This document shows positions 1 to 64,000 of a DNA stretch of 64,000 nucleotides, piece after piece; within the stretch, counting starts at the first letter, position 1; the number at the start of each line of letters is the position of its first letter. The notes beneath the pieces were generated by a model. The model saw only the letters and a list, made by a program, of their open reading frames with translations. It was not told the origin of the DNA and did not search any database. Source of the DNA: Rhodosorus marinus CCMP1338 (taxonomy: Eukaryota > Plantae > Rhodophyta). The stretch covers positions 1,302,001 to 1,366,000 of the forward strand of contig JAMWBK010000001.1 of the NCBI GenBank assembly GCA_029953675.1. The letters are read 5' to 3'. The position numbers and the translations under genes are program-made.

Positions 1-300
1 AGCACGAATGCCGGGGGAAGACAAGGCCCCCGCATATTTCAACTCTTTGCGACGTCTCATATTGGCAGCGGCAAATCCACGGCGCTATCCCCAAGCAGGT
101 AAACAGCGACCAGCCTGAGGATTAGGAACAACAAGATCAACGTACGTCGTACGGCGGTTATCGTCACACGAGGTCAGCCACGCGGCGTTCATCATTCTGG
201 TAGTCTGGGACAGGCAGGGGCTTCTCACGTTCAAATTCAAGACCGGCTTGTCGTACGATAGGTCGAAGTTCGCGGTATAACAGGTTCAAGATCCGTGCAT
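1..300 (-). mobile_element. Diverged family-B-like non-LTR retrotransposon, RLE-coding 3' fragment (runs off window)
   Basis: Colinear with the family B endonuclease region at ~53270-53570 (e.g. ggaagacaag, caagatcaacgta, aggttcaagatccgtg) but with many substitutions. Confidence 0.8.
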
Positions 301-301
301 G

Positions 302-436
302 TCGGGTTGTGCCAAGTGGGGTGGGTTTTTTTGCCGTTTACGACCCCGAAGTAGTTAAACCCGTTAAAACAGGGGGTTTTATGGGGGGGTTTGGGTAGTA
401 AACAGCAAAAAACCCGACCCACTTGCCGCAACCCTA
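302..436. mobile_element. ~135 bp non-autonomous TIR element (MITE, hAT-like ends)
   Basis: ~37 bp imperfect TIRs: gggttgtgccaagtggggtgggtttttttgccgtttac vs gtaaacagcaaaaaacccgacccacttgccgcaaccc. Related copy at 39359-39502. No TSD found. Confidence 0.6.
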
Positions 437-760
437 CACTAAGATTCATAGTCTTGTCATCGGGAGCGCCTTGGATTTGCCGATGCCAGTATATAAGTCA
501 AAGTGGTGGCTGTGAGTTGTTGTCGAGGATTGGGGTTTTGTTTCTTTTTCGGTCGCGAGCGTGTTCGTTTACGGGAAGCGCTTCCTCTGGTACGCCTTCC
601 CCTCGATTTTCCGCGGTGCGTCGTTTGCATTTGCAACTACTTCTGTCTTCCGGGTGGGTGTGTTGCGGGGCCTTTCCTATTTGGGTTGGGTTTGGTCGAT
701 TATTCTCTCGGTGCGGTTTCATATTGGTGGTGCAACGTTTACTTTGCGCATTCCCTCAGG

Positions 761-2170
761 ATGGTAGGGATATCTCCGCGCTCGACGGAGCCTCCTCCCA
801 AGGAGGCACTGCCAGGTGGGGGACTCCGTATTCGCCTCAGCTGCGGCACGTTTTCTTCCGAGGTTGACTTGGAAGGCGCTTCTGGAACCCAGGCGCGTGC
901 ACTTATCTCCACTGTCACCAGCCTGATCACGGCTGCGAGTGATCGTGGAGTGCTCCCTCAGCTCACCCAGAAGCTAGGTGGGCTGGAATCGGGATTGCTG
1001 GCCGGGTCAAATTCAAATTCGGACGAGAATTTGAATTGCCCCAGAGTGGCAACGTTGGCTGAAGGCAGTCAACATCAGGTCAATCAACATGAACCTGTCC
1101 CGGGACAGGCGAGGGCGGTTGCTTCTGCACGGGACAGTACGACGTTGGGGAGCGGCAGGCCGGGCCAAAACGCGCTTCAGCGCTCGGGGACTCGAGGCAA
1201 TGGTGGTGGTGACTGTGCGGCAACCGGTGTGGAGGAGACTCCAGCTGTGGACTTCCCTCTCTTGGACCAGCCCTCAGGTGGTCACCAGCTCCCGGCTACT
1301 GCGGGGGCACGTGGTGGCCGCAAGGGGGGCGCTTCGTACGCATCACTCTTGCGGAAGGGCACCACTGCCACACGTACGGCGGCCATGCTCCGTTTACTAC
1401 CATCTCGCGAGCCTCAGGATGGACCTGTGGAGACCACTCTCCAATTTCTGTGGGTGCGAAATGTCCGGCCCCAGACTACACGAGGACAGGTTCCGTCTAT
1501 GCGAGACTTCCGGGACACTTTTGCGGAATCGTTAGGGTGCAGCCGGGGTGATTTCTTCTTCGCAAACTATGAGGGCCGCGATGTGCTTTTTTTGGTCTCC
1601 GCAACCGCCGCCAAGTACCTGGAGGCCTTGCTGGCGAAGCCTACCGAGCAGTGGCCTGAGAGCGCCCGGTGGCTGCGCTGCAACCCGCAGGTGGTTTTGC
1701 ACTTCGATTTTGACCGTTTCTCGGGCAATTTCCTGTCTCCGGGAGAAACGGCAGGGCTCTCTGAGCATGAGAGCAGCGTGAAGGCGGCAGCGATCCATTG
1801 GCTACGGATTCAGCGCCTTGAGAGGATCTTGTTGGAGCGGTTCCGGTCGGGCCCTCGTCACTTGCGCATGGCGGTATCCAGCTTCTTCGATCTGGAGAGG
1901 CGACTTGTGCTGACTTCGCGCTACAAGACAGAGCTGCAGCGGGTGGGGATTTTGGAGGGCTCTGCTTCCAGCACCACTTCCAGCGAGAGTGGTGAGGCAG
2001 GGGAGCAGACTGAGGGCATGGCGGTGGAGGACGCCCAGGTTACTTTGCTGAAGCCCGCGGGACCCGTTCCGCGAGCCTCGCGGAGTGGGCGGCTCACGAC
2101 TTTGGTGCGGATAGGAGGTAAGAGAGCGAGGACCGACTCCCCCGGGTCTAAGGGGGAGAAGCACGATTAG
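761..2170 (+). CDS. Family A ORF1 (469 aa; putative RNA-binding gag-like protein)
   Basis: Open frame 503-2170. First ATG (761) gives MVGISP, matching MVGVSP of family B ORF1. Intact and near-identical at 46656-48065. Central domain conserved with B ORF1. Confidence 0.8.
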   Translation: MVGISPRSTEPPPKEALPGGGLRIRLSCGTFSSEVDLEGASGTQARALISTVTSLITAASDRGVLPQLTQKLGGLESGLLAGSNSNSDENLNCPRVATLAEGSQHQVNQHEPVPGQARAVASARDSTTLGSGRPGQNALQRSGTRGNGGGDCAATGVEETPAVDFPLLDQPSGGHQLPATAGARGGRKGGASYASLLRKGTTATRTAAMLRLLPSREPQDGPVETTLQFLWVRNVRPQTTRGQVPSMRDFRDTFAESLGCSRGDFFFANYEGRDVLFLVSATAAKYLEALLAKPTEQWPESARWLRCNPQVVLHFDFDRFSGNFLSPGETAGLSEHESSVKAAAIHWLRIQRLERILLERFRSGPRHLRMAVSSFFDLERRLVLTSRYKTELQRVGILEGSASSTTSSESGEAGEQTEGMAVEDAQVTLLKPAGPVPRASRSGRLTTLVRIGGKRARTDSPGSKGEKHD

Positions 2171-2200
2171 CGCTCCAGCACGGCTGCGAGGTCGCAGCCT

Positions 2201-5200
2201 ATGGATCTACAGTCTTATGTCCTGAAGGGGGGCGGAGACTGGGGCATTTGGCGTACGCGTTTTCGGAGTTGGCTCCGGCGGTGGATTTCTTTGGAAGGAG
2301 GCTCGCTTCCCCTCCGTGGGGGCATTCCCCCAGTCGTCCTCCCTCGTGGAGACCTTCTAGTAGCTGGAACCCTTCTCGATTTCATCTTCACGAGCCTGGC
2401 TCGCAACATTCGGGACACAGTCATTTGGGCTTTTCTGGGGGTCATGCCGCGCCTGATTCTGGCCCCCATTCACACATCGGAGCGCAGATGGCGAGTACGA
2501 GACCGACTGGCGCTGTTCTTGAAGGGAGACTTCGAAGTACTACAGCGCAGCTATTTGGCGTCGTCAGCACCATCCGCCCGTCGGACTCGGCATGGCACAG
2601 TGTCGCCCGTGCCGGCTCGAGTACAGAAATTGGTAGCAGTGGGCGATTTAAGTCGAGCGGCGCGGGTTTTGGAGGGCCAGGCGCCTGTCCTCCCCTACGA
2701 TGATAGTCTCGCCCAGACGGTGTCGTCTTTGTTCCCTGAGTCCGACGTGGATTTGTCCCCTGAATTCGAGGTATTCTTGGACCGTCCGGAGTTGGCCAGG
2801 TTTCGCATCGATCTGACGCTCAGTGAGTCTGACCTGGAGGATTTGCTTCGTACCTCGCGTCGGGGACGCTGTCCCGGACCCTCCGGACTAAGAACAGAGC
2901 TATTGCAGGCCCTGAGCCAGCCTGGCCAGAGCGCGCTTCTGAGGATCCTTAACAAGTCGTTCCAGGGCGAATCGGGTGCGTCTGCGCCATGGGAACATCT
3001 CCGGCAGGCACAGCTTTGCTTGCTCACGAAACCTGACCACCAGCCGGCCCACCCGCGTCTCCGGCCGATCGGGATGGTGGAGAGCCTACGGAAGTTAGCC
3101 GGGAGGTGGCTATGCCAGCGCCTTCGCCAGCGCGTCACAGCGTTTATGGCGCCCTTGCAAGTAGGGGTGGGATTTTCTGGGGGTTGCGAACTGATCACCC
3201 ATGGGATCGAGCTAGAACGCGCCAGTAGGCCGGAGTGGGGAGTCTTGGTGGTTGATTTCCGGAACGCATTCAACAGCGTGTCGCGGACGCATGCGCTAGA
3301 GGTGCTCCGACGGGTGTTTCCGGAGGCGTGGCCGTTTCTATCGGGTATTTACGGAGGGGAGAGCCTCCCCTACTTGACAACGGAGGGCACTGTTTTTCAA
3401 GCACATACTGGCGTCCAACAGGGCGACCCTTGCGGACCTCTTCTTCATGCCTGTGCCCTACAGCTCGTACTTTTACGTCTTTCGACTGAGGTCTCGGATC
3501 TTCGAATCTGCGCGTACCACGATGACGTAACATTGCTGGGCACCCCTGACACCCTGGCTAGGGGGCTGACCGCGATCGAAGCGTTTGCACGTCGCGTCGG
3601 TTTGACTGTGGAAACAGAAAAATGTCGCTTTCTCCCCCCGAGGGACGTGTCGCTGACCTCTCTGCCACCCACTCTGCGACTAATCAGCGAACGTGAAGGG
3701 TTCGAACACCACGGCGTCGGATTGGGGACTGACAACTTTGTTCAAGCATCCTGCGAGCGAGTTTTGGCACGGCACAAGCAACTCACCGACGCCATTGAGC
3801 ACCTACCCGACAGCATGCTGCAATCGGCCTGCTTGCTTTCCCGCTTTTGTGCCGGTCCCAGACTCAACTACTGGTTGCGCAGCCTGCCTCCAGCTTGGGG
3901 CTCGTGGATCGCGGCTAAAGCCGACGAGATGACCCCGCAACACTGGGGAACGCTCTTGGATGAGCCCCTCGATCTTGAAGCTGCTCCCGACAGGGACTTG
4001 ATTCGTGCACAGATCGCTCTACCGTTGCGATTAGGGGGATTCGGCGTTGCAGACCGTGGGCTGGTATGCTCGCCAGCGGCGGTTGCCTCCTGGGCTACCG
4101 CGCTGCGAACGTTGGTGACCTTCCAGATGCGAAGTGCCTGCCTCTTGGCTCGAGCTTTGACCAACGAGGATCCAGTGACCCTGCCGCCCCCGCTTTTGAC
4201 AATTTATGATGGTCTTCAACACGCGTTCAGGAGGTGCAACGCCGTGCCGGACGCAAATCGGTCCGGCTTTCGTTCCTGGAGGGAGCTGTTATGGGGAAGA
4301 GCTGTAGCGATTGAGGATTCTCCCCTCGACCGAGTTCTTGCCGATGACGGAGAGGCTAGCCCCGGGTCACCTGTTGCAGACTACCCGGGTTTGAGCCGAT
4401 TGTGGAGCTCCCGCACTGATGTGATTCAACATAGCCTCACCTGGGGCCAACACAGTGCCGCTCACACAGTCATGCTCAATTCTCCTCTCACGCCGCCTAC
4501 CACTGCCGCTCGTCTCCGCGGCATGGGAGGCCACCTCTCGCACTTGTGGTTAACCACTCTACCGTCGTCATTGAGTCATCGTCTCGATGCTTTCCAGTTC
4601 CGTTCTGCCGCACGGATCTATCTCGGTTTGCCACAGGCTCCGTGGCACTCTAATCGGCCGTCTTTCTGTCAGGGATGTGAGAGCCGGATTGACGCTTGTG
4701 GCTACCACTTCCTGGGTTCCTGCGGACTGTTGCGAGGTCTCCGTACGAGGCGTCACACTCGCCTCAAGTACATCCTCAGCGAATTTTTGACTCGGATAGG
4801 GCATACGGTTGAGGTTGAGTCGGAACTGCCCAGATCAATCTCGGACTCTGCACCGCCCCGCTGTATAGCCGATCTCCTCGTCTCTGACGCTGCTGCCAGA
4901 CGCTCAACATATGTGGACCTTGCGATTACCTGCCCCGTGGCCAGCGCCCACCTCACCGCAGCCGCCCGCCGCCGGGGGGCCGCGGCTTCAGCCCTTCGAA
5001 GAGTTAAGGAACGACGGTATGCTGAGAGCATGGCCAGTCTGCCTTGCGCTGAGGGTCGCTCTCACCGGTTCCAGCCATTCATTGTGGAAAGCTTTGGTCA
5101 CGTGGATAAGTCGGGTTTAGAGTGGTTGCGGAAATGTTTTGCTGAGCATCCTACTGAATATTTGGCGCTCTTGAGGCGTTTAAGTGTCTCCCTTTGGCGA

Positions 5201-5275
5201 TATTCCAGCCACATGCTTTCCGAGGCGCGCCATCGGCGCCTGGGGTTGCATGCTTCATCTTCACGCCTTGCGTAG
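2201..5275 (+). CDS. Family A ORF2: reverse transcriptase + CCHC-type finger + PD-(D/E)xK restriction-like endonuclease (1024 aa)
   Basis: RT motifs RPIG, VDFRNAFNSVSR, GVQQGDPCGP, AYHDD, RLGGFG. C-terminal CQGC..H...C..RH and IADLLV...YVDL. A small deletion (cctccctagttattagt) alters the last residues relative to other copies. Confidence 0.95.
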   Translation: MDLQSYVLKGGGDWGIWRTRFRSWLRRWISLEGGSLPLRGGIPPVVLPRGDLLVAGTLLDFIFTSLARNIRDTVIWAFLGVMPRLILAPIHTSERRWRVRDRLALFLKGDFEVLQRSYLASSAPSARRTRHGTVSPVPARVQKLVAVGDLSRAARVLEGQAPVLPYDDSLAQTVSSLFPESDVDLSPEFEVFLDRPELARFRIDLTLSESDLEDLLRTSRRGRCPGPSGLRTELLQALSQPGQSALLRILNKSFQGESGASAPWEHLRQAQLCLLTKPDHQPAHPRLRPIGMVESLRKLAGRWLCQRLRQRVTAFMAPLQVGVGFSGGCELITHGIELERASRPEWGVLVVDFRNAFNSVSRTHALEVLRRVFPEAWPFLSGIYGGESLPYLTTEGTVFQAHTGVQQGDPCGPLLHACALQLVLLRLSTEVSDLRICAYHDDVTLLGTPDTLARGLTAIEAFARRVGLTVETEKCRFLPPRDVSLTSLPPTLRLISEREGFEHHGVGLGTDNFVQASCERVLARHKQLTDAIEHLPDSMLQSACLLSRFCAGPRLNYWLRSLPPAWGSWIAAKADEMTPQHWGTLLDEPLDLEAAPDRDLIRAQIALPLRLGGFGVADRGLVCSPAAVASWATALRTLVTFQMRSACLLARALTNEDPVTLPPPLLTIYDGLQHAFRRCNAVPDANRSGFRSWRELLWGRAVAIEDSPLDRVLADDGEASPGSPVADYPGLSRLWSSRTDVIQHSLTWGQHSAAHTVMLNSPLTPPTTAARLRGMGGHLSHLWLTTLPSSLSHRLDAFQFRSAARIYLGLPQAPWHSNRPSFCQGCESRIDACGYHFLGSCGLLRGLRTRRHTRLKYILSEFLTRIGHTVEVESELPRSISDSAPPRCIADLLVSDAAARRSTYVDLAITCPVASAHLTAAARRRGAAASALRRVKERRYAESMASLPCAEGRSHRFQPFIVESFGHVDKSGLEWLRKCFAEHPTEYLALLRRLSVSLWRYSSHMLSEARHRRLGLHASSSRLA

Positions 5276-5308
5276 CGCTTCAGGCTATGCTAGTAAAGTC
5301 AAGTATAT

Positions 5309-5565
5309 GAGACGTCGCAAAGAGTTGAAATATGCGGGGGCCTTCCCCAGGCGTTGGTGCTTCGGCTCCTAGCTCACCGCAGGGTACCTCCGATCATTGA
5401 GTTCACTGGTTTTCTGGATTCCGTTGGTTCTCGATGACTTCGGGAAATATTCCACAAACTCCGTGAACGTCTGTCCCCGTTTGTTTCCCCGTTTAAGTTT
5501 CTTGCTCTGTCATATGAAGGCTGCTTTGATGTTGGAGGCGCGCGATCTGCGTCGAGCTTAGTCAT
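5309..5565 (+). mobile_element. Degenerate B-like 3' fragment (the target of the family A copy; its left part is ~447-487)
   Basis: Decayed RRKELKYAG..IIE..GFLDSVGSR..LMLEARDLRRA similarity. Confidence 0.75.
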
Positions 5566-5609
5566 CGATAATAGTGTCAATATCTTCCTGGTACACATCG
5601 TCACGCCCT

Positions 5610-6494
5610 GACTTGCACCGTGCTGCATATGGCCGACTCCTCGCGCAGATGGTCTCATCTTCTCGCGCTCGCGCCCGCCTACGTAGTCTTGGAGGGGTTA
5701 TTAGCTCTCAGTGGCTCATGACCGTACCAGCCTTTCCGCCACTCACACTGTCGGATTTCGAAGTGCGTACTTCACTGCGCTTATACCTCGGCTTACATCA
5801 GCCCCCTTGGCCGTACGAGATGGGTTCGTCGTGCCCTCTCTGCTCTCAGACTGAAGACAACGCAGATTTTGGCGCCCACCTGCTCGCTAGTTGCCCGGCG
5901 GTGAAAGGTGCTCGAACCCGCCGCCACACACGGATCTTGAACCTGTTATACCGGGAACTTCGGCCTATAGTCCGGCAAGCCGGTCTGGAAATCGAACGTG
6001 AGAAACCTTTACCCGTCGCGGACTTTCAAAATGATGAACGCCGTGTAGCCGACCTGGTGATCACCTGTGACGACAGCCGCCGTACCACATACGTTGATCT
6101 TGCTGTTCCTAACCCTCAAGCTAGTCGTTATCTCCCGGCTGCGGGGGAGCGCCGTGGATCTGCCGCCGCCAGCATGAGACGCCGCAAAGAGATCAAATAC
6201 GCGGGGGCTTTGTCTTCCCCTGGTGTTCGTGCTTCGGCACTAGCACATCGCTTGGTACCCCTGATCATTGAGTGCTTTGGGTTCATGGACTCTGTTGGTT
6301 CTCGCTGGCTTCGGGAGTTGTTCCGCGAACGCCCTGACCGTCTTCAATCGTTGTTTACCCGCTTAAGTTTCCTGCTGTGGCGCATGAATGCCGCTTTGAT
6401 GTTGGAGGCGCGAGTACTTCGCCGCGCTTAGTCTTTTTTTCCCCTCGGGGGTTTTTTTTTTCAGCCTCCGATTAAACCATTCATTCATCATTCA
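5610..6494 (+). mobile_element. Family B 5'-truncated copy (RLE domain + 3' UTR + ATTC tail)
   Basis: Near-identical to 53013-53890 (minus). Ends cagcctccgattaaaccattcattcatcattca. Confidence 0.92.
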
Positions 6495-6499
6495 CCTTC

Positions 6500-7350
6500 C
6501 CCGGCGCCACACGACCCTGACCCTGACCGGCAAACCCTCTTCTTTTAGTTTTTTAATTGGTTGTTAAGAAAATCAACAGATGCTGTTAAATTCGAGTATA
6601 TTTCAATCTGCTAACGGCATTTTTTCGATTTATGTTGATTGAACGTGGACACAGAAAAAAAAACGTTGGGAGACTGAAATGCGTTTAAAAAAAGGTGGAT
6701 GAGGTTTGGGGTGCTAAGATTATTAGTCTTGTCATCGGGAGCGCTGTGGATTTACCAATGCCGGTACATGGGACGTCGGTAAAGAGTTGAAATATGCGGA
6801 GGCCTTGTCTTCCGCGCGCATATTGGTGCTTCGGCTCCTAGCTCATCGCCTGGTACCCTCGATCATTGAGTGCATTGGTTTTCTGGATTCCAACCGTAGG
6901 TTCTCGCTAGCGTCGGGAAATATTCCACATAACTCCGTCACCGTCCGTCCTCGTTTGTTTACTCGTTCATGTTTCTTGCTGTGCCGCATGAACGCTGCCT
7001 TGATGTTGGAGGCGCGCGATCTGCGCCAAGCTTAGCCTTTTTTCTCCCCTCGCGGTTTTTTCTTTCAGCCTCCGAGTAAACAAATTCGTCGATAAATGTG
7101 TCAATATCTTCGAAGTACACTTCGTCACCCCCAACACTCCCCCCCCGGCGCCCCACGACCCTGACCCTGTCCGGCAATCGCTCCTTTTTAGTTTTTTTAC
7201 TAGTCGTCTAAGACAATCAACAGATGCTTTAAATTCTAACACATTTCAATCTACAACGGCTTTTTTTCGATCTATGTTGATTGAATGTGGAGACGTAAAA
7301 GAAAACTGCAGGGAGATTGAAATGCGTTTAAAAAAGGCGGATGGGTTTTG
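6500..7350. repeat. Local direct duplication (6500-6710 vs 7140-7350; unit also includes the B-like fragment 6722-7090)
   Basis: Shared ccccggcgcc..acgaccctgaccctg...gaaatgcgtttaaaaaa. The ctaagatt..tagtcttgtcatcgggagcgc junction occurs at both ~438 and ~6713. Confidence 0.7.
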
Positions 7351-7537
7351 GGGAAGTCAATTATGAAGACTTGAACGGGAGTTGATATTTTGTTTTAGAG
7401 CATGTCTTCTTCGGTTACAGGTTATCTCCTAGTGACAATTTGCGACAAACCCTTGTATAGACATGATATGAATGGGTCCGAAGATTAACGAAATGGTGAG
7501 ACCCAACATTTCAGAGGCAATTCCGAGATGGACTGTC

Positions 7538-7545
7538 TATATAAG
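7538..7545 (+). promoter_or_regulatory. Candidate TATA box (TATATAAG) ~130 bp upstream of secreted-protein gene
   Basis: Conserved at the same position in all three paralogues (21542-21549, 33735-33742). Function not demonstrable from sequence. Confidence 0.35.
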
Positions 7546-7668
7546 CTTGTCCGGAGGCACGGTTCCCCTTTCGGCATGACTTTCGCTGTGGATGAACGTA
7601 CCTAGGTCTAGGCCAAAAGGCGCTTGAAGCATTGAGGAAAGGACGGGTTGCGGAAGACCAAAAGAAAA

Positions 7669-8643
7669 ATGATGGGCGGAAAAGTGATCTTTCTTCTACT
7701 CCTGGTGGTCATCACTATCGGTGTGGCACAAGACACATGTGCTTCATTTCAACTTCCTGTACCCACAACGGTTAGACCAAACGGCGACCCATCCACTTCT
7801 ACCAAGCGGGCCTTTTGGGGCGATAAATACTGCCGGAAGTTGACGGTGCCGGAGCTGGATGGAAGCGTGCCGGTAGTCTGTGTGAACACTAAGATGATCG
7901 ACGAAGACACGACCTGCCTAAAGATGAGGCTGCGAAACGTTAACCGGTCCCTGGTGAAGTCCCTCAAGATTGGCGTGCACCCAGATTGCAGTATGGTTCC
8001 TCCTGTTGGTGGGAACCCGAGGAGGTTCCAGAGCCAGAGACTTGGAAAGAATTTAGGCGCTGGTCAAGTCATAAAGTCAGTGAAGCTCTGTTTCGACAAA
8101 GTCCCAGCGACACAACCGTGCTGTCGGACAACTCGGTGTTTGGTGATGGAAGCAACTATTGAGGTCGATGGAGTGGACACGACAGTAGAAATCGATGACC
8201 CTAGATGTGGCGAGGAACCGACGTGTCCATACTACATCGGCTGTCCAAACGTGATCGACGAAGAGTCAGACACGAGAAGGGGTGTTAAATACTTTTATGG
8301 CACAGTTTCCGACGATGTAATACTTCTACCTGATGTCCCGAACACGGCGACCTATACCTACGACGGTAGAGACGTAGTACTTGGCGGCAACGGAAACGAT
8401 GTTGTGTTCGCCGGAGAAGGAGAGAATATTATGAAAGGGGGCTTGGGCGACGACCAGTTTTTTGCCAATGAGGACGGAGTAAACAGAGTTTACCTCGGTG
8501 GCGGCATTGATGCATTTGGCCCCTTCCTTGACGGTGGTGCAACTCCAGACTACTATTATGGAGGCCAGGGGAATGACTATTACTTCTCTTACAATCTGGA
8601 TTACAACGATGTTGTCCAAAGTTTTGATGGCCCCATCTCGTAA
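7669..8643 (+). CDS. Secreted Cys-rich protein with C-terminal RTX-like (GGxGxD) Ca-binding repeats, paralogue 1 (324 aa)
   Basis: Signal-peptide-like MMGGKVIFLLLLVVITIGVAQ; 12-Cys domain; GGNGND, GGLGDD, GGQGND repeats; intronless; two intact paralogues. Confidence 0.85.
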   Translation: MMGGKVIFLLLLVVITIGVAQDTCASFQLPVPTTVRPNGDPSTSTKRAFWGDKYCRKLTVPELDGSVPVVCVNTKMIDEDTTCLKMRLRNVNRSLVKSLKIGVHPDCSMVPPVGGNPRRFQSQRLGKNLGAGQVIKSVKLCFDKVPATQPCCRTTRCLVMEATIEVDGVDTTVEIDDPRCGEEPTCPYYIGCPNVIDEESDTRRGVKYFYGTVSDDVILLPDVPNTATYTYDGRDVVLGGNGNDVVFAGEGENIMKGGLGDDQFFANEDGVNRVYLGGGIDAFGPFLDGGATPDYYYGGQGNDYYFSYNLDYNDVVQSFDGPIS

Positions 8644-8659
8644 CCCCAGACTAACGTAA
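8642..8659 (-). mobile_element. 18-nt tail-only insertion matching the family C 3' end
   Basis: Reverse complement TTACGTTAGTCTGGGGTT is identical to 60612-60629. Flanked by 11-bp TSD CCCCATCTCGT (8631-8641, 8660-8670). Absent from paralogues 2 and 3. Confidence 0.8.
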
Positions 8660-9439
8660 CCCCATCTCGTCGTAGATGGGTAGGAGGAGGTTATTGTTCT
8701 CAGAGGTTTAGTGTAAACCACGGAATGTGTCCCTTACGAAAACTAAAACAAGGGGAGAAGGTAGAGGACCTCCCTCAATGAGATATCAGAAAAGCCCCTA
8801 ATCGCAAAAAGTTTTTGAGCAGACGATTCAGGTGCTATCGCATTGACCGCCAGCTAACCATTACAGCTCCAGAGAATCCTATTGATTCCTTTGCCGCTGC
8901 GGACCTCAAAGCGTCTTTTCTGCGTGCCTTCGGCGGCTTCCACCTGTTCCCCGCCGTCCACACGCTGCTTAAAGCATAGAAGAGAACACTCGACAATTTT
9001 GAGGGAGCCACAAAGCAAAGCAAAAAGGCAGAAACTGATATGGCAGATTGTGGGCGCCCCAGATAAACGCTTACATCCGTGATTGTCGGGATGACACCCC
9101 AGACTTAAGTAAAAACGCCTCCCTTTGTGTCGACGAAATCTGTTGGAACGGTCTCGCGGTCAGCGGTGACCGAACGCTCTCAGCATGTAGAAGGATGATT
9201 CGCACATCGTCATGCATACGGTAGGACCGATGTGAGAACGGTATACGGTAGAAAAACCTTATAGGGGTTCAAACGTTTGAAATAGTTTGAACGGTACAAG
9301 GCATCGACTATCACCACAATATAGTAGGTTACTTAAGTGCGAGATATCGACCCCAAGGGTCAGGGAAACAATAAAGAAACCATCGAAGTTTGGCTGACGG
9401 GACTTTGGTCAAGGTTGGGAATCCTCGAAAATTCCAACA

Positions 9440-9451
9440 TGGTCTCATCGC
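9440..9451 (+). promoter_or_regulatory. Primer-binding site TGGTCTCATCGC
   Basis: Abuts LTR end. Identical 12-mer after the LTRs at 13392-13403 and 58290-58301 (minus). Confidence 0.85.
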
Positions 9452-9523
9452 TTGGTGCGATTTTGTAAGAACTGCTTGGTGCGTTTTTACGGGAATAGGG
9501 ATTGCCCGTGGTGTTGCCTCAGG

Positions 9524-10372
9524 ATGGCGGCGAGGGGGAGTGTTGCAGAACATGACGCGCGCTTGAAGGATTTCGCGCTACCGTCAGTGTTCACCGGGGA
9601 TCAGGATTCCTTCCGATCCTTCCGGAATTGGAGACACCAGGTAGAGTGCTACCTGACCGTCAAAGGTCTTAGGGATGTAATCGACAACCCGATAGACGCG
9701 ACGGAAGCGGAGAGACAGTATGTCTCTGCGGTGTTCCCCAGAGTGCTGGATGGGCCGGCGCTGGACACTGCCTTTGCCTCTTCGAGAGAGGCAGCGCCAG
9801 AGCAGGTATCGGCGGCGCTTCGGGCTAGATATGAGCCCTCCTCCCGCGAGACGGCTGACAGCGTATGGGGCAAGGTGTATCGGCGCGAGATGCACACCAA
9901 CGAGTCGTCACGCTCTCTGGTGAACTGGCTACAAACCCAGTTTGCAGAGATCAGGGAGATAGCGGGCGTGGCACCCACGGATGAAGAAAAACGTCGGGTC
10001 CTCCGGAAGACTTTGGAGGTGAGGGGCGACGAGCATGCGGAGTTCCTGTTCTATGCCGCGAAGGACAAAACTCTAGGCTGGACAGATTTCTGTAACGACT
10101 CCGAGGAGCTGGACCGACTTCGAGGGTCCAAGCAAATCAAGTCCAAAACGGATTCCCTCACGCACCACGTCACAACGGTGCTGAAGAAGAAGAAGAAGAA
10201 GACCCCCAGGGGATTTCTGTGTTACGGGTGCAAGAAACCCGGACACATCCGAGCCAGCTGTCCTGAAGAGCAGGACAAGGAGGAAAATAGGTCGGAAACG
10301 CGAAGATTCCGCACCGGAATGATAGAGAACAGAGCTCCAGAGTGGTCCAAAGTGCGAGGGCTGCTAGGGTGA
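9524..10372 (+). CDS. gag: copia-1 Gag (282 aa) with CCHC zinc knuckle
   Basis: FTGDQDSFRSFRNWR N-terminus and CYGCKKPGHIRASC knuckle, directly after the PBS. Confidence 0.85.
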   Translation: MAARGSVAEHDARLKDFALPSVFTGDQDSFRSFRNWRHQVECYLTVKGLRDVIDNPIDATEAERQYVSAVFPRVLDGPALDTAFASSREAAPEQVSAALRARYEPSSRETADSVWGKVYRREMHTNESSRSLVNWLQTQFAEIREIAGVAPTDEEKRRVLRKTLEVRGDEHAEFLFYAAKDKTLGWTDFCNDSEELDRLRGSKQIKSKTDSLTHHVTTVLKKKKKKTPRGFLCYGCKKPGHIRASCPEEQDKEENRSETRRFRTGMIENRAPEWSKVRGLLG

Positions 10373-11340
10373 AGGGAACACAGCATGTTTCAGAAGAGCT
10401 CTTGACAAAGAAGGAGGATTTGTCAAAGTGGGTTGCGGATAAGGAGAAGCAACAACCGATTACCGATCGGAAGTCTAACCTGGAGAATGCCCAGAGGAGA
10501 GACGATGAAGCTGAGGCTTTGCTGGAGAAAGCGGAAAAGGCAATTAGCGAGCTGCAGAGTGAACTTGAGCAGGTTTCTGCGGAGAAGAACCTGAAAGTTG
10601 AGATGCAGTTGGAAGAGTCCTTGGGGAGGGAGACAATCCAGGGTAGAGAGATCGCGAGACGCTTCGGGCGGAGCCGGATGAGAGCCCGGGTAGATTCGAT
10701 GATTGAAAAGCTGAAGTCACTACACAACGATCTTAATCCAGCGAATGCAAAGAAAAGGTCTTTAGAAAGTGATCTGAGAATGGCACAGTTTCGATGTGGG
10801 GGGATAGAACGGGAAAAGATCTCGCGTGAACACGAGCTCGAAAGCTCGAGAAAGGAGCTTGAAAGAGAGCTAGCAAGTGTGCGAGAAGCTTTTAACAGAT
10901 CAGAGAAAGAGAGCAAATCTTGTGAAGGGGAGCTTAACAGGAATAGAGCGAACAACAAGATACACGAAGACATGATTACGCAGCTGGGGTTGGCACTTGA
11001 GAACTCGCGACGGGACAGTGCTCGGAGTACTGAAGAACTGAAACGAGTTCTTCATAGCTTGGAACGCGACGAGAAAACGGAGAGACAGCTGAAGTACGAT
11101 CTGTCAGGATTAACGGAAGAGCTGCGAAGCGTCGAGAAAAGAGTCGATGAACCTGCACGTAGTATTGGCGAGCAGCAGAGCACAGCTGACAATCTTTCGC
11201 AGAGGATTTTGGATCTGGAAAACGCATTGCAGACAGGTAATGATGGGCTTACGCAGTTGGAAGCGGAGTACAAAGATTTGAAGCCGAAGCCTGCGGATCG
11301 GAAGCAGCAGATCCGGAACTACAAGCTAGTAAGCAAGTAG
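10342..11340 (+). CDS. Long predicted coiled-coil ORF inside copia-1 (332 aa, unknown function)
   Basis: E/K/L/R-rich heptad-like composition over ~330 aa. Same frame as the downstream RT remnant, separated by one TAG. Confidence 0.55.
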   Translation: MVQSARAARVKGTQHVSEELLTKKEDLSKWVADKEKQQPITDRKSNLENAQRRDDEAEALLEKAEKAISELQSELEQVSAEKNLKVEMQLEESLGRETIQGREIARRFGRSRMRARVDSMIEKLKSLHNDLNPANAKKRSLESDLRMAQFRCGGIEREKISREHELESSRKELERELASVREAFNRSEKESKSCEGELNRNRANNKIHEDMITQLGLALENSRRDSARSTEELKRVLHSLERDEKTERQLKYDLSGLTEELRSVEKRVDEPARSIGEQQSTADNLSQRILDLENALQTGNDGLTQLEAEYKDLKPKPADRKQQIRNYKLVSK

Positions 11341-11352
11341 GTTCAGAACGAA

Positions 11353-12066
11353 GTGCAGGAATCGAAAGGAAACATCCGAGTCTCCTGCATAGTGAAGCCA
11401 GGGATGCGTGAATACGAAGGGAGTTCAGGCGTTGACAAAGTATTCAACGACCTGGAGGCTAAGTTCGGAGCTCTTGGTGCAGACCTTGAAAGCGAAAAGG
11501 GAAAGGCACAAGCTCCAGAACACGAGAGAGGCGTCGGGGAGAAATCGCTGAGCACGGAAGCCGCTGACTACAAGAAACATGCGGTTTCTTTGGAGACACA
11601 GATGGTTGATGCCGAGGTCGGTGTCGCGAAGGATTTCCTGGGGGTATTAGTCGAGAGGGACAGAGAAGAGCGTGAGATAAACTTGATCCGGGAGGACTAC
11701 ACTAAGAGGGTCGTATCAAAGTTCGTGATGAAGCGCGGTCGCCCCGTAGCAACACCAATGGCCATCGAAGCAAGTACGAAGGGAGCTTCGAAGGTTATGA
11801 CACCAATACCCTGTCAGGAACTAACCGGATCCCTCCTGTACCTGCACCAGAACCCCGATGTAAGTTTTGCAGTCGTTTTGATAGCACGACAAATGGTAGC
11901 AGACCTACTGACGAAGGCCCTAACGAAGGAAAGGACGAGGGTCCTAAGGACTGACCTGGAGTGGGGTGGTAGACCGACCTTCTACTATGGCATGAGACCG
12001 AGGGGGAGTGTTGGAACGGTCACGCGGTCAGCGGTGACCATACGCTCTCAGCATGTAGAAGGATGA
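11353..12066 (+). pseudogene. pol: Remnant of copia RT C-terminus / RNase H end
   Basis: FLGVLVERDR, PVATPM, ELTGSLLYL..PDVSFAV, MVADLLTKAL. Catalytic YVDD, protease and integrase are absent. Confidence 0.8.
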
Positions 12067-12341
12067 TTCGCACATCGTTATGCATACGGTAGGACCGATG
12101 TGAGAACGGTATACGGTAGAAAAACTTTATAGAGGTTCAAACGTTTGAAATAGTTTGAACGGTACAAGGCATGGATTATCACCACAGTATAGTAGGTTAC
12201 TTAAGCGAGATATCGACCCCAAGGGTCAGGGAAACAATGGATGATCCGTTCATTCAGTGGTAGTTGGCCTCTGAATAAACGGATCACCGAAACAACAAAG
12301 AAACCATCGAAGTTTGGCTGACGGGACTTTGGTCTTTGGTC

Positions 12342-12748
12342 GAACGAATGGTTTAATCGGAGGCTGAAAAAAAAAAAACCCGAGGGGAAAAAAAGACTAA
12401 GCGCGGCGAAGTACTCGCGCCTCCAACATCAAAGCGGCATTCATGCGCCACAGCAGGAAACTTAAGCGGGTAAACAACGATTGAAGACGGTCAGGGCGTT
12501 CGCGGAACAACTCCCGAAGCCAGCGAGAACCAACAGAGTCCATGAACCCAAAGCACTCAATGATCAGGGGTACCAAGCGATGTGCTAGTGCCGAAGCACG
12601 AACACCAGGGGAAGACAAAGCCCCCGCGTATTTGATCTCTTTGCGGCGTCTCATGCTGGCGGCGGCAGATCCACGGCGCTCCCCCGCAGCCGGGAGATAA
12701 CGACTAGCTTGAGGGTTAGGAACAGCAAGATCAACGTATGTGGTACGG
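12342..12748 (-). mobile_element. Family B 5'-truncated copy inserted in the copia-1 right LTR
   Basis: Near-identical B 3' end. Removal restores the left-LTR sequence ctttggtc(a)aggttggg. Confidence 0.9.
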
Positions 12749-12829
12749 GCGAGGTTGGGAATCCTCGAAAATCCTAACAAAATCAGTAAACTTGTTATGT
12801 CTCAAGATAGGGAACAGAATTTCTACCTC

Positions 12830-13085
12830 TGTTACGCCATGACGGAACAAGTGAGCCGTCAAGAGTGTAGCCCAAAACAAGGCTAATAATAGATAAGTCT
12901 AGATCTAATAATAGTACTCTAGCAAACCCAGGACATGAACCGGAAGCCTATAAATACGGAAGTTACGACCTTCCGTCTTAGGATTAGAGCTAGAGGAGGG
13001 TATCCAAGATAGATAAAAGACGAAAACAAGAAGGGAATTTCAAATTATTTTGGATCACCGACACGCGTTAATGGAGAACGTGTCA
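12830..13085 (+). mobile_element. Solo LTR related to the adjacent gypsy LTRs
   Basis: TG..CA ends (tgttacg...gtgtca). Shares ctaataatagta.tctagca.acccagg and tataaatacg..agttacgaccttc with 13091-13390. Flanked by ACCTC on both sides. Confidence 0.8.
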
Positions 13086-13573
13086 ACCTCTGTGACGTCC
13101 TGACCTGACATCTGGCTAAACGTATCGGTGAGCTAAAAATAACCAGAATGGGTACAAAAACTGGTAAGGCCAAGATGGCTCGCAGCGGGCAAGATATGGT
13201 ACGGTCTTGGCTAATAATAGTAATCTAGCATACCCAGGTCATGGGTCAGAAGACTATAAATACGAGAGTTACGACCTTCCTTCCTAGAATGAGAGCTAGA
13301 GGGAGCTATCCAAGATAAGAAAAACATAAAAATAGTGGAGGTTTGGGAAAATAACTTGGATCCGGACAGTTGGAAACCTGAATCGTTACATTGGTCTCAT
13401 CGCATGTGTTGCGATTGACGGAACCTGAACCCCGAAACCAGAGGAACTCCTGAAACTTCAGAACCAGAGGAATATCCTATAACACCTTCAAAGACGACGA
13501 CCCAGAAGCAGTTAGCCTATCAACAAACGGCAATTGACCTTTTTAACCAGAGAATCAGAAAACTTGAACGAGA

Positions 13574-14347
13574 ATGGCATCTTTGATAAAGATTCAAGCA
13601 CCGCAGCCTAAGGCATACGATGGCAAGCGGGACGCGCTCGTCATAAGCACCTTCCTGAACAACCTTCGGACTTATTTCAAATTAGCCCGATTGCCCGACA
13701 ACGACGATGACTACAAAATTACTTTGGCGGAGGGTTACCTCACAGGAGACGCCTCCTACTGGTGGTCCCTCATCCCGGACGCGAAAAGACCCCTATACTA
13801 CGCCGGATTTGAGGAAGCGTTAAAATCCCAATTTTACCCGGCTGACGCGAAGATCCGCGCCAAGCAGCAATTGGCACGCGCCGTACAACGCACAACGGTC
13901 GCCGCCTATACAGCGTATTTTAACAAATGCTTGATCCAGGTTGGAGAAATATCAGACTCGGAGAAATTTGATCGCTTCGTGGAAGGGTTGCAACCAGACT
14001 TCAAGAAATATATTTACATTCAAGATATAACCACCTTCGAAGAGGCTCAGGCCCTGGCCCTTAAGATCGAAGGAGCGGACATTGCGAGTTACAGCTCAAA
14101 TTCGCGTAAGGAACAGACGCCCTACGAACAACCAAAACCGGTACCAAGGGCGACTCCTTCTGCGAGCAGACAAACCCGTTCGGGACGTCAATATCCACCA
14201 AGGACGCAAGAGCCCAACCGAAGCAAATATGCGAACATAATCTGTAACTACTGCGGCAAGACGGGCCATACCAAACGCATCTGTTGGGATAATCCTGACC
14301 GAGACATGACGGTCTCGAAATCGGCTCCGCCGCGAAGCAGCAGTTAA
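13574..14347 (+). CDS. gag: Gypsy Gag (257 aa)
   Basis: PKAYDGKRD, YLTGDASYWW, FVEGLQPD and zinc knuckle CNYCGKTGHTKRIC. Confidence 0.9.
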   Translation: MASLIKIQAPQPKAYDGKRDALVISTFLNNLRTYFKLARLPDNDDDYKITLAEGYLTGDASYWWSLIPDAKRPLYYAGFEEALKSQFYPADAKIRAKQQLARAVQRTTVAAYTAYFNKCLIQVGEISDSEKFDRFVEGLQPDFKKYIYIQDITTFEEAQALALKIEGADIASYSSNSRKEQTPYEQPKPVPRATPSASRQTRSGRQYPPRTQEPNRSKYANIICNYCGKTGHTKRICWDNPDRDMTVSKSAPPRSSS

Positions 14348-14416
14348 ACGATACGCAGCAGTAACCGACGCCGCCACTGCTGCAAGAAAAGGCGTCTCGA
14401 TCCAGGGAATAATGAT

Positions 14417-14713
14417 ATGACGGTACCTGGCTTGGTGAATGGTAAGGCCGTTACACTGCTCGTCGATACAGGGAGCAGTCATTCCGTCTTGAGAGGGAGA
14501 CCGAACGTCACTCCAACAATTTCGACTCAACACGGGAAATTGGACACAGCCTACCCGGGCGCGTCAATAGAAATATTGGGCAAGGCCAAAAATGACCTTA
14601 CAACTCGGCGGTCATAGCTTCAATTGGCAACCCTATATTGTGAAGGACGCCGCAAGCCCTGGATACCTAGGAAGAGACTTTCTGAAAAGTCTTAACGCAC
14701 AATTGGATCTCCA
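14417..14713 (+). pseudogene. pol: Gypsy aspartic protease (frameshifted)
   Basis: VNGKAVTLLVDTGSS motif, continuing in another frame as LQLGGHSF..YLGRDFLK. Confidence 0.8.
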
Positions 14714-15259
14714 GAACTTACTATCAGGTATCGGCAAAGGTTGTAGCTTTCCTGCTGAGTATCGCAGTGGCTTCTGTTTCTGGCAGACTTCGCAGGTTCG
14801 TAGGACGTCTTCAATATCCCGCTTTAACGTCGGCCAGTAGTATTTCCGCTTTAGTAGACTGATGGTCTTCGTGATTCCGAAATGACCACCCGTAGGTTCC
14901 GTGTGGTAGCTTTCCAAAAGTTCGGGTACCATGGAGTCTGGTATACAGATTCGGTGATGCCGGTACAGGACGTCGCCCCTTCTGATAAAACCTTGCTCCC
15001 GATACTTCGGAGGACTTTGATAGATCTCCGCAAACTCAGGGTCTTCGAGGTACGCCTGCGACCAGTCCACATCGGTCGTGATAGTGGACTCAACCATCTG
15101 TTGCACGGCATGACGACTTAACGCATCCGCAATATTCTCCTTGCCTTTTTTATACTCTATCGTAAAGGAGAAGGGCAACAGCCGGTTGACGTAACGTGCT
15201 TGCCGTTTGGTGAGTTCCTTCTGAGACCGAAGGAACCTCAGCGGGTGGTGGTCCGTCCG
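14714..15259 (-). pseudogene. pol: Inverted pol segment: RNase H end + integrase HHCC zinc finger
   Basis: VRTDHHPL...YKKGKENIADALSR...YHTEPTGGHFG...YYWP...CEVCQ on the minus strand inside a plus-strand element. Confidence 0.9.
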
Positions 15260-15300
15260 AACAGAAGCCACTGCGATACTCAGCAGGAAAGCTACAACCT

Positions 15301-16407
15301 TTGCCGATACCTGATAGTAAGTTCCAATCCATTTCTATGGATTTCATTACGGCCTTACCGACGACCACCGAAGGCTTTGACGCGATCCTTGTCATTGTCG
15401 ATCGGTTCTCCAAATACGCCCGTTTCCTTCCAACAACGACAACGGCGACTGCACAGACAACCGCGAAGTTATTCATGCGTCATTGGATTAGGTTCGCGGG
15501 GGTACCCGAAAATATTGTTTCGGATCGAGATTCAAAATTCACGGGGCATTTTTGGAAGGAATTAATGAGGCTGATGAAGATCCAGCAGAAACTAAGCACG
15601 GCGTATCATCCGCAAACAGACGGACAAACCGAGCGAACGAACCAGACGTTAGAGACATACCTGAGATGTAATTCAACAACCTCGACCTGGGCGACCGACC
15701 TTCCAATTGCAGAGCTAGCTTACAACTGCCAGGCTTCAGACTCAACGCAATTCTCGCCTTTCGAGTTGCTTTATGGCGCGAATCCGAGATTACCTTTTGA
15801 CATCACAGTTCCCGCCAGCGAAAATCCCTCCCGACCACTACCTGAGGCCGCCACAGTTATGATGCAACAACAACAGGACCAACGGTTGCTCGCAAAAGCT
15901 AACCTACGTTACGCCCAAGAATGTCAACGTCATTACTATGATCGAGGAAAGAAGGAGATCAGCTACGAAGTAGGAAATTATGTCCTTTTATCTACACAGA
16001 ATCTCCAACTTCCAGGTTCAAACGTTTTTCGACCCCGATATATTGGACCTTTTAAGATTCTACGAAAAATCGGAGAAGTCGCTTACAAGTTGGATCTGGG
16101 AGGAAAGCAGGACATTCACGACGTTTTCCACGTATCTCTCTCGCGGAAATTTAATGGACCTGAACCAGGAAGTACTCCTAAGACGACAGCGTTTCTACCC
16201 ACCTATTCACAAAGAGAGATTAAGTCAGTACTTGGGCATCGACTGAATGCTGCGCAGCTGGACGAATATTTCGTTTACTTCCAAGGTGAGACCACCGATG
16301 ACTTGAGATGGTTACCTTACCATCAACTACCTCAGAATCAGAATACTCGGAAGCAAATTAGATACTATGTTAACCTTCATAGAGCAGCCTCTTCAGCAAC
16401 CGGGTAG
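15301..16407 (+). CDS. pol: Gypsy integrase core + GPY/F + chromodomain-like C-terminus
   Basis: SISMDFITALP, VSDRD, YHPQTDGQTERTN, YIGPFKI, VFHVS, IKSVLGHR..YFVYFQG..RWLP. Confidence 0.9.
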   Translation: MPIPDSKFQSISMDFITALPTTTEGFDAILVIVDRFSKYARFLPTTTTATAQTTAKLFMRHWIRFAGVPENIVSDRDSKFTGHFWKELMRLMKIQQKLSTAYHPQTDGQTERTNQTLETYLRCNSTTSTWATDLPIAELAYNCQASDSTQFSPFELLYGANPRLPFDITVPASENPSRPLPEAATVMMQQQQDQRLLAKANLRYAQECQRHYYDRGKKEISYEVGNYVLLSTQNLQLPGSNVFRPRYIGPFKILRKIGEVAYKLDLGGKQDIHDVFHVSLSRKFNGPEPGSTPKTTAFLPTYSQREIKSVLGHRLNAAQLDEYFVYFQGETTDDLRWLPYHQLPQNQNTRKQIRYYVNLHRAASSATG

Positions 16408-16810
16408 CTCTCTCTTTCAGTGGGGAGGAGTGTGACGTCCTGACCTGACATCTGGCTAAACGTGTCGGTGAGCTAAAAATAACCAGAATGGGTACAAAAA
16501 CTGGTAAGGCCAAGATGGCTCGCAGCGGGCAAGATATGGTACGGTCTTGGCTAATAATAGTAATCTAGCATACCCAGGTCATGGGTCAGAAGACTATAAA
16601 TACGAGAGATACGACCTTAATTCCTAGGATGAGAGCTAGAGGGAGGTATCCAAGATAAGAAAAACATAAAAATAGTGGAGGTTTGGGAAAATAACTTGGA
16701 TCCGGACAGTTGGAAACCTGAATCGTTACAACCTCTACCCACGCTATGACAGCCTGTCTAGTTCTGTAGAAGTAATCATGATTCATTTTTATACATCGTA
16801 AATGGCAGCT

Positions 16811-16849
16811 TTTTCACGCCGAGTTCTCACGCCGAGTTCTCACGCCGAA
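16811..16849. repeat. 13-bp tandem repeat x3 (TTCTCACGCCGAG)
   Basis: Read directly from sequence. Confidence 0.85.
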
Positions 16850-16861
16850 TCCTTTGGGAGC

Positions 16862-17575
16862 CATCCCGCAAGCCTCGTGGAGTGGCCGGTTGACCAGTTT
16901 GGTGAGGTTAGGAGGCAAGCGCGCGAGGACCGACTCCCCCGGGTCTAAGGGGGAGAAGCACGATTAGCTCCCCGGGCACAGTTGCGAGGTCGCAGCCAAT
17001 GGACCTGCAGTCTTATGTCCTCAAGGAGGGCGGAGACTGGGGCATCTGGCGCACGCACCTGCGGAGTTGGCTCCGCCGATGGATTTCTTTGGAAGGAGGC
17101 TCCCTATCCCTCCGGAGAAGGATTCCGCCTCTTGTTCTCCCTCGAGGAGAGCTCTCCATGGCTGGGAAAATCCTGGATTTTATTTTCCAGAGTCTGGCGC
17201 GTAATCAACGGGACGTCGCTATGTGGGAATTTTGGGGGGTCTTGCCGCGCCTGATTCTGGCACCCACTCACACATCGGAGCGCAGGTGGCGCGTCCGAGA
17301 ATGACTGGCCATGTTCCTGAAGGGGGAATTTGAGTTGTTGCAGCAGAGCTACTTGGCGTCATCCGAGGCATCCGGCCGGAGGACTCGTGCTGGGCCAGCC
17401 TCGCCTAGGACGACTCAAGTGCAGAAATTGGTGGCGGTTGGCGACCTGAGCCGAGCGGCACGGGTCTTTGAGGGTCAGGTGCCTGAGTCCCCTACCACGA
17501 GAGCCTCCACCAGACCGTGTCGGCGTTCTTCCCCTCGTCCGATGTGGACTTGCTCCCCGAATTCGAGGCATTTTT
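16862..17575 (+). mobile_element. Diverged family A internal fragment (ORF1 end, ORF2 start; pseudogenised)
   Basis: MDLQSYVLKEGGDWGIW homology to 2201 onward, with a stop and frameshifts. No 3' end. Confidence 0.88.
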
Positions 17576-18165
17576 AATAGGGGTAGGCCAGTCGGAATCA
17601 GGAATGACCGGAGCGGAGCGCTCGGGTCGGTTGGAGGCAGGCCCCGCGGTACTGTGCGGATCCGCGGGGACGGGCACCGGGGGGTATGGGGCAGGCGCGG
17701 AGGCGGAGAAGCGCTCCAAATAGGCGATCAGCAGGGGCAGGCGGTGTTCCTGGGAAGCAGTCACAAGAAGACTCGTCAGTTTCGAGCAGATCCCATGGGC
17801 CAACTCGTCAGCGCAGTCCGTGAGGGTGGCCGCGGTACTAAACCCGCCCACGCTGAGCTCCACGCGCGCTGAGAGAACGGCTCCGTCCGCCGGAATGGGT
17901 GGGAAAACCCCAACCATAACGATTGGAAGGTGTGAAAAACCGATTCCCCCACGAAACCCTCAAAAAGAGAACTTGTTCCCAACGTTTGTAACCAAAGAAA
18001 AACCACCACGACCTCCAAGGGGCGCTAGCAACCCCCAGCACGCACCACACCACTTGAAAATGCGGGGGAAAGGCTGCAGAAAGAAGCGCCTCCCACCGAA
18101 GAACACAATTGCGACGCAAAACCACCAAAAGCCAGCGCACCATACACCCTCACGAAACCAAAAAC
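17576..18165 (-). mobile_element. Family B 5' fragment (5' UTR + ORF1 N-terminus)
   Basis: Near-identical to ~57160-57747. Joined directly to the broken A fragment. Confidence 0.9.
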
Positions 18166-18177
18166 CGATCCAACAGG

Positions 18178-18400
18178 CTAAATAAGGGCTTCCGGATTGG
18201 TTGCCAGTCTCTTTGTCGACCTTTGGGAGTCCCAGAGCCGAACCTGTACGGATCCCTTCGGCAAACAGTAGGTGTTTACGTAGAGCTTCAGGGGAGCATT
18301 CCATATGTGCAGATCAGTCATAATCTTCTAACCTTTACAGCACATCTGCTAACACGCCCCTCGAATGATCACCTTGATGTCCAGGCATTTATCACAAATT
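18178..18400. repeat. Unclassified dispersed repeat, left part 'R'
   Basis: Similar to 24660-24880 and, inverted, to 37755-37890. Confidence 0.75.
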
Positions 18401-18614
18401 GAACGAAACAGTTGGATATTTTATCGCAAATACGAACACGAGTTGAGTTTACTGGCACGTGTGAGATACTTTTCTATTTAGAAAGATATTTGACTGGAAC
18501 AAATCTCAGGAAGGGGGGGGATGAGGGTCATGTGTTTGAAGATGCTTCGTAAGTTTTTGACTTCGTCTAGCGTACTCCGCCGAGCACACTCGTCGCTGCC
18601 TTACTTCGGTAACC

Positions 18615-19690
18615 CTGAGGCGAAAAAAAAGACTAAGCGCGGCGAAGATCGCGCGCCTCCAACATCAAAGCAGCATTCATACGCCACAGCAAGAAACTTA
18701 AACGAGTAGACAACGGGTACAGACGGTCAGGGCGTTCGGGGAACAATTCCCGAAGCCAACGAGAACCAACGGAATCCAGTAAACCCCAAGGACTCAATGA
18801 CCAGAGGTACCCGGCAGAAGCACGAATGCCTGGGGAAGCAAGACCCCCGGCATATTTCAACTCTGTGAGACGTCTCATATTGTAGCGTGGCAGCATACAA
18901 TGGTGCCTCATTTTCTACATGAAGTTCTCCTCCTCGGAGATAAAGATCCGGCTCTAAGTACTGGTTGTCAAAAATGCTCCGCGCTCTCCCGGACTATACC
19001 GCACATCCATCCTCGGAGTGTCTCCGCGCACTTCAAAACGGTGAACTAGGAAGATGAGGAATGTGAACTGGATTGGGAAGAAGGTTAAATGGTTTAGGAG
19101 ACCTTGACCAAGCAAGACACAGGGGGGAATTTCACTCCCGGATTCCGGAAAAAGTTAACCAGTACGAAAATACTACCTTTACTTTTTATACGTTTTTTAA
19201 TTCATATACACCAATAATAACGACCTTACATTCATGGGGGAATATGAATGGTGAATCTGCGTAATAAATCTCTTTTATTGGTCATAACTGTTTCATATAA
19301 TTTTATATTTTTGTAGGTCCCAGCAGCTCAAGGGAACCGCTGGCTCTCTCCATTCCTCCAAACTTTCCCGCTTGAATGAATATGTTTAATCGGGTGACTG
19401 AAAGAAAAGCTCTTGAGGGGAAACGCGTTGGAGTACGCGCGGCCGAAGACCGCGCGCCTCCAACTTCAAAGTAGCGTTCAAACGCCACACACAGCAAGAA
19501 ACTTAGACTGGTAAGTAACCGAGGAGAGGCGGTCAGGGCGTTCGCGGAACAGCTCCCGAAGCCAACGAGAAACAACGGAATCCATAAACCCAAAACACTC
19601 AACTCGATCCAGAGGTGCCAGGTGATCAGCGAGAGGCGAAACACGGATGCCAGGGGAAGACAAAGCCCCTGCTAATGCGTGCTTCCGACT
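18615..19690 (-). mobile_element. Two decayed B-like 3' fragments (~18615-18890 and ~19372-19690)
   Basis: LDSVGSRWLRELF and LMLEARDLRRA similarity with stops and frameshifts. Confidence 0.75.
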
Positions 19691-20539
19691 CAAGAACCCA
19701 AGACTAAGGTGGTTAAAAAGCGTTGCAAGCCGGCGGAAGTCAAGCCTCGGTTGGCATGCCGTGACTATACAGTCTGGGCTCAGGTCACTACTAATCAGTA
19801 TTGGGTGTATTTTTGACCAGAGAACGAGGTTTTGGGGGTAAGACTGATTGAAACGGTCTTAATTCATTCGCGTGATCGAGATATTTGAGTGCTTACACGA
19901 GCGCACATTGTGTGCCTGTAGGAGTGCGGAAGGAAAGCAATACCCGGGAGGAGGCTTGTATCCTGTTAAGGTGTTTGGGATCGTGGAGTACAAAACGATA
20001 GCAAGAAGGCCTGGCTGTTCCCTCTCAGATTTGGTTTTTCAAGTTCTGACCTTGGCATGGTCGGTGCCCCTGAGCGCCTTGATAGGCACAGGGGAGAACC
20101 AAATCTCTAAGGACAGCAGTTGAACGTTTTCCGTTCCAAAGGTGTCCCTGGAACCCGGTTGATGGGAAAGTCGAACCAAAGCTATTCACTCTCGCCCCTG
20201 TCTCTGGTGCTCATCGGGGAACTGGAAATCCAGTGCTCCCTTCTCATTTGAAGATTACCTTGTACAGCTTTCTTAAGAGTCTAGTCCATCAGATCAATAT
20301 TCTGACAGGGGATGTAACCTTTCGGGGTACAGTATGGCTAGAGAACAGCCATCTTACCCCTCTGAAGAATTCCCATTAGCATCCTGTCTTCATTGTACTA
20401 AAGAGGATCGATTCTAGTCAAATGGGAGCATATTTATACTCCGGTGCTAGATCATGTTCAACCCTTATCTAGATTAAAATCGTTGAGATTTTAGCCCTCC
20501 TCGAACTAAAAATGTGAAAGAATACGACTTATCTGCCCT

Positions 20540-21000
20540 AGATCAACCCCAGAGTTGTCATGCCTTTGGTAGTACATTCGATGTAACAGTTCACCTTGTC
20601 GATGGTGCTCCTCCGGTGACCAACGGTCACACTTCTGGCCGTTTTAACAATTGTGCTACAATTAACGTGCTCCCACGGACGGCGTCTCACGGACACTCCC
20701 GGGTCTGAGTTAAAACAACTCAACTCACAGTCCTTTGTCAGCCCCCGCTGACATTCTCGCTTGACGACTCGGCCGTTATCGGTCTCTATCATCGACACCG
20801 CCGCTGCCATCAAAACTGGTGACTGCGTTCGTTTTGTGGAACACCCTGCTGACCGTACCACGCGCAGTTGTTGCTGTTGCCAGCCGTTCAGTCTTCTCCT
20901 CTCTTGATTTAACAGGTATGCAAACGCCAGTGGCCACCAACCTAGGGCTTCCTTCCTTAGGTAGGTCATCAGTACGAGGATTCATCAATATTTAGCTGAA
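20540..21000 (-). pseudogene. Possible highly decayed gypsy gag/protease remnant (also ~31960-32400)
   Basis: TYLRKEALGWW resembles gypsy Gag YL.G.A..WW. Downstream similarity is weak. Confidence 0.35.
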
Positions 21001-21673
21001 CCCTCCACTTTGGCTTGCACGCTTTTGTTCCTCGCCCCCAGTGAACTGTCCCTAACTTGAATTTTGCGGACCTGCCTCGTATTGCTACTGGTTAAGTTAG
21101 TAAAACGAGAAAAAAAAAGTGCACTAACAAGATCGGCTCTACCACCAAGGCAGTCTATTTATACGCGAAGGTTAGGTATCGTTCAACCCACACCTAGACT
21201 AAACCTTCGCGCTTCTAGCCCCTGGAGAACTATAAATGCCAATAATACGAATCTTTTGTCCTAAACTGAAAACCGAAATTGACATTGTTTTAGCGCCTGC
21301 TGCCTTGCTTAGTACATTCTACATTTTACTTCCCAGTGCTGCATTGGGATAAACTCTTTCATTAACCATAATACGAATCCGTCCGGGGACTAACAAAATG
21401 AATGAATTGGTTTAATCGGAGGCTGAAAAAAAACGCCGAGCGGAAAAAAGAGACTAGGCGCGGCGGAGATCGCGCGCCTGCAAGCATCAAAGCAACATTG
21501 TGAGTTGCAACATTTCCGAGGCAATTCCGATATGGACTGTCTATATAAGCTTGTCCGGAGGCAACGGTTCCGCTTTCGGCATGACTTTCGCTGTGGATGA
21601 ACGTATCTAGGTCTAGGCCAAAAGGCACTTGAAGCATTGAGGAAAGGACGGGTTGCGGAAGACCAAAAGAAAA

Positions 21674-22651
21674 ATGATGGGCGGAAAAGTGATCTTTCTT
21701 CTGCTCCTGGTGGTCATCAGTATTGGCGTTGCACAAGACACATGTGCTTCATTCGAACTTCCTGAACCCACAGCGGTTAGACCAAACGGCGAGCCAACGA
21801 CTTCTACCAAGCGGGCCATTTGGGGCGATAAATACTGCCGGAAGTTGACGCTGCCGGAGCTGGATGGAAACGTGCCGGTCGTGTGTGTAAACACTAAGAT
21901 GATCGATGAAGATACTACCTGCCTAAAGATGAGGCTGCGAAACGTTGGATTGTCCTTTGTGAAGTCCCTCAAGATTGGCGTGCATCCAGATTGCGCCATG
22001 GTTCCTCCTGCCGATGGGAACCCGAGGAGGTTCCAAAGGCAGAGACTTGGAAACAATTTAGCGAACGGACAAGTCATAAGCTCAGTGAAGCTCTGTTTCG
22101 ACAAAATCCCAGCGACACAATCGTGCTGTGGGACAACTCGGTGTTTGGTGATGGAAGCAACTATTGATGTCGATGGAGTGGACACGACAGTAGAAATCGA
22201 TGACCCTAGATGTGGCGAGGAACCGACGTGTCCATACTACATCGGCTGTCCAAACGTGATCGACCAAGAGTCAGACACGAGACGGGGTGTTAAATACTTT
22301 TATGGCACAGATTCCGACGATGTACTACTTCTACCTGATGTCCCGTACACGCGGAGCTTTTCCTACGACGGTAGAGACGTAGTTCTTGGCGGCAACGGAA
22401 ACGATGTTGTGTTCGTCGGGGGAGGAGAGAATACTATGAAAGGGGGCTTGGGCAACGACCAGTTTTTTGCCGATGAGGACGGAGTAAACAGAGTTTACCT
22501 CGGTGGCGGCACTGATGCATTTGGCCCCTTCCTTGACGGTGGTGCAACTCCAGACTACTATTATGGAGGCCAGGGGAATGACGTTTACTTCTCTTACAAT
22601 CTGGATTACAACGATGTTGTCCAAAGTTTTGATGGCCCGATCTCGTCGTAG
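21674..22651 (+). CDS. Secreted Cys-rich + RTX-repeat protein, paralogue 2 (325 aa)
   Basis: Intact ORF; same 12 Cys and GGxGxD repeats as paralogue 1. Confidence 0.85.
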   Translation: MMGGKVIFLLLLVVISIGVAQDTCASFELPEPTAVRPNGEPTTSTKRAIWGDKYCRKLTLPELDGNVPVVCVNTKMIDEDTTCLKMRLRNVGLSFVKSLKIGVHPDCAMVPPADGNPRRFQRQRLGNNLANGQVISSVKLCFDKIPATQSCCGTTRCLVMEATIDVDGVDTTVEIDDPRCGEEPTCPYYIGCPNVIDQESDTRRGVKYFYGTDSDDVLLLPDVPYTRSFSYDGRDVVLGGNGNDVVFVGGGENTMKGGLGNDQFFADEDGVNRVYLGGGTDAFGPFLDGGATPDYYYGGQGNDVYFSYNLDYNDVVQSFDGPISS

Positions 22652-23059
22652 ATGGGTAGGAGGAGGTTATTGTTCTCAGAGGTTTAGTATAAACCACGGA
22701 ATGTGTCCCTTACGAAAACTAAAACAAGGGGAGAAGGTAGAGGACCCCCCTCAATGAGATATCAGAAAAGCCCCTGATCGCAAATTTCTTTTGAGCGGGC
22801 GATTCAGGTGCTATCGCATTCACTGCCAGCTGCCCATTACAGCTCCAGAGAATCCTATTGATTCCTTTGCCGCTGCCGACCCCAAAGCGTCATTTTCCCG
22901 GATGACAACGATGTTGTCAAAAAATTTGTTAACAAGTAAAGCCACAAACACCTGGTTTTGTCCACACAAAGGGAGGCTTTTTTACTTCCTCGACCCACGC
23001 TATGACAGCCTGTCTAGCTCAGTAGAAGTAATAATGATTCATTGATACATTGTAAGTGC

Positions 23060-23676
23060 TCATTACCCTCCTGTCCACAGTCGATTCAATTGATAGTGGT
23101 CGGGAAAAAGCGCTTTTGATGGGGTAAACAGTGCAGGAAATGGAAGTTCTTAGAGGGTTAAAGAGATTCGTAGCCACGCACACGCCGTTACCTTTTACTA
23201 AAGCAATCCCTCTAAGATCATCCGTAATCATCGGGGTTGCTTGACTAAAAAGTAACTGTGTATGCTCCTCCACGGGTCACTACAGCTCTGTAAGAACTTT
23301 CCGGTCCAGCAGGTTATGAGTCCAGCTCACAGCCTCGGAGAGGTGTGACCTAGGAAGATGAGGAATGAACTGGATTGTAGAGAAGGTTAGAGGAGACCTT
23401 GGCCAAGGAGGACACAGGGGGGACTTTTGTTAACAAAACTAGGTGTATGAGTGTTGTTCATCCTCGACGTTCATATATACTCCGAGTCAACTATACTTGA
23501 TGGCTTCTAGTATCAATATATATGAGGTGCTATCTCTGAGATGCTTGGACTTAGGGAAAACCTTCATGCAGATGCAAGCGTAGCAAAACCCTTAATCCTA
23601 CCCAGGTTTTATCCTATTCACTCAGGTAGCCAACAAAAATACGAATCCCTACTGACGATACAATGGCTCTGTGTTA
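23060..23676. repeat. Unclassified dispersed repeat, right part 'D'
   Basis: Inverted match to ~37950-38410. Partial diverged copies at ~19040-19130 and ~28740-28820. Confidence 0.75.
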
Positions 23677-24620
23677 GTAACCGTAAACTTTACTGCGCAG
23701 CTGCCTACTGCAGCGTATCACTAGTTCTACTACTATCTAGCGAAAAGCTTACGCTAATCCCGCTACCGGGGTCTCATGCTGCGTTCACACGAAAAAACAG
23801 GGACGAGTGGATTCGCCAACTGGTCCACTCCCAGAGCGCCCATAGCTATCTCCGCGTTCCTCGGCCATAATTTGCGGTTGATCTGAGCCCGAACATCGCT
23901 CAGTTCTAAGCTCCGGTGCAACAAATGCTTGCATCTATCTCGTAGAAATTCTTGGGCCATTTGTCCTGTACGCCCAAAGCTCTCGATCGCAATGGGAATG
24001 AGCTTGTCGTCTGGCTTCTCCACTGACATCGCCTCTTTGTAATGTGCCATTTCCACCTCTTCGCTCGTTTCGCTGCATATCCATTCTCTGACCCACTCCG
24101 ATTCACGTTTTTCTCCTGCACTGGCGATGTGACAGTCACATCCAGCGCATACCTTTGGAACGTCCTGGGATGAGTGGCAATGATATCCGGTCTTAGTCGG
24201 TAGTTCTCGAAGTACCCCTCCGGTTCTTGCTTAACGTCGATGAAATTCCCGTGATTCAGCGTCAGCTCCGTCAGATTTCGTCGTACCTTCGCTGCCATAG
24301 TCCCGTCGATGTTGGGCAATGGTTTCACCATTGTACGCCGTTAGTACCATGCGTACTACCACAACTAGTACACTTCCCCGACGTCCGTATGTCCAGTATC
24401 GGCAAACCCAACAGCTGTCGTACATTCACTTGCAGTTCTGCTGTACTCTGTTTTTTCGGCGCGAGCGTCGGCATTTCCCGTAACCACACTCCTGATCCGG
24501 CTCCGGCTGCGGACCGAATTCTGGCCCGATCTTCAGCCGAAATTTGCCCGTGGGATCCCAGTCTTTGGAAAGCTGCATGGTGTGCCTCTCTCGAGAGGGT
24601 TTGTTGAATGCCCTATTTGT
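23677..24620 (-). mobile_element. Family C RLE non-LTR retrotransposon, 5'-truncated and decayed
   Basis: RARIRSAAG..WL..P, LGLP..CTSC..HC..RRxDEI, LRPDI...YALDVTV, IPIAIESFG. Paralogue at 59046-60629. R and D are contiguous at ~37945 (empty site). Confidence 0.85.
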
Positions 24621-24892
24621 CACCAAATCCGACTGAGACAGAACCCCCATCTAAGTGCACTAAATATATATAAGGGCTTCCGAATTGGTTCCCAGTCTCT
24701 TTGTTGACCTACGGGAGTCAAAGAGCCGAACCTGTACGGATATCTTCGGCACGCAGTAGGTGTTTACGTAGAGCTTCAGGGGAGCATTCGATACGTGCAG
24801 ATCAGTCATAATCTGCTAACATTTATAGCACCGCGCCCCCATCGAATGATCACCTTGATGTCCACGCATTTGTCACAAATTGCTCCTGCTCC

Positions 24893-25860
24893 AGATCGGT
24901 CTCGGATAGGGCACCGCCCCGCTGTATCGCAGATCTCCTCGCCTCCGATGCTGCCACTAGACGCTCAGGATATGTTTACCTCGCGATTACATGCCCTGTG
25001 GCAGGCGCCCATCTGACGGCTGCCGCCCGCCCCCGGGGAACAGCTGCTTCGGCCCTTCGCCGAGTGAAGAAACGACGGTATGCTGAGAGTGTGGCCAGTC
25101 TGCCTCGCGCTGGGGGTCGCTCCCACCGGTTCCAGCCTTTCACTGTGGAAAGCTTTGGTCACGTGGAGAAGTCGGGTTTGGAATGGTTGCGGAAATGCTT
25201 TACTGAGCATCCTGTTGAATACTTGGAACTTTTGCGGCGTTTAAGTGTCTCTCTGTGGCGATATTCGAGCAGCATGCTTGCCGAGGCGCGCCATCGGCGC
25301 CTGGGTTTGCACGCTTCCCTACCTAGTTCTTAGTTCCTTTTCACGGTTTGCGTAGCGCTTCAGGCTAAGCCAGTAAAGCCATGTGCGTAGCGCTTTAGGC
25401 TATGCTAATAAAGCCAATAAAGCCATAAAGCATATGTTGACCTCGCGATTGCATGCCCTGTGTCACGGCTGCCGCCCGCCGCCGGGGAACAGCTGCTTCG
25501 GCCTTTCGCCGAGTGAAGGAACGACGGTATGCTGAGAGTATGGCCAGTCTGCCTCGTGCTAAGGGTCGCTCCCACCGGTTCCAGCCTTTCACTGTGGAAA
25601 GCTTGGTCACGTGGAGAAGTCGGGTTTGGAATGGTTGCGGAAATGTTTTACTGAGCATCCTGTTGAATACTTGGAACTTTTGCGACGTTTAGGTGTCTCT
25701 CTGAGGCGATATTCTAGCAGCATGCTTGCCGAGGCGCGCCATTGGCGCCTGGGTTTGCACGCTTCCCGCTTCCCTACCTAGTTTTTAGTTCCTTTTCACG
25801 CTTTGCGTAGCGCTTTAGGTTATGCTAAAAAAAAAAAACAACCAACAAAACCAATAAAAC
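24893..25860 (+). mobile_element. Head-to-tail stack of ~3 5'-truncated family A copies
   Basis: Repeated RLE C-terminus + 3' UTR + (A[A/G]TAAAGCC) tails. Each new copy starts right after a tail. Confidence 0.88.
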
Positions 25861-25924
25861 CACCCCCACATAAAGCAATACGGATATATGGTTTAACACC
25901 ATCGACCTTTGCCTTACCGCTTGC

Positions 25925-26235
25925 AATGAATGAATTGGTTTAATCGGAGGCTGAAAGAAAAAAAAACCGAGGGGAAGAAAAAGACTAAGCGCGGCGAAGA
26001 TCGTGCGCCTTCAACATCAAAGCAGCGTTCATACGGCGCACTGCAAGAAACTTAACGGGTAAACAACGAGGAGAGACGGTCAGGGCGTTCGCGGAACAAT
26101 TCCAAAAGCCAACGAGAACCAAACAGAATCCATAAAACCAAAGCACTCAATGACCAGAGGTACCAGGCAGAAACACGAATGCCTGGGGAAGACAACGCCA
26201 CCGCATATTCCAACTCTTTGAGACGTTTCATATTG
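25925..26235 (-). mobile_element. Decayed B-like 3' fragment
   Basis: gaatgaattggtttaatcggaggctg tail and RLE-end similarity. Confidence 0.75.
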
Positions 26236-26255
26236 GTGCTAGCGTGGCAGCTTAT

Positions 26256-28600
26256 ACAGGGCTTTACTGGGCTTTAATAGCATAGCCTGAAGCGCTACGC
26301 AAACCGTGAAAAGGAACTAAGAACTAGGGAGGGAAGCGGGAAGCGTGCAAACCCAGGCGCCAATGGCGCGCCTCGGCAAGCATGCTGCTAGAATATCGCC
26401 TCAGAGAGACACCTAAACGCCGCAAAAGTTCCAAGTATTCAACAGGATGCTCAGTAAAACATTTCCGCAACCATTTCAAACCCGACTTCTCCACGTGACC
26501 AAAGCTTTCCACAATGAAAGGCTGGAACCGGTGGGAGCGGCCCTTAACACGAGGCAGACTGGCCATGCTCTCAGCATACCGTCGTTCCTTCACTCGTCGA
26601 AGAGCCGAAGCGGCTGCCCCTCGGCGGTGGGCGGCAGCCGTGAGATGGGCGCTCGCCACAGGGCATGTAATCGCGAGGTCAACATATGCTGAGCGTCGTG
26701 CAGCAGGGTCTGATACAAGAAGATCTGCGATACAGTGGGCCGGCGCCGTGTCCGAGACCGATCTGGGTAGTCCCGATTCTACCTCAACCGTATGCCCTAC
26801 CCGAGTTAAACATTCGCTTAGGATGTACTTGAGACGAGTGTGGCGCCTCGTGCGGAGACCTCGCAACAGGCCGCATGAACCCAAGAAGTGGTAGCCACAA
26901 GCGTCAACCCGGCTATCACATCCCTGACAGAAAGACGGCCGATTAGAGTGCCACGGGGCTTGTGGCAAACCTAAGTAGATCCGTGCGGCGGAGCGGAAGT
27001 GGAAGGCATCGAGACGGTGACCCGGCGACGAAGGCAGAGTGGTAACCACAGGTGCGAGAGATGGCCTCCCATGCCGCGAAGGCGAGCGGCGGTGGTAGGC
27101 GGTGTGAGTGGACAGTTGAGCAAGATTGCGTGAGCGGCACTGTGAGCTTTACTAGCATAGCCTGAAGTGCTACGCATGGCGTGAAAAGGAACTAAGAACT
27201 AGGGAGAGAAGCGTGCAAACTCAGGCGCCGATGGCGCGCCTCGGCAAGCATGCTGCTAGAATATCGCCACAGGGCGGCACTAAAACGCCGTAAAAGCGCC
27301 AAGTACTCAGTAGGATGCTCAGCGAAACATTTCCGCATCCACGCTAAACCTGACTTATCCACGTGACCAAAGCTTTCCACAATGAAAGGCTGGAACCGAT
27401 GGGAGCGACCCTCGGCGTAGGGCAGACTGGCCATGCTCCCAGCATACCGTCGTTCCTTCACTCGTCGAAGAGCCGAAGCGGCTGCCTCTCGGCGGCGAAG
27501 CTTATACTGGACTTTACTGGCTTTATTATCATAGCCTACAGCGCTACGCAAACCGTTAAAAGGAACTAAGAACTAGGTAGGGAAGCGTGCAAACCCAGGC
27601 GCCGATGGCGCGCCTCGGCAAGCATGCTGCTCGAATATCGCCACAGAGAGGCACTTAAGCGCCGCAAAAGTTCCAAGTATTCAACAGGATTCTTTCCGCA
27701 ACCACTCCAAACCCGACTTCTCCACGCGACCAAAGTTTTCCACAATGAAAGGCTGGAACCGGTGGGAGCGACCCTGAGCGCGAGGAAGGCTGGCCATACT
27801 CTCAACATACCGTCGTTCCTTCACGCGGCGAAGGGCCGAAGCAGCTGCTCCCCGGCGACGGGCGGCAGCCGTCAGATGGGCGCTTGCCAGAGGGCATGTA
27901 ATCGCGAGGTCAACTTATGCTGAGCGTCTGGCGCCGGCATCGGAGACGAGGAGATCTGCGATACAGCGGAGCGGTGCCCTATCCGAGACCCATCTGGGTA
28001 GTTCCGATTCCACCTCAACCGTATGCCCTACCCGAGTCAGACATTCGCTGAGAATGTACTTGAAGCGAGTGTGACGCCTCGTACGAAGACCTCTCAACAG
28101 TCCGCATGAACCTAAGAAATGGTAACCGCAAGCATCGATCCGACTCTCACATCCCTGACAGAAAGACGGCCGATTAGAGTGCCACTAGCATAGCCTGAGG
28201 CGCTACGCAAGGCGTGAAAAAGAACTAAGAACTAGGGCGGGAAGCGTGCAAACCCAGGCGCCGATGGCGCGCCTCGGCAAGCATGCTGCTAGAATATCGC
28301 CGCAGGGCGACATTCAAACGCCGTAAAAGCGCCAAGTACTCAGTAGGATGCTCAGCGAAACATTTCCGCAACCAGTCAAGCCAGTTCAGGCTATGCTAGT
28401 AAAGTCCTTCTCTGAAGATCACGCGCTTCTAAACCCGACTTATCCACATGACCAAAGCTTTCCACAATGAAAGGCTGGAACGGGTGGGAACGACCCGCGG
28501 CGTAGGGCAGGCTGGCCATGCTCTCAGCATACCGTCGTTCCTTCACTCGTCGAAGAGCCGAAGCTTATTCTGGCTTTATTAGCCTACAGCTTTATTAGCA
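26256..28600 (-). mobile_element. Head-to-tail stack of at least 4 5'-truncated family A copies plus tail fragments
   Basis: Tails at ~26260, ~27143, ~27505, ~28184 and ~28570. Copies differ in length and sequence. Confidence 0.88.
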
Positions 28601-28827
28601 TACTAATGACTCGTGTTCTATCGGAACTTCTCCTCCTCGAGATAAAGTTCCGTCTCTAAGTATTGGTTGTCAAAAAATGCTCCGCGGACTCCCGGACTAT
28701 ACGCGCATATCCGTCCCCTGGAGTATCTTCGCGCACTTTAAAACTGTAAACTGGGAAGGTGAGGAATGAATGGTTTGAGGAGACCTTGGCCAAGTAGGAC
28801 AGAGGGGGTCAGTTTCACCCCCTGATT

Positions 28828-29322
28828 GAATGAATGGTTTAATCGGAGGCTGAAAAAAAAACCCCGAGGGGAAAAAAAGACTAAGCGCGGCGAAGTACTC
28901 GCGCCTCCAACATCAAAGCGGCATTCATGCGCCACAGCAGGAAACTTAAGCGGGTAAACAACGATTGAAGACGGTCAGGGCGTTCGCGGAACAACTCCCG
29001 AAGCCAGCGAGAACCAACAGAGTCCATGAACCCAAAGCACTCAATGATCAGGGGTACCAAGCGATGTGCTAGTGCCGAAGCACGAACACCAGGGGAAGAC
29101 AAAGCCCCCGCGTATTTGATCTCTTTGCGGCGTCTCATGCTGGCGGCGGCAGATCCACGGCGCTCCCCCGCAGCCGGGAGATAACGACTAGCTTGAGGGT
29201 TAGGAACAGCAAGATCAACGTATGTGGTACGGCGGCTGTCGTCACAGGTGATCACCAGATCGGCTACACGGCGTTCATCATTTTGAAAGTCCGCGACGGG
29301 TAAAGGTTTCTCACGTTCGATT
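28828..29322 (-). mobile_element. Family B 5'-truncated copy
   Basis: Near-identical to other B copies. Empty paralogous site at ~19135-19150. Possible 4-bp TSD GATT. Confidence 0.9.
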
Positions 29323-31132
29323 ACGGGAAAGGTTAACCAAACAATACGAAAAAATACTATCCTTATTTTTATACGTGTTTTAATTTAATATACACCAATA
29401 ATAGCGACCTTACATTCATGGGGGAATATGAATGGTAAATCTGCGTACCAAGTCTCTTTTATTGGTCATATTTGTTTCATATAATTTTATATTCTTGTAT
29501 GTCCAAGGCAGCTCAAGGGAACCGCTGACTTTCTCCAATTCTAAACTTTCCCATTGAATGAATTTGTTTAATCGGATCACTGAAAGAAAATTTCCTGAAG
29601 GGGAAAGAACGAGTACGCGCGGCTGAAGATCGCCCGCCTCCAACTTGAAAGTAGCGTTCAGACGCCACAGCAAGAAACTTACACGGATAAGCAAACGAGG
29701 AGGCAGGGTCAGGGCGGTCGCGGAACAGCTCCTGAAGCCAACGAGAACCAACGGAATCCACAAAAACCCAAAGCACTCAACTCGATCCAGAGGTGCCAGG
29801 CGATCAGCCGAGAAGCGCAACACGAATGCCAGGGGAAGACAAAGCCCCTACTAATTCGTGCTTCCGACTCAAAAACCCCTGACTTCGGCGGTTAACGAGG
29901 AACAAAAAAGTGTGCAAGGCAAGCCGGCGGAAGTCAAGCCTCGGCTGCAATGGCGTGACTATGTAGTCTGGGCTCAGGACAACTAATCAGTATTGGGTGT
30001 ATTTTTGACAAGAGAACCAATTTTTGGGGGTAAGCACTGATTGAAACGGTCTTAATGCATTCGCCTGATCAGCCATTTGAGCGCTTACATTGTGTTCTCC
30101 TAGGAGTGCGGAAGGAATGAAATGCCCGGGAGGAGGGTTGTATCCTGTTAAGGTCTTTAGGATCGTGGAGCACAAAAGGATAGCAAGAAAGCCTAGCTGT
30201 TCCCTCTCAGATTTTCAAGTTCTGACCTTGGGATGCTCGGCGCCCCTGAGCGCCTTGATATGCACAGGGGAGAACCAAATCTCTAAGGACAGCAATTGAC
30301 TGTTTTCGTTCCAAAGGTGTCCCTGGGATCCGGTTGAAGGGAAAATTGAACCAAAGCTATTCACTCTCGCCCCTGTTTCTGGTGCTTATCCGGGAACTGG
30401 AAGTCCAATGCACCCTGCTCATTTGAAGATTACTTTGTACCGCTTTCTTAAGAGTCTAGACCATCAGATCAATGTGTATTCTGACTGGGGATGTAGACTT
30501 TCGGGGTATACTAGAGTCCAGGTAATGCTCACATCCTTGTCATCTTGCCCTCTGTCTTGCCTGTGCTAAACCTGACTGACTCTCTAGCCAAGGGGAAATC
30601 TATTTATTCGCGCACTCGATATGCACAAGGGAGAACTAGAGCGCAAAGGAGAACAATTGGCTGTTTTCCGTTCAAAGAGTTTCCCTGGATCCGGGTTGAA
30701 GGGGAAGACGAACCAAGGCTATTCATTCTCTCCCTTTGTTTCTGGTGCTCATCACGGAACTGGAAATCCAATGCTGCCTGCCCCCCACTTGAAGATTGCT
30801 CTTGTACCGCTTTCTTAAGAGTCTGGACCATCAGATCAATATGCATTCTGATTGGGGAAGTAAACGTTCGGGGTATAGTATGGGTAGAGGACCGGCATCT
30901 TACCCCTCTGAAGAGTTCCCGTTCGCATCCTTCTGATTTTTCCTTCTGTCTTCATTGTACTAAACAAGATCGATTCTAGTCAAACGGGAGCATATTTATA
31001 CTCCAGTGCTAGATCACATTCGACCCTTATCTAGACTAAAATCGTTGAGTTTTTAGCCCTCCTCGAACGAAGAATATGATAGAATACGACACATCTGCCC
31101 TAGATCAAACCCGGAGTTGTCCTGCCTTTAGT

Positions 31133-31952
31133 GGACTTTACCGGACTTTACTGGACTTTACTAGCACTAGCATAGCCTGAAGCGCTACGCAAGGCGTGAA
31201 GATGAACTAATAACTAGGGAGGGAAGCATGCAACCCCAGGCGCCGATGGCGCGCCTCGGAAAGCATGTGGAATTTACTAGCATAGCCTGAAGCGCTACGC
31301 AAGGCGTGAAGATGAACTAATAACTAGGGAGGGAAGCATGCAACCCCAGGCGCCGATGGCGCGCCTCGGAAAGCATGTGGAATTTACTAGCATAGCCTGA
31401 AGCGCTACGCAAGGCGTGAAGATGAACTAATAACTAGGGAGGGAAGCATGCAACCCCAGGCGCCGATGGCGCGCCTCGGAAAGCATGTCGCCGGAATATC
31501 GCCAAAGGGAGACACTTAAACGCCTCAAGAGCGCCAAATATTCAGTAGGATGCTCAGCAAAACATTTCCGCAACCACTCTAAACCCGACTTATCGACGTG
31601 ACCAAAGCTTTTCACAATGAATGGCTGGAACCGGTGAGAGCGACCCTCAGCGCAAGGCAGACTGGCCATGCTCTCAGCATACCGTCGTTCCTTAACTCTT
31701 CGAAGGGCTGAAGCCGCGGCCCCCCGGCGGCGGGCGGCTGCGGTGAGGTGGGCGCTGGCCACGGGGCAGGTAATCGCAAGGTCCACATATGTTGAGCGTC
31801 TGGCAGCAGCGTCAGAGACGAGGAGATCGGCTATACAGCGGGGCGGTGCAGAGTCCGAGATGGATCTGGGCAGTTCCGACTCAACCTCAACCGTATGCCC
31901 TATCCGAGTCAAAAATTCGCTGAGGATGTACTTGAGGCGAGTGTGACTTTTT
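31133..31952 (-). mobile_element. Family A 5'-truncated copy with its last 110 bp present three times
   Basis: Period 110 (catagcctga at 31171, 31281, 31391). Tail (ggacttta[c])n at 31133-31160. Candidate TSD CTTTAGT (31126-31132, 31953-31959). Confidence 0.9.
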
Positions 31953-32480
31953 CTTTAGTAGCTTGTGCTTGGATAGTACATTCGACGTACCGGTTCACCT
32001 TGTCGATGGCGCTCCTCCGGTGACCAACGGTCACACTTCTGACCGTTTTAGCAATTGTGCTACAACGTGCTCCCACGGACGGTGTCTCACGGACACTTCC
32101 GGGTCTGAGTCAATACTCACTCACAGTCCTCTGTCGGCCCCCCACCTGACATTCTAGCTTGACGGCTCTGCCGTTATCGGTCTCTAATATCGACATCGCC
32201 GCTGGCGTCAAAACTGATGACTCCGTGCGTTTCGTGGACCCTGCTGACTCCACCACGCGCAGTTGTTGCTGTTGCCAGACGCTCAGTCGCCTCTTCTGTT
32301 GATTTAAGACGTATGCAAACGCCAGTAGCCACCAACCTAGGGGATTCTTTTTCCATAGGGTAGGTCATTAGCGCGAAGAATCATCAAGATTTAGCTGAAC
32401 CCTCCGCTTTGGCATGAACGCTTTTGTTCCTCCCCCCTAGTGAACGATCTCTAACTTGCATTTTGCGGCCTGCGTAGTAT

Positions 32481-33236
32481 GTTAGGCTATGCTAGTAAAT
32501 CGAGCCGGCCATTGAATAAATTCCCGGCGGGATCGCCAGCCGGGTCACCGTCTCGATGCCTTCCACTTCCGCTCCGCCGCACGGATCTACTTAGGTTTGC
32601 CACAAGCCCCGTGGCACTCTAATCGGCCGTCTTTCTGTCAGGGATGTGAGAGCCGGATTGACGCTTGTGGCTACCATTTCTTGGGTTCATGCGGCCTGTT
32701 GCGAGGTCTCCGCACGAAGCGCCACGCTCGTCTCAAGTACATCCTAAGCGAATGTTTGTTTAACTCGGGTAGGGCATACGGTTGAGGTGGAATCGGAACT
32801 ACCCAGATCGGTCTCGGACACGGCGCCGCCCCGCTGTATCGCAGATGTTCTTGTATCAGACCCTGCCGCCCGATGCTCAGCATATGTTGACCTCGCGATT
32901 ACATGCCCTGTGGCAAGCGCCCATCTCACGGCTGCCGCCCACCGCCGAGGGGCAGCCGCTTCGGCTCTTCGACGAGTGAAGGAACGACGGTATGCTGAGA
33001 GCATGGCCAGTCTGCCCTACGCCGATGGTCGCTCCCACCGGTTCCAGCCTTTCATTGTGGAAAGCTTTGTTCATATGGATAAGTCAGGTTTAGAGTGGTT
33101 GCGGAAATGTTTCGCTGAGCATCCTACTGAGTACTTGGCGCTTTCACGGCGTTTGAGTGCCGCCCTGTGGCGATATTCTAGCTTTTCAGGCCTTGCGTAG
33201 CGCTTCAGGCTATGGTAGTAAAGCCCAGTAAAGCCC
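32481..33236 (+). mobile_element. Composite family A insertion (tail fragment + ~40 nt unassigned + ~690 nt 3' copy)
   Basis: Enclosed by AGTAT (32476-32480, 33237-33241). Paralogous uninterrupted region at ~21070-21110. Confidence 0.8.
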
Positions 33237-33543
33237 AGTATAAAACGAGAAAATGCACTAACAAGATCGGCTCCCAACACCAGGCAGTCTATTTACACGC
33301 GAAGACTAGGTCATCATTCAACCTGCAGCTAGACTAAACCTTCGTGCTTCTAGCCTCAGGAGAACTATAAATGCCAATAATACGAATCTTTTGTCCTAAA
33401 CTAAAAACTGGAATCGACATTGTTTTAGCGCTGCTTTCTTGATTAGAACATTCTACATTTTGGTTCACTGGTGGGGATGCTTTTAGTTTACCCCCTAGTG
33501 CTCATTGGGACAAACTCTTTCATAACCATGATACGAATCTGTC

Positions 33544-33556
33544 AAACCATTCGTTC
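33544..33556 (+). mobile_element. 13-nt tail-only family B insertion (AAACCATTCGTTC)
   Basis: 14-bp TSD GATACGAATCTGTC (33530-33543, 33557-33570). Empty site in the duplicated segment at ~21370-21385. Confidence 0.85.
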
Positions 33557-33870
33557 GATACGAATCTGTCTGGGGACTAACAAAATGAATGAATTGGTTT
33601 CTTAATCGGAGGCTGAAAGAAAAATGCCGCGAGGGGAAAAAAGAACACTAGGGACGGCGAAGATCGCGCGCCTCCAACATCAAAGCAATATGGTGAGTTG
33701 CAACATTTCCGAGGCAATTCCGATATGGACTGTCTATATAAGCTTGTCCGGAGGCAACAGTTCCCCCTTTGGCATGACCTTCGCTGTGGATGAACGTATC
33801 TAGGTCTAGGCCAAAAGGCACTTGAAGCATTGAGGAAAGGAAGCGCCGCTGAAGAGCGAGAAGAAAAGGC

Positions 33871-34845
33871 ATGCGCGGAAAAGTGGTATTTCTTCTACTC
33901 CTGGTGGTCATCGGTATTGGCGTGGCACAGGACACATGTGCTTCGTTTGAACTTCCCGAACCCACAACGGTTAGACCAAATGGCGAGCCAACCACTTCGA
34001 ACAAGAGGGCCATTTGGGGCGATAAGTACTGCCGGAAGTTAACGCTGCGGGAACTGGATGGAATGGTTCCGGTAGTCTGTGTGAACACTAAGATGATCGA
34101 TGAAGACACGACCTGTCTGAAGATGAGGCTGCGAAACGTTGATTTGTCCCTGGTGAAGTCCCTCAAAATTGGCGTCCATCCGAATTGCAATATGGTTCCT
34201 CCTGCCGGTGGGAACCCGAGGAGGTTCCAGAGCCAGAGACTTGGAAAGAATTTAGCGGAAGGACAAGTCATAAAATCAGTTAAGCTCTGCTTCGACAGAA
34301 TCCCGGCGACACAATCGTGCTGTGGGACATCTCGGTGTTTGGTGATGGAAGCAACTATTGACGTCAATGGAGTGGACACGACAGTAGAAATCGATGACCG
34401 TAGATGTGGTGAGGAACCGGCGTGTCGATACTACATCGGCTGTCCGAACGTGATCGACCAAGAGTCAGACACGAGAAGGGGTGTTAAATACTTTTATGGC
34501 ACAGATTCCGATGATTTAATACTTCTACCTGATTACCGAATCACGTCGAGCTTTACCTACGACGGTAGAGATGTTATACTTGGCGGCAACGGAAACGATC
34601 GTGTGTTCGTCGGAGGAGGAGAGAATATTATGAACGGGGGCTTAGGCAACGACCAGTTTGACGCCTATAAGGACGGGGTGAACAGAGTTTACCTCGGTGA
34701 CGGCTTTGATGGGGTTAGACCGTACCTTGACGGTGGTGCCACTCCAGACTACTATTATGGAGGCCCAGGGTATGACGTTTACTTCTCTTACAATCCGGAT
34801 GATAACGATGTTGTCCAAAGCTTTGATGGCCTCGGCTATACGTAG
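33871..34845 (+). CDS. Secreted Cys-rich + RTX-repeat protein, paralogue 3 (324 aa)
   Basis: Intact ORF; 12 Cys conserved; most diverged in the RTX region. Confidence 0.85.
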   Translation: MRGKVVFLLLLVVIGIGVAQDTCASFELPEPTTVRPNGEPTTSNKRAIWGDKYCRKLTLRELDGMVPVVCVNTKMIDEDTTCLKMRLRNVDLSLVKSLKIGVHPNCNMVPPAGGNPRRFQSQRLGKNLAEGQVIKSVKLCFDRIPATQSCCGTSRCLVMEATIDVNGVDTTVEIDDRRCGEEPACRYYIGCPNVIDQESDTRRGVKYFYGTDSDDLILLPDYRITSSFTYDGRDVILGGNGNDRVFVGGGENIMNGGLGNDQFDAYKDGVNRVYLGDGFDGVRPYLDGGATPDYYYGGPGYDVYFSYNPDDNDVVQSFDGLGYT

Positions 34846-36249
34846 ATGGGTAGGAGGAGGTTATTGTTCTCAGATGTTTAGTATAAACCACGGAATGTGT
34901 CCCTTACGAAAACTAAACAAGGGGAGAAGGTAGAGGCCCTCCCTCAATGAGATATCAGAAAAGCCCTTAATCGTAAACGTTTTGTGAGCAGACGATTCAG
35001 GTGCTATCGTATTCACTACCAGCTGCCCATTACAGTTCCAGAGAATCCTATTCATTCCTCTGCGGCTGCCGACCCCAAAATCATTTTTGCGCGCCTTCCG
35101 TGGTCTCTAGCTGTCCCCCGCCGTCCGCACGCTGGTTAAGAATTGAAGAAGAAAGTGACGACTTTGAAGGAGCCAAAAACCAAAGCAAAAAGGCAGAAAC
35201 TGAGACGACAGATTGTGGGAAACGATTTACCAATCTGGTCGATACCGAGCCTCATCCTCCCCCGACTCAACCCCGCACTCATCTGCCGCGCCGGGGGTCA
35301 GAGTTGGTTTCCCTGTCAATGGACTTGCAGTGGTGACCTCTTCACTAGACTCCACGTGTTGTTCGATGTCAACGAAAACAGCTCCTGCTCCAGGTCCAGG
35401 GCGCTCGCCCACCGACGGCACAACGTGTCCATGCTGTTGGGTGCGCTAGTACAAATCCCACTCGGCACGAACTTCAAAGGACAAACTGTCAAATGCAACA
35501 TGTTACGCTGACAAACGTCTTATAGATTTATTGAGGACGGCTAGCTCCTCAGTTTACAGCGCTGCGTTCTGTCCTCCCTGTATCTGTTGCGAGTCTTGTC
35601 AAATGCCCGCGAAAAACTATTTGTAGATCGATCACTGCGACGAAAACCGCTTACTGAGATGAAAGTCATGTTTTGGAGACAAGCTTAGCGATTTGGAGCG
35701 GTGATTGTCAATGGTTGGAATCCCCCTGGATTTAACGTCAATGAATGGACTTGCATTAGGGAAAGCCATGTGGTGAGAAAATGAGTTTTACAATTCTGTT
35801 CATGACGTTTAACCCCTTGCGCTCCCAGTACTTGGCAATGATCCATATGCTCAGACAATTGGATGAGTGAATGAATTTGTTTAATAGTGCTCTCAAGTAT
35901 CTCAATTACGATGCTCTGAACAAGTTAGAAAGTTCACATGGCTTTGGGAAGTTCGCGGTACAGCGCGTTCAGTCCGCGGCTACAGGCTCCTTGCACAAGG
36001 CAATAATACGAGTCCTTTATCCTAAACTAAAAACCGGAATCGACATTGTTTTAGAGCTTGTTTTCTTGGTTAGTACATTCAACGGATCGTTCAGCTTGCT
36101 TCACGACCGTGGGGATGCTTTTAGCTTACACCCAAGTGACACATTGGGACAAGCTCTTGACAGATTACGAATCTGTCCAGGGACTATCAAATGTTGAGTT
36201 GCAACATTTTCCGAGCAATTCCGAATGGACTGTCTATGTTGTATCCCGG

Positions 36250-36965
36250 ACGGACCCACTGGAGGTGGTTCGAAGGGTTTTTCCTGAGGCTTTGCCTTTT
36301 TTAGCTGGGATCTACCGGGGAGGAGGCCTCCCCTGCATGCCTGAGTGGGGTGAAGTTTTTGGAGCACACACAAGGGTACAACAAGAGGATTCTTGTAGGC
36401 CTGTCCTTCACGCCTGCGCTTTGCAGCTCGCTAGATTGCAACTCGCGACCGAGATGGAGGAGCTACGTATCTGTGCATATCATGACGACGTGACGTTGAT
36501 TTTTGTAGCCCTAGAACGGGGGTTGACCAGGATCCAAGCCATTGCAAGTGAGGTGGGGTTGATAGTCGAGCAGGAGAAGTGTTGGTTTCTCCCACCCGGC
36601 GGAAGCCCCTCCCGGTAGTCTGCCCGACGCTCTCAGGCACCTTTGCCTACCTGAGGGTCTGATGCATCATGGTATTGGGTTGGCGAGTCATAACTTCGTG
36701 CAATCCTCCTGCGAACCACCCGGCACAGGCAGCTCACAGATGGTGATGAGCGTCTTCCTGATGCTATGCTGCAATCGGTGTGCCTGATTTCCCGATTCTG
36801 TGTGGGTCCCCGGCTCGACTATTGGCTGCGAAGTCTTCCATGCAATGGGGAGCGTGGACTGCTGCTAAGGCCGATGAGGCGACGCTAACACATTGGGGCA
36901 CACTCTTAGACGAACCACTTGCTTCGGCATCGGCACCTGACAAGGACCTGATACGGGCCTAGTCG
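36250..36965 (+). pseudogene. Old family-A-related RT fragment
   Basis: LEVVRRVFPEALPFL, RICAYHDDVTLI, HWGTLLDEPL with frameshifts. Confidence 0.8.
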
Positions 36966-37194
36966 TCGGACCGTGGTCGATGTGCAGCTTGACCAGACCA
37001 TTTCCTAACAGTAGAAGCATCAACCACAGTACTCATTTTGGGCCAACCTAGGTCGTCTTATAGCCTCCTCACGGAGCTGTCCTTGACCTTGTGGGGTTGC
37101 AACGCCGCCTTATTGTTGGACGCACGTCATCAGCGTCTTGTTTCTCGCTTCTCAGCGTAGTTAGGATCTGAATAAACGGAACGGAACTCATTCC

Positions 37195-37350
37195 TTGCAA
37201 AGCAAGTGGGATAATCTCCGGTGTAGACAAGTCCGCATAAACCAGTTCTGTTCCCCATTCTTTTAAAAACGCTGCTCTTCGCAAGTTTCTAACCATACAT
37301 TTGACGGAGTAACCTTCATCTAAGGCTCTTCTTGTTAGCAGTGTTGATCC
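37195..37350 (-). pseudogene. ycf39: Plastid-like ycf39 fragment (probable NUPT)
   Basis: [47 protein letters not shown] resembles the Ycf39 N-terminus. AT-rich, truncated at both ends. Confidence 0.65.
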
Positions 37351-37754
37351 GGTATTTATTTCAACCCCGAGTTGTAAGAAAGACAACCTAAGTGTACAAG
37401 CTTATTGGAATCCTTTTGGCGAATATCTGATGAAACTTCATGTTCCACAATCGCCTGGAGAAAGCGCGTTCGACACGAACAATTCCGCTTTCGTGAAACT
37501 CCTTTCCGCTAGCCGTTCTATGCGATTCGATTGTGAAACTCACACCAATACGCAATAGAATCAATCCACTCAGGAACTCACCCTTCTCAAGAATTTCACC
37601 TTTTGCCTTCAGTCCATATGTCGCTAATCGACGGTCGCTATGATGCATCATCAAGCATATAGAAAAACCATTAAATCAAGAGAGACAGTCTGTTACGCCC
37701 AGAAATGCTCACTATTCAATGCCAGAACCAAAATTCCAACAAGGAGATGTAGCA

Positions 37755-38410
37755 GATTATGACTGATCTGCAACGCATCAAATGCTCCCCTGAAGCTCTA
37801 CGTAAACACCTACTGTATGCCGAAGGGATCGGCCCAGGTTCGGTTCTACGACTCCCATAGGTCAACAAAGAAACTCGCAACCAATCAGGACCCTTATATT
37901 TAGTGTACTTACATGGGAGTTCTGTCCAAGTCGGATTTGGTGACGAATGAGGTTACTAACACAGAGCCATTGTAGTCGCCCAGCAGGGATTCGTATTTTG
38001 TTGGCTAACTGAGTGAATAGGATCAAACCTTCGTAGGATTAGGGTTTTTGCGCGCTTGCATCTCCATGAAGATTTTCCCTAAGTCCAAGCATCTCGGAGA
38101 TAAGCACGGCATATATACTGATCCTAGAAGCCATCAAGTATGGTTGGTTCGGAATAAATATGAACGTCGAGGATGAACAACACTCATACACCTAGTTTTG
38201 TTAACAAAATTCCTCCCTGCGTCCTCCTTGGCCAAGGTCTCCTCTAACCTTCTCTACAATCCGGTTCATTCCTCATCTTCCTAGTTCACACCTCTCCGAG
38301 GCGGTGAGCTGGGTTAGCTTTCCGGTGACCGGAAAGCTCTTACAGAGCCGTAGAGACCCGAGGAGGAGCATGCACAGTTACCTTTTAGTCGAGCAACCCC
38401 TATGATTAGT
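37755..38410. repeat. Uninterrupted R-D dispersed repeat (empty site for the family C insertion at 23677-24620)
   Basis: ...ggatttggtgacgaatgaggttactaacacagagcc joins the two halves separated at 23-24 kb. Confidence 0.75.
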
Positions 38411-38968
38411 TCGGAATAAACAACAACTCTGAGGATGAACAACACTCGTGCACCCAGTTTTTTTTTACCCTTCTCAAATTTTTTTTGTCTACCGTTAATG
38501 TTCCTGCAGTTCCTACACCTAATAAACTCATAAAATCTCTGCAATAAAAATTTGTATAGGTTTGCCGTTGCAATAAAACCTTTTCTATCTTTAATTATAA
38601 TAGAGTAATCATAGTAAAACTATATATATAGGGCAAAGGGCAACTTGAACCCTCAAAAGTTGTCACATTTGAGTGTGATGCATACCAATTTGCGGACTAA
38701 AGGGCTTACTTAGAGTTCACTGGACTGCGGTAGAAAGGGAAGAAGAAAACGGAATAGAAGAAGGGAACAACGTTTCTTGCGGTTTTTGAATGATACGGGT
38801 TTCATCTCTATGGCTGATTTGGACTGTAGAGTCCGTGGATTTCCATCCCCGCCATCCGGGTCATTGGAGACCCTTTTGAGTGGTTACGGCCCGCTCTAGG
38901 TCGAATGCTGTGTTGAGGGGGTTGGTTTCTGACGACATTAAGATCTACAATTTGCCCCTTCTAGAATA

Positions 38969-38977
38969 AACCATTCG
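38969..38977 (+). mobile_element. 9-12 nt tail-only family B insertion (AACCATTCG[TTC])
   Basis: Direct repeat TTCTAGAATA at 38959-38968 and 38978-38987. Confidence 0.7.
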
Positions 38978-39250
38978 TTCTAGAATAGGATAGACTTCAT
39001 TTACAGCTATTTTCAATCTTCTGAGATAGTCTATTTCGACAATGGTCTAAAATTCAAACTTTTGTCCTATTTCATTTTCATAGTTATCAATACAAACCTT
39101 TTCTCTTGGCTTCATTTTATTTTTATTATCAAAATTTTGAGCTACTATCTCGTTTGCAATTACTCCTAATTTAAATGGCATAATTAAGTTCTTTATTGTG
39201 CTATTTAGGTTTTTAAGCACCCCTTATTCTTAACTCTATGTCTTTCAACC

Positions 39251-39370
39251 AGTTCTGGGGGTAAATATTAGTGTTGTGCTAGTTCTGGGGGTAAATATTA
39301 GTGTTGTGCCAGTTCTGGGGGTAAATATTAGTGTTGTACCAGTTCTGGGGGTAAATATTAGTGTTGTGCC
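39251..39370. repeat. 30-bp minisatellite x4 (AGTTCTGGGGGTAAATATTAGTGTTGTGCC)
   Basis: Read directly. The last unit runs into the left TIR of the adjacent MITE. No spacers. Confidence 0.95.
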
Positions 39371-39502
39371 AAGTGGGTCGGGTTTTTGCAGAGTGGATCG
39401 GATTTTGCCTGTTTACTCCTCTAAACCCTCCTGTTTTTGCTGGTTTAACCACTTCCGGGTTGTAAACAGCGAAAAACCCGGCCCACTTTGAACAACCTTC
39501 TA
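39359..39502. mobile_element. MITE related to 302-436
   Basis: tagtgttgtgccaagtgggtcgggtttttgc ... gcgaaaaacccggcccactttgaacaacc inverted ends. Confidence 0.6.
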
Positions 39503-39555
39503 CATAGATATACTAAGAATTTGGAGACAAACTTTGCAACTCGGAGCAGTGATGG

Positions 39556-39931
39556 CTAACCCTCAAGCTAGTCGTTATCTCCCGGCTGCGGGGGAGCGCC
39601 GTGGATCTGCCGCCGCCAGCATGAGACGCCGCAAAGAGATCAAATACGCGGGGGCTTTGTCTTCCCCTGGTGTTCGTGCTTCGGCACTAGCACATCGCTT
39701 GGTACCCCTGATCATTGAGTGCTTTGGGTTCATGGACTCTGTTGGTTCTCGCTGGCTTCGGGAGTTGTTCCGCGAACGCCCTGACCGTCTTCAATCGTTG
39801 TTTACCCGCTTAAGTTTCCTGCTGTGGCGCATGAATGCCGCTTTGATGTTGGAGGCGCGAGTACTTCGCCGCGCTTAGTCTTTTTTTCCCCTCGGGGTTT
39901 TTTTTTCAGCCTCCGATTAAACCATTCGTTC
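39556..39931 (+). mobile_element. Family B 5'-truncated copy
   Basis: B 3' end with ccattcgttc tail. Candidate TSD GATGG (39551-39555, 39932-39936). Confidence 0.9.
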
Positions 39932-40225
39932 GATGGTCTTGGAATCTCAGCTGGATCAAGATCCGGAGAATATTGGCTAATGAATAGAATTGCATTAGAT
40001 TAGACCACAACCTACGAAAGTGAGTCTTGTAACTCGCCTCAACATAATCTAATTATCCTAAAATTTATCCTAATTATAATCCACCCTATTTATTTCTAAA
40101 TATTTATCAGCATGCCCTGTTTTTGTTGCTCACTTTTTCTCTTGAAGGAGAATCCGAGTGTTTTCTTTCTTCATTTGAGGGCCTTTTTTTTTTATTTTGT
40201 TGAGAATATTGCTTTATTCTGTGAA

Positions 40226-40519
40226 CAAATACGCGGGGGCTTTGTCTTCCCCTGGTGTTCGTGCTTCGGCACTAGCACGTCGCTTGATACCCCTGATCAT
40301 TGAGTGCTTTGGGTTCATGGACTCTGTTGGCTCTCGCTGGCGTCGGGAGTTGTTCCGCGAACGCCCTGACCGTCTTCAATCGTTGTTTACCCGCTTAAGT
40401 TTCCTTCTGTGGCGCATGAATGCCGCTTTGATGTTGGAGGCGCGAGTTCTTCGCCGCACTTAGCCTTTTTTTCCCCTCGGGGTTTTTTCTTTCAGCCTCC
40501 GATTAAACCATTCTTCTTC
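40226..40519 (+). mobile_element. Family B 5'-truncated copy
   Basis: 10-bp TSD ATTCTGTGAA (40216-40225, 40520-40529), which starts with the tail unit ATTC. Confidence 0.9.
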
Positions 40520-41120
40520 ATTCTGTGAAGTGTTTTCATTCTTTTTGCCCACCGGGCCAATGGGGGTTGTTGTTCACCGAATCCGAATCACCGTATCGGA
40601 TGTTAACTTTGGTGAGCAGCTCGGAGGGACGTGACGACAATAACAATGAGGGAAGGTTTTTTTTCTCGGCGCGGTCTTCGGGAGCTTTCGCTCTATGTCG
40701 GTATATGATCGATCACTGCTGATCCCGCGTTTTGCTTTCAGTTCCATCCTTAATCAACTATGCTAATAAAGCCTTATCATGGTTTAGGCTTCTCCCTGTA
40801 TGCTGCCCTCCGTGGCGAGTGGATCTACAGCTCATAAAGACCTTCAATGAATGTGCTATATGGAGGAAAAAAGATTCCTGGAAGCCTTCGGGGCCTTCTC
40901 TGGCCCGCTAAATGACAAGGAATGGAAACCTCGTTTTCTGTTCATTTTCCTGGCCAAATCCCATGCCATTGTTCGTCCAATCGACTGTTTCTGACCTGGT
41001 TGGGATCCACCTACGGACAAACGTTATTCGCTCATTCAACCCATCAAGACGGCAAACAACACAAATCTACTCCAACCCCCCAACCATTCTCCGCCCACCT
41101 CCTCGTCTTCCCCATCAACT

Positions 41121-41160
41121 GGACTTTACTAGCATAACTGGACTGGACTTTACTAGCATA
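41121..41160 (-). mobile_element. Two 16-nt family A tail fragments (GGACTTTACTAGCATA x2)
   Basis: Exact reverse complement of tatgctagtaaagtcc. Each is bordered by AACT. Confidence 0.65.
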
Positions 41161-42204
41161 ACTAGTTCAGTCCGCCTGATTGATTACTTAACCACTCCTC
41201 TCGACACCGCAAAACGCTCTCCAAAGACCAACACCATTCCTCCGTGAAACGCTCGCCGTTGATCTTAAATCACTACCACCCCATCGCTCTTAGAGCAATC
41301 ATTCTAACTGTGAGTCTCCCCTGGCCCCGATCCAATGCATCAAAATCCTTTGTTTTCGGGTAGTCTGCCCCCGACCAAAGGCTATTCAGGAGAGCATGTT
41401 GTGCCACGCCAGTCTTTCCTGGCCCCATATTCAAGCGCTCAAAAATCTTCTCTTTCGGAGTCAATATTCTGGCCAAATGGAGTGGCTAATGTTCCCAACG
41501 AACACGTTCCTCCCCCCGGCTCAAACATATGTTCGCATCAAAACAATATCTCCTTGGCCAAAGGGAGTCATGGTCATGGTCATGGGTCACAAACGAGGAT
41601 TGGACTCATGAGTCTTTGGCCCGCCAAAAACGGCCTTGTTCGGTTCAGACAATTTCCGGGCCAAGAGTGAAGTCATCAGTGCTTCCCGTCCGCAGGGTTA
41701 AAAAATCTCAAAACCTTGGCTTCGAGGGTAAATATTCTGGTCAAAGAAAGTCCGGGCTAATGTTCTGCTGAGGAATATCGCCCTTGGAGATGTGGTTGCT
41801 GAATTAGAGTATTAGCGACTGCGCGGAGCCTCCTCCGCGCAGTAAGTTACGGGGGGGAGTGGAGGGGCGAGTTGGAGAGGTGTGGACGGGGGGAAACGAG
41901 TGAGGATAGCGGTGGAGTTTGCGGACTATATTTTTTGGTTTCTTTCCGCAGGCTTTCCGAAAGTTCTTTAGAAGAGATCTTATTAGTCGGTATTGAACCC
42001 GCTAGCCTGTCTCGCGCAAGCGGTTGGGTTTCTTGGGGGACATATTGGCTGTTATGGCATGGCCGTGAGGTTGGATGGTTGGCTGTTTAGGAGTCGAGAA
42101 GGATTGGAGCTGTGAGGAGTCAGATTAGGAAGAGAACCGTCGTGCCCACGGTTGGGTTCGCGGGTTCTGGGGGTATCGCAAGCAAGGAAGAGGGAAAAAC
42201 CCGT

Positions 42205-45200
42205 ATGGACGCCCACGTGTTTGCAGTAGTGCTGGTTGCGCTTGTTTTGCAGCGGACGGGGGTCGGTGCAACGCTTACGAAGGTTGACTTCGAAGATGCT
42301 CCTGTCGTGGGTAGTATTGATGGTCTTCCGACCGACTTCGCTTTTCTGCCTCCTGGTCAGACTGACCGCATTCTGGTGACAGGTTATAGGGGAACGGTCC
42401 AAGTTGTCGTGAGAGGAGCGGTGCAGGAGAAACTATTCCTGGACGAAAGGGTTTCCCAGGCGGAGCTGGACAGTTGGACGGGCTACCCCAGATTGTGGGA
42501 TCGAGGCCTGGCGCCAGAGTATCGATCGGTTGCTGTAGATTCCGACTTTCAAAATCATCCGTATGTGTACCTCGCGTACTTTCACTACATTGAAAGAGTG
42601 CGAAGAACTCCTCCCCAAGGGTTTGTGGTTCGGTACAGGGTGAGCAATGACCTCTCAGAGGCGATCCGTAGCTCGAAGAGATTCATTCTCGGAGGATACG
42701 TGAGTGGAAATTGTACGCAAATTAGCACAACGGAGGATACCATTTGCATTACTGCTCCTGATCATACGATGGCGGGGTTACTCGCGGACCCCCAGGGAAG
42801 AGTTTGGATATCAGTAGGGGATTCCGCCTTTTGGGACGATTTTGACCGACCGAACGCCATGAGGGCTCAGGACGTTGACACTCTATACGGGAAGGTCCTC
42901 AGGGTAAATCGGTCTGGGAAAGGCCTACCATCTAACCCCTACTACGACGGCAGTCCGGATTCAAACCGATCAAAGGTGATGGTTTTGGGTCTGCGCAACC
43001 CATGGAACATTCATTGGGATGCTGAGCTTGATACTCCATGGGTCAGTGATGTTGGAGAAGCAACCCTGGAAGAGTTCAATCTAGTTCAACCGGGTGCGAA
43101 CTACGGGTGGCCATGCATGGAGGCAGAGCTTGATCGCTTTCAGTTTGGCATCTTCAACGAGTGCGTAGATTTGTTCAATAATGTTCCCCCATCATCCGGA
43201 GCCTCATATGTGGGTGCGAAAGTGGGTCCGAAACTAAGCTACTCCCACGAGGAGGGTACTGCGATTACTGCCGCGTTGAGGGTGAACATCGAGGGTTGGC
43301 CTGACGCTTTCAACAATGGCGTTTACTACAGTGACTATTCCGGAAACTGGATACGGTACGTCAAGGTAGACGACGTCGGTAACGTTGTTTCGGCTCCTCT
43401 CGAGTTTGCCACAGGGGTCCCTGGACCGATCAACCTTCGACCGGGGAGCGACGGATGTCTGTACTACCTAGCTCTCGCTTCCAGTCAGATAGGTCGGATC
43501 TGTTACAGGGAGAACAATTCGCCGCCAGAGGTGGTTGGGATCGTACCGCCGGATGGGTTCACGGGCGCGGCTAGGTCGACCTTGGTTGAGGTGGCTGTAA
43601 GCAAGAAGGTGACAGCGGAATCGGCACAAGCGTCTATAGTTGTGGTAGAGACTGTATCGGAGGTTGTTGTTGCTGGGCATGTGGAACAGGATGAGGTCAG
43701 GAACATTCTTACCTTTGTTCCAAACGAGGCGCTGAAGGAGGATGCGGAATACACGGTGACTGTTTCCGCGTTGATCGACTTGAAAAACCTCTCCATGATA
43801 GGCGAGGTGACGAGTACATTTTTTACGGGCAGAGGGTTCGTGCAGTATGTTTCCGATCTGGCCCTAGCTGTGGATCCTACACCCGAAGCGGTTTACCGTG
43901 ACACAGCGATTAATGGCGTGACTCCCATATTCATTCGCGGCAGGCGATTCAGGAAGGGCTTGAGCTTCGTCCCCGTCGTGCGAGTAGGTGTTCAAGTCCC
44001 TTCTGGATGTACGTCGATCGAAGGTTTCTACGGGATGGACGACACTGCTAGGTGGATTGTAGCGGGCGCAGTCATCTTTACGATCGCCGTGGACGGCAGT
44101 ATTGTGTACGACTCAGCTGCGGATGGACTCGGATTTCCCAGCAGAAAAGTCGATCCCGCGACCTTCTTCAGCATGGATGTAGAGAGTGGGAGTACCTTGA
44201 CTCTGGGAGGCGACTTTGGAGGGAGACACGAGAATCAAGAGGACAATCGCGGAGCGTGGGCGGATGTCAGGTTCCGCTGCGGCAACATAGACTCTAGGGC
44301 ACCAAAAATCGAGTCGATCGACCCAGGCGACGGCTCAACTACATCGATCGATGTGGTGATTCGCATCGTATTCGACGAGGTCATGAACTATAACACGGTC
44401 CTTCAGGCAGTGAGCATTGCGTCGGTGGATGGGCGTCGCATCCCGTGGCTTCCAGTTGAGAGTACCGAGCCCCGACTATTTGCGCTCGAGTTGGAGAGCT
44501 TGGAGTTCGATACGACGTACGTGGTCAGCGTATCGAAAACGGCGATTGACGTTTCTGGAAACCGATTGGAGGAAGACGTGCAGTGGTCGTTTGCCACTGA
44601 GTTTCCGCCAGCAACTGGAGAGAAGCTCCAATTCCTGGGAGATTTGACACCCAAGCGCTCGAGAGGTGGTGTCTCGTTCAACGGATTTCCGAGGAGGCTT
44701 AGCCCAGGAGTGCAAATATACGAGAACGGTCTTGGTATGCAGGCAAACGCCATGGTCAGCTACGACCTGGGTGGTCTCGCTTGTACTCGGCTCAAAGGGC
44801 TCACGGGTAAGGATGCAGCTGCACGAGGCGATTCTGGTGCTTGCCGGCTGCGGGTTTTCAGCGGGGCTAATCGGGAAGCATCGCGGATGCGTGTTGATCG
44901 GTACCCTCGCGCAGCTCAACGGTCGCGGGGCCTAAGTGTTGGACTAGGAGGGGATAGCTACCTCGAGATTAAGCTTTCCGCGGGGGGGGATGGCGGCCAG
45001 GCTAAGGACCTTTGCGACATCGCCCGAGCTAGGGTGGAGTGTGATGGTGTTGATATCTACCTGACGGAACTTACGCCGTTATCTGAGCGGGGGGTGGTTG
45101 AACGGAACAGGAGTGCGGTGCAGTTGCCGCTGCAGCTGCTCAGGTCCTCAATGACCTTCGAGACTGGAATTGTTATCCCCGCCGGGGCTGAAGTGACGTA

Positions 45201-45990
45201 TGCAATTCCTGGACGGTGCTCAACGATCAGCTTCACAGTGGGAGCGGGCAATGGAGCGGACTTTGGAGACACCGAGTTGGTGACCACTGTGGATGGGGAG
45301 GCGGTTTGTATGGATCAGAACTTTTCCCATCGCGACGGAGCGAGGACGTTCTTGTGTAACGTGGAAGGAGGGGAGGAGCTGAAACTTGCGGCCATCCGAG
45401 GAGATACTAGTGGTGCAATCATTGTCGGGGAGGCAGAGTTGGACTGTGCTGTCGGAACTCGGAAACCTGTGTGTGAGATGACCTCAATTCCCAGCAACTT
45501 TCGGGTTGGGGACACAATCGAGTATGCGGGGCAAGGCTACCGTTTCAACGGAGCAGAGCTACCAGGGAGCGCACTGAGCTGGGATATCACGCTTGTCCAT
45601 TGTGAACCGGAATGTCACGACCATCCGGAGGTCAGAGTAGAGGGCAGGAAGGGTGGGAGCTACGATGTTCCCGATCACGGCGACTACTTCTTTATCAAGA
45701 TCGACTGCACAGTAACGGACATGGGTGAGGTGTCTAAGAAATCGACGAGTGTGCTTCCGGAGACGGCTTTAATTACGGTGGAATCCGTGCCGACTGGGAA
45801 GCTCGCCACCGCCGACGGCACGAACGGCGAGACGCCCCTGTTGAAAACGGTGGTCGTGGGCTCAACGTTCACCGTGGATGTGGACCCAGTGGCTTTCGGC
45901 ATATGGTCACACGACAACACTCTCGGTCCAACTTTTGACTATCTTCTTGAGAGTGACACCCCGTTAGTCTTCACTGCTAGCTACAACTAA
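42205..45990 (+). CDS. Secreted glucose/sorbosone (PQQ-type) dehydrogenase-like protein with Big_5 Ig-like, NPCBM-like and PKD-like modules (~1261 aa)
   Basis: Signal-like MDAHVFAVVLVALVLQRTGVGA. GSDH motifs LWISVGD-like, GKVLRVN..G.G.PSNPYY, GLRNPW, DVG...EE.N, NYGWP. Two SbsA/Big_5-like blocks, three NPCBM-like blocks, LSWDITLVHC...CHDHP...VPDH C-terminal module. Domain names come from motif recognition, not a search. Confidence 0.85.
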   Translation: MDAHVFAVVLVALVLQRTGVGATLTKVDFEDAPVVGSIDGLPTDFAFLPPGQTDRILVTGYRGTVQVVVRGAVQEKLFLDERVSQAELDSWTGYPRLWDRGLAPEYRSVAVDSDFQNHPYVYLAYFHYIERVRRTPPQGFVVRYRVSNDLSEAIRSSKRFILGGYVSGNCTQISTTEDTICITAPDHTMAGLLADPQGRVWISVGDSAFWDDFDRPNAMRAQDVDTLYGKVLRVNRSGKGLPSNPYYDGSPDSNRSKVMVLGLRNPWNIHWDAELDTPWVSDVGEATLEEFNLVQPGANYGWPCMEAELDRFQFGIFNECVDLFNNVPPSSGASYVGAKVGPKLSYSHEEGTAITAALRVNIEGWPDAFNNGVYYSDYSGNWIRYVKVDDVGNVVSAPLEFATGVPGPINLRPGSDGCLYYLALASSQIGRICYRENNSPPEVVGIVPPDGFTGAARSTLVEVAVSKKVTAESAQASIVVVETVSEVVVAGHVEQDEVRNILTFVPNEALKEDAEYTVTVSALIDLKNLSMIGEVTSTFFTGRGFVQYVSDLALAVDPTPEAVYRDTAINGVTPIFIRGRRFRKGLSFVPVVRVGVQVPSGCTSIEGFYGMDDTARWIVAGAVIFTIAVDGSIVYDSAADGLGFPSRKVDPATFFSMDVESGSTLTLGGDFGGRHENQEDNRGAWADVRFRCGNIDSRAPKIESIDPGDGSTTSIDVVIRIVFDEVMNYNTVLQAVSIASVDGRRIPWLPVESTEPRLFALELESLEFDTTYVVSVSKTAIDVSGNRLEEDVQWSFATEFPPATGEKLQFLGDLTPKRSRGGVSFNGFPRRLSPGVQIYENGLGMQANAMVSYDLGGLACTRLKGLTGKDAAARGDSGACRLRVFSGANREASRMRVDRYPRAAQRSRGLSVGLGGDSYLEIKLSAGGDGGQAKDLCDIARARVECDGVDIYLTELTPLSERGVVERNRSAVQLPLQLLRSSMTFETGIVIPAGAEVTYAIPGRCSTISFTVGAGNGADFGDTELVTTVDGEAVCMDQNFSHRDGARTFLCNVEGGEELKLAAIRGDTSGAIIVGEAELDCAVGTRKPVCEMTSIPSNFRVGDTIEYAGQGYRFNGAELPGSALSWDITLVHCEPECHDHPEVRVEGRKGGSYDVPDHGDYFFIKIDCTVTDMGEVSKKSTSVLPETALITVESVPTGKLATADGTNGETPLLKTVVVGSTFTVDVDPVAFGIWSHDNTLGPTFDYLLESDTPLVFTASYN

Positions 45991-46655
45991 AGCCGACGGT
46001 TCAGAATTTTTTCCCAGATGTGCGATAAAAGTTGCGCTGGCGGGGCTCAGCTGAATGCCCACGTGAACCCAGCTACTATCAAAAAAGGCTTCTATGATTC
46101 TGGAAAGGCAAATCCATAGGCTGATTGCTAACGATGAATCCAATCAACAGAGTGATAGGAGTTACTGTACTCAGACATTGGGTGCTGGCAGCGAGCTAAC
46201 CGTGTACCACCAGTACTAACGGCATGGAGATGGCTGTCAGAATAGAGGATTGTAGTTTGTAAATACCAAATGGGAAACATCGTCCAGGCCGCCTGGGTCA
46301 GATCATATGTTTGCACGCATGTTCCAGAGTGAACGTTTCCGAAGTCCGAAGACCGCGGAGCAAAATTTTCATATAAAGACCAATATTTGACGTGAGCATA
46401 CCCAAAGTGGACGGAGAATGAGAACATCCACTTCGGGTATGCTCAGTAAAGTCCATGTGTTCGTTTACGGGAAGCGCTTCCCTGGTACGCCTTCCCCTCG
46501 ATTTTCCGCGGGGCGTCGTTTGCATTTGCAAGTACTTCTGTCTTCCGGGTGGGTGTGTTGCGGGGCCTTTCCTATTTGGGTTGGGTTTGGTCGATTATTC
46601 TCTCGGTGCGGTTTCATATTGGTGGTGCAACGTTTACTTTGCGCATTCCCTCAGG

Positions 46656-48065
46656 ATGGTAGGGATATCTCCGCGCTCGACGGAGCCTCCTCCCAAGGAG
46701 GCACTGCCAGGTGGGGGACTCCGTGTTCGCATCAGCTGCGACACCTTTTCTTCCGAGGTTGACTTGGAAGGCGCTTCTGGCACCCAGGCGCGTGCACTTA
46801 TCTCCGCTGTCACCAGCCTGATCACGGCTGCGAGTGATCGTGGAGTGCTCCCTCAGCTCACCCAGAAGCTAGGTGGGCTGGAATCGGGATTGCTGGCCAG
46901 GTCAAATTCAAATTCGGACGAGAATTTGAATTGCCCCAGAGTGGCAGCGTTGGCTGAAGGCAGTCAACATCAGGTCAATCAACATGAACCTGTCCCGGGA
47001 CAGGCGAGGGTGGTTGCTTCTGCGCGGGACAGTACGACGTTGGGGAGCGGCAGGCCGGGCCAAAACGCGCTTCAGCGCTCGGGGACTCGAGGCAATGGTG
47101 GTGGTGACTGTGCGGCAACCGGTGTGGAGGAGACTGCAGCTGTGGACTTCCCTCTCTTGGACCAGCACTCAGGTGGTCACCAGCTCCCGGCTACTGCGGG
47201 GGCACGTGGTGGCCGCAAGGGGGGCGCTTCGTACGCATCAGTCTTGCGAAAGGGCACCACTGCCACACGTACGGCGGCTATGCTCCGTTTCATACCATCT
47301 CGCGAGCCTCAGGATGGACCTGTGGAGACCACTCTCCAATTTCTGTGGGTGCGAAATGTCCGGCCCCAGACTACACGAGGACAGGTTCCGTCTATGCGAG
47401 ACTTCCGGGACACTTTTGCGGAATCCTTAGGGTGCAGCCGGGGTGATTTCTTCTTCGCAAACTATGAGGGCCGCGATGTGCTGTTTTTGGTCTCCGCAAC
47501 CGCCGCCAAGTACCTGGAGGCCTTGCTGGCGAATCCTACCGAGCAGTGGCCTGAGGGCGCCAGGTGGCTGCGCTGCAACCCGCAGGTGGTTTTGCGCTTG
47601 GATTTTGACCGTTTCTCGGGCAATTTCCTGTCTCCGGGAGAAACGGCAGGGCTCTCTGAGCATGAGAGCAGCGTGAAGGCGGCAGCGATCCATTGGCTAC
47701 GGTTTCAGCGCCTTGAGAGGATCTTGTTGGAGCGGTTCCGGTCGGGCCCTCGTCACCTGCGCATGGCGGTGTCCAGCTTCTTCGATCTGGAGAGGCGACT
47801 TGTGCTGACTTCGCGCTACCAGACAGAGCTGCAGCGGGTGGAGATTTTGGAGGGCTCTGCTTCCAGCACCACTTCCAGCGAGAGTGGTGAGGCAGGGGAG
47901 CAGACTGAGAGCATGGCGGTGGAGGACGCCCAGGTTACTTTGCTGAAGCCCGCGGGATCCGTTCCGCGAGCCTCGCGGAGTGGGCGGCTCACGACTTTGG
48001 TGCGGATAGGAGGTAAGAGAGCGAGGACCGACTCCCCCGGGTCTAAGGGGGAGAAGCACGATTAG
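46656..48065 (+). CDS. Family A ORF1, copy 2 (469 aa)
   Basis: Intact; same length as 761-2170. Confidence 0.8.
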   Translation: MVGISPRSTEPPPKEALPGGGLRVRISCDTFSSEVDLEGASGTQARALISAVTSLITAASDRGVLPQLTQKLGGLESGLLARSNSNSDENLNCPRVAALAEGSQHQVNQHEPVPGQARVVASARDSTTLGSGRPGQNALQRSGTRGNGGGDCAATGVEETAAVDFPLLDQHSGGHQLPATAGARGGRKGGASYASVLRKGTTATRTAAMLRFIPSREPQDGPVETTLQFLWVRNVRPQTTRGQVPSMRDFRDTFAESLGCSRGDFFFANYEGRDVLFLVSATAAKYLEALLANPTEQWPEGARWLRCNPQVVLRLDFDRFSGNFLSPGETAGLSEHESSVKAAAIHWLRFQRLERILLERFRSGPRHLRMAVSSFFDLERRLVLTSRYQTELQRVEILEGSASSTTSSESGEAGEQTESMAVEDAQVTLLKPAGSVPRASRSGRLTTLVRIGGKRARTDSPGSKGEKHD

Positions 48066-48096
48066 CGCTCCAGGCACGGCTGCGAGGTCGCAGCCT

Positions 48097-51000
48097 ATGG
48101 ATCTACAGTCTTATGTCCTGAAGGAGGGCGGAGACTGGGGCATTTGGCGTACGCGTTTTCGGAGTTTGCTCCGGCGGTGGATTTCTTTGGAAGGAGGCTC
48201 GCTTCCCCTCCGTGGGGGCATTCCCCCAGTCGTCCTCCCTCGTGGAGACCTTCTAGTAGCTGGAACCATTCTCGATTTCATCTTCACGAGCCTGGCTCGT
48301 GAAGATTCGGGACACAGTCATTTGGGTTTTTCTGGGGGTCATGCCGCTCCTGATTCTGGCCCCCATTCAAACATCGGAGCGCAGATGGCGAGTACGAGAC
48401 CGACTGGCCCTGTTCTTGAAGGGAGACTTCGAAGTACTACAACGCAGCTATTTGGCGACGTCAGCACCATCCGCCCGTCGGACTCGGCATGGCACAGTGT
48501 CGCCCGTGCCGGCTCGAGTACAGAAATTGGTTACAGTGGGCGATTTAAGTCGAGCGGCGCGGATTTTGGAGGGCCAGGCGCCTGTCCTCCCCTACGATGA
48601 TAGTCTCACCCAGACGGTGTCGTCTTTGTTCCCTGAGTCCGACGTGGACTTGTCCCCTGAATTCGAGGTATTCTTGGACCGTCAGGAGTTGGCCAGGTTT
48701 CGCATCCATCTGACGCTCAGTGAGTCTGACCTGGATGATTTGCTTCGTACCTCGCGTCGGGGACGCTGTCCCGGACCCTCCGGACTAAGAACAGAGCTAT
48801 TGCAGGCCCTGAGCCAGCCTGGCCAGAGCGCGCTTCTGAGGATCCTTAACAAGTTGTTCCAGGGCGTATCGGGTGCGTGTGCGCCATGGGAACATCTCCG
48901 GCAGGCACAGCTTTGCTTGCTCACGAAACCTGACCACCAGCCGGCCCACCCGCGTCTCCGGCCGATCGGGATGGTGGAGAGCCTACGGAAGTTAGCCGGG
49001 AGGTGGCTGTGCCAGCGCCTTCGCCAGCGCGTCACAGCTTTTATGGCGCCCTTGCAAGTAGGGGTGGGATTTTCTGGGGGTTGCGAGCTGATCAACCATG
49101 GGATCGAGCTAGAACGCGCCAGTAGGCCGGAGTGGGGAGTCTTGGTGGTTGATTTCCGGAACGCATTCAACAGTGTGTCGCGGACGCATGCGCTAGAGGT
49201 GCTCCGACGGGTGTTTCCGGAGGCGTGGCCGTTTCTATCGGGTATTTACGGAGGGGAGAGCCTCCCCTACTTGACAACGGAGGGCACTGTTTTTCAGGCA
49301 CATACTGGCGTCCAACAAGGCGACCCTTGCGGACCTCTTCTTCATGCCTGTGACCTACAGCTCGTACTATTACGTCTTTCGACTGAGGTCTCGGATCTTC
49401 GAATCTGCGCGTACCACGATGACGTAACATTGCTGGGCACCCCTGACACACTGGCTAGGGGGCTGAACGAGATCGAAGCGATTGCACGTCGCGTCGGTTT
49501 GACTGTGGAAACAGAAAAATGTCGCTTTCTCCCCCCGAGGGACGTGTCGCTGGCCTCTCTGCCACCCACTCTGCGACTAACCAGCGAACGTGAAGGGTTC
49601 GAACACCACGGCGTCGGATTAGGGACTGACAACTTTGTCCAAGCATCCTGCGAGCGAGTTTTGGCACGGCACAAGCAACTCACCGACGCCCTTGAGCACC
49701 TACCCGACAGCATGCTGCAATCGACCTGCTTGCTTTCCCGCTTTTGTGCCAGTCCCAGACTCAACTACTGGTTGCGCAGCCTGCCTCCAGCTTGGGGCTC
49801 GTGGATCGCGGCTAAAGCCGACGAGATGACCCTGCAACACTGGGGAACGCTCTTGGATGAGCCCCTCGATCTTGAAGCTGCTCCCGACAGGGACTTGATT
49901 CGTGCACAGATCGCTCTACCGTTGCGAGTAGGGGGATTCGGCGTCGCAGACCGTGGGCTGGTATGCTCGCCAGCGGCGGTTGCCTCCTGGGCTACCGCGC
50001 TGCAAACGTTGGTGACCTTCCAGATACGAAGTGCCTGCCTCTTGGATCGAGCTTTGACCAACGAGGATCCAGTGACCCTGCCGCCCCCGCTTTTGACAAT
50101 TTATGATGGTCTTCAACACGCGTTCAGGAGGTGCAACGCCGTGCCGGACGCAAATCGGTCCCGCTTTCGTTCCTGGAGGGAGCTGTTATGGGGACGAGCT
50201 GAAGCGATTGAGGATTCTCCCCTCGACCAAGTTCTTGCCGATGACGGAGAGGCTAGCCCCGGGTCACCTGTTGCAGACTACTCGGTTTTAAGCCGATTGT
50301 GGAGCTCCCGCACTGATGTGATTCAACATAGCCTCACCTGAGGCCAACACAGTGCCGCTCACACAGTCATGCTCAATTCTCCTCTCACGCCGCCTACCAC
50401 TGCCGCTCGTCTCCGCGGCATGGGAGGCCACCTCTCGCACTTGTGGTTAACCACTCTACCGTCGTCATTGAGTCATCGTCTCGATGCTTTCCAGTTCCGT
50501 TCTGCCGCACGGATCTATCTCGGTTTGCCACAGGCTCCGTGGCACTCTAATCGGCCGTCTTTCTGTCAGGGATGTGAGAGCCGGATTGACGCTTGTGGCT
50601 ACCACTTCCTGGGTTCCTGCGGACTGTTGAGAGGTCTCCGTACGAGGCGTCACACTCGCCTCAAGTACATCCTCAGCGAATTTTTGACTCGGATAGGGCA
50701 TACGGTTGAGGTTGAGTCGGAGCTGCGCAGATCAATCTCGGACTCTGCACCGCCCCGTTGTATAACCGATCTCCTCGTCTCCGACGCTGCTGCCAGACGC
50801 TCAACATATGTGGACCTCGCGATTACCTGCCCCGTGGCCAGCGCCCACCTCACCGCAGCCGCCCGCCGCCGGGGGGCCGCGGCTTCAGCCCTTCGAAGAG
50901 TTAAGGAACGACGGTATGCTGAGAGCATGGCCAGTCTGCCTTGCGCTGAGGGTCGCTCTCACCGGTTCCAGCCATTCATTGTGGAAAGCTTTGGTCACGT

Positions 51001-51115
51001 TGATAAGTCGGGTTTAGAGTGGTTGCGGAAATGTTTTGCTGAACATCCTACTGAATATTTGGCGCTCTTGAGGCGTTTAAGTGTCTCCCTTTGGCGATAT
51101 TCCAGCGACATGCTT
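48097..51115 (+). pseudogene. Family A ORF2, copy 2, disrupted
   Basis: +1 frameshift near 48300 and TGG>TGA at 50339-50341. Confidence 0.9.
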
Positions 51116-51116
51116 T

Positions 51117-51723
51117 GCCTGCTCGCTAGTTGCCCGACGGTGAAAGGTGCTCGAACCCGCCGCCATACACGGATCTTGAACCTGTTATACCGGGAACTTC
51201 GGCCTATAGTCCGGCAAGCCGGTCTGGAAATCGAACGTGAGAAACCTTTACCCGTCGCGGACTTTCAAAATGATGAACGCCGTGTAGCCGACCTGGTGAT
51301 CACCTGTGACGACAGCCGCCGTACCACATACGTTGATCTTGCTGTTCCTAACCCTCAAGCTAGTCGTTATCTCCCGGCTGCGGGGGAGCGCCGTGGATCT
51401 GCCGCCGCCAGCATGAGACGCCGCAAAGAGATCAAATACGCGGGGGCTTTGTCTTCCCCTGGTGTTCGTGCTTCGGCACTAGCCCATCGCTTGGTACCCC
51501 TGATCATTGAGTGCTTTGTGTTCATGGACTCTGTTGGTTCTCGCTGGCTTCGGGAGTTGTTCCGCGAACGCCCTGACCGTCTTCAATCGTTGTTTACCCG
51601 CTGAAGTTTCCTGCTGTGGCGCATGAATGCCGCTTTGATATTGGAGGCGCGAGTTCTTCGCCGCACTTAGTCTTTTTTTCCCCTCCGGGTTTTTTCTTTC
51701 AGCCTCCGATTAAACCATTCGTT
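51117..51723 (+). mobile_element. Family B 5'-truncated copy fused in frame to family A copy 2
   Basis: Junction gacatgcttt|g|cctgctcgctagttg. Ends in B tail ccattcgttc. Confidence 0.92.
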
Positions 51724-53067
51724 CGCTATTGCGTGGAGCCCTTCGCAACTGCTCTGGCTTTGAATCGCTGAAAAAAACCGCCTAGGGCTTGCTTCATATG
51801 GAACACAATTCTCGATTGAAGAATTCCCCCCCCTCCCGCCCCCCCCCGCGGGATTTCTGACCCAACGGATTCCGAGGCTCCTGATTGCATCACCTGGGCA
51901 CTTTCGCACTCCTTCGCGCGATCTGACTTAATCTTTCTCACCCTTGAGGAGTATTAGGTTTGAAAAGTCATGATCGCTTCCCGCAGCGCTTCTTCCACCT
52001 CGCTCTTCTTCGTGACCGCGAAGAGCGAGGTCCAGCTTGCTGTCTCGCCTACAAAGACCGCGAGGTATCTTTATTTCCCCATACCAGTGGGGAACGGACC
52101 ACAAGAATCCGTATGCAACATCTCACTGGGTTCATCCGCATGAGTGACTACTTCAGGGTGCCTGCTGTTATTTTGGCCTTCGTGCAGTCTTCCCAGTCCC
52201 CGCCTCTTGCTACGACGTCGGTTATCCCACGTCTGGACAAGACGTCCAAAGCCTCTTCTCCCAGATGTCCCAATCGACGATAGACGATCTCTCTGGGCTG
52301 TCGCCTGTTGCCCGCGATATTTATCAAAGTCGATACATAAGGGGTGATCTCACGGCGAACTGGTCGTCCGTTCCAAGTCGACAAATCATTAGTGAGACGT
52401 TACCTTTACTTATTACTAATTCTTCGGGACCTTCGCTATGAAGTCGGAAAGTCCCTAACCGAAGATAGACTATAGACTACTTCAGGAATATAGTGGGATT
52501 TTGCTAACATAGCCTGATGCGCTACGGAAGACGCAAAAGTGGACGTCCTTCAATATCATTTCCGCGCTGAGCTTAGCGGGAAAATAATGTCGCCCTTGCC
52601 AACGGCGGGACTATGAGAATCGTTCCCGAAGTAAAATGGAGTCGGATGATCTCCTTGTAATTCTTGAGATACTTCCTCTCGTTGCAGACGTGATCCGTGC
52701 AGCCACTGTCAAGCCAGAAGTTACTCTCAACAGGGATAACTTCTTCTCGCAGCGAACTCGCACAACGAACTTCCATCTCCCCGGAGGGCACTCCCTCTTA
52801 AAGCGCCCTTCTTTTCCACATCTCTAACAGGTTGGCCTCTGCACAACCTGTGTCGCCAAGGCCCTTGTCGTCCGGGGATTTTCCTTCCTCCTGCTGCCAA
52901 GCCCCATCACGCTCCAGTAGCTCTCCAGTTCCCTCACTGTGCTCCCCACGTGAGTGGACTCGAGGCCCGCCACTGTAGATAGACGAGCTCCTGGAAGAAT
53001 TGCATTCCTTCCGAACGAATGGTTTAATCGGAGGCTGAAAAAAAAATACCCCGAGGGGAAAAAAAGA

Positions 53068-56000
53068 CTAAGCGCAGCGAAGTACTCGCGCCTCCAACAT
53101 CAAAGCGGCATTCATGCGCCACAGCAGGAAACTTAAGCGGGTAAACAACGATTGAAGACGGTCAGGGCGTTCGCGGAACAACTCCCGAAGCCAGCGAGAA
53201 CCAACAGAGTCCATGAACACAAAGCACTCAATGATCAGGGGTACCAAGCGATGTGCTAATGCCGAAGCACGAACACCAGGGGAAGACAAAGCCCCCGCGT
53301 ATTTGATCTCTTTGCGGAGTCTCATGCTGGTGGCGGCAGATCCACGGCGCTCCCCCGCAGCCGGGAGATAACGACTAGCTTGAGGGTTAGGAACAGCAAG
53401 ATCAACGTATGTGGTACGGCGGCTGTCGTCACAGGTGATCACCAGGTCGGCTACACGGCGTTCATCATTTTGAAAGTCCGCGACGGGTAAAGGTTTCTCA
53501 CGTTCGATTTCCAGACCGGCTTGCCGGACTATAGGCCGAAGTTCCCGGTATAACAGGTTCAAGATCCGTGTATGGCGGCGGGTTCGAGCACCTTTCACCG
53601 CCGGGCAACTAGCGAGCAGGTGGGCGCCAAAATCTGCGTTGTCTTCAGTCTGAGAGCAGAGAGGGCACGACGAACCCATCTCGTACGGCCAAGGGGGCTG
53701 ATGTAAGCCGAGGTATAAGCGCAGTGAAGTACGCACTTCGAAATCCGACAGTGTGAGTGGCGGAAAGGCTGGTACGGTCATGAGCCACTGAGAGCTAAGA
53801 ACCCCTCCAAGACTACGTAGGCGGGCGCGAGCGCGAGAAGATGAGACCATCTGCGCGAGGAGTCGGCCATATGCAGCACGGTGCAAGTCCCAAGAAAGGA
53901 TATTTTGCAGCGCATCCGTGCGTGCTTGAGCTCGGCTCCCAGCGCGCTGGGAATCATCAGGAGGATCAACTGGAACTTCTTCTTCTGCGACAACTACTGG
54001 GTCAATCTCCCCTAGAACAGGTTCAGGCGCAGGACGAATCCCCGGGGCGGAGCCTCGAGAGCGGTCAAATACAGCTCGCCAGTCAGGAAGACGGGGTTGA
54101 ACGGTTTCGGGGAGACTAGTACAGGAATTCAGGGCGGTTTGGAGCTCCAGAAACAAGTCTTGGGCGCTTTCCGGTACGCTGGGAAGCAAAACACCCCGCG
54201 AGAGGCTCGCCATCAAATTGCGGAACTTCGAGATACCCAAGCTGCTCAAAGTGGGAAGTGCGGTTCCCCAGGCCCCTACTGCGGCTGCAGGTTGGACCAC
54301 AACACGATTGCAGAGGCCCAGTCCCCCCAATCGCAATGGGAGGCCTACCTGGGCGCGCACAACATCACAGGTGGGTCGCGGCAGAGCGCTCAGCTCTTCA
54401 TCGAGAAAATACCCCAGGTCACGGAAACTTTCAGCATCCGCACGAGTGGCCAACCACCGGCCCCAATGAGTTGGAAGTGAGCGAAGCCAATAGGTTAACC
54501 GCTGACCGCAACAATACCGAAACAGCAACAACGAGCACTGGAGAAAGCCCGGAGGTAGCCGTCGAAGCTCTGCAACCAGCTGTCTGTGCTTACCGAGGAG
54601 CTGCAGCAACTCGCCTTCAACGAAGGACGGCGACCCGTAGGGGATGCCTAAGTGGACAAAACCATCCGGTCTCCAAATATCCTGGAACGACGCAGGTACC
54701 TGCTGCTCTTGTGCAGCTACACCTCCCCAGTAGAACGATTTGTGATGATTAACCTCCAGGTCAACCCGTGAAGCCAAGGAGCGGAGACGATCATAAGCGA
54801 GCGCTAGAGTATCAGGGGGCCCCAGGAGGCACACGTCGTCGTGGTATGCAACCGTACGAACCTGCGGGAATTCGGAGCGAAGACAAAGCAAGACGAGTTG
54901 TAGTCCACAGGCATGTAGGAAAGGGGACAAGGGATCACCCTGTTGTACCCCTGTGCGCGCCGCAAACGTGTGTGAGGAAGCGCCAAGGGTGTCATAGGTA
55001 GCCCCACGACCAAGGGGAGAATAAAGTCTACTAACAGAGGGAAAGCCTACAGGGAAGACTTCGCGCACCACGTGCATGAGAGCCGGACGAGAGACGCGGT
55101 TGAACGCATTGGTAAAATCTACAGAGAGGAGCCCAGAATCTGGGAGTACGCCATTTCCGAACGGAGTAAAACAGACAACAACTCACAGCCACCACGATAG
55201 CCCACGCCTAACTGCACGTGCCCAAAGAAACGGCGGGATTCGGGAACCAGGATTTTCACTAACCATCGCGCCGCCAATTTGCGGACCACCTCAACCAGGC
55301 CAATAGGGCGAATAGCAGGGCTCGAGGCCGTGTGGCTGGGCTTCGAAAGCAGACACAACTGCGAACGCCCGACCAAGAACCACGCACACTCACACAGGGG
55401 ATCACCATTCACAAGCGCTTCGACCACCCACGCCAACGCCTTCAAACCTTCATCACTTAAGAAACGGAGATATTCCACCCGCAGCCCCGAGGGCCCTGGG
55501 GAACGGCCCTTCGGAGCATCATGAACCAACTCACGCACCGCCTCCAGATTGACCACTAACCGCGCACTGGGATGTGGCGCGGCGCGGTACTCTTCCAACA
55601 CTGATTCAAACGAGGAGTCCCAAGGGGAGCCTTCCGAGGGAAAGAGCAAACGGAGCGGTGAAGAAAGATCATCGGAGTATGGAACCACAGGTTGCCGCTG
55701 CTGGAGGATCCCGGCTGCCCGCCGCAGATCACCGCCCGCCACCGCGTGACGCGCCCGATTCTGTCGAGAAGCCCTAAAAGCTGAGGGAGCACTAGGAGAA
55801 AAGGAAGAGAGAGAAGCAAAATAAAGACGTTCGAGGTCCTCAAAGTCGCCGGAAAGGAACATTTGCAGTTTTCGGCGAGGGTGGACCCGGCGAGGATGTG
55901 GGTTGAGGGGGACGGTAGAGGAGGTGAGCACGAGGCGGGGAAAAAAGAACAAGAGTTCCCAGCGAAGAGAGCAGTGAGGGTTCGCGGCGACCTGCTGCCA

Positions 56001-56210
56001 GAGAAAATCCAACACCAATCCTAGGGGCTTATGAAGTCGACGAGGGAGCCGTACGGCCGTGCTCTGACGACAAAGGGGAAGGGAACCGTCCGGGTAGGAG
56101 GCGACAAGGTGCGAAAACCACGAGAGGACACGCTCATGCCAGGCTGAGCGGTCACTGGTAAACAGGGGTAACCGGGACGACACGCACGCGGAGGAGGAAG
56201 ACTCAGACAT
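53068..56210 (-). CDS. Family B ORF2 (RT + CCHC + RLE), one apparent 1-nt frameshift near 55145
   Basis: MSESSS...RPIGLVE, VDFTNAFNRVSR, GVQQGDPLSP, AYHDD, CPLC..H...C..RH, VADLVI..YVDL. Two frames join if one C is added at tactccc. Confidence 0.85.
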
Positions 56211-57501
56211 CGGGCCTCCCCTCAGTCGGGAAGGCAGATCGAATATCCGGAGGAGGTGCCTCGGAGGGAGGCTCAGGAGCCGCACGACGCTTACGTGGGG
56301 GGCGCACGAAGGAACTAAAAGACCTGAAGAAAGTAGACACAGGGTTTTCAGCAGCGGAGTCTTGACTGAGGGTGTCCAGAGCCAGCGGATTCGGAGAGGC
56401 CGATGGTGCTCCTGCCATGTCGGTGTCACGAGCCTCGGAGACAGGGTGAGGGGAGGAAGGGTGCTCAAGAGTCGGCGGCAGAAGGTCAAACGCAGGGTGG
56501 GCTTCCAGCAGGGTGGCCTCAGTGGAGAGGAAGGCCTCTAGCGCGGTGCGGAGGACCCCGCGAGGAGGAAAACGCGCGAAGAGGCTCGCCTGTATGCGCG
56601 AAAGCCGCGCCGCATGAGTGTGTAGCGCGACAACCGAAGCCTGCGAGGCATCCAGGTTTTGCAAGGCCGACGGAGGAACCCAGCCGGCGTCAAAACGATC
56701 GAACTCGACAAACAAAGAGACATGAGGACGAGTCAGTATCATGTTGGCCAGAGCAGAGCGCTGGGGCGCGGGGGTGGTTACAAGCGATTGAAGGAACTGG
56801 TAAGCCGAGTCAGTAACAAGAAAACAGGCATGAGGGCCCGTGAAGTCCACATATAGGAATTCAGATGGGGCGACCCCAAGGGAGGAAGCCATGGTGTCGC
56901 GAAAATCGCGGTAGTGGACGGGCGCGCGGCCCCGACCACGAGAGGGGGTCTGGGGACGCACGTTCGTCATCCAAACAAAGTGGAACGGAGATAGTTGGCG
57001 AGAAGAGTCAATAGGGATGTGTTGTGGCATCATACGCACCATTGCCGTCGTGCGTTGTTCAGGAGAGCCCCTGCGCAGGACCTGCGAATAGGTCGCACGT
57101 GGGGCACTGGAGGGAGCAGGATTCGGGCCCGACGCGGGCCCAGGAGGCGTCTGTCCTTGAATAGGGGTAGGCCAGTCGGAATCAGGAATGACCGGAGCGG
57201 AGCGCTCGGGTCGGGTGGAGGCAGGCCCCGCTGTACCGTGCGGATCCGCGGGGACGGGCACCGGGGGGTATGGGGCAGGCGCGGAGGCGGAGAAGCGCTC
57301 CAAATAGGCGATCAGCAGGGGAAGGCGGTGTTCCTGGGAAGCAGTCACAAGAAGACTCGTCAGTTTCGAGCAGATCCCATGGGCCAACTCGTCAGCGCAG
57401 TCCGTGAGGGTGGCCGCGGTACTAAACCCGCCCACGCTGAGCTCCACACGCGCTGAGAGAACGGCTCCGTCCGCCGGAATGGGTGGGGAAACCCCAACCA
57501 T
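56203..57501 (-). CDS. Family B ORF1 (432 aa)
   Basis: MVGVSP start. Shares NVRPQT..RDFRDT..SLG..FLV..FDRF with A ORF1. Overlaps the ORF2 start (ATGTCTGA). Confidence 0.8.
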   Translation of the reverse strand: MVGVSPPIPADGAVLSARVELSVGGFSTAATLTDCADELAHGICSKLTSLLVTASQEHRLPLLIAYLERFSASAPAPYPPVPVPADPHGTAGPASTRPERSAPVIPDSDWPTPIQGQTPPGPASGPNPAPSSAPRATYSQVLRRGSPEQRTTAMVRMMPQHIPIDSSRQLSPFHFVWMTNVRPQTPSRGRGRAPVHYRDFRDTMASSLGVAPSEFLYVDFTGPHACFLVTDSAYQFLQSLVTTPAPQRSALANMILTRPHVSLFVEFDRFDAGWVPPSALQNLDASQASVVALHTHAARLSRIQASLFARFPPRGVLRTALEAFLSTEATLLEAHPAFDLLPPTLEHPSSPHPVSEARDTDMAGAPSASPNPLALDTLSQDSAAENPVSTFFRSFSSFVRPPRKRRAAPEPPSEAPPPDIRSAFPTEGRPDV

Positions 57502-58479
57502 AACGATTGGAAGGTGTGAAAAACCGATTCCCCCACGAAACCCCCAAAAAGAGAACTTGTTCCCAACGTTTGCAACCAAAGAAAAACCACCACGACCTCC
57601 AAGGGGCGCTAGCAACCCCCAGCACGCACCACACCACTAGAAGATGCGGGGGAAAGGCTGCAGAAAGAAGCGCCTCCCACCAAAGAACACAATTGCGACT
57701 CAAAACCACCAAAAGCCAGCACCATACACCCTCACGAAACCGAAAACTCTCGCGCCTTCCAAGGCACTCCTCAGAATACGAGCTTTTCATCTTCTCTGAG
57801 CTCCTCCTGGGTAAATTCCGTGATCTCCGTGAACTCATCCTCGAAGAATTGGATGAGGTCGCAACCACGGGTTCCCCTGATCTTAGGCGTCTGTGGCAAA
57901 AGCCTCGTCCAGACGGCATCTGCAGTTCCCCCCTGCCTGTAATCGTACGGATCCAGGAGGATCAACCAAGACCGGCTGGGGTCCAGTTGCGCCCTCCACA
58001 TCGCAACGTCAAGTGCTGGGCCCTGCAGCGTAGATGAGAGGACTGCCATCACAAACCTGCCCCCCGTGGAGTTCGTGTCCAGCTCCTCACTCCAGGCGAT
58101 AGCATCGGCATAGTTGTGCAAGTTCAGGTACGCAAGTATCTGAAACTTTCATCTACCGAACGACGACTTGTCCCTTCTCTCCCCGAGAAGGGTTCAGGCA
58201 TCAACATTCTTAACCTCCGTGGCAAACCGCCACCCTCTCTTTCCTCCCTCGCCATTACGACAAAGAAAAAGAACTAACCTAATGCCTTTGCGATGAGACC
58301 ATGTTCCCCCCCCAAATTTTCGCCAGCACCGGTACCCCTTCTTTATTGAGCACTAACGCGCTGCGAACCTACAATTCATTAAGTACTCGATCGGTTAGTC
58401 CGCCGTAGTACGACGAGGATGGATCATCCAGATCAATCACGATACAACCGTCTGCGTTGCTACATACCGGGTATCTACT

Positions 58480-58490
58480 GGGCTTTACTA
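58480..58490 (-). mobile_element. 11-nt tail-only family A insertion (TAGTAAAGCCC)
   Basis: 10-bp TSD GGTATCTACT (58470-58479, 58491-58500); on the element strand it reads AGTAGATACC. Confidence 0.75.
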
Positions 58491-59045
58491 GGTATCTACT
58501 AACTACTTATGCTACTGCCTACTACCGCCAGTACCCGCTTAGGTCTGATCACGAATGACCTCACCTACCAACACCTGAGAACTGATATTCTATGCTCTGT
58601 CTGTAGCAAGAGGTGCAAAATCGAAACGACTCCAAACAGCATGAAGACTTGTCAGTTGCTGATACAGTTGCCATCCCGTCACATGGCCCTGAAACGTGTT
58701 GACGGAGGTAATCAACGTGAAACCCTAGAAAAGGAACAAGGCGTGTTGAATCAAGACACATATGTGTAGACTCTGAGGTGACTTAGAAGAGTCGGAGGAA
58801 ACCAAGCACGGTACCTATATAAGCCAAACTCACCGGCATACTAGTGAGGGATACTCCAAGACAAGAAACAAGAGACACAACAAGCGTCAACTCTGAGGTG
58901 ACTTCGGAGAGTTGGAGGAAACCAAGTGATACCCATATGAGCCAAACTCAACGCATCCTAGTCAGGGATACTCCGAGACAAGCAATAAGAGATGTAACAA
59001 GTAAGGACACAAATACCTGATTTTGTTAACAGGTTATCTGGGGTT

Positions 59046-60629
59046 AGGGTACAACGGTTTCATCACTGCCCAACATCAACTGGACTGTGGCAACGTCGGC
59101 ATGACGAAATCTGCAGAGAGCTGGCACGGTGGCTAAGGCGATGGAACTTCATGGACGTAGAGCAAGAACCTGAGGGGTACTTCGAGAACTACGGACTGCG
59201 ACCTGATATCGTTGCTAGGCATCCGAGGACCAAACAAAGGTATGCGCTGGATGTGACGGTGGTGTCACCATTACAGGGAAAATATTTGCGGCGGAGCCAA
59301 GATGATAGCGGATACGCGGCGAGAGCTGCGGAGAAGTGGAAAATCGCTCACTACAAAGAAGCGATGGTGATCGAGAAACCGGATGATAAGTTCATCCCGA
59401 TAGCGATAGAGACGTTTGGGCGTACGGGGCAAATGGCACAAGAGTTCCTCCGCGACAGCTGCAAACACCTACTGCACAGGAGTGAGGAGCTGAGAGACGT
59501 GAGATCCCAGATAAAACGGCAACTATGGCGAGGTAACGCAGAGATAGCATTAGGCGCTTTGCGCGTGGACCAGCTGGATTACTGGCATAGCCTGAAGCGC
59601 TACGCAAGGCGTGAAGATGAACAAATAACTAGGGAGGGAAGTATGCAACCCCAGGCGCCGATGGCGCGCCTCGGAAAGCATGTCGCTGGAATATCGCCAA
59701 AGGGAGACACTTAAACGCCTCAAGAGCGCCAAATATTCAGTAGGATGCTCAGCAAAACATTTCCGCAACCACTCTAAACCCGACTTATCGACGTGACCAA
59801 AGCTTTCCACAATGAATGGCTGGAACCGGTGAGAGCGACCCTCAGTGCAAGGCAGACTGGCCATGCTCTCAGCATACCGTCGTTCCTTAACTCTTCGAAG
59901 GGCTGAAGCCGCGGCCCCCCGGCGGCGGGCGGCTGCGGTGAGGTGGGCGCTGGCCACGGGGCAGGTAATCGCAAGGTCCACATATGTTGAGCGTCTGGCA
60001 GCAGCGTCAGAGACGAGGAGATCGGCTATACAACGGGGCGGTGCAGAGTCCGAGATTGATCTGGGCAGTTCCGACTCAACCTCAACCGTATGCCCTATTC
60101 GAGTCAAAAATTCGCTGAGGATGTACTTGAGGCGAGTGTGACGCCTCGTACGGAGACCTCGCAACAGTCCGCAGGAACCCAGGAAGTGGTAGCCACAAGC
60201 GTCAATCCGGCTCTCACATCCCTGACAGAAAGACGGCCGATTAGAGTGCCACGGAGCCTGTGGCAAACCGAGATAGATCCGTGCGGCAGAACGGAACTGG
60301 AAAGCATCGAGACGATGACTCAATGACGACGGTAGAGTGGTTAACCACAAGTGCGAGAGGTGGCCTCCCATGCCGCGGAGACGAGCGGCAGTGGTAGGCG
60401 GCGTGAGAGGAGAATTGAGCATGACTGTGTGAGCGGCACTGTGTTGGCCCCAGGTGAGGCTATGTTGACCAGCTGGAGAATCCGCTGGTGCCTGTTTTTT
60501 CTTTTGAACGTAGCATGAGACCCCGGTAGCGGGGTTCCAATAAGTTTCTCCCTAGATAGGATTAGACGTAGTGTTGCGCTGCAGTAGGCAGCTGCCCAGT
60601 AAAGCTTACGGTTACGTTAGTCTGGGGTT
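59046..60629 (+). mobile_element. Family C 5'-truncated copy (interrupted by family A)
   Basis: HCPTSTGLWQRRHDEI...LRPDIV...YALDVTV...LRVDQL|ENPLVPVF..SMRPR. Ends ttacggttacgttagtctggggtt. Confidence 0.88.
59579..60466 (-). mobile_element. Family A 5'-truncated copy
   Basis: 11-bp TSD GACCAGCTGGA (59568-59578, 60467-60477). Confidence 0.93.
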
Positions 60630-61564
60630 CCTAGTGAGGGATACTCCCAAACAAGCAATAAGAGATGTAACAAGTAAGGACACAGATACCTGATTTTGTT
60701 GACAGCTTATGGGCACAGCCTGGGTTTAAAAAAAAAAAAAGTCGCAAGAAGAATGGATTCGGTTGGATATTTTCTTAGATGTCCACCCAAAGTTGACAGG
60801 ACCGGATGACTATAACAATTGGAGAGCCAGCGTCACCAATGGATTCAAGCTGGGAGGTGTACATGAAGCCGTGTTGGGGCAGGAGGATAATGTGGACGAA
60901 CGAGTTCGAGCGGTGTCGCTGCTCAAATTGAACCTGGGAATTGAAGCTATGCTGATCGCAGAACAGCCCATAGACGCAAAAGAACCCATGGAAAAATTGG
61001 AAAAGAAACACGTCACGAAAACGATAGCGACCTTTGTGAATGTGAAACATGAACGGCAACCAAATTTCAACGAGGTACCATGAAAGGAACACTGGCCCAC
61101 GCCAGCCAACTTGGAGAAACAATCCACACGGACGTTTCGGACACTAAATATATCGAAAGGAGCAGAATATTGGCTCACCTTTACCGACGAGGTATCGAGA
61201 TTCACCACAATCTACGGAACAGAAGAAGAGCGACGTATCCCAGGTATTCGACGTATGCATGGCATATTTCGAACGCATAACTGGCCAAAAGGCAACCACC
61301 GCCAACTCAGCACAGGAGCAGAATACCTGGCTTTAATACCTACGGATGAAAGAAAATTCAAGAAGCTTGACATCACCCTGGACACAAGGTCTAGACACGA
61401 CGTCTTGAATTTTAACTACGTATGGTGTATTGGGTCTGGTTCTTGTAGAAATGTACAGTAGAGCCCCGACAAGTTCACGGTAAGGAAACTCCTCTTACCT
61501 TCAGGATTTTTCTGTCGGTATATAGTCCTTTGTCGTCTGCGTTGGCACAGGTTTGCTCTAGCTT

Positions 61565-61674
61565 ATTCTGAACTCTTCGAGTATTTTCTCGATGTATGTC
61601 TTCTGCCCAAGAACATCATCCATTAACTTGGGGCAGAAGATATACATCGAGAAAATACTCGAAGAATGCAGAAT
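61565..61674. repeat. Long inverted repeat / hairpin (38-bp stem, 15-nt loop)
   Basis: 61574-61611 pairs with 61627-61665, with one G-T pair and one bulge. Confidence 0.9.
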
Positions 61675-62194
61675 GAGGGAGAGCAAACCGGTGCCAACGT
61701 CCATGACAAAGGGCTATATGCCGGCGGAAAAGTCTCGGACTGGTTAAGTTTTCTTCTGTAGACCCGTGCCCATACGCCGTCAGCCGTCTAGTGGCTGGGC
61801 GGTTCGTTCCAGCACCCTCGAGAATACCGCCTTGCGTATCGTCTCTCGGTGTCCGTGGCCTCCTCGGGGTTGTCAATTACTACCCGTAGACCTCTCAAGT
61901 CAAGAAAGGTCTCGGCCTGCAAAAAAAGCAACTTTCAGTATCTGAAAGACAAGATCTCCATTAAAAACGGAGGATAATTTGAACTGTCCTCTGGAGTCCC
62001 GACCAGTAATCAATCGTTACAGTTGCAGCTATTCGCAACTTGATGCATGCAAATTTTAGAGGCTGGTTACAAATATTTTTCTGGAGGGGGTTATGTTTGG
62101 TTAGTGGCTTGCCACGCCAGCTTACCGCGCTTTGCTCAGACTTTGCACCGCTTTCTGCTGCGGAGCAACCCCTTTTACTCCCCGAAATACACCG

Positions 62195-62482
62195 GAGGCT
62201 TTGTCTTCCACAGGCATTCGTGCTTCGGCTCTCGCTCATCGCCTGCTACCTCTGCTCATTGAGCGCTTTGGGCTTGTGGATTCCGTTGGTTTCTCGTTGG
62301 CTTCGGGAAGTGTTCCGCAAACACCCTGACCGTCTGTCCTCGTTGTTAACCCGTTAAGTTTCTTGCTGTAGCCTATGAACGCTACTTTGATGTTGGAGGC
62401 GCGTGATCTTCGCTGCGCTTCGTCCTTTTTTTCCTCTTCGTTTTTTTTTTTCAGCTCCCATTGAACCAATTCATTCATTCGA
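62195..62482 (+). mobile_element. Decayed B-like 3' fragment
   Basis: ASALAHRLLPLLIERFG similarity and aaccaattcattcattc tail. Confidence 0.75.
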
Positions 62483-62537
62483 TGTCTGGTACTACTACGC
62501 CCTGCGTAGTGTTTAAGGCTACGTTAGTACACTACTA

Positions 62538-62721
62538 CTTTGCTGAGCATCCTACTGAATATTTGGCGCTCTTGAGGCGTTTAAGTGTCTCCCTTTGGCG
62601 ATATTCCAGCGACATGCTTTCCGAGGCGCGCCATCGGCGCCTGGGGTTGCATGCTTCCCTCCCTAGTTATTAGTTCATCTTCACGCCTTGCGTAGCGCTT
62701 CAGGCTATGCTAGTAAAGTCC
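62538..62721 (+). mobile_element. Family A short 5'-truncated copy
   Basis: 12-bp TSD AGTACACTACTA (62526-62537, 62722-62733). Confidence 0.92.
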
Positions 62722-64000
62722 AGTACACTACTAATACGTAGTGTTCTAAGTTCACAGGCAAACTCTGCCAAAGCTAACACGTGTCACATGCTAAATGAGC
62801 TTGCGTGGTGACCTTCAGAGCAACTTTGGATAAGGCAGGCTCTTTCCGTTCCTGCGCACCAAAAAAAAGCGGACCACGTCTTGACCCCCCAAAATTACAT
62901 CGGTATTAAGACTAGATGAAATTCGTTATTTCTGTCCACTTTCAAGAAATGGGCGGCGGCGAGTTGGACGTGGATTCCACTGCCAACTCCGAGGGGATAA
63001 AATAACTTTGATATAAGGTAATTAAACCAATTATATCTCTTTCGAGCTCGTTCTAACCTATTACCATCTGCTATGGCGCACCGAAGTATTAGATATCATT
63101 AAAGGGCATAAAATAAGTTTAATATAAACTTATTAGACCAAATATATTACTTATCTTTTATCTTCAACCAATTGAAATCTGTTACTCTTAAAATACTGGA
63201 CCGTTTAAAAAGCATTTTGATTGTTTTAAACAAGCTGTGGTTGAAATAATTTTAAGATCAGCTGAAGCTCTGTTACTCGGCTGCCCAGTTTCTGGTGAGG
63301 TGCTAGTGCAAACCCCGCCATCGTGCTAGGCTGGTCACGGAACTATCCTTGAAACTCTGACTCCGTACCAATGCTGCTCCGTTACTGTACCCCCCTTCAT
63401 CAGCATGGTCGTGTTTTTATGCTACTCAGAGCAGTTCGGCTGTGAATGATGAGGTCATAACACCGCCGTGGTACGTTTACACACGCGCGATCCAAATCAC
63501 CGCGTTAGCTCTTTAAATTCCGCTGTTGTGGGCCCTCTATTCGCTGAGGTTTTGCCGCTCTCATGCAGCCGTAGTTTTAAGAGGCCCGCTCTCTTGCATT
63601 TCGTCCTCTCACGCTATGTGGTAGCCATTCGGTGCTCAATTATTTCGCTAGTGCTCGATCGGGATATAAAGCGTCAGAAGCACACGATGGACCTGACAAA
63701 ACAACCAAAAATCCACTCCGCGTTGAAAAAAAACCAGAAATGAATGCGTTGCATCACGTTCGACCCGTCGCGACATTCGCAACAACGGCTGTCTCTCCTC
63801 CCCTCTCCCCCTTTTGCAAATTTGTGATTACTATGGTAAAACGTAACCATTTTACCAAAACGGAGAAGGCGGTAATCTTCGCAACTTTGGCCAACCTCCC
63901 TGGCTCAACCAGTACTACTCCCTGCTAACTTCCGAAATCTGGGACCCCCCAGGGAAGTTGTTTTGGTGGGCTTCACGACGGCCAAGGCTGGGATTTGTTT

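Follow-up and report, generated by a model that had tools for sequence, protein, structure and literature searches.

Four very short inserts raise the question of how little of its RNA a LINE must copy to complete an integration event. As originally predicted, each proves to correspond to the very 3' end of one of the resident families and is bracketed by direct repeats: the match is exact over the last 11–20 nt of family A, B, or C, and the flanking repeats (10–14 bp) are perfect. All four lie in one window, the whole 64-kb stretch of DNA that was analysed. Very probably, each insert records an integration that ran to completion, made by a resident LINE with a restriction-like endonuclease (RLE): TPRT ended after 11–20 nt, and second-strand nicking and repair then proceeded as usual.

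The resident families

The window contains more than 40 copies that have common 3' termini and 5' ends ranging from 11 nt to full length, with no LTRs. Families A, B, and C are R2-like LINEs with a restriction-like endonuclease and without site specificity, and their host is probably a red alga. A full-length A element (561–5300, plus strand; ORF1 503–2170, ORF2 2201–5275) has the 3' end ...GCGTAGCGCTTCAGGCTATGCTAGTAAAGTC, and in its ORF2 an R2-like RT is accompanied by a CCHC motif and by an RLE domain. The near-full-length B element (53013–57747, minus strand; 3' end ...CAGCCTCCGATTAAACCATTCGTTC) has a split ORF2 (55119–56489 and 53068–55077). Family C is represented by a copy at 60464–60629 (plus strand; 3' end ...ACGGTTACGTTAGTCTGGGGTT), which a nested A copy interrupts and whose upstream part lies at 59046–59577; the duplication that flanks this sole long C copy measures about 82 bp. 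A second, diverged C 3' fragment (23677–24336, minus strand) encodes an RLE domain (RPD...D.T.T motif).

The ORF2 proteins of A and B match Pfam RVT_1, and their best matches among solved structures are R2 proteins (E ~1e-14). When the C-termini of A, B, and C are aligned, CxxC..H..C, RRH, E..P, (A/P)D, VD..(V)T, and K are conserved, and a profile made from this alignment hits R2 structures in their RLE region (E = 2e-6). Exo_endo_phos, the APE endonuclease domain, was matched by none of the ORFs. RLE-type machinery is supported by ORF2, which combines an R2-like RT with an RLE domain and has no APE domain. Uncharacterised proteins from red algae, at 33% identity, are the nearest named relatives. 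Assignment to the R2 clade sensu stricto was rejected, since the insertions went into a diverse set of targets (the end of a gene, other TEs, unique DNA) rather than 28S rDNA, and neither a zinc finger nor a Myb domain was detected in ORF2.

Three 5'-truncated copies provide a standard for normal insertion: a 183-nt A copy (62539–62721 within 62526–62733, plus strand), with the 12-bp TSD AGTACACTACTA at 62526–62537 and 62722–62733; the A copy of about 890 nt nested in C (59568–60477, minus strand), with an 11-bp TSD (minus-strand TCCAGCTGGTC) at 59568–59578 and 60467–60477; and a B copy of about 294 nt (40216–40529, plus strand), with the 10-bp TSD ATTCTGTGAA at 40216–40225 and 40520–40529. 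The tail of family A is a tandem array of the 10-nt unit AGTAAAGCCC; in B and C, no unit is repeated. The idea that about one tail unit is copied at each event therefore fits A and does not carry over to the other two families.

Four tail-only insertions

The C site (8631–8670, minus strand) consists of the 11-bp TSD CCCCATCTCGT, at 8631–8641 and 8660–8670, around the 18-nt insert AACCCCAGACTAACGTAA (8642–8659). The reverse complement of this insert, TTACGTTAGTCTGGGGTT, corresponds to the 3'-terminal 18 nt of family C, and a GG microhomology stretches the identity to 20 nt. The first B site (33530–33570, plus strand) consists of the 14-bp TSD GATACGAATCTGTC, at 33530–33543 and 33557–33570, around AAACCATTCGTTC (33544–33556), the 3'-terminal 13 nt of family B. 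At the second B site (38959–38987, plus strand), the 10-bp repeat TTCTAGAATA, at 38959–38968 and 38978–38987, surrounds AACCATTCG (38969–38977). The full 13–14-nt B tail TAAACCATTCGTTC is present there at 38967–38980 and overlaps the repeat by 3–4 nt, so the site reads as an insert of 9–13 nt with a TSD of 6–10 bp. Finally, the A site (58470–58500, minus strand) consists of the 10-bp TSD GGTATCTACT, at 58470–58479 and 58491–58500, around GGGCTTTACTA (58480–58490). Read on the minus strand, the TSD is AGTAGATACC and the insert is TAGTAAAGCCC, the 3'-terminal 11 nt of family A. The inserts at the A and C sites are in the minus-strand orientation relative to their elements. The stop codon of a host gene is altered by one of the tail-only inserts.

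For two of the four clean sites, the window also contains paralogous copies that are uninterrupted. Empty paralogs of the C site, at ~22635 and ~34831, confirm a 29-nt insertion at 8642; paralogs with a single-copy target, at ~21380 and ~36165, confirm a 27-nt insertion at 33544. In both cases, therefore, the insert together with one copy of the repeat is a true insertion. TSD lengths in the micro-inserts (10, 10, 11, and 14 bp) resemble those of the long copies (12 and 11 bp for A; 10 bp for B). Moreover, the A-site TSD opens with AGTA, as do targets of long A copies, including the TSD of the 183-nt copy; too few sites are resolved for such a comparison in B and C.

Departure from chance

All of the following counts come from one TE-saturated 64-kb window. 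The four inserts go far past what chance would give, which is 0.00 (C), 0.08 (B), and 0.75 (A, with one mismatch allowed) occurrences of the tail strings. In an unbiased scan, structures of the form repeat-spacer-repeat, with 10 nt or more in each repeat, numbered 12 against 1.55 expected; once the tail-related structures are removed, four are left, which is near chance. Flanking repeats of at least 10 nt accompany 4 of 14 isolated tails and 0.2% of random sites. The inserts invariably end at the exact element terminus. Among isolated TE matches of at least 13 nt, 14 of 35 map to the terminal ~25 nt of an element; terminal k-mers make up less than 0.5% of element k-mers, and terminal fragments of this size are about 150-fold over expectation.

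Very short copies also are over-represented in the length distribution. A constant-hazard fit to copies of 91–1000 nt predicts about 2.8 copies of 25 nt or less, and 12 are seen; this count includes fragments that adjoin other copies and possibly are non-independent events. The high density initially claimed for such insertions goes beyond the support for it, being an estimate from a single TE-saturated window. A stall of the RT at a 3' stem was tested for statistical and covariation support, and none was found.

Other tail fragments

About half of the isolated tails have no clear TSD. A 13-nt B tail (28764–28776, minus strand; a AAACCATTCATTC variant) has a flanking repeat of just 3–6 nt, and its 5' boundary is identical to that of both clean B events. 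Three further locations had been proposed as weaker cases, and fragments of 15–17 nt indeed are present at each, with flanking repeats that are short or imperfect: a 17-nt tail of a B-like subfamily, ATTAAACAAATTCATTC (35869–35885, minus strand), with no convincing TSD; a 16-nt A-variant tail, CTATGCTAATAAAGCC (40758–40773, plus strand), with the imperfect repeat TTAATCA/TTATCA; and two 15-nt A tails, ATGCTAGTAAAGTCC (41117–41163, minus strand), in a duplicate of 24-nt period. The last represents either two hits or a single tail-only insertion that was duplicated afterwards.

The remaining fragments lie within or beside other copies. A complex 52-nt insertion (28375–28426, plus strand) within a minus-strand A copy has no TSD and includes 21–23 nt of A tail (28385–28407). 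Two A-variant tail fragments of 12–14 nt, separated by 5 nt (28570–28602, minus strand), are directly upstream of a 5'-truncated A copy. An A-tail-like fragment, ATGCTCAGTAAAGTCC(A) (46440–46455, plus strand), abuts a full-length A copy whose 5' end is at 46457, and CTGGGGTT, the final 8 nt of the C tail (59038–59045, plus strand), occupies the 5' junction of a 5'-truncated C copy. Several of these additional or weaker fragments, which lack a TSD or lie at junctions of other copies, may reflect template switching or break repair rather than independent insertion.

Origin of the inserts

Could the template itself have been short, with TPRT starting on a 3' fragment of degraded or cleaved element RNA instead of aborting on intact RNA? 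Template truncation or degradation was proposed by Terai et al. for short L1-made pseudogenes with normal TSDs (PMC2831318), and the data from the window fit prior RNA breakage and RT abort alike. However, a 13-nt RNA would not include the conserved 3'UTR motif CAGCCTCCGATT, which is presumed to bind protein, and random decay would not readily give the identical 13-nt boundary found in three B events; we consider a short template unlikely. Host break repair would dispense with the element endonuclease, leaving the tail as templated filler, for example from polymerase-theta end joining or from cDNA or RNA captured at double-strand breaks in an endonuclease-independent way. Such repair may well be the source of a subset of the extra tail fragments, those that have no TSD or lie inside complex insertions. 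It is highly improbable as the general origin: the four clean events have perfect 10–14-bp TSDs equal in length to those of the long copies, the inserts always end at the exact element terminus, and the nearest identical templates are 0.95–52 kb away. Templated insertion of the polymerase-theta type in particular was rejected, the template not being close and the TSDs being regular.

That longer insertions later lost their bodies, or that chance or slippage in short degenerate repeats created the pattern, is scarcely credible. The A site does lie in AGTAG-rich sequence, with a TSD 7/10 identical to the tail unit, and the pair at 41117–41163 could be a slippage duplication. Yet deletion would have to occur four times, each from the upstream TSD to the last 11–18 nt with both TSDs untouched; chance is opposed by the expected tail strings (0–0.75) and the flanking-repeat null (0.2%); and the paralogs carry a single-copy target. 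TPRT that ended after the 3' tail, in three RLE families, remains the best explanation, as the original prediction had it, because of identity to the terminus, the TSDs, the empty sites (two of four), TSD lengths and AGTA as in long copies, terminal enrichment, and the excess of short copies.

The enzymology that we infer for these events would run as follows. The element endonuclease would nick one strand of target DNA, and the RNA 3' tail would pair with the nicked end over a few bases (in A, AGTA of the target with the beginning of tail unit AGUAAAGCCC). The reverse transcriptase would copy only the last 11–20 nt before the template is lost. The second strand would be nicked 10–14 bp away, as for normal insertions, and fill-in repair would fix an insertion of ~20–30 bp, consisting of the tail and the target duplication. 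Abort might occur when the RT reaches a protein-held RNA segment, in which case RNA release itself might license second-strand nicking.

The excess of copies of 25 nt or less, together with the 13-nt boundary common to three B events, hints at a distinct early-abort step. One may speculate, with considerable doubt, that these RLE RTs have a discrete early checkpoint, at which the template often is released after an 11–13-nt stretch downstream of the held RNA motif while second-strand nicking still is completed. The earlier description of the insertions as programmed goes beyond the evidence. Extreme 5' truncation with normal TSDs already is established for TPRT. The phenomenon is best read as an unusually frequent extreme of known 5' truncation, with no new mechanism; what is new is therefore the degree, and the frequency among RLE elements, rather than the kind.

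Should it prove general, abortive TPRT would act as a recurrent mutational process, generating insertion-duplications of ~20–30 bp that escape repeat annotation. The events also are natural end-products that bear on what licenses second-strand nicking by RLE LINEs: a normal TSD was formed with just 11–18 nt of cDNA made. The common boundary in family B suggests a definable checkpoint between initiation and elongation, relevant to the engineering of R2-type proteins as tools for gene insertion, in which truncated products pose a practical problem. Were the checkpoint real, TSD-bearing tail-only "stamps" would arise at a rate comparable to that of real retrotransposition; as a source of ~25-bp indels in this genome, genes included, they would be both major and element-specific; and they would serve as evidence from nature that second-strand cleavage can be orderly without the 5' RNA and without a long cDNA.

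Comparison with known systems

Some of the junctions described here recall template jumping by R2-type RTs, for which the original work is reportedly that of Bibillo and Eickbush. Template jumping, as far as the available part of one account goes (PMC8857657), is known from in vitro assays, whereas here it is deduced from junction sequences only; it would account for the tails at 5' junctions (46440–46455 and 59038–59045), an A/B chimera, and the arrays in which truncated copies lie head to tail. Insertion beside pre-existing tails gives the same junction picture.

The 5'-truncated copies of R1 and R2 keep the normal target-site signature (Stage and Eickbush 2009, PMC2718515). Within the accessible portion of that paper, the likeness extends to an RLE-type enzyme (R2), a precise 3' junction, a target-site signature as in full-length copies, and 5' junctions with microhomology or extra bases of zero to a few nt. 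By the same portion, R1 and R2 are site-specific for rDNA and R2 leaves a 2-bp deletion, whereas the families here have 10–14-bp TSDs; the truncated copies covered there generally are hundreds of bp long, and a class with only the last 10–20 nt is not reported in it. Short processed pseudogenes made by L1 (Terai et al. 2010, PMC2831318) likewise are very short retrocopies of RNA 3' ends, with full-length TSDs, that standard annotation misses; their shortness was attributed to early template loss. The L1 cases involve APE-type machinery, poly(A) tails, and cellular mRNA templates, and "short" means 300 bp or less; here the template would be the element's own RNA, and the inserts are 9–20 nt.

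Non-site-specific RLE LINEs, HERO-like members of the CRE/R2/R4/NeSL/HERO assemblage (Kojima and Jurka 2015, PMC4640811), share the order of RT followed by CCHC motif and RLE, dispersed targets, and variable TSDs, which in Utopia lineages range from 0 to 20 bp. A and B differ in that their ORF1 is separate and that neither a zinc finger nor a Myb domain is detectable at the N-terminus, and the likeness is one of features rather than clade placement. Finally, bound 3'UTR RNA blocks second-strand nicking by R2 until it is released (PMC13486585). This licensing was demonstrated for an avian R2 protein on rDNA, with a nick 2 bp upstream; carried to A, B, and C by analogy, it would offer a route from a short cDNA and loss of the RNA to an orderly second nick and a normal TSD.

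Tail-Only Insertions

Four very short inserts, each consisting of the extreme 3′ end (tail) of a resident LINE family bracketed by a perfect 10–14-bp target duplication (TSD), are present exactly as the original prediction described them: one from family C (8642–8659), two from family B (33544–33556 and 38969–38977), and one from family A (58480–58490). Chance expectations for the tail strings in the window are 0.00, 0.08, and 0.75 matches. The string first quoted for the A tail, GGGCTTTACTA, proved to be the element strand read in reverse complement; this places the A and C inserts on the minus strand.

An unbiased scan of the whole window for perfect repeats of at least 10 nt separated by spacers of 5–30 nt found 12 structures versus 1.55 expected. 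LINE tails are involved in eight, and the other four are near chance. These four (9450–9483, 12883–12914, 13436–13472, and 38540–38578; perfect 10–11-nt repeats, 12–19-nt spacers) were rejected as tail inserts of resident transposable elements (TEs), since none of the spacers matches a TE end from the window; families elsewhere in the genome could have left them as tail-only inserts. The expected association of isolated tails with flanking repeats was borne out: repeats of at least 10 nt flank four of 14 tails, versus 0.2% of 20,000 random sites (binomial P ~2e-8).

Empty sites are available for two of the four clean events, 38969 and 58480 having no paralog. Three paralogous host ORFs (~330 aa, with RTX-type calcium-binding repeats: 7648–8643, 21653–22651, and 33871–34845) lie in segmentally repeated DNA, and the C insert is at the end of the first. 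Both other paralogs lack exactly 29 nt, equal to the insert plus one TSD copy. (The insert places TAA one codon ahead of the normal stop in paralog 7648–8643.) The segment carrying the first B insert likewise has two paralogs, each with a single target and minus 27 nt. The absence of the insert and one repeat copy from these paralogs indicates that 8642 and 33544 are true insertions with target duplication.

Longer copies carry the same signature. Three could be compared (two A, one B), nesting and head-to-tail arrays obscuring the TSDs of most others: a 183-nt A copy at 62539–62721 (12 bp, AGTACACTACTA), an A copy of ~890 nt nested in C (11 bp), and a B copy of ~294 nt at ~40223–40516 (10 bp). 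The bases AGTA, the first of the tail unit, directly follow the 3′ end of many A copies. AGTA falls within the TSD in both the 183-nt copy and the 11-nt A insert, and is therefore target-derived; this fits priming by pairing of the RNA tail with the nicked target. A direct duplication of ~82 bp (58956–59037 and 60630–60711, 92.7% identity), consisting of sequence from a local ~120-nt tandem-repeat unit, flanks a 5′-truncated C copy. It may be a long TSD, whereas the C micro-insert has one of 11 bp.

The Resident Families and Their Setting

Family A is represented by a full-length plus-strand copy at 561–5300 (ORF1, 503–2170; ORF2, 2201–5275). The best solved-structure relatives of its ORF2 reverse transcriptase (RT) are R2 proteins; at 33% identity, Pyropia, a red alga, supplies the nearest named relatives, and the nearest RT relative sits on a lone 6-kb piece. 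A near-full-length minus-strand copy of B runs from 57747 to 53013, its ORF2 38–41% identical to that of A. Family C occurs in the window as 3′ parts only (24336 to 23677, minus strand; 59046–59577 plus 60464–60629, plus strand). The carboxyl-terminal CCHC-plus-nuclease domains align across all three families, and their profile matches the R2 restriction-like endonuclease (RLE; E = 2e-6); the ORFs of these families contain no APE domain. The 3′ termini read ...GCGTAGCGCTTCAGGCTATGC-TAGTAAAGCCC in A, where extra AGTAAAGCCC units are frequent, ...CAGCCTCCGATT-AAACCATTCGTTC in B, and ...ACGGTTACGTTAGTCTGGGGTT in C. Neither of two metagenome scans for the A and B 3′-end strings gave a match.

The window is eukaryotic and TE-saturated, with ~44% alignable to the three LINE families. 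Ty3 and copia fragments also are present: the stretches 13574–16407 and 60763–61083 hold Ty3/gypsy gag and integrase fragments together with an ORF that has no Pfam match and that we take by eye to resemble a copia-type gag, so that LTR retrotransposons are interleaved with the LINEs. An intronless gene with GSDH, NPCBM, and Big_5 domains (42205–45990) encodes a product 85% identical to a marine protist transcriptome protein (MMETSP). Its other relatives are bacterial or metagenomic, at ~33% identity, and horizontal transfer may therefore account for the gene. The transcript match, with the Pyropia relatives of the RT, makes a red alga the probable source of the DNA; searches for records of exactly the ORF2-A protein or this gene's product gave none. 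A palindromic region (61505–61734) matches its own reverse complement over ~229 nt at 81%. An Rfam scan of the window found no known RNA family.

Enrichment and Length

After A, B, and C had been masked, the remaining sequence was searched for stretches of 13 nt or more identical to element copies. Fourteen of the 35 isolated matches map to the last ~25 nt of elements; k-mers ending within 2 nt of the terminus account for 59 of 13,735, a terminal enrichment of ~150-fold. Besides the clean events, isolated tails comprise a B tail (28764–28776, 13 nt), a B-like tail (35869–35885, 17 nt), A tails at 40758–40773 (16 nt), 41121–41135, and 41145–41159 (15 nt each), an A tail of 21–23 nt (28385–28407), and two A tail fragments within 28570–28602. 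Flanking repeats at all of these are short or absent. For the weaker cases originally put forward (41121, 40758, and 35870), the tail fragments of 15–17 nt are real but the repeats around them are short or imperfect. The 28385–28407 tail belongs to a 52-nt complex insertion (28375–28426) in a minus-strand A copy, in which the tail, in opposite orientation, accompanies ~30 nt of further sequence; this insertion has no TSD.

For A and B together, 12 copies of at most 25 nt were observed versus ~2.8 expected, and two of 26–90 nt versus ~6.3, the expectations coming from a constant-hazard fit to the 27 copies of 91–1000 nt; three full-length copies fall outside the model. For a count of 12 or more in the shortest class, the estimated Poisson P is ~3e-5; the counts are rough, since some of the short fragments lie against other copies and those below 13 nt are incompletely detected. 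Three B events share a start base, 13 nt from the end. All counts come from the assembled sequence of one 64-kb window.

Junctions, Chimera, and Arrays

A full-length A copy and a C copy each have a tail fragment at the 5′ junction as well (46440–46455 and 59038–59045, respectively), compatible with template switching onto the 3′ end of a second RNA. The composite at 46440–51724 is headed by the 16-nt A-tail-like fragment; its near-complete A copy (46457–51116), lacking the last 81 nt, joins directly to a 607-nt 5′-truncated B copy (51118–51724), and an ORF (50369–51604) stays open through the junction. The composite looks like serial template switching in one insertion. In head-to-tail arrays of 5′-truncated A copies (26259–28602 and 31132–31947), which include three identical 110-nt units, each tail runs straight into the next 5′ end. 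Their origin is either successive insertions at existing tails, through AGTA microhomology, or template jumping.

Origin of the Short Inserts

The best reading is that the micro-inserts reflect target-primed reverse transcription (TPRT) that ended after 11–20 nt and then was completed normally. This rests on the terminal identity, the TSDs, the empty sites, the signature in common with long copies, and the overrepresentation of very short ones. RT would lose its template on reaching the conserved stretch of RNA that immediately precedes the tail (in B, CAGCCTCCGATT), and release of the RNA would then permit the second-strand nick. Such a step would be consistent with work on the avian R2 protein, in which second-strand nicking is held back for as long as the 3′UTR RNA stays bound (PMC13486585). 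That the boundaries might be set by RT stalling at the base of a 3′ stem is speculation. In single-sequence folds the A boundary (11 nt) coincides exactly with a hairpin foot and the B boundary (13 nt) falls 2 nt to the 3′ side of a closing stem; the model does not fit C. The fold z-scores are insignificant, and nine B and B-like 3′UTRs show no covariation and do not keep the stem.

Pre-cut RNA templates, invoked earlier to account for short pseudogenes made by L1 (PMC2831318), are a less likely source of the inserts. Filler synthesis during break repair may have made the fragments that lack TSDs, but not the four clean events, whose TSDs are regular, whose templates would lie 0.95–52 kb distant, and whose inserts stop exactly at the element terminus. 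Deletion remnants or chance are very unlikely.

Relation to Known Elements

The diversity of their insertion targets sets A, B, and C apart from R2 proper; their resemblance is to the non-site-specific RLE lineages summarized by Kojima and Jurka (PMC4640811). In a literature search, which was not exhaustive, no tail-only class was described for RLE elements, and nothing specific on abortive TPRT turned up. Nevertheless, 5′ truncation with the target-site signature kept is standard for TPRT elements (PMC2718515; R2 review, PMC13580325), and short L1 retrocopies with normal TSDs are known (PMC2831318). What is unusual is the extreme shortness (9–20 nt) and apparent excess of these copies, their presence in three coresident RLE families, and a boundary held in common within one family. 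The tail-only inserts are a quantitative variant of a known process.

Follow-up and report, generated by a model that had tools for sequence, protein, structure and literature searches.

A 29-base patch at the stop codon of a Rhodosorus marinus gene as a probable tail-only insertion by an R2/CRE-type LINE

Extremely 5'-truncated LINE insertions produced by target-primed reverse transcription have been described for L1 and R2. The R2 superfamily/CRE clade includes R2, CRE1/2, SLACS, MoTeR, and FoTeR; of these, MoTeR and FoTeR are fungal CRE-type LINEs flanked by telomere repeats (PMC12857005). For LINEs that end in a reiterated unit, the eel element UnaL2, with its (UGUAA)n tail, 3' stem-loop, and template slippage, offers a precedent (PMC1636434). 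In the red alga R. marinus, LINE/CRE elements make up 9% of the genome (RepeatMasker table of the genome paper). We analyzed a 64,000-nucleotide stretch of this genome (strain CCMP1338, assembly GCA_029953675.1, contig JAMWBK010000001.1, positions 1,302,001 to 1,366,000), referred to here as the window and used for all coordinates unless another contig is named.

The gene of interest, paralogue 1, lies on the plus strand at 7669 to 8643 (open reading frame 7648 to 8643) and, by the ORF list and its translation, encodes 324 amino acids up to a new stop codon. Its protein is identical to P0001 of the public assembly and consists of a signal peptide, a Cys-rich N-terminal part, and RTX-type Ca-binding repeats. 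The GGxGxD nonapeptide repeats exceed the Pfam cutoff (PF00353, HemolysinCabind, residues 230 to 263; 30 bits against a cutoff of 23). At an E value of ≤0.001, 2,248 library proteins matched the protein, mostly via the RTX repeat region. There is no sign of a toxin function. The window holds two relatives, paralogue 2 (21674 to 22651), which ends in GGCCCGATCTCGTCGTAG at 22634 to 22651, and paralogue 3 (plus strand, 33871 to 34845). The dS value between paralogues 1 and 2 was 0.12, lower than their values to paralogue 3 (0.25 and 0.29), which makes paralogue 3 the outgroup.

Paralogue 1 has 29 bases that are absent from paralogues 2 and 3. They comprise an 18-mer, AACCCCAGACTAACGTAA (8642 to 8659), flanked by two perfect copies of an 11-bp target-site duplication, CCCCATCTCGT (8631 to 8641 on the left and 8660 to 8670 on the right; 11/11). 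The minus-strand sequence of the 18-mer, TTACGTTAGTCTGGGGTT, is that of the 3' end of a repeat family that we call family X. The empty target site in paralogue 2 is a single copy, CCCGATCTCGT (22636 to 22646). The original prediction had described an 18-nt insert with an 11-bp duplication relative to paralogue 2, and we recovered it in the sequence itself, in the three-way paralogue alignment (a clean 29-column gap in both paralogues 2 and 3), and independently in a self-BLAST insertion scan (29 additional bases, overlap of 11 bp). The insert had also been called an exact reverse complement of 60612 to 60629. This match was confirmed at 18 of 18 positions and extends to 20/20 (60610 to 60629), running 2 nt into 8660 to 8661. 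The border between insert and duplication is therefore ambiguous by 2 nt, giving an insert of 18 to 20 nt and a duplication of 9 to 11 bp. Within the window the 18-mer has exactly two occurrences (8642 to 8659, plus strand; 60612 to 60629, minus strand), and shuffled sequence yielded 0.03 matches even with three mismatches permitted. A scan of the JGI metagenome contigs did not find it. The insert-bearing state of paralogue 1 is derived and not ancestral, since the insert is missing from both paralogue 2 and the outgroup, paralogue 3. The perfect duplication indicates a young insertion.

The insert sits two codons ahead of the old stop codon. Paralogue 1 now ends ...GGC CCC ATC TCG TAA (8629 to 8643), where the stop codon (plus strand, 8641 to 8643) takes its T from the target and its AA from the insert. 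The ancestral end of the reading frame, TCG TAG, has been displaced to 8670 to 8675 (plus strand) and now belongs to the 3' untranslated region (UTR). The idea that a micro-insertion created the stop codon of a host gene thus stands, with one host base and two inserted bases forming the new codon. The protein is shorter by a single residue, its final Ser. Full-length homologues have 320 to 330 amino acids, and their C termini are not conserved and end in differing residues. Judged from these sequences, loss of the Ser is probably harmless and may plausibly leave function almost intact. As in other transposon-derived stop codons, mobile-element sequence supplies the stop that is used and lengthens the 3' UTR; unlike them, the cost here is one residue, truncations or new exons being more usual.

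Family X is a non-LTR retrotransposon of the R2/CRE type. Its copy 2 in the window (plus strand, 59049 to 60629) is 5' truncated, retaining the C-terminal endonuclease domain with a stop codon near 60530 followed by the 3' UTR, and is interrupted by a fragment of another LINE, family A. Copy 1 (minus strand, 23677 to 24610) lies inside another repeat, with an empty site near 37951. Pfam and PDB sequence searches with the C-terminal domain were uninformative, and the identification came from a fold search. With an AlphaFold model (pLDDT of 80.5) as the query, the top seven PDB fold matches were R2 proteins (E values of 6e-7 to 5e-4; TM scores of 0.44 to 0.65), followed by cap-snatching and restriction endonucleases of the PD-(D/E)xK type. 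The domain is thus predicted to fold like the restriction-like endonuclease of R2, and the RPD-x14-D motif is visible in its alignment. Upstream, RVT_1 was detected in the X transcript contig L002 (E value of 3.5e-4, under the Pfam cutoff), and the genomic X homologues P0014 and P0017 carry PF00078. The family is transcribed, with sequences in both the MMETSP and JGI transcript contigs.

The partner of the insert (plus strand, 60612 to 60629) makes up the last 18 nt of X copy 2, and unrelated LTR-like sequence comes next. Our comparisons of family X cover about 100 kb of the R. marinus genome plus transcript contigs. The 18-mer closes an independent X copy in transcript contigs L002/L003 (exact), with unrelated sequence after it, and a 17/18 version closes a short X copy on another chromosome contig (L008, 8723 to 8740). 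The sequence that follows the shared terminus differs each time: CCTAGTG after 60629 in the window, ATGCTCAG after 2219 in L002, GTCGGG after 8740 in L008, and ACGAGATGGGG in paralogue 1. These copies, together with X copy 2, bear out the proposal that the 18-mer is a genuine 3' end of a repeat family. The terminal 14 nt are missing in some X copies, namely, window copy 1 (which ends ...TTTACGGTTAC), L005, and L007. Tail-like sequences share the 3' end GGGGT(T) in 10 of 10 cases, and their 5' starts vary, giving lengths from 13 to 66 nt and up to full 3' UTRs and bodies. A fixed 3' end with a variable 5' start is the signature of 5' truncation. We had also considered the 18-mer as a 5' flank or duplication of X and rejected this, as translation places it at the 3' end of the coding strand. 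The stretch at 7413 to 7437 (ACAGGTTATCT followed by CCTAGTGA) was dropped as a candidate empty site of X copy 2, as it matches over 11 nt only (E value of 2.3).

Tail-like sequence stands both before and after most X bodies (window 59035 to 59047; L002 153 to 172 and 2202 to 2219), and in L008 such sequences occur around X bodies at 8723 to 8740, 20869 to 20935, and 21411 to 21440. X copies occupy several unrelated contexts, and most of them sit next to tail units already present, perhaps because insertion favors tails. The L008 sequence at 20869 to 20935 is a tandem array of the 16-nt tail unit (3.6 repeats), located 3.6 kb from the contig end with its G-rich strand directed outward, and lies within a family A ORF1. 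Read on the minus strand, the whole patch in paralogue 1 is TGGGGTTACGTTAGTCTGGGGTTACG, or about 1.4 units of the 16-nt repeat. Target bases carry the agreement with the tandem-unit consensus further (by TGGGG on one side and by ACG on the other), which is compatible with priming by microhomology under more than one model. A weaker resemblance to the tail at 9095 to 9112 (three mismatches) is at most a candidate for another micro-insertion; an unrelated 32-nt repeat, also present at 22956 to 22987, accounts for half of the stretch (AAGTAA...). Only about 10 to 12 nt of that stretch (ACCCCAGACT) are tail-like.

A duplication of 11 bp is not demonstrably typical of X itself, since copy 1 (23677 to 24610) has no clear target duplication at its junctions and the junctions of copy 2 (59049 and 60629) are complex. 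The 5'-truncated family A fragment nested in X copy 2 (minus strand, 59579 to 60465) has a perfect 11-bp duplication, GACCAGCTGGA (59568 to 59578 and 60466 to 60476), equal in length to that of the patch 52 kb away. When target duplications around family A tails were searched for automatically, one clean case emerged, the rest being masked by tail repeats and nesting. In all, two clean junction pairs were available, too few to define a cleavage motif. The best PDB sequence matches of the family A reverse transcriptase were R2 (E value of 1e-14). Family A ends in short tandem units of its own, (AGTCCAGTAA)n, and some of its bodies also have the tail in front. Taken with the tail units of X, this suggests that family-specific tandem tails are a property of these LINEs.

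With the R2/CRE clade, the elements in R. marinus share the reverse transcriptase (family A) and the endonuclease fold (family X). The RHD...RPD-x14-D layout resembles the motif quoted for MoTeR1, and tail-like repeats flank the copies on both sides, as in MoTeR and FoTeR. In contrast to the clade, the elements appear dispersed, without restriction to spliced-leader genes, rDNA, or telomeres; the duplication of 11 bp differs from the small deletion typical of R2, and the flanking repeats are family-specific units, at most possibly telomeric. Family X may share with the stringent-type LINE UnaL2 a small conserved 3' UTR hairpin ahead of a reiterable terminal unit; family A has the unit (AGTCCAGTAA)n. 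The candidate hairpin has a short 5-bp stem with two covarying pairs among only six sequences, which is weak evidence. UnaL2 differs in having an AP-type endonuclease where a restriction-like one is found here; the R. marinus tail unit is 16 nt long, and slippage on it is inferred. The patch itself resembles 5'-truncated L1 and R2 insertions in its constant 3' end at the element terminus, variable 5' end, target-site duplication, 5'-junction microhomology, and empty site in relatives. It departs from them in that the copied stretch, only 18 to 20 nt, is much smaller than those normally catalogued, and in that the tail is a specific 16-nt unit and not poly(A). It is this specific unit that makes so short a patch recognizable.

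We consider it probable that the 29 bases are an abortive, tail-only insertion made through target-primed reverse transcription by family X. In this model, the restriction-like endonuclease of X would nick the plus strand of the gene after ...CCCCATCTCGT, and the freed 3'-OH would prime reverse transcription at the extreme 3' end of X RNA (...GGUUACGUUAGUCUGGGGUU-3'). Synthesis would halt after 18 to 20 nt, and the short cDNA would join the other side via a 2-nt microhomology (CC/GG). A second nick on the opposite strand, 11 bp away, followed by fill-in, would yield the target duplication.

The tails on both sides of most X bodies also suggest another route, in which a longer tail-body-tail copy inserted and then lost its body by recombination or slippage between the tails, much as a solo LTR forms. 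Its predicted product is identical to the observed patch, but two events are required where one is enough, the homology available is merely 13 to 20 nt, and the site in paralogue 1 shows no remnant of a body, only 1.4 units with clean microhomology junctions; we regard this route as distinctly unlikely. A templated filler, in which end joining (e.g., by polymerase theta) copied about 20 nt of X DNA or RNA independently of LINE enzymes, would fit the short microhomology at both junctions (CC/GG and possibly CGT/ACG), and break repair is known to give templated insertions of about 20 nt. Such a filler would, however, account neither for the exact stop of the copied piece at the terminal nucleotide of the element nor for an exact 11-bp duplication matching that of a nearby LINE insertion, and we judge it very improbable. 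An ancestral insert that underwent two precise losses seems barely credible, as does an artefact of assembly or polishing. We found no evidence in favor of either version. The assembly is Nanopore based and Pilon polished, but a structured 29-bp insertion matching a repeat terminus is atypical of polishing errors; two independent and precise 29-bp losses, each restoring a single 11-mer, would be unparsimonious, and the perfect duplication implies youth. Slippage or tandem duplication was rejected as the origin of the patch, the empty allele having no CGTAACCCCA seed, and so was the excision footprint of a DNA transposon, the insert being a LINE 3' terminus.

The tail unit itself could have a telomere-like origin, given the unit array in L008 and the telomere repeats that flank MoTeR and FoTeR. 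In such a scenario, the 16-nt GGGGTTACGTTAGTCT would be the telomerase-templated repeat of the alga, or a derivative of it, and X would simply carry or target this repeat in the manner of MoTeR and FoTeR (PMC12857005); the minus-strand 3' end ...GATGGGG of a staggered break would have grown by roughly one unit before rejoining. The array points its G-rich strand toward a contig end 3.6 kb away, and both the break end TGGGG and the ACG on the opposite side keep the phase of the unit. Telomere motifs of red algae beyond the Cyanidiophyceae are poorly known; twelve contig ends of the R. marinus assembly have been reported as telomeric, and neither the genome paper with its supplements nor a telomere survey yielded a motif for the species. 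Like interstitial telomeric repeats at breaks, the patch is a G-rich stretch of unit length, embedded in unique sequence and matching the phase of a G-rich break end. Unlike them, it has an 11-bp duplication, a retrotransposon-type signature equal to that of the bona fide LINE insertion nearby, and a constant 3' phase (10/10) that matches the LINE terminus, where the X 3' UTR stops. Moreover, the sister family A shows the same tail arrays and tails before the head with a nontelomeric unit, and the L008 array lies inside a family A ORF1, not at a chromosome end. We therefore hold this origin of the patch to be unlikely.

A more speculative idea, to which we give only a small chance, is that the tail patch is more than a failed insertion and belongs to a self-reinforcing cycle. 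The reverse transcriptases of CRE-type LINEs in this alga would deposit one or several copies of the terminal unit of their family at nicks, copying it reiteratively as telomerase does. Patches would then be preferred landing pads for later LINE copies, and the cycle would explain the irregular arrays as well as the tails in front of almost all X bodies and of some family A bodies. In a stronger variant of this idea, the 16-nt unit would be the telomere-type repeat of the alga, X would be a telomere-targeting LINE like MoTeR and FoTeR, and the patch in the gene would be a one-unit interstitial telomere repeat.

The insertion in paralogue 1 is a tidy yet ordinary by-product of known retrotransposon biology, and no new mechanism is implied. 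Its practical value lies in annotation and in studies of the mutation spectrum in red algae. The activity of retrotransposons can leave footprints of less than 20 nt, which escape standard repeat annotation, and such footprints can alter the stop codon and 3' UTR of a gene without destroying it. Specific, non-poly(A) LINE tails make these patches recognizable and countable, which opens a way to the abort rate of reverse transcription and to the cut sites of the endonuclease.

Paralogue 1, one of three copies of a small secreted-protein gene (positions 7669 to 8643), ends in ...GGC CCC ATC TCG TAA, with its stop codon at 8641 to 8643. The original prediction placed an 18-nucleotide (nt) insert and an 11-bp target duplication here, and both are present: the insert (AACCCCAGACTAACGTAA) occupies 8642 to 8659, the second copy of the duplicated target (CCCCATCTCGT) occupies 8660 to 8670, and the old TCG TAG has been displaced to 8670 to 8675. 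Paralogue 2 (21674 to 22651) ends in GGCCCGATCTCGTCGTAG (22634 to 22651). In a three-way alignment, paralogues 2 and 3 (the latter at 33871 to 34845) both had a clean 29-column gap, and a blind self-BLAST search for sequence inserted between repeat copies also picked up this event (29 additional bases with an 11-bp overlap), together with just one more small insertion across the window. Read directly in the sequence, the new stop codon consists of a T from the host and AA from the insert, the protein is shorter by one Ser, and the old stop is now within the 3' untranslated region (UTR). The 18-mer occurs exactly twice in the window, the second time as the predicted reverse complement at 60612 to 60629 (chance expectation in shuffles, 0.03 matches with 3 mismatches tolerated). 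The exact match in fact reaches 20 nt, so that the insert is 18 to 20 nt and the duplication 9 to 11 bp, and one of the junctions shows 2 nt of microhomology.

The three paralogues encode proteins of 324 to 325 amino acids (aa), each with a signal peptide, an N-terminal part rich in cysteine, and calcium-binding repeats of the RTX type, in which the PF00353 match exceeds the Pfam cutoff. All open reading frames (ORFs) are intact (pairwise dN/dS of 0.31 to 0.55). Exhaustive profile searching turned up full-length homologues (320 to 330 aa, 31 to 42% identity), and the paralogues therefore belong to a real gene family; nothing points to a toxin role. The gene call for paralogue 1 in the public assembly (P0001, 324 aa, 100% identical) terminates at the new TAA. 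Synonymous divergence (dS) is 0.12 between paralogues 1 and 2 and 0.25 and 0.29 to paralogue 3, which makes paralogue 3 the outgroup and the insertion a derived state of paralogue 1. Loss of the terminal Ser is probably neutral, since the C-terminal residues of the homologues are variable (PIS, PISS, LGYT, ETS, EKPN, and PSDE). Over the 220 nt that follow the old stop, paralogues 1 and 2 share 94% identity (8676 to 8895 versus 22652 to 22871), a conservation above that of synonymous coding sites (dS of 0.12) that suggests gene conversion or a 3' UTR under constraint.

Self-comparison and translation show that a 5'-truncated copy of a retroelement, family X, has the 18-mer as its last 18 nt. 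In this copy (copy 2, 59049 to 60629, plus strand), 60464 to 60615 matches 23677 to 23828 of copy 1 (23677 to 24610, minus strand) in reverse, and 59049 to 59577 matches 23816 to 24336. With a nested element set aside, 59049 to 60530 encodes a continuous C-terminal protein domain that stops near 60530; about 100 nt of 3' UTR then lead to 60629. The nested element, a 5'-truncated fragment of the abundant related family A (59579 to 60465, minus strand, ending in ...GGCTATGCCAGTAA), has a perfect 11-bp flanking duplication (GACCAGCTGGA; 59568 to 60476 overall), the same length as at paralogue 1. The sequence around copy 2 (58770 to 59037 and 60629 to 61100) contains tandem 115-bp units with TATA-like boxes, an 82-bp segment duplicated on the two sides of the copy, and, after these, a degenerate Copia-like gag ORF (LTGPDDYNNWRASV...); X appears to have landed in the 5' part of a long terminal repeat element.

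The prediction that other copies end in the 18-mer was borne out at some of the loci examined. In transcript contigs L002/L003, another copy ends in ...AATAAAGCTTACCGTTACGTTAGTCTGGGGTT and gives way directly to unrelated sequence, namely the beginning of another, 5'-truncated X copy; at L008 (JAMWBK010000007.1, another chromosome contig), a 3' UTR fragment of about 90 nt ends in ...AGTTACGTTAGTCTGGGGT followed by G. Including paralogue 1, the terminus is thus found at four independent junctions with different DNA after each. Copy 1 (...TTTACGGTTAC), L005, and L007 end differently, so the tail is either a subfamily feature or lost in some copies. Proteins matching the X domain were found only in R. 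marinus, among MMETSP transcripts and JGI transcript contigs; the family is therefore transcribed. In one transcript contig (L004, 87 to 2566), an X fragment truncated at both its 5' and 3' ends is fused to the gene of a hybrid-cluster (Prismane) protein, reflecting either an insertion in the 3' region of that gene or a chimeric assembly.

The window lies at about 1.30 to 1.37 Mb on the 3.8-Mb nuclear contig JAMWBK010000001.1 (GCA_029953675.1) of this unicellular red alga, in a transposon-rich island that contains several non-LTR retrotransposon families with reverse transcriptase ORFs, nested insertions, and numerous copies truncated at the 5' end. LINEs make up 9.26% of the genome, including 9.04% classed as CRE/SLACS (RepeatMasker table, PMC10250338). 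The island also holds a 1,292-aa ORF (42112 to 45990) with glucose/sorbosone dehydrogenase, NPCBM, and bacterial Ig-like (Big_5) domains, a bacterial-looking architecture that may reflect horizontal transfer. A reverse transcriptase segment lies upstream of the X domain in L002, PF00078 is present in the genomic X homologues P0014 and P0017, and the best PDB sequence matches of the family A reverse transcriptase are R2 proteins (E value, 1e-14). The C-terminal domain of X was not recognized in sequence searches. The best seven fold matches of its AlphaFold model (mean pLDDT, 80.5) were R2 retrotransposon proteins (E values, 6e-7 to 5e-4; TM scores, 0.44 to 0.65), followed by PD-(D/E)xK cap-snatching and restriction endonucleases. 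The aligned C termini of X, A, and a further family, B, share a layout (Cys/His-rich stretch, RHD, RPD-x14-D, and E.FG) resembling the motif quoted for MoTeR1 and CRE elements (PMC12857005). Together, these features assign X to the R2 superfamily of LINEs with a predicted restriction-like endonuclease, probably CRE-like.

All 10 tail-like sequences in the window and loci end in GGGGT(T), and toward the 5' side they extend for anything from 13 nt to an entire element; a constant 3' end combined with a variable 5' end is what target-primed reverse transcription with 5' truncation would be expected to leave. Short tandem units, (AGTCCAGTAA)n and variants, close the family A copies. At L008, the X unit is reiterated (20869 to 20935; CTGGGGTTACGTTAGT 3.6 times, 16 nt, and then a 10-nt variant, TCTGGGGTTA, 2.1 times) and abuts a disrupted ORF1 of family A, with CTGG microhomology at the join. 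The X 3' UTR has a 5-bp hairpin (GCTGC-AGTAG-GCAGC; 60578 to 60592 and homologous positions in five other copies) about 37 nt from the terminus, with two base pairs covarying among copies. The eel LINE UnaL2, with established telomerase-like template slippage, combines terminal tandem repeats with a 3' stem-loop (PMC1636434).

Most X bodies follow an own-family tail, as does one of the full-length A copies: the second has an A tail-like GGTATGCTCAGTAAAGTCCAT ahead (46146 to 46456), and the first (near 561) has none. Further tail-like 10- to 20-mers lie at repeat-repeat junctions, most directly ahead of a 5'-truncated LINE body (window 59035 to 59047, 9095 to 9106, and 19695 to 19708, L002 153 to 172, and L005 1914 to 1927; GTTATCTGGGGTT, AGTCTGGGGTG, CTTAGTCTTGGGTT, GGTAACGTTAGCCTGGGGTT, and CTTAGTCTGGGGTT, respectively). 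At L008 21411 to 21446, where all elements of the subterminal stretch share one orientation, two tail units run directly into a perfect palindrome (AGTCTGGGGT/AACCCCAGACT) immediately before a 5'-truncated X reverse transcriptase ORF. One family A copy carries a 52-bp insertion (28375 to 28426) lacking in at least nine others; it comprises about 26 nt of the family's own 3' tail (CAGTTCAGGCTATGCTAGTAAAGTCC) and about 21 nt without an assigned source, has no clear flanking duplication, and may be a second tail-type micro-insertion. At 31166 to 31576, copies of the family A 3' terminus (about 110 nt) occur three times head to tail, each ending in ...GCTAGTAA, through either successive equal-length tail insertions or tandem duplication.

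For paralogue 1, we propose that the X endonuclease would nick the plus strand after CCCCATCTCGT and that the nicked end would prime cDNA synthesis on the last nucleotides of X RNA. Synthesis would abort after 18 to 20 nt, the cDNA end (...GTAACC) would pair with CC of the target, and a second nick 11 bp away would yield the duplication. The 16-nt unit could instead be telomere related and the insert a telomere-like patch: the L008 array, some 3.6 kb short of the contig end, has its G-strand facing outward, the fungal CRE-type LINEs MoTeR and FoTeR lie between telomere repeats (PMC12857005), and TGGGG at the break end keeps the phase of the unit. This reading is unlikely, however, given the 11-bp duplication, the constant 3' phase, which coincides with where the X UTR stops, and the same behavior of family A with a nontelomeric unit. 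An R. marinus telomere motif was not found in the genome paper (PMC10250338), its supplements, or a telomere survey.

An identical product would arise if a longer X insertion had been deleted between its tails, which usually flank X bodies on both sides, but one extra event is required, and we consider this route quite improbable. Templated break repair copying the insert would leave the exact terminus and the duplication unexplained and is very doubtful. It is most unlikely, almost to the point of being negligible, that the insert is ancestral or an assembly artifact. The data confirm the original observation and support its interpretation, with a LINE footprint at paralogue 1, unusually short but mechanistically ordinary, that incidentally supplied a stop codon. 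Across the genome, such tail-only patches could act as seeds for further insertions, or the tail unit could be related to telomeres.
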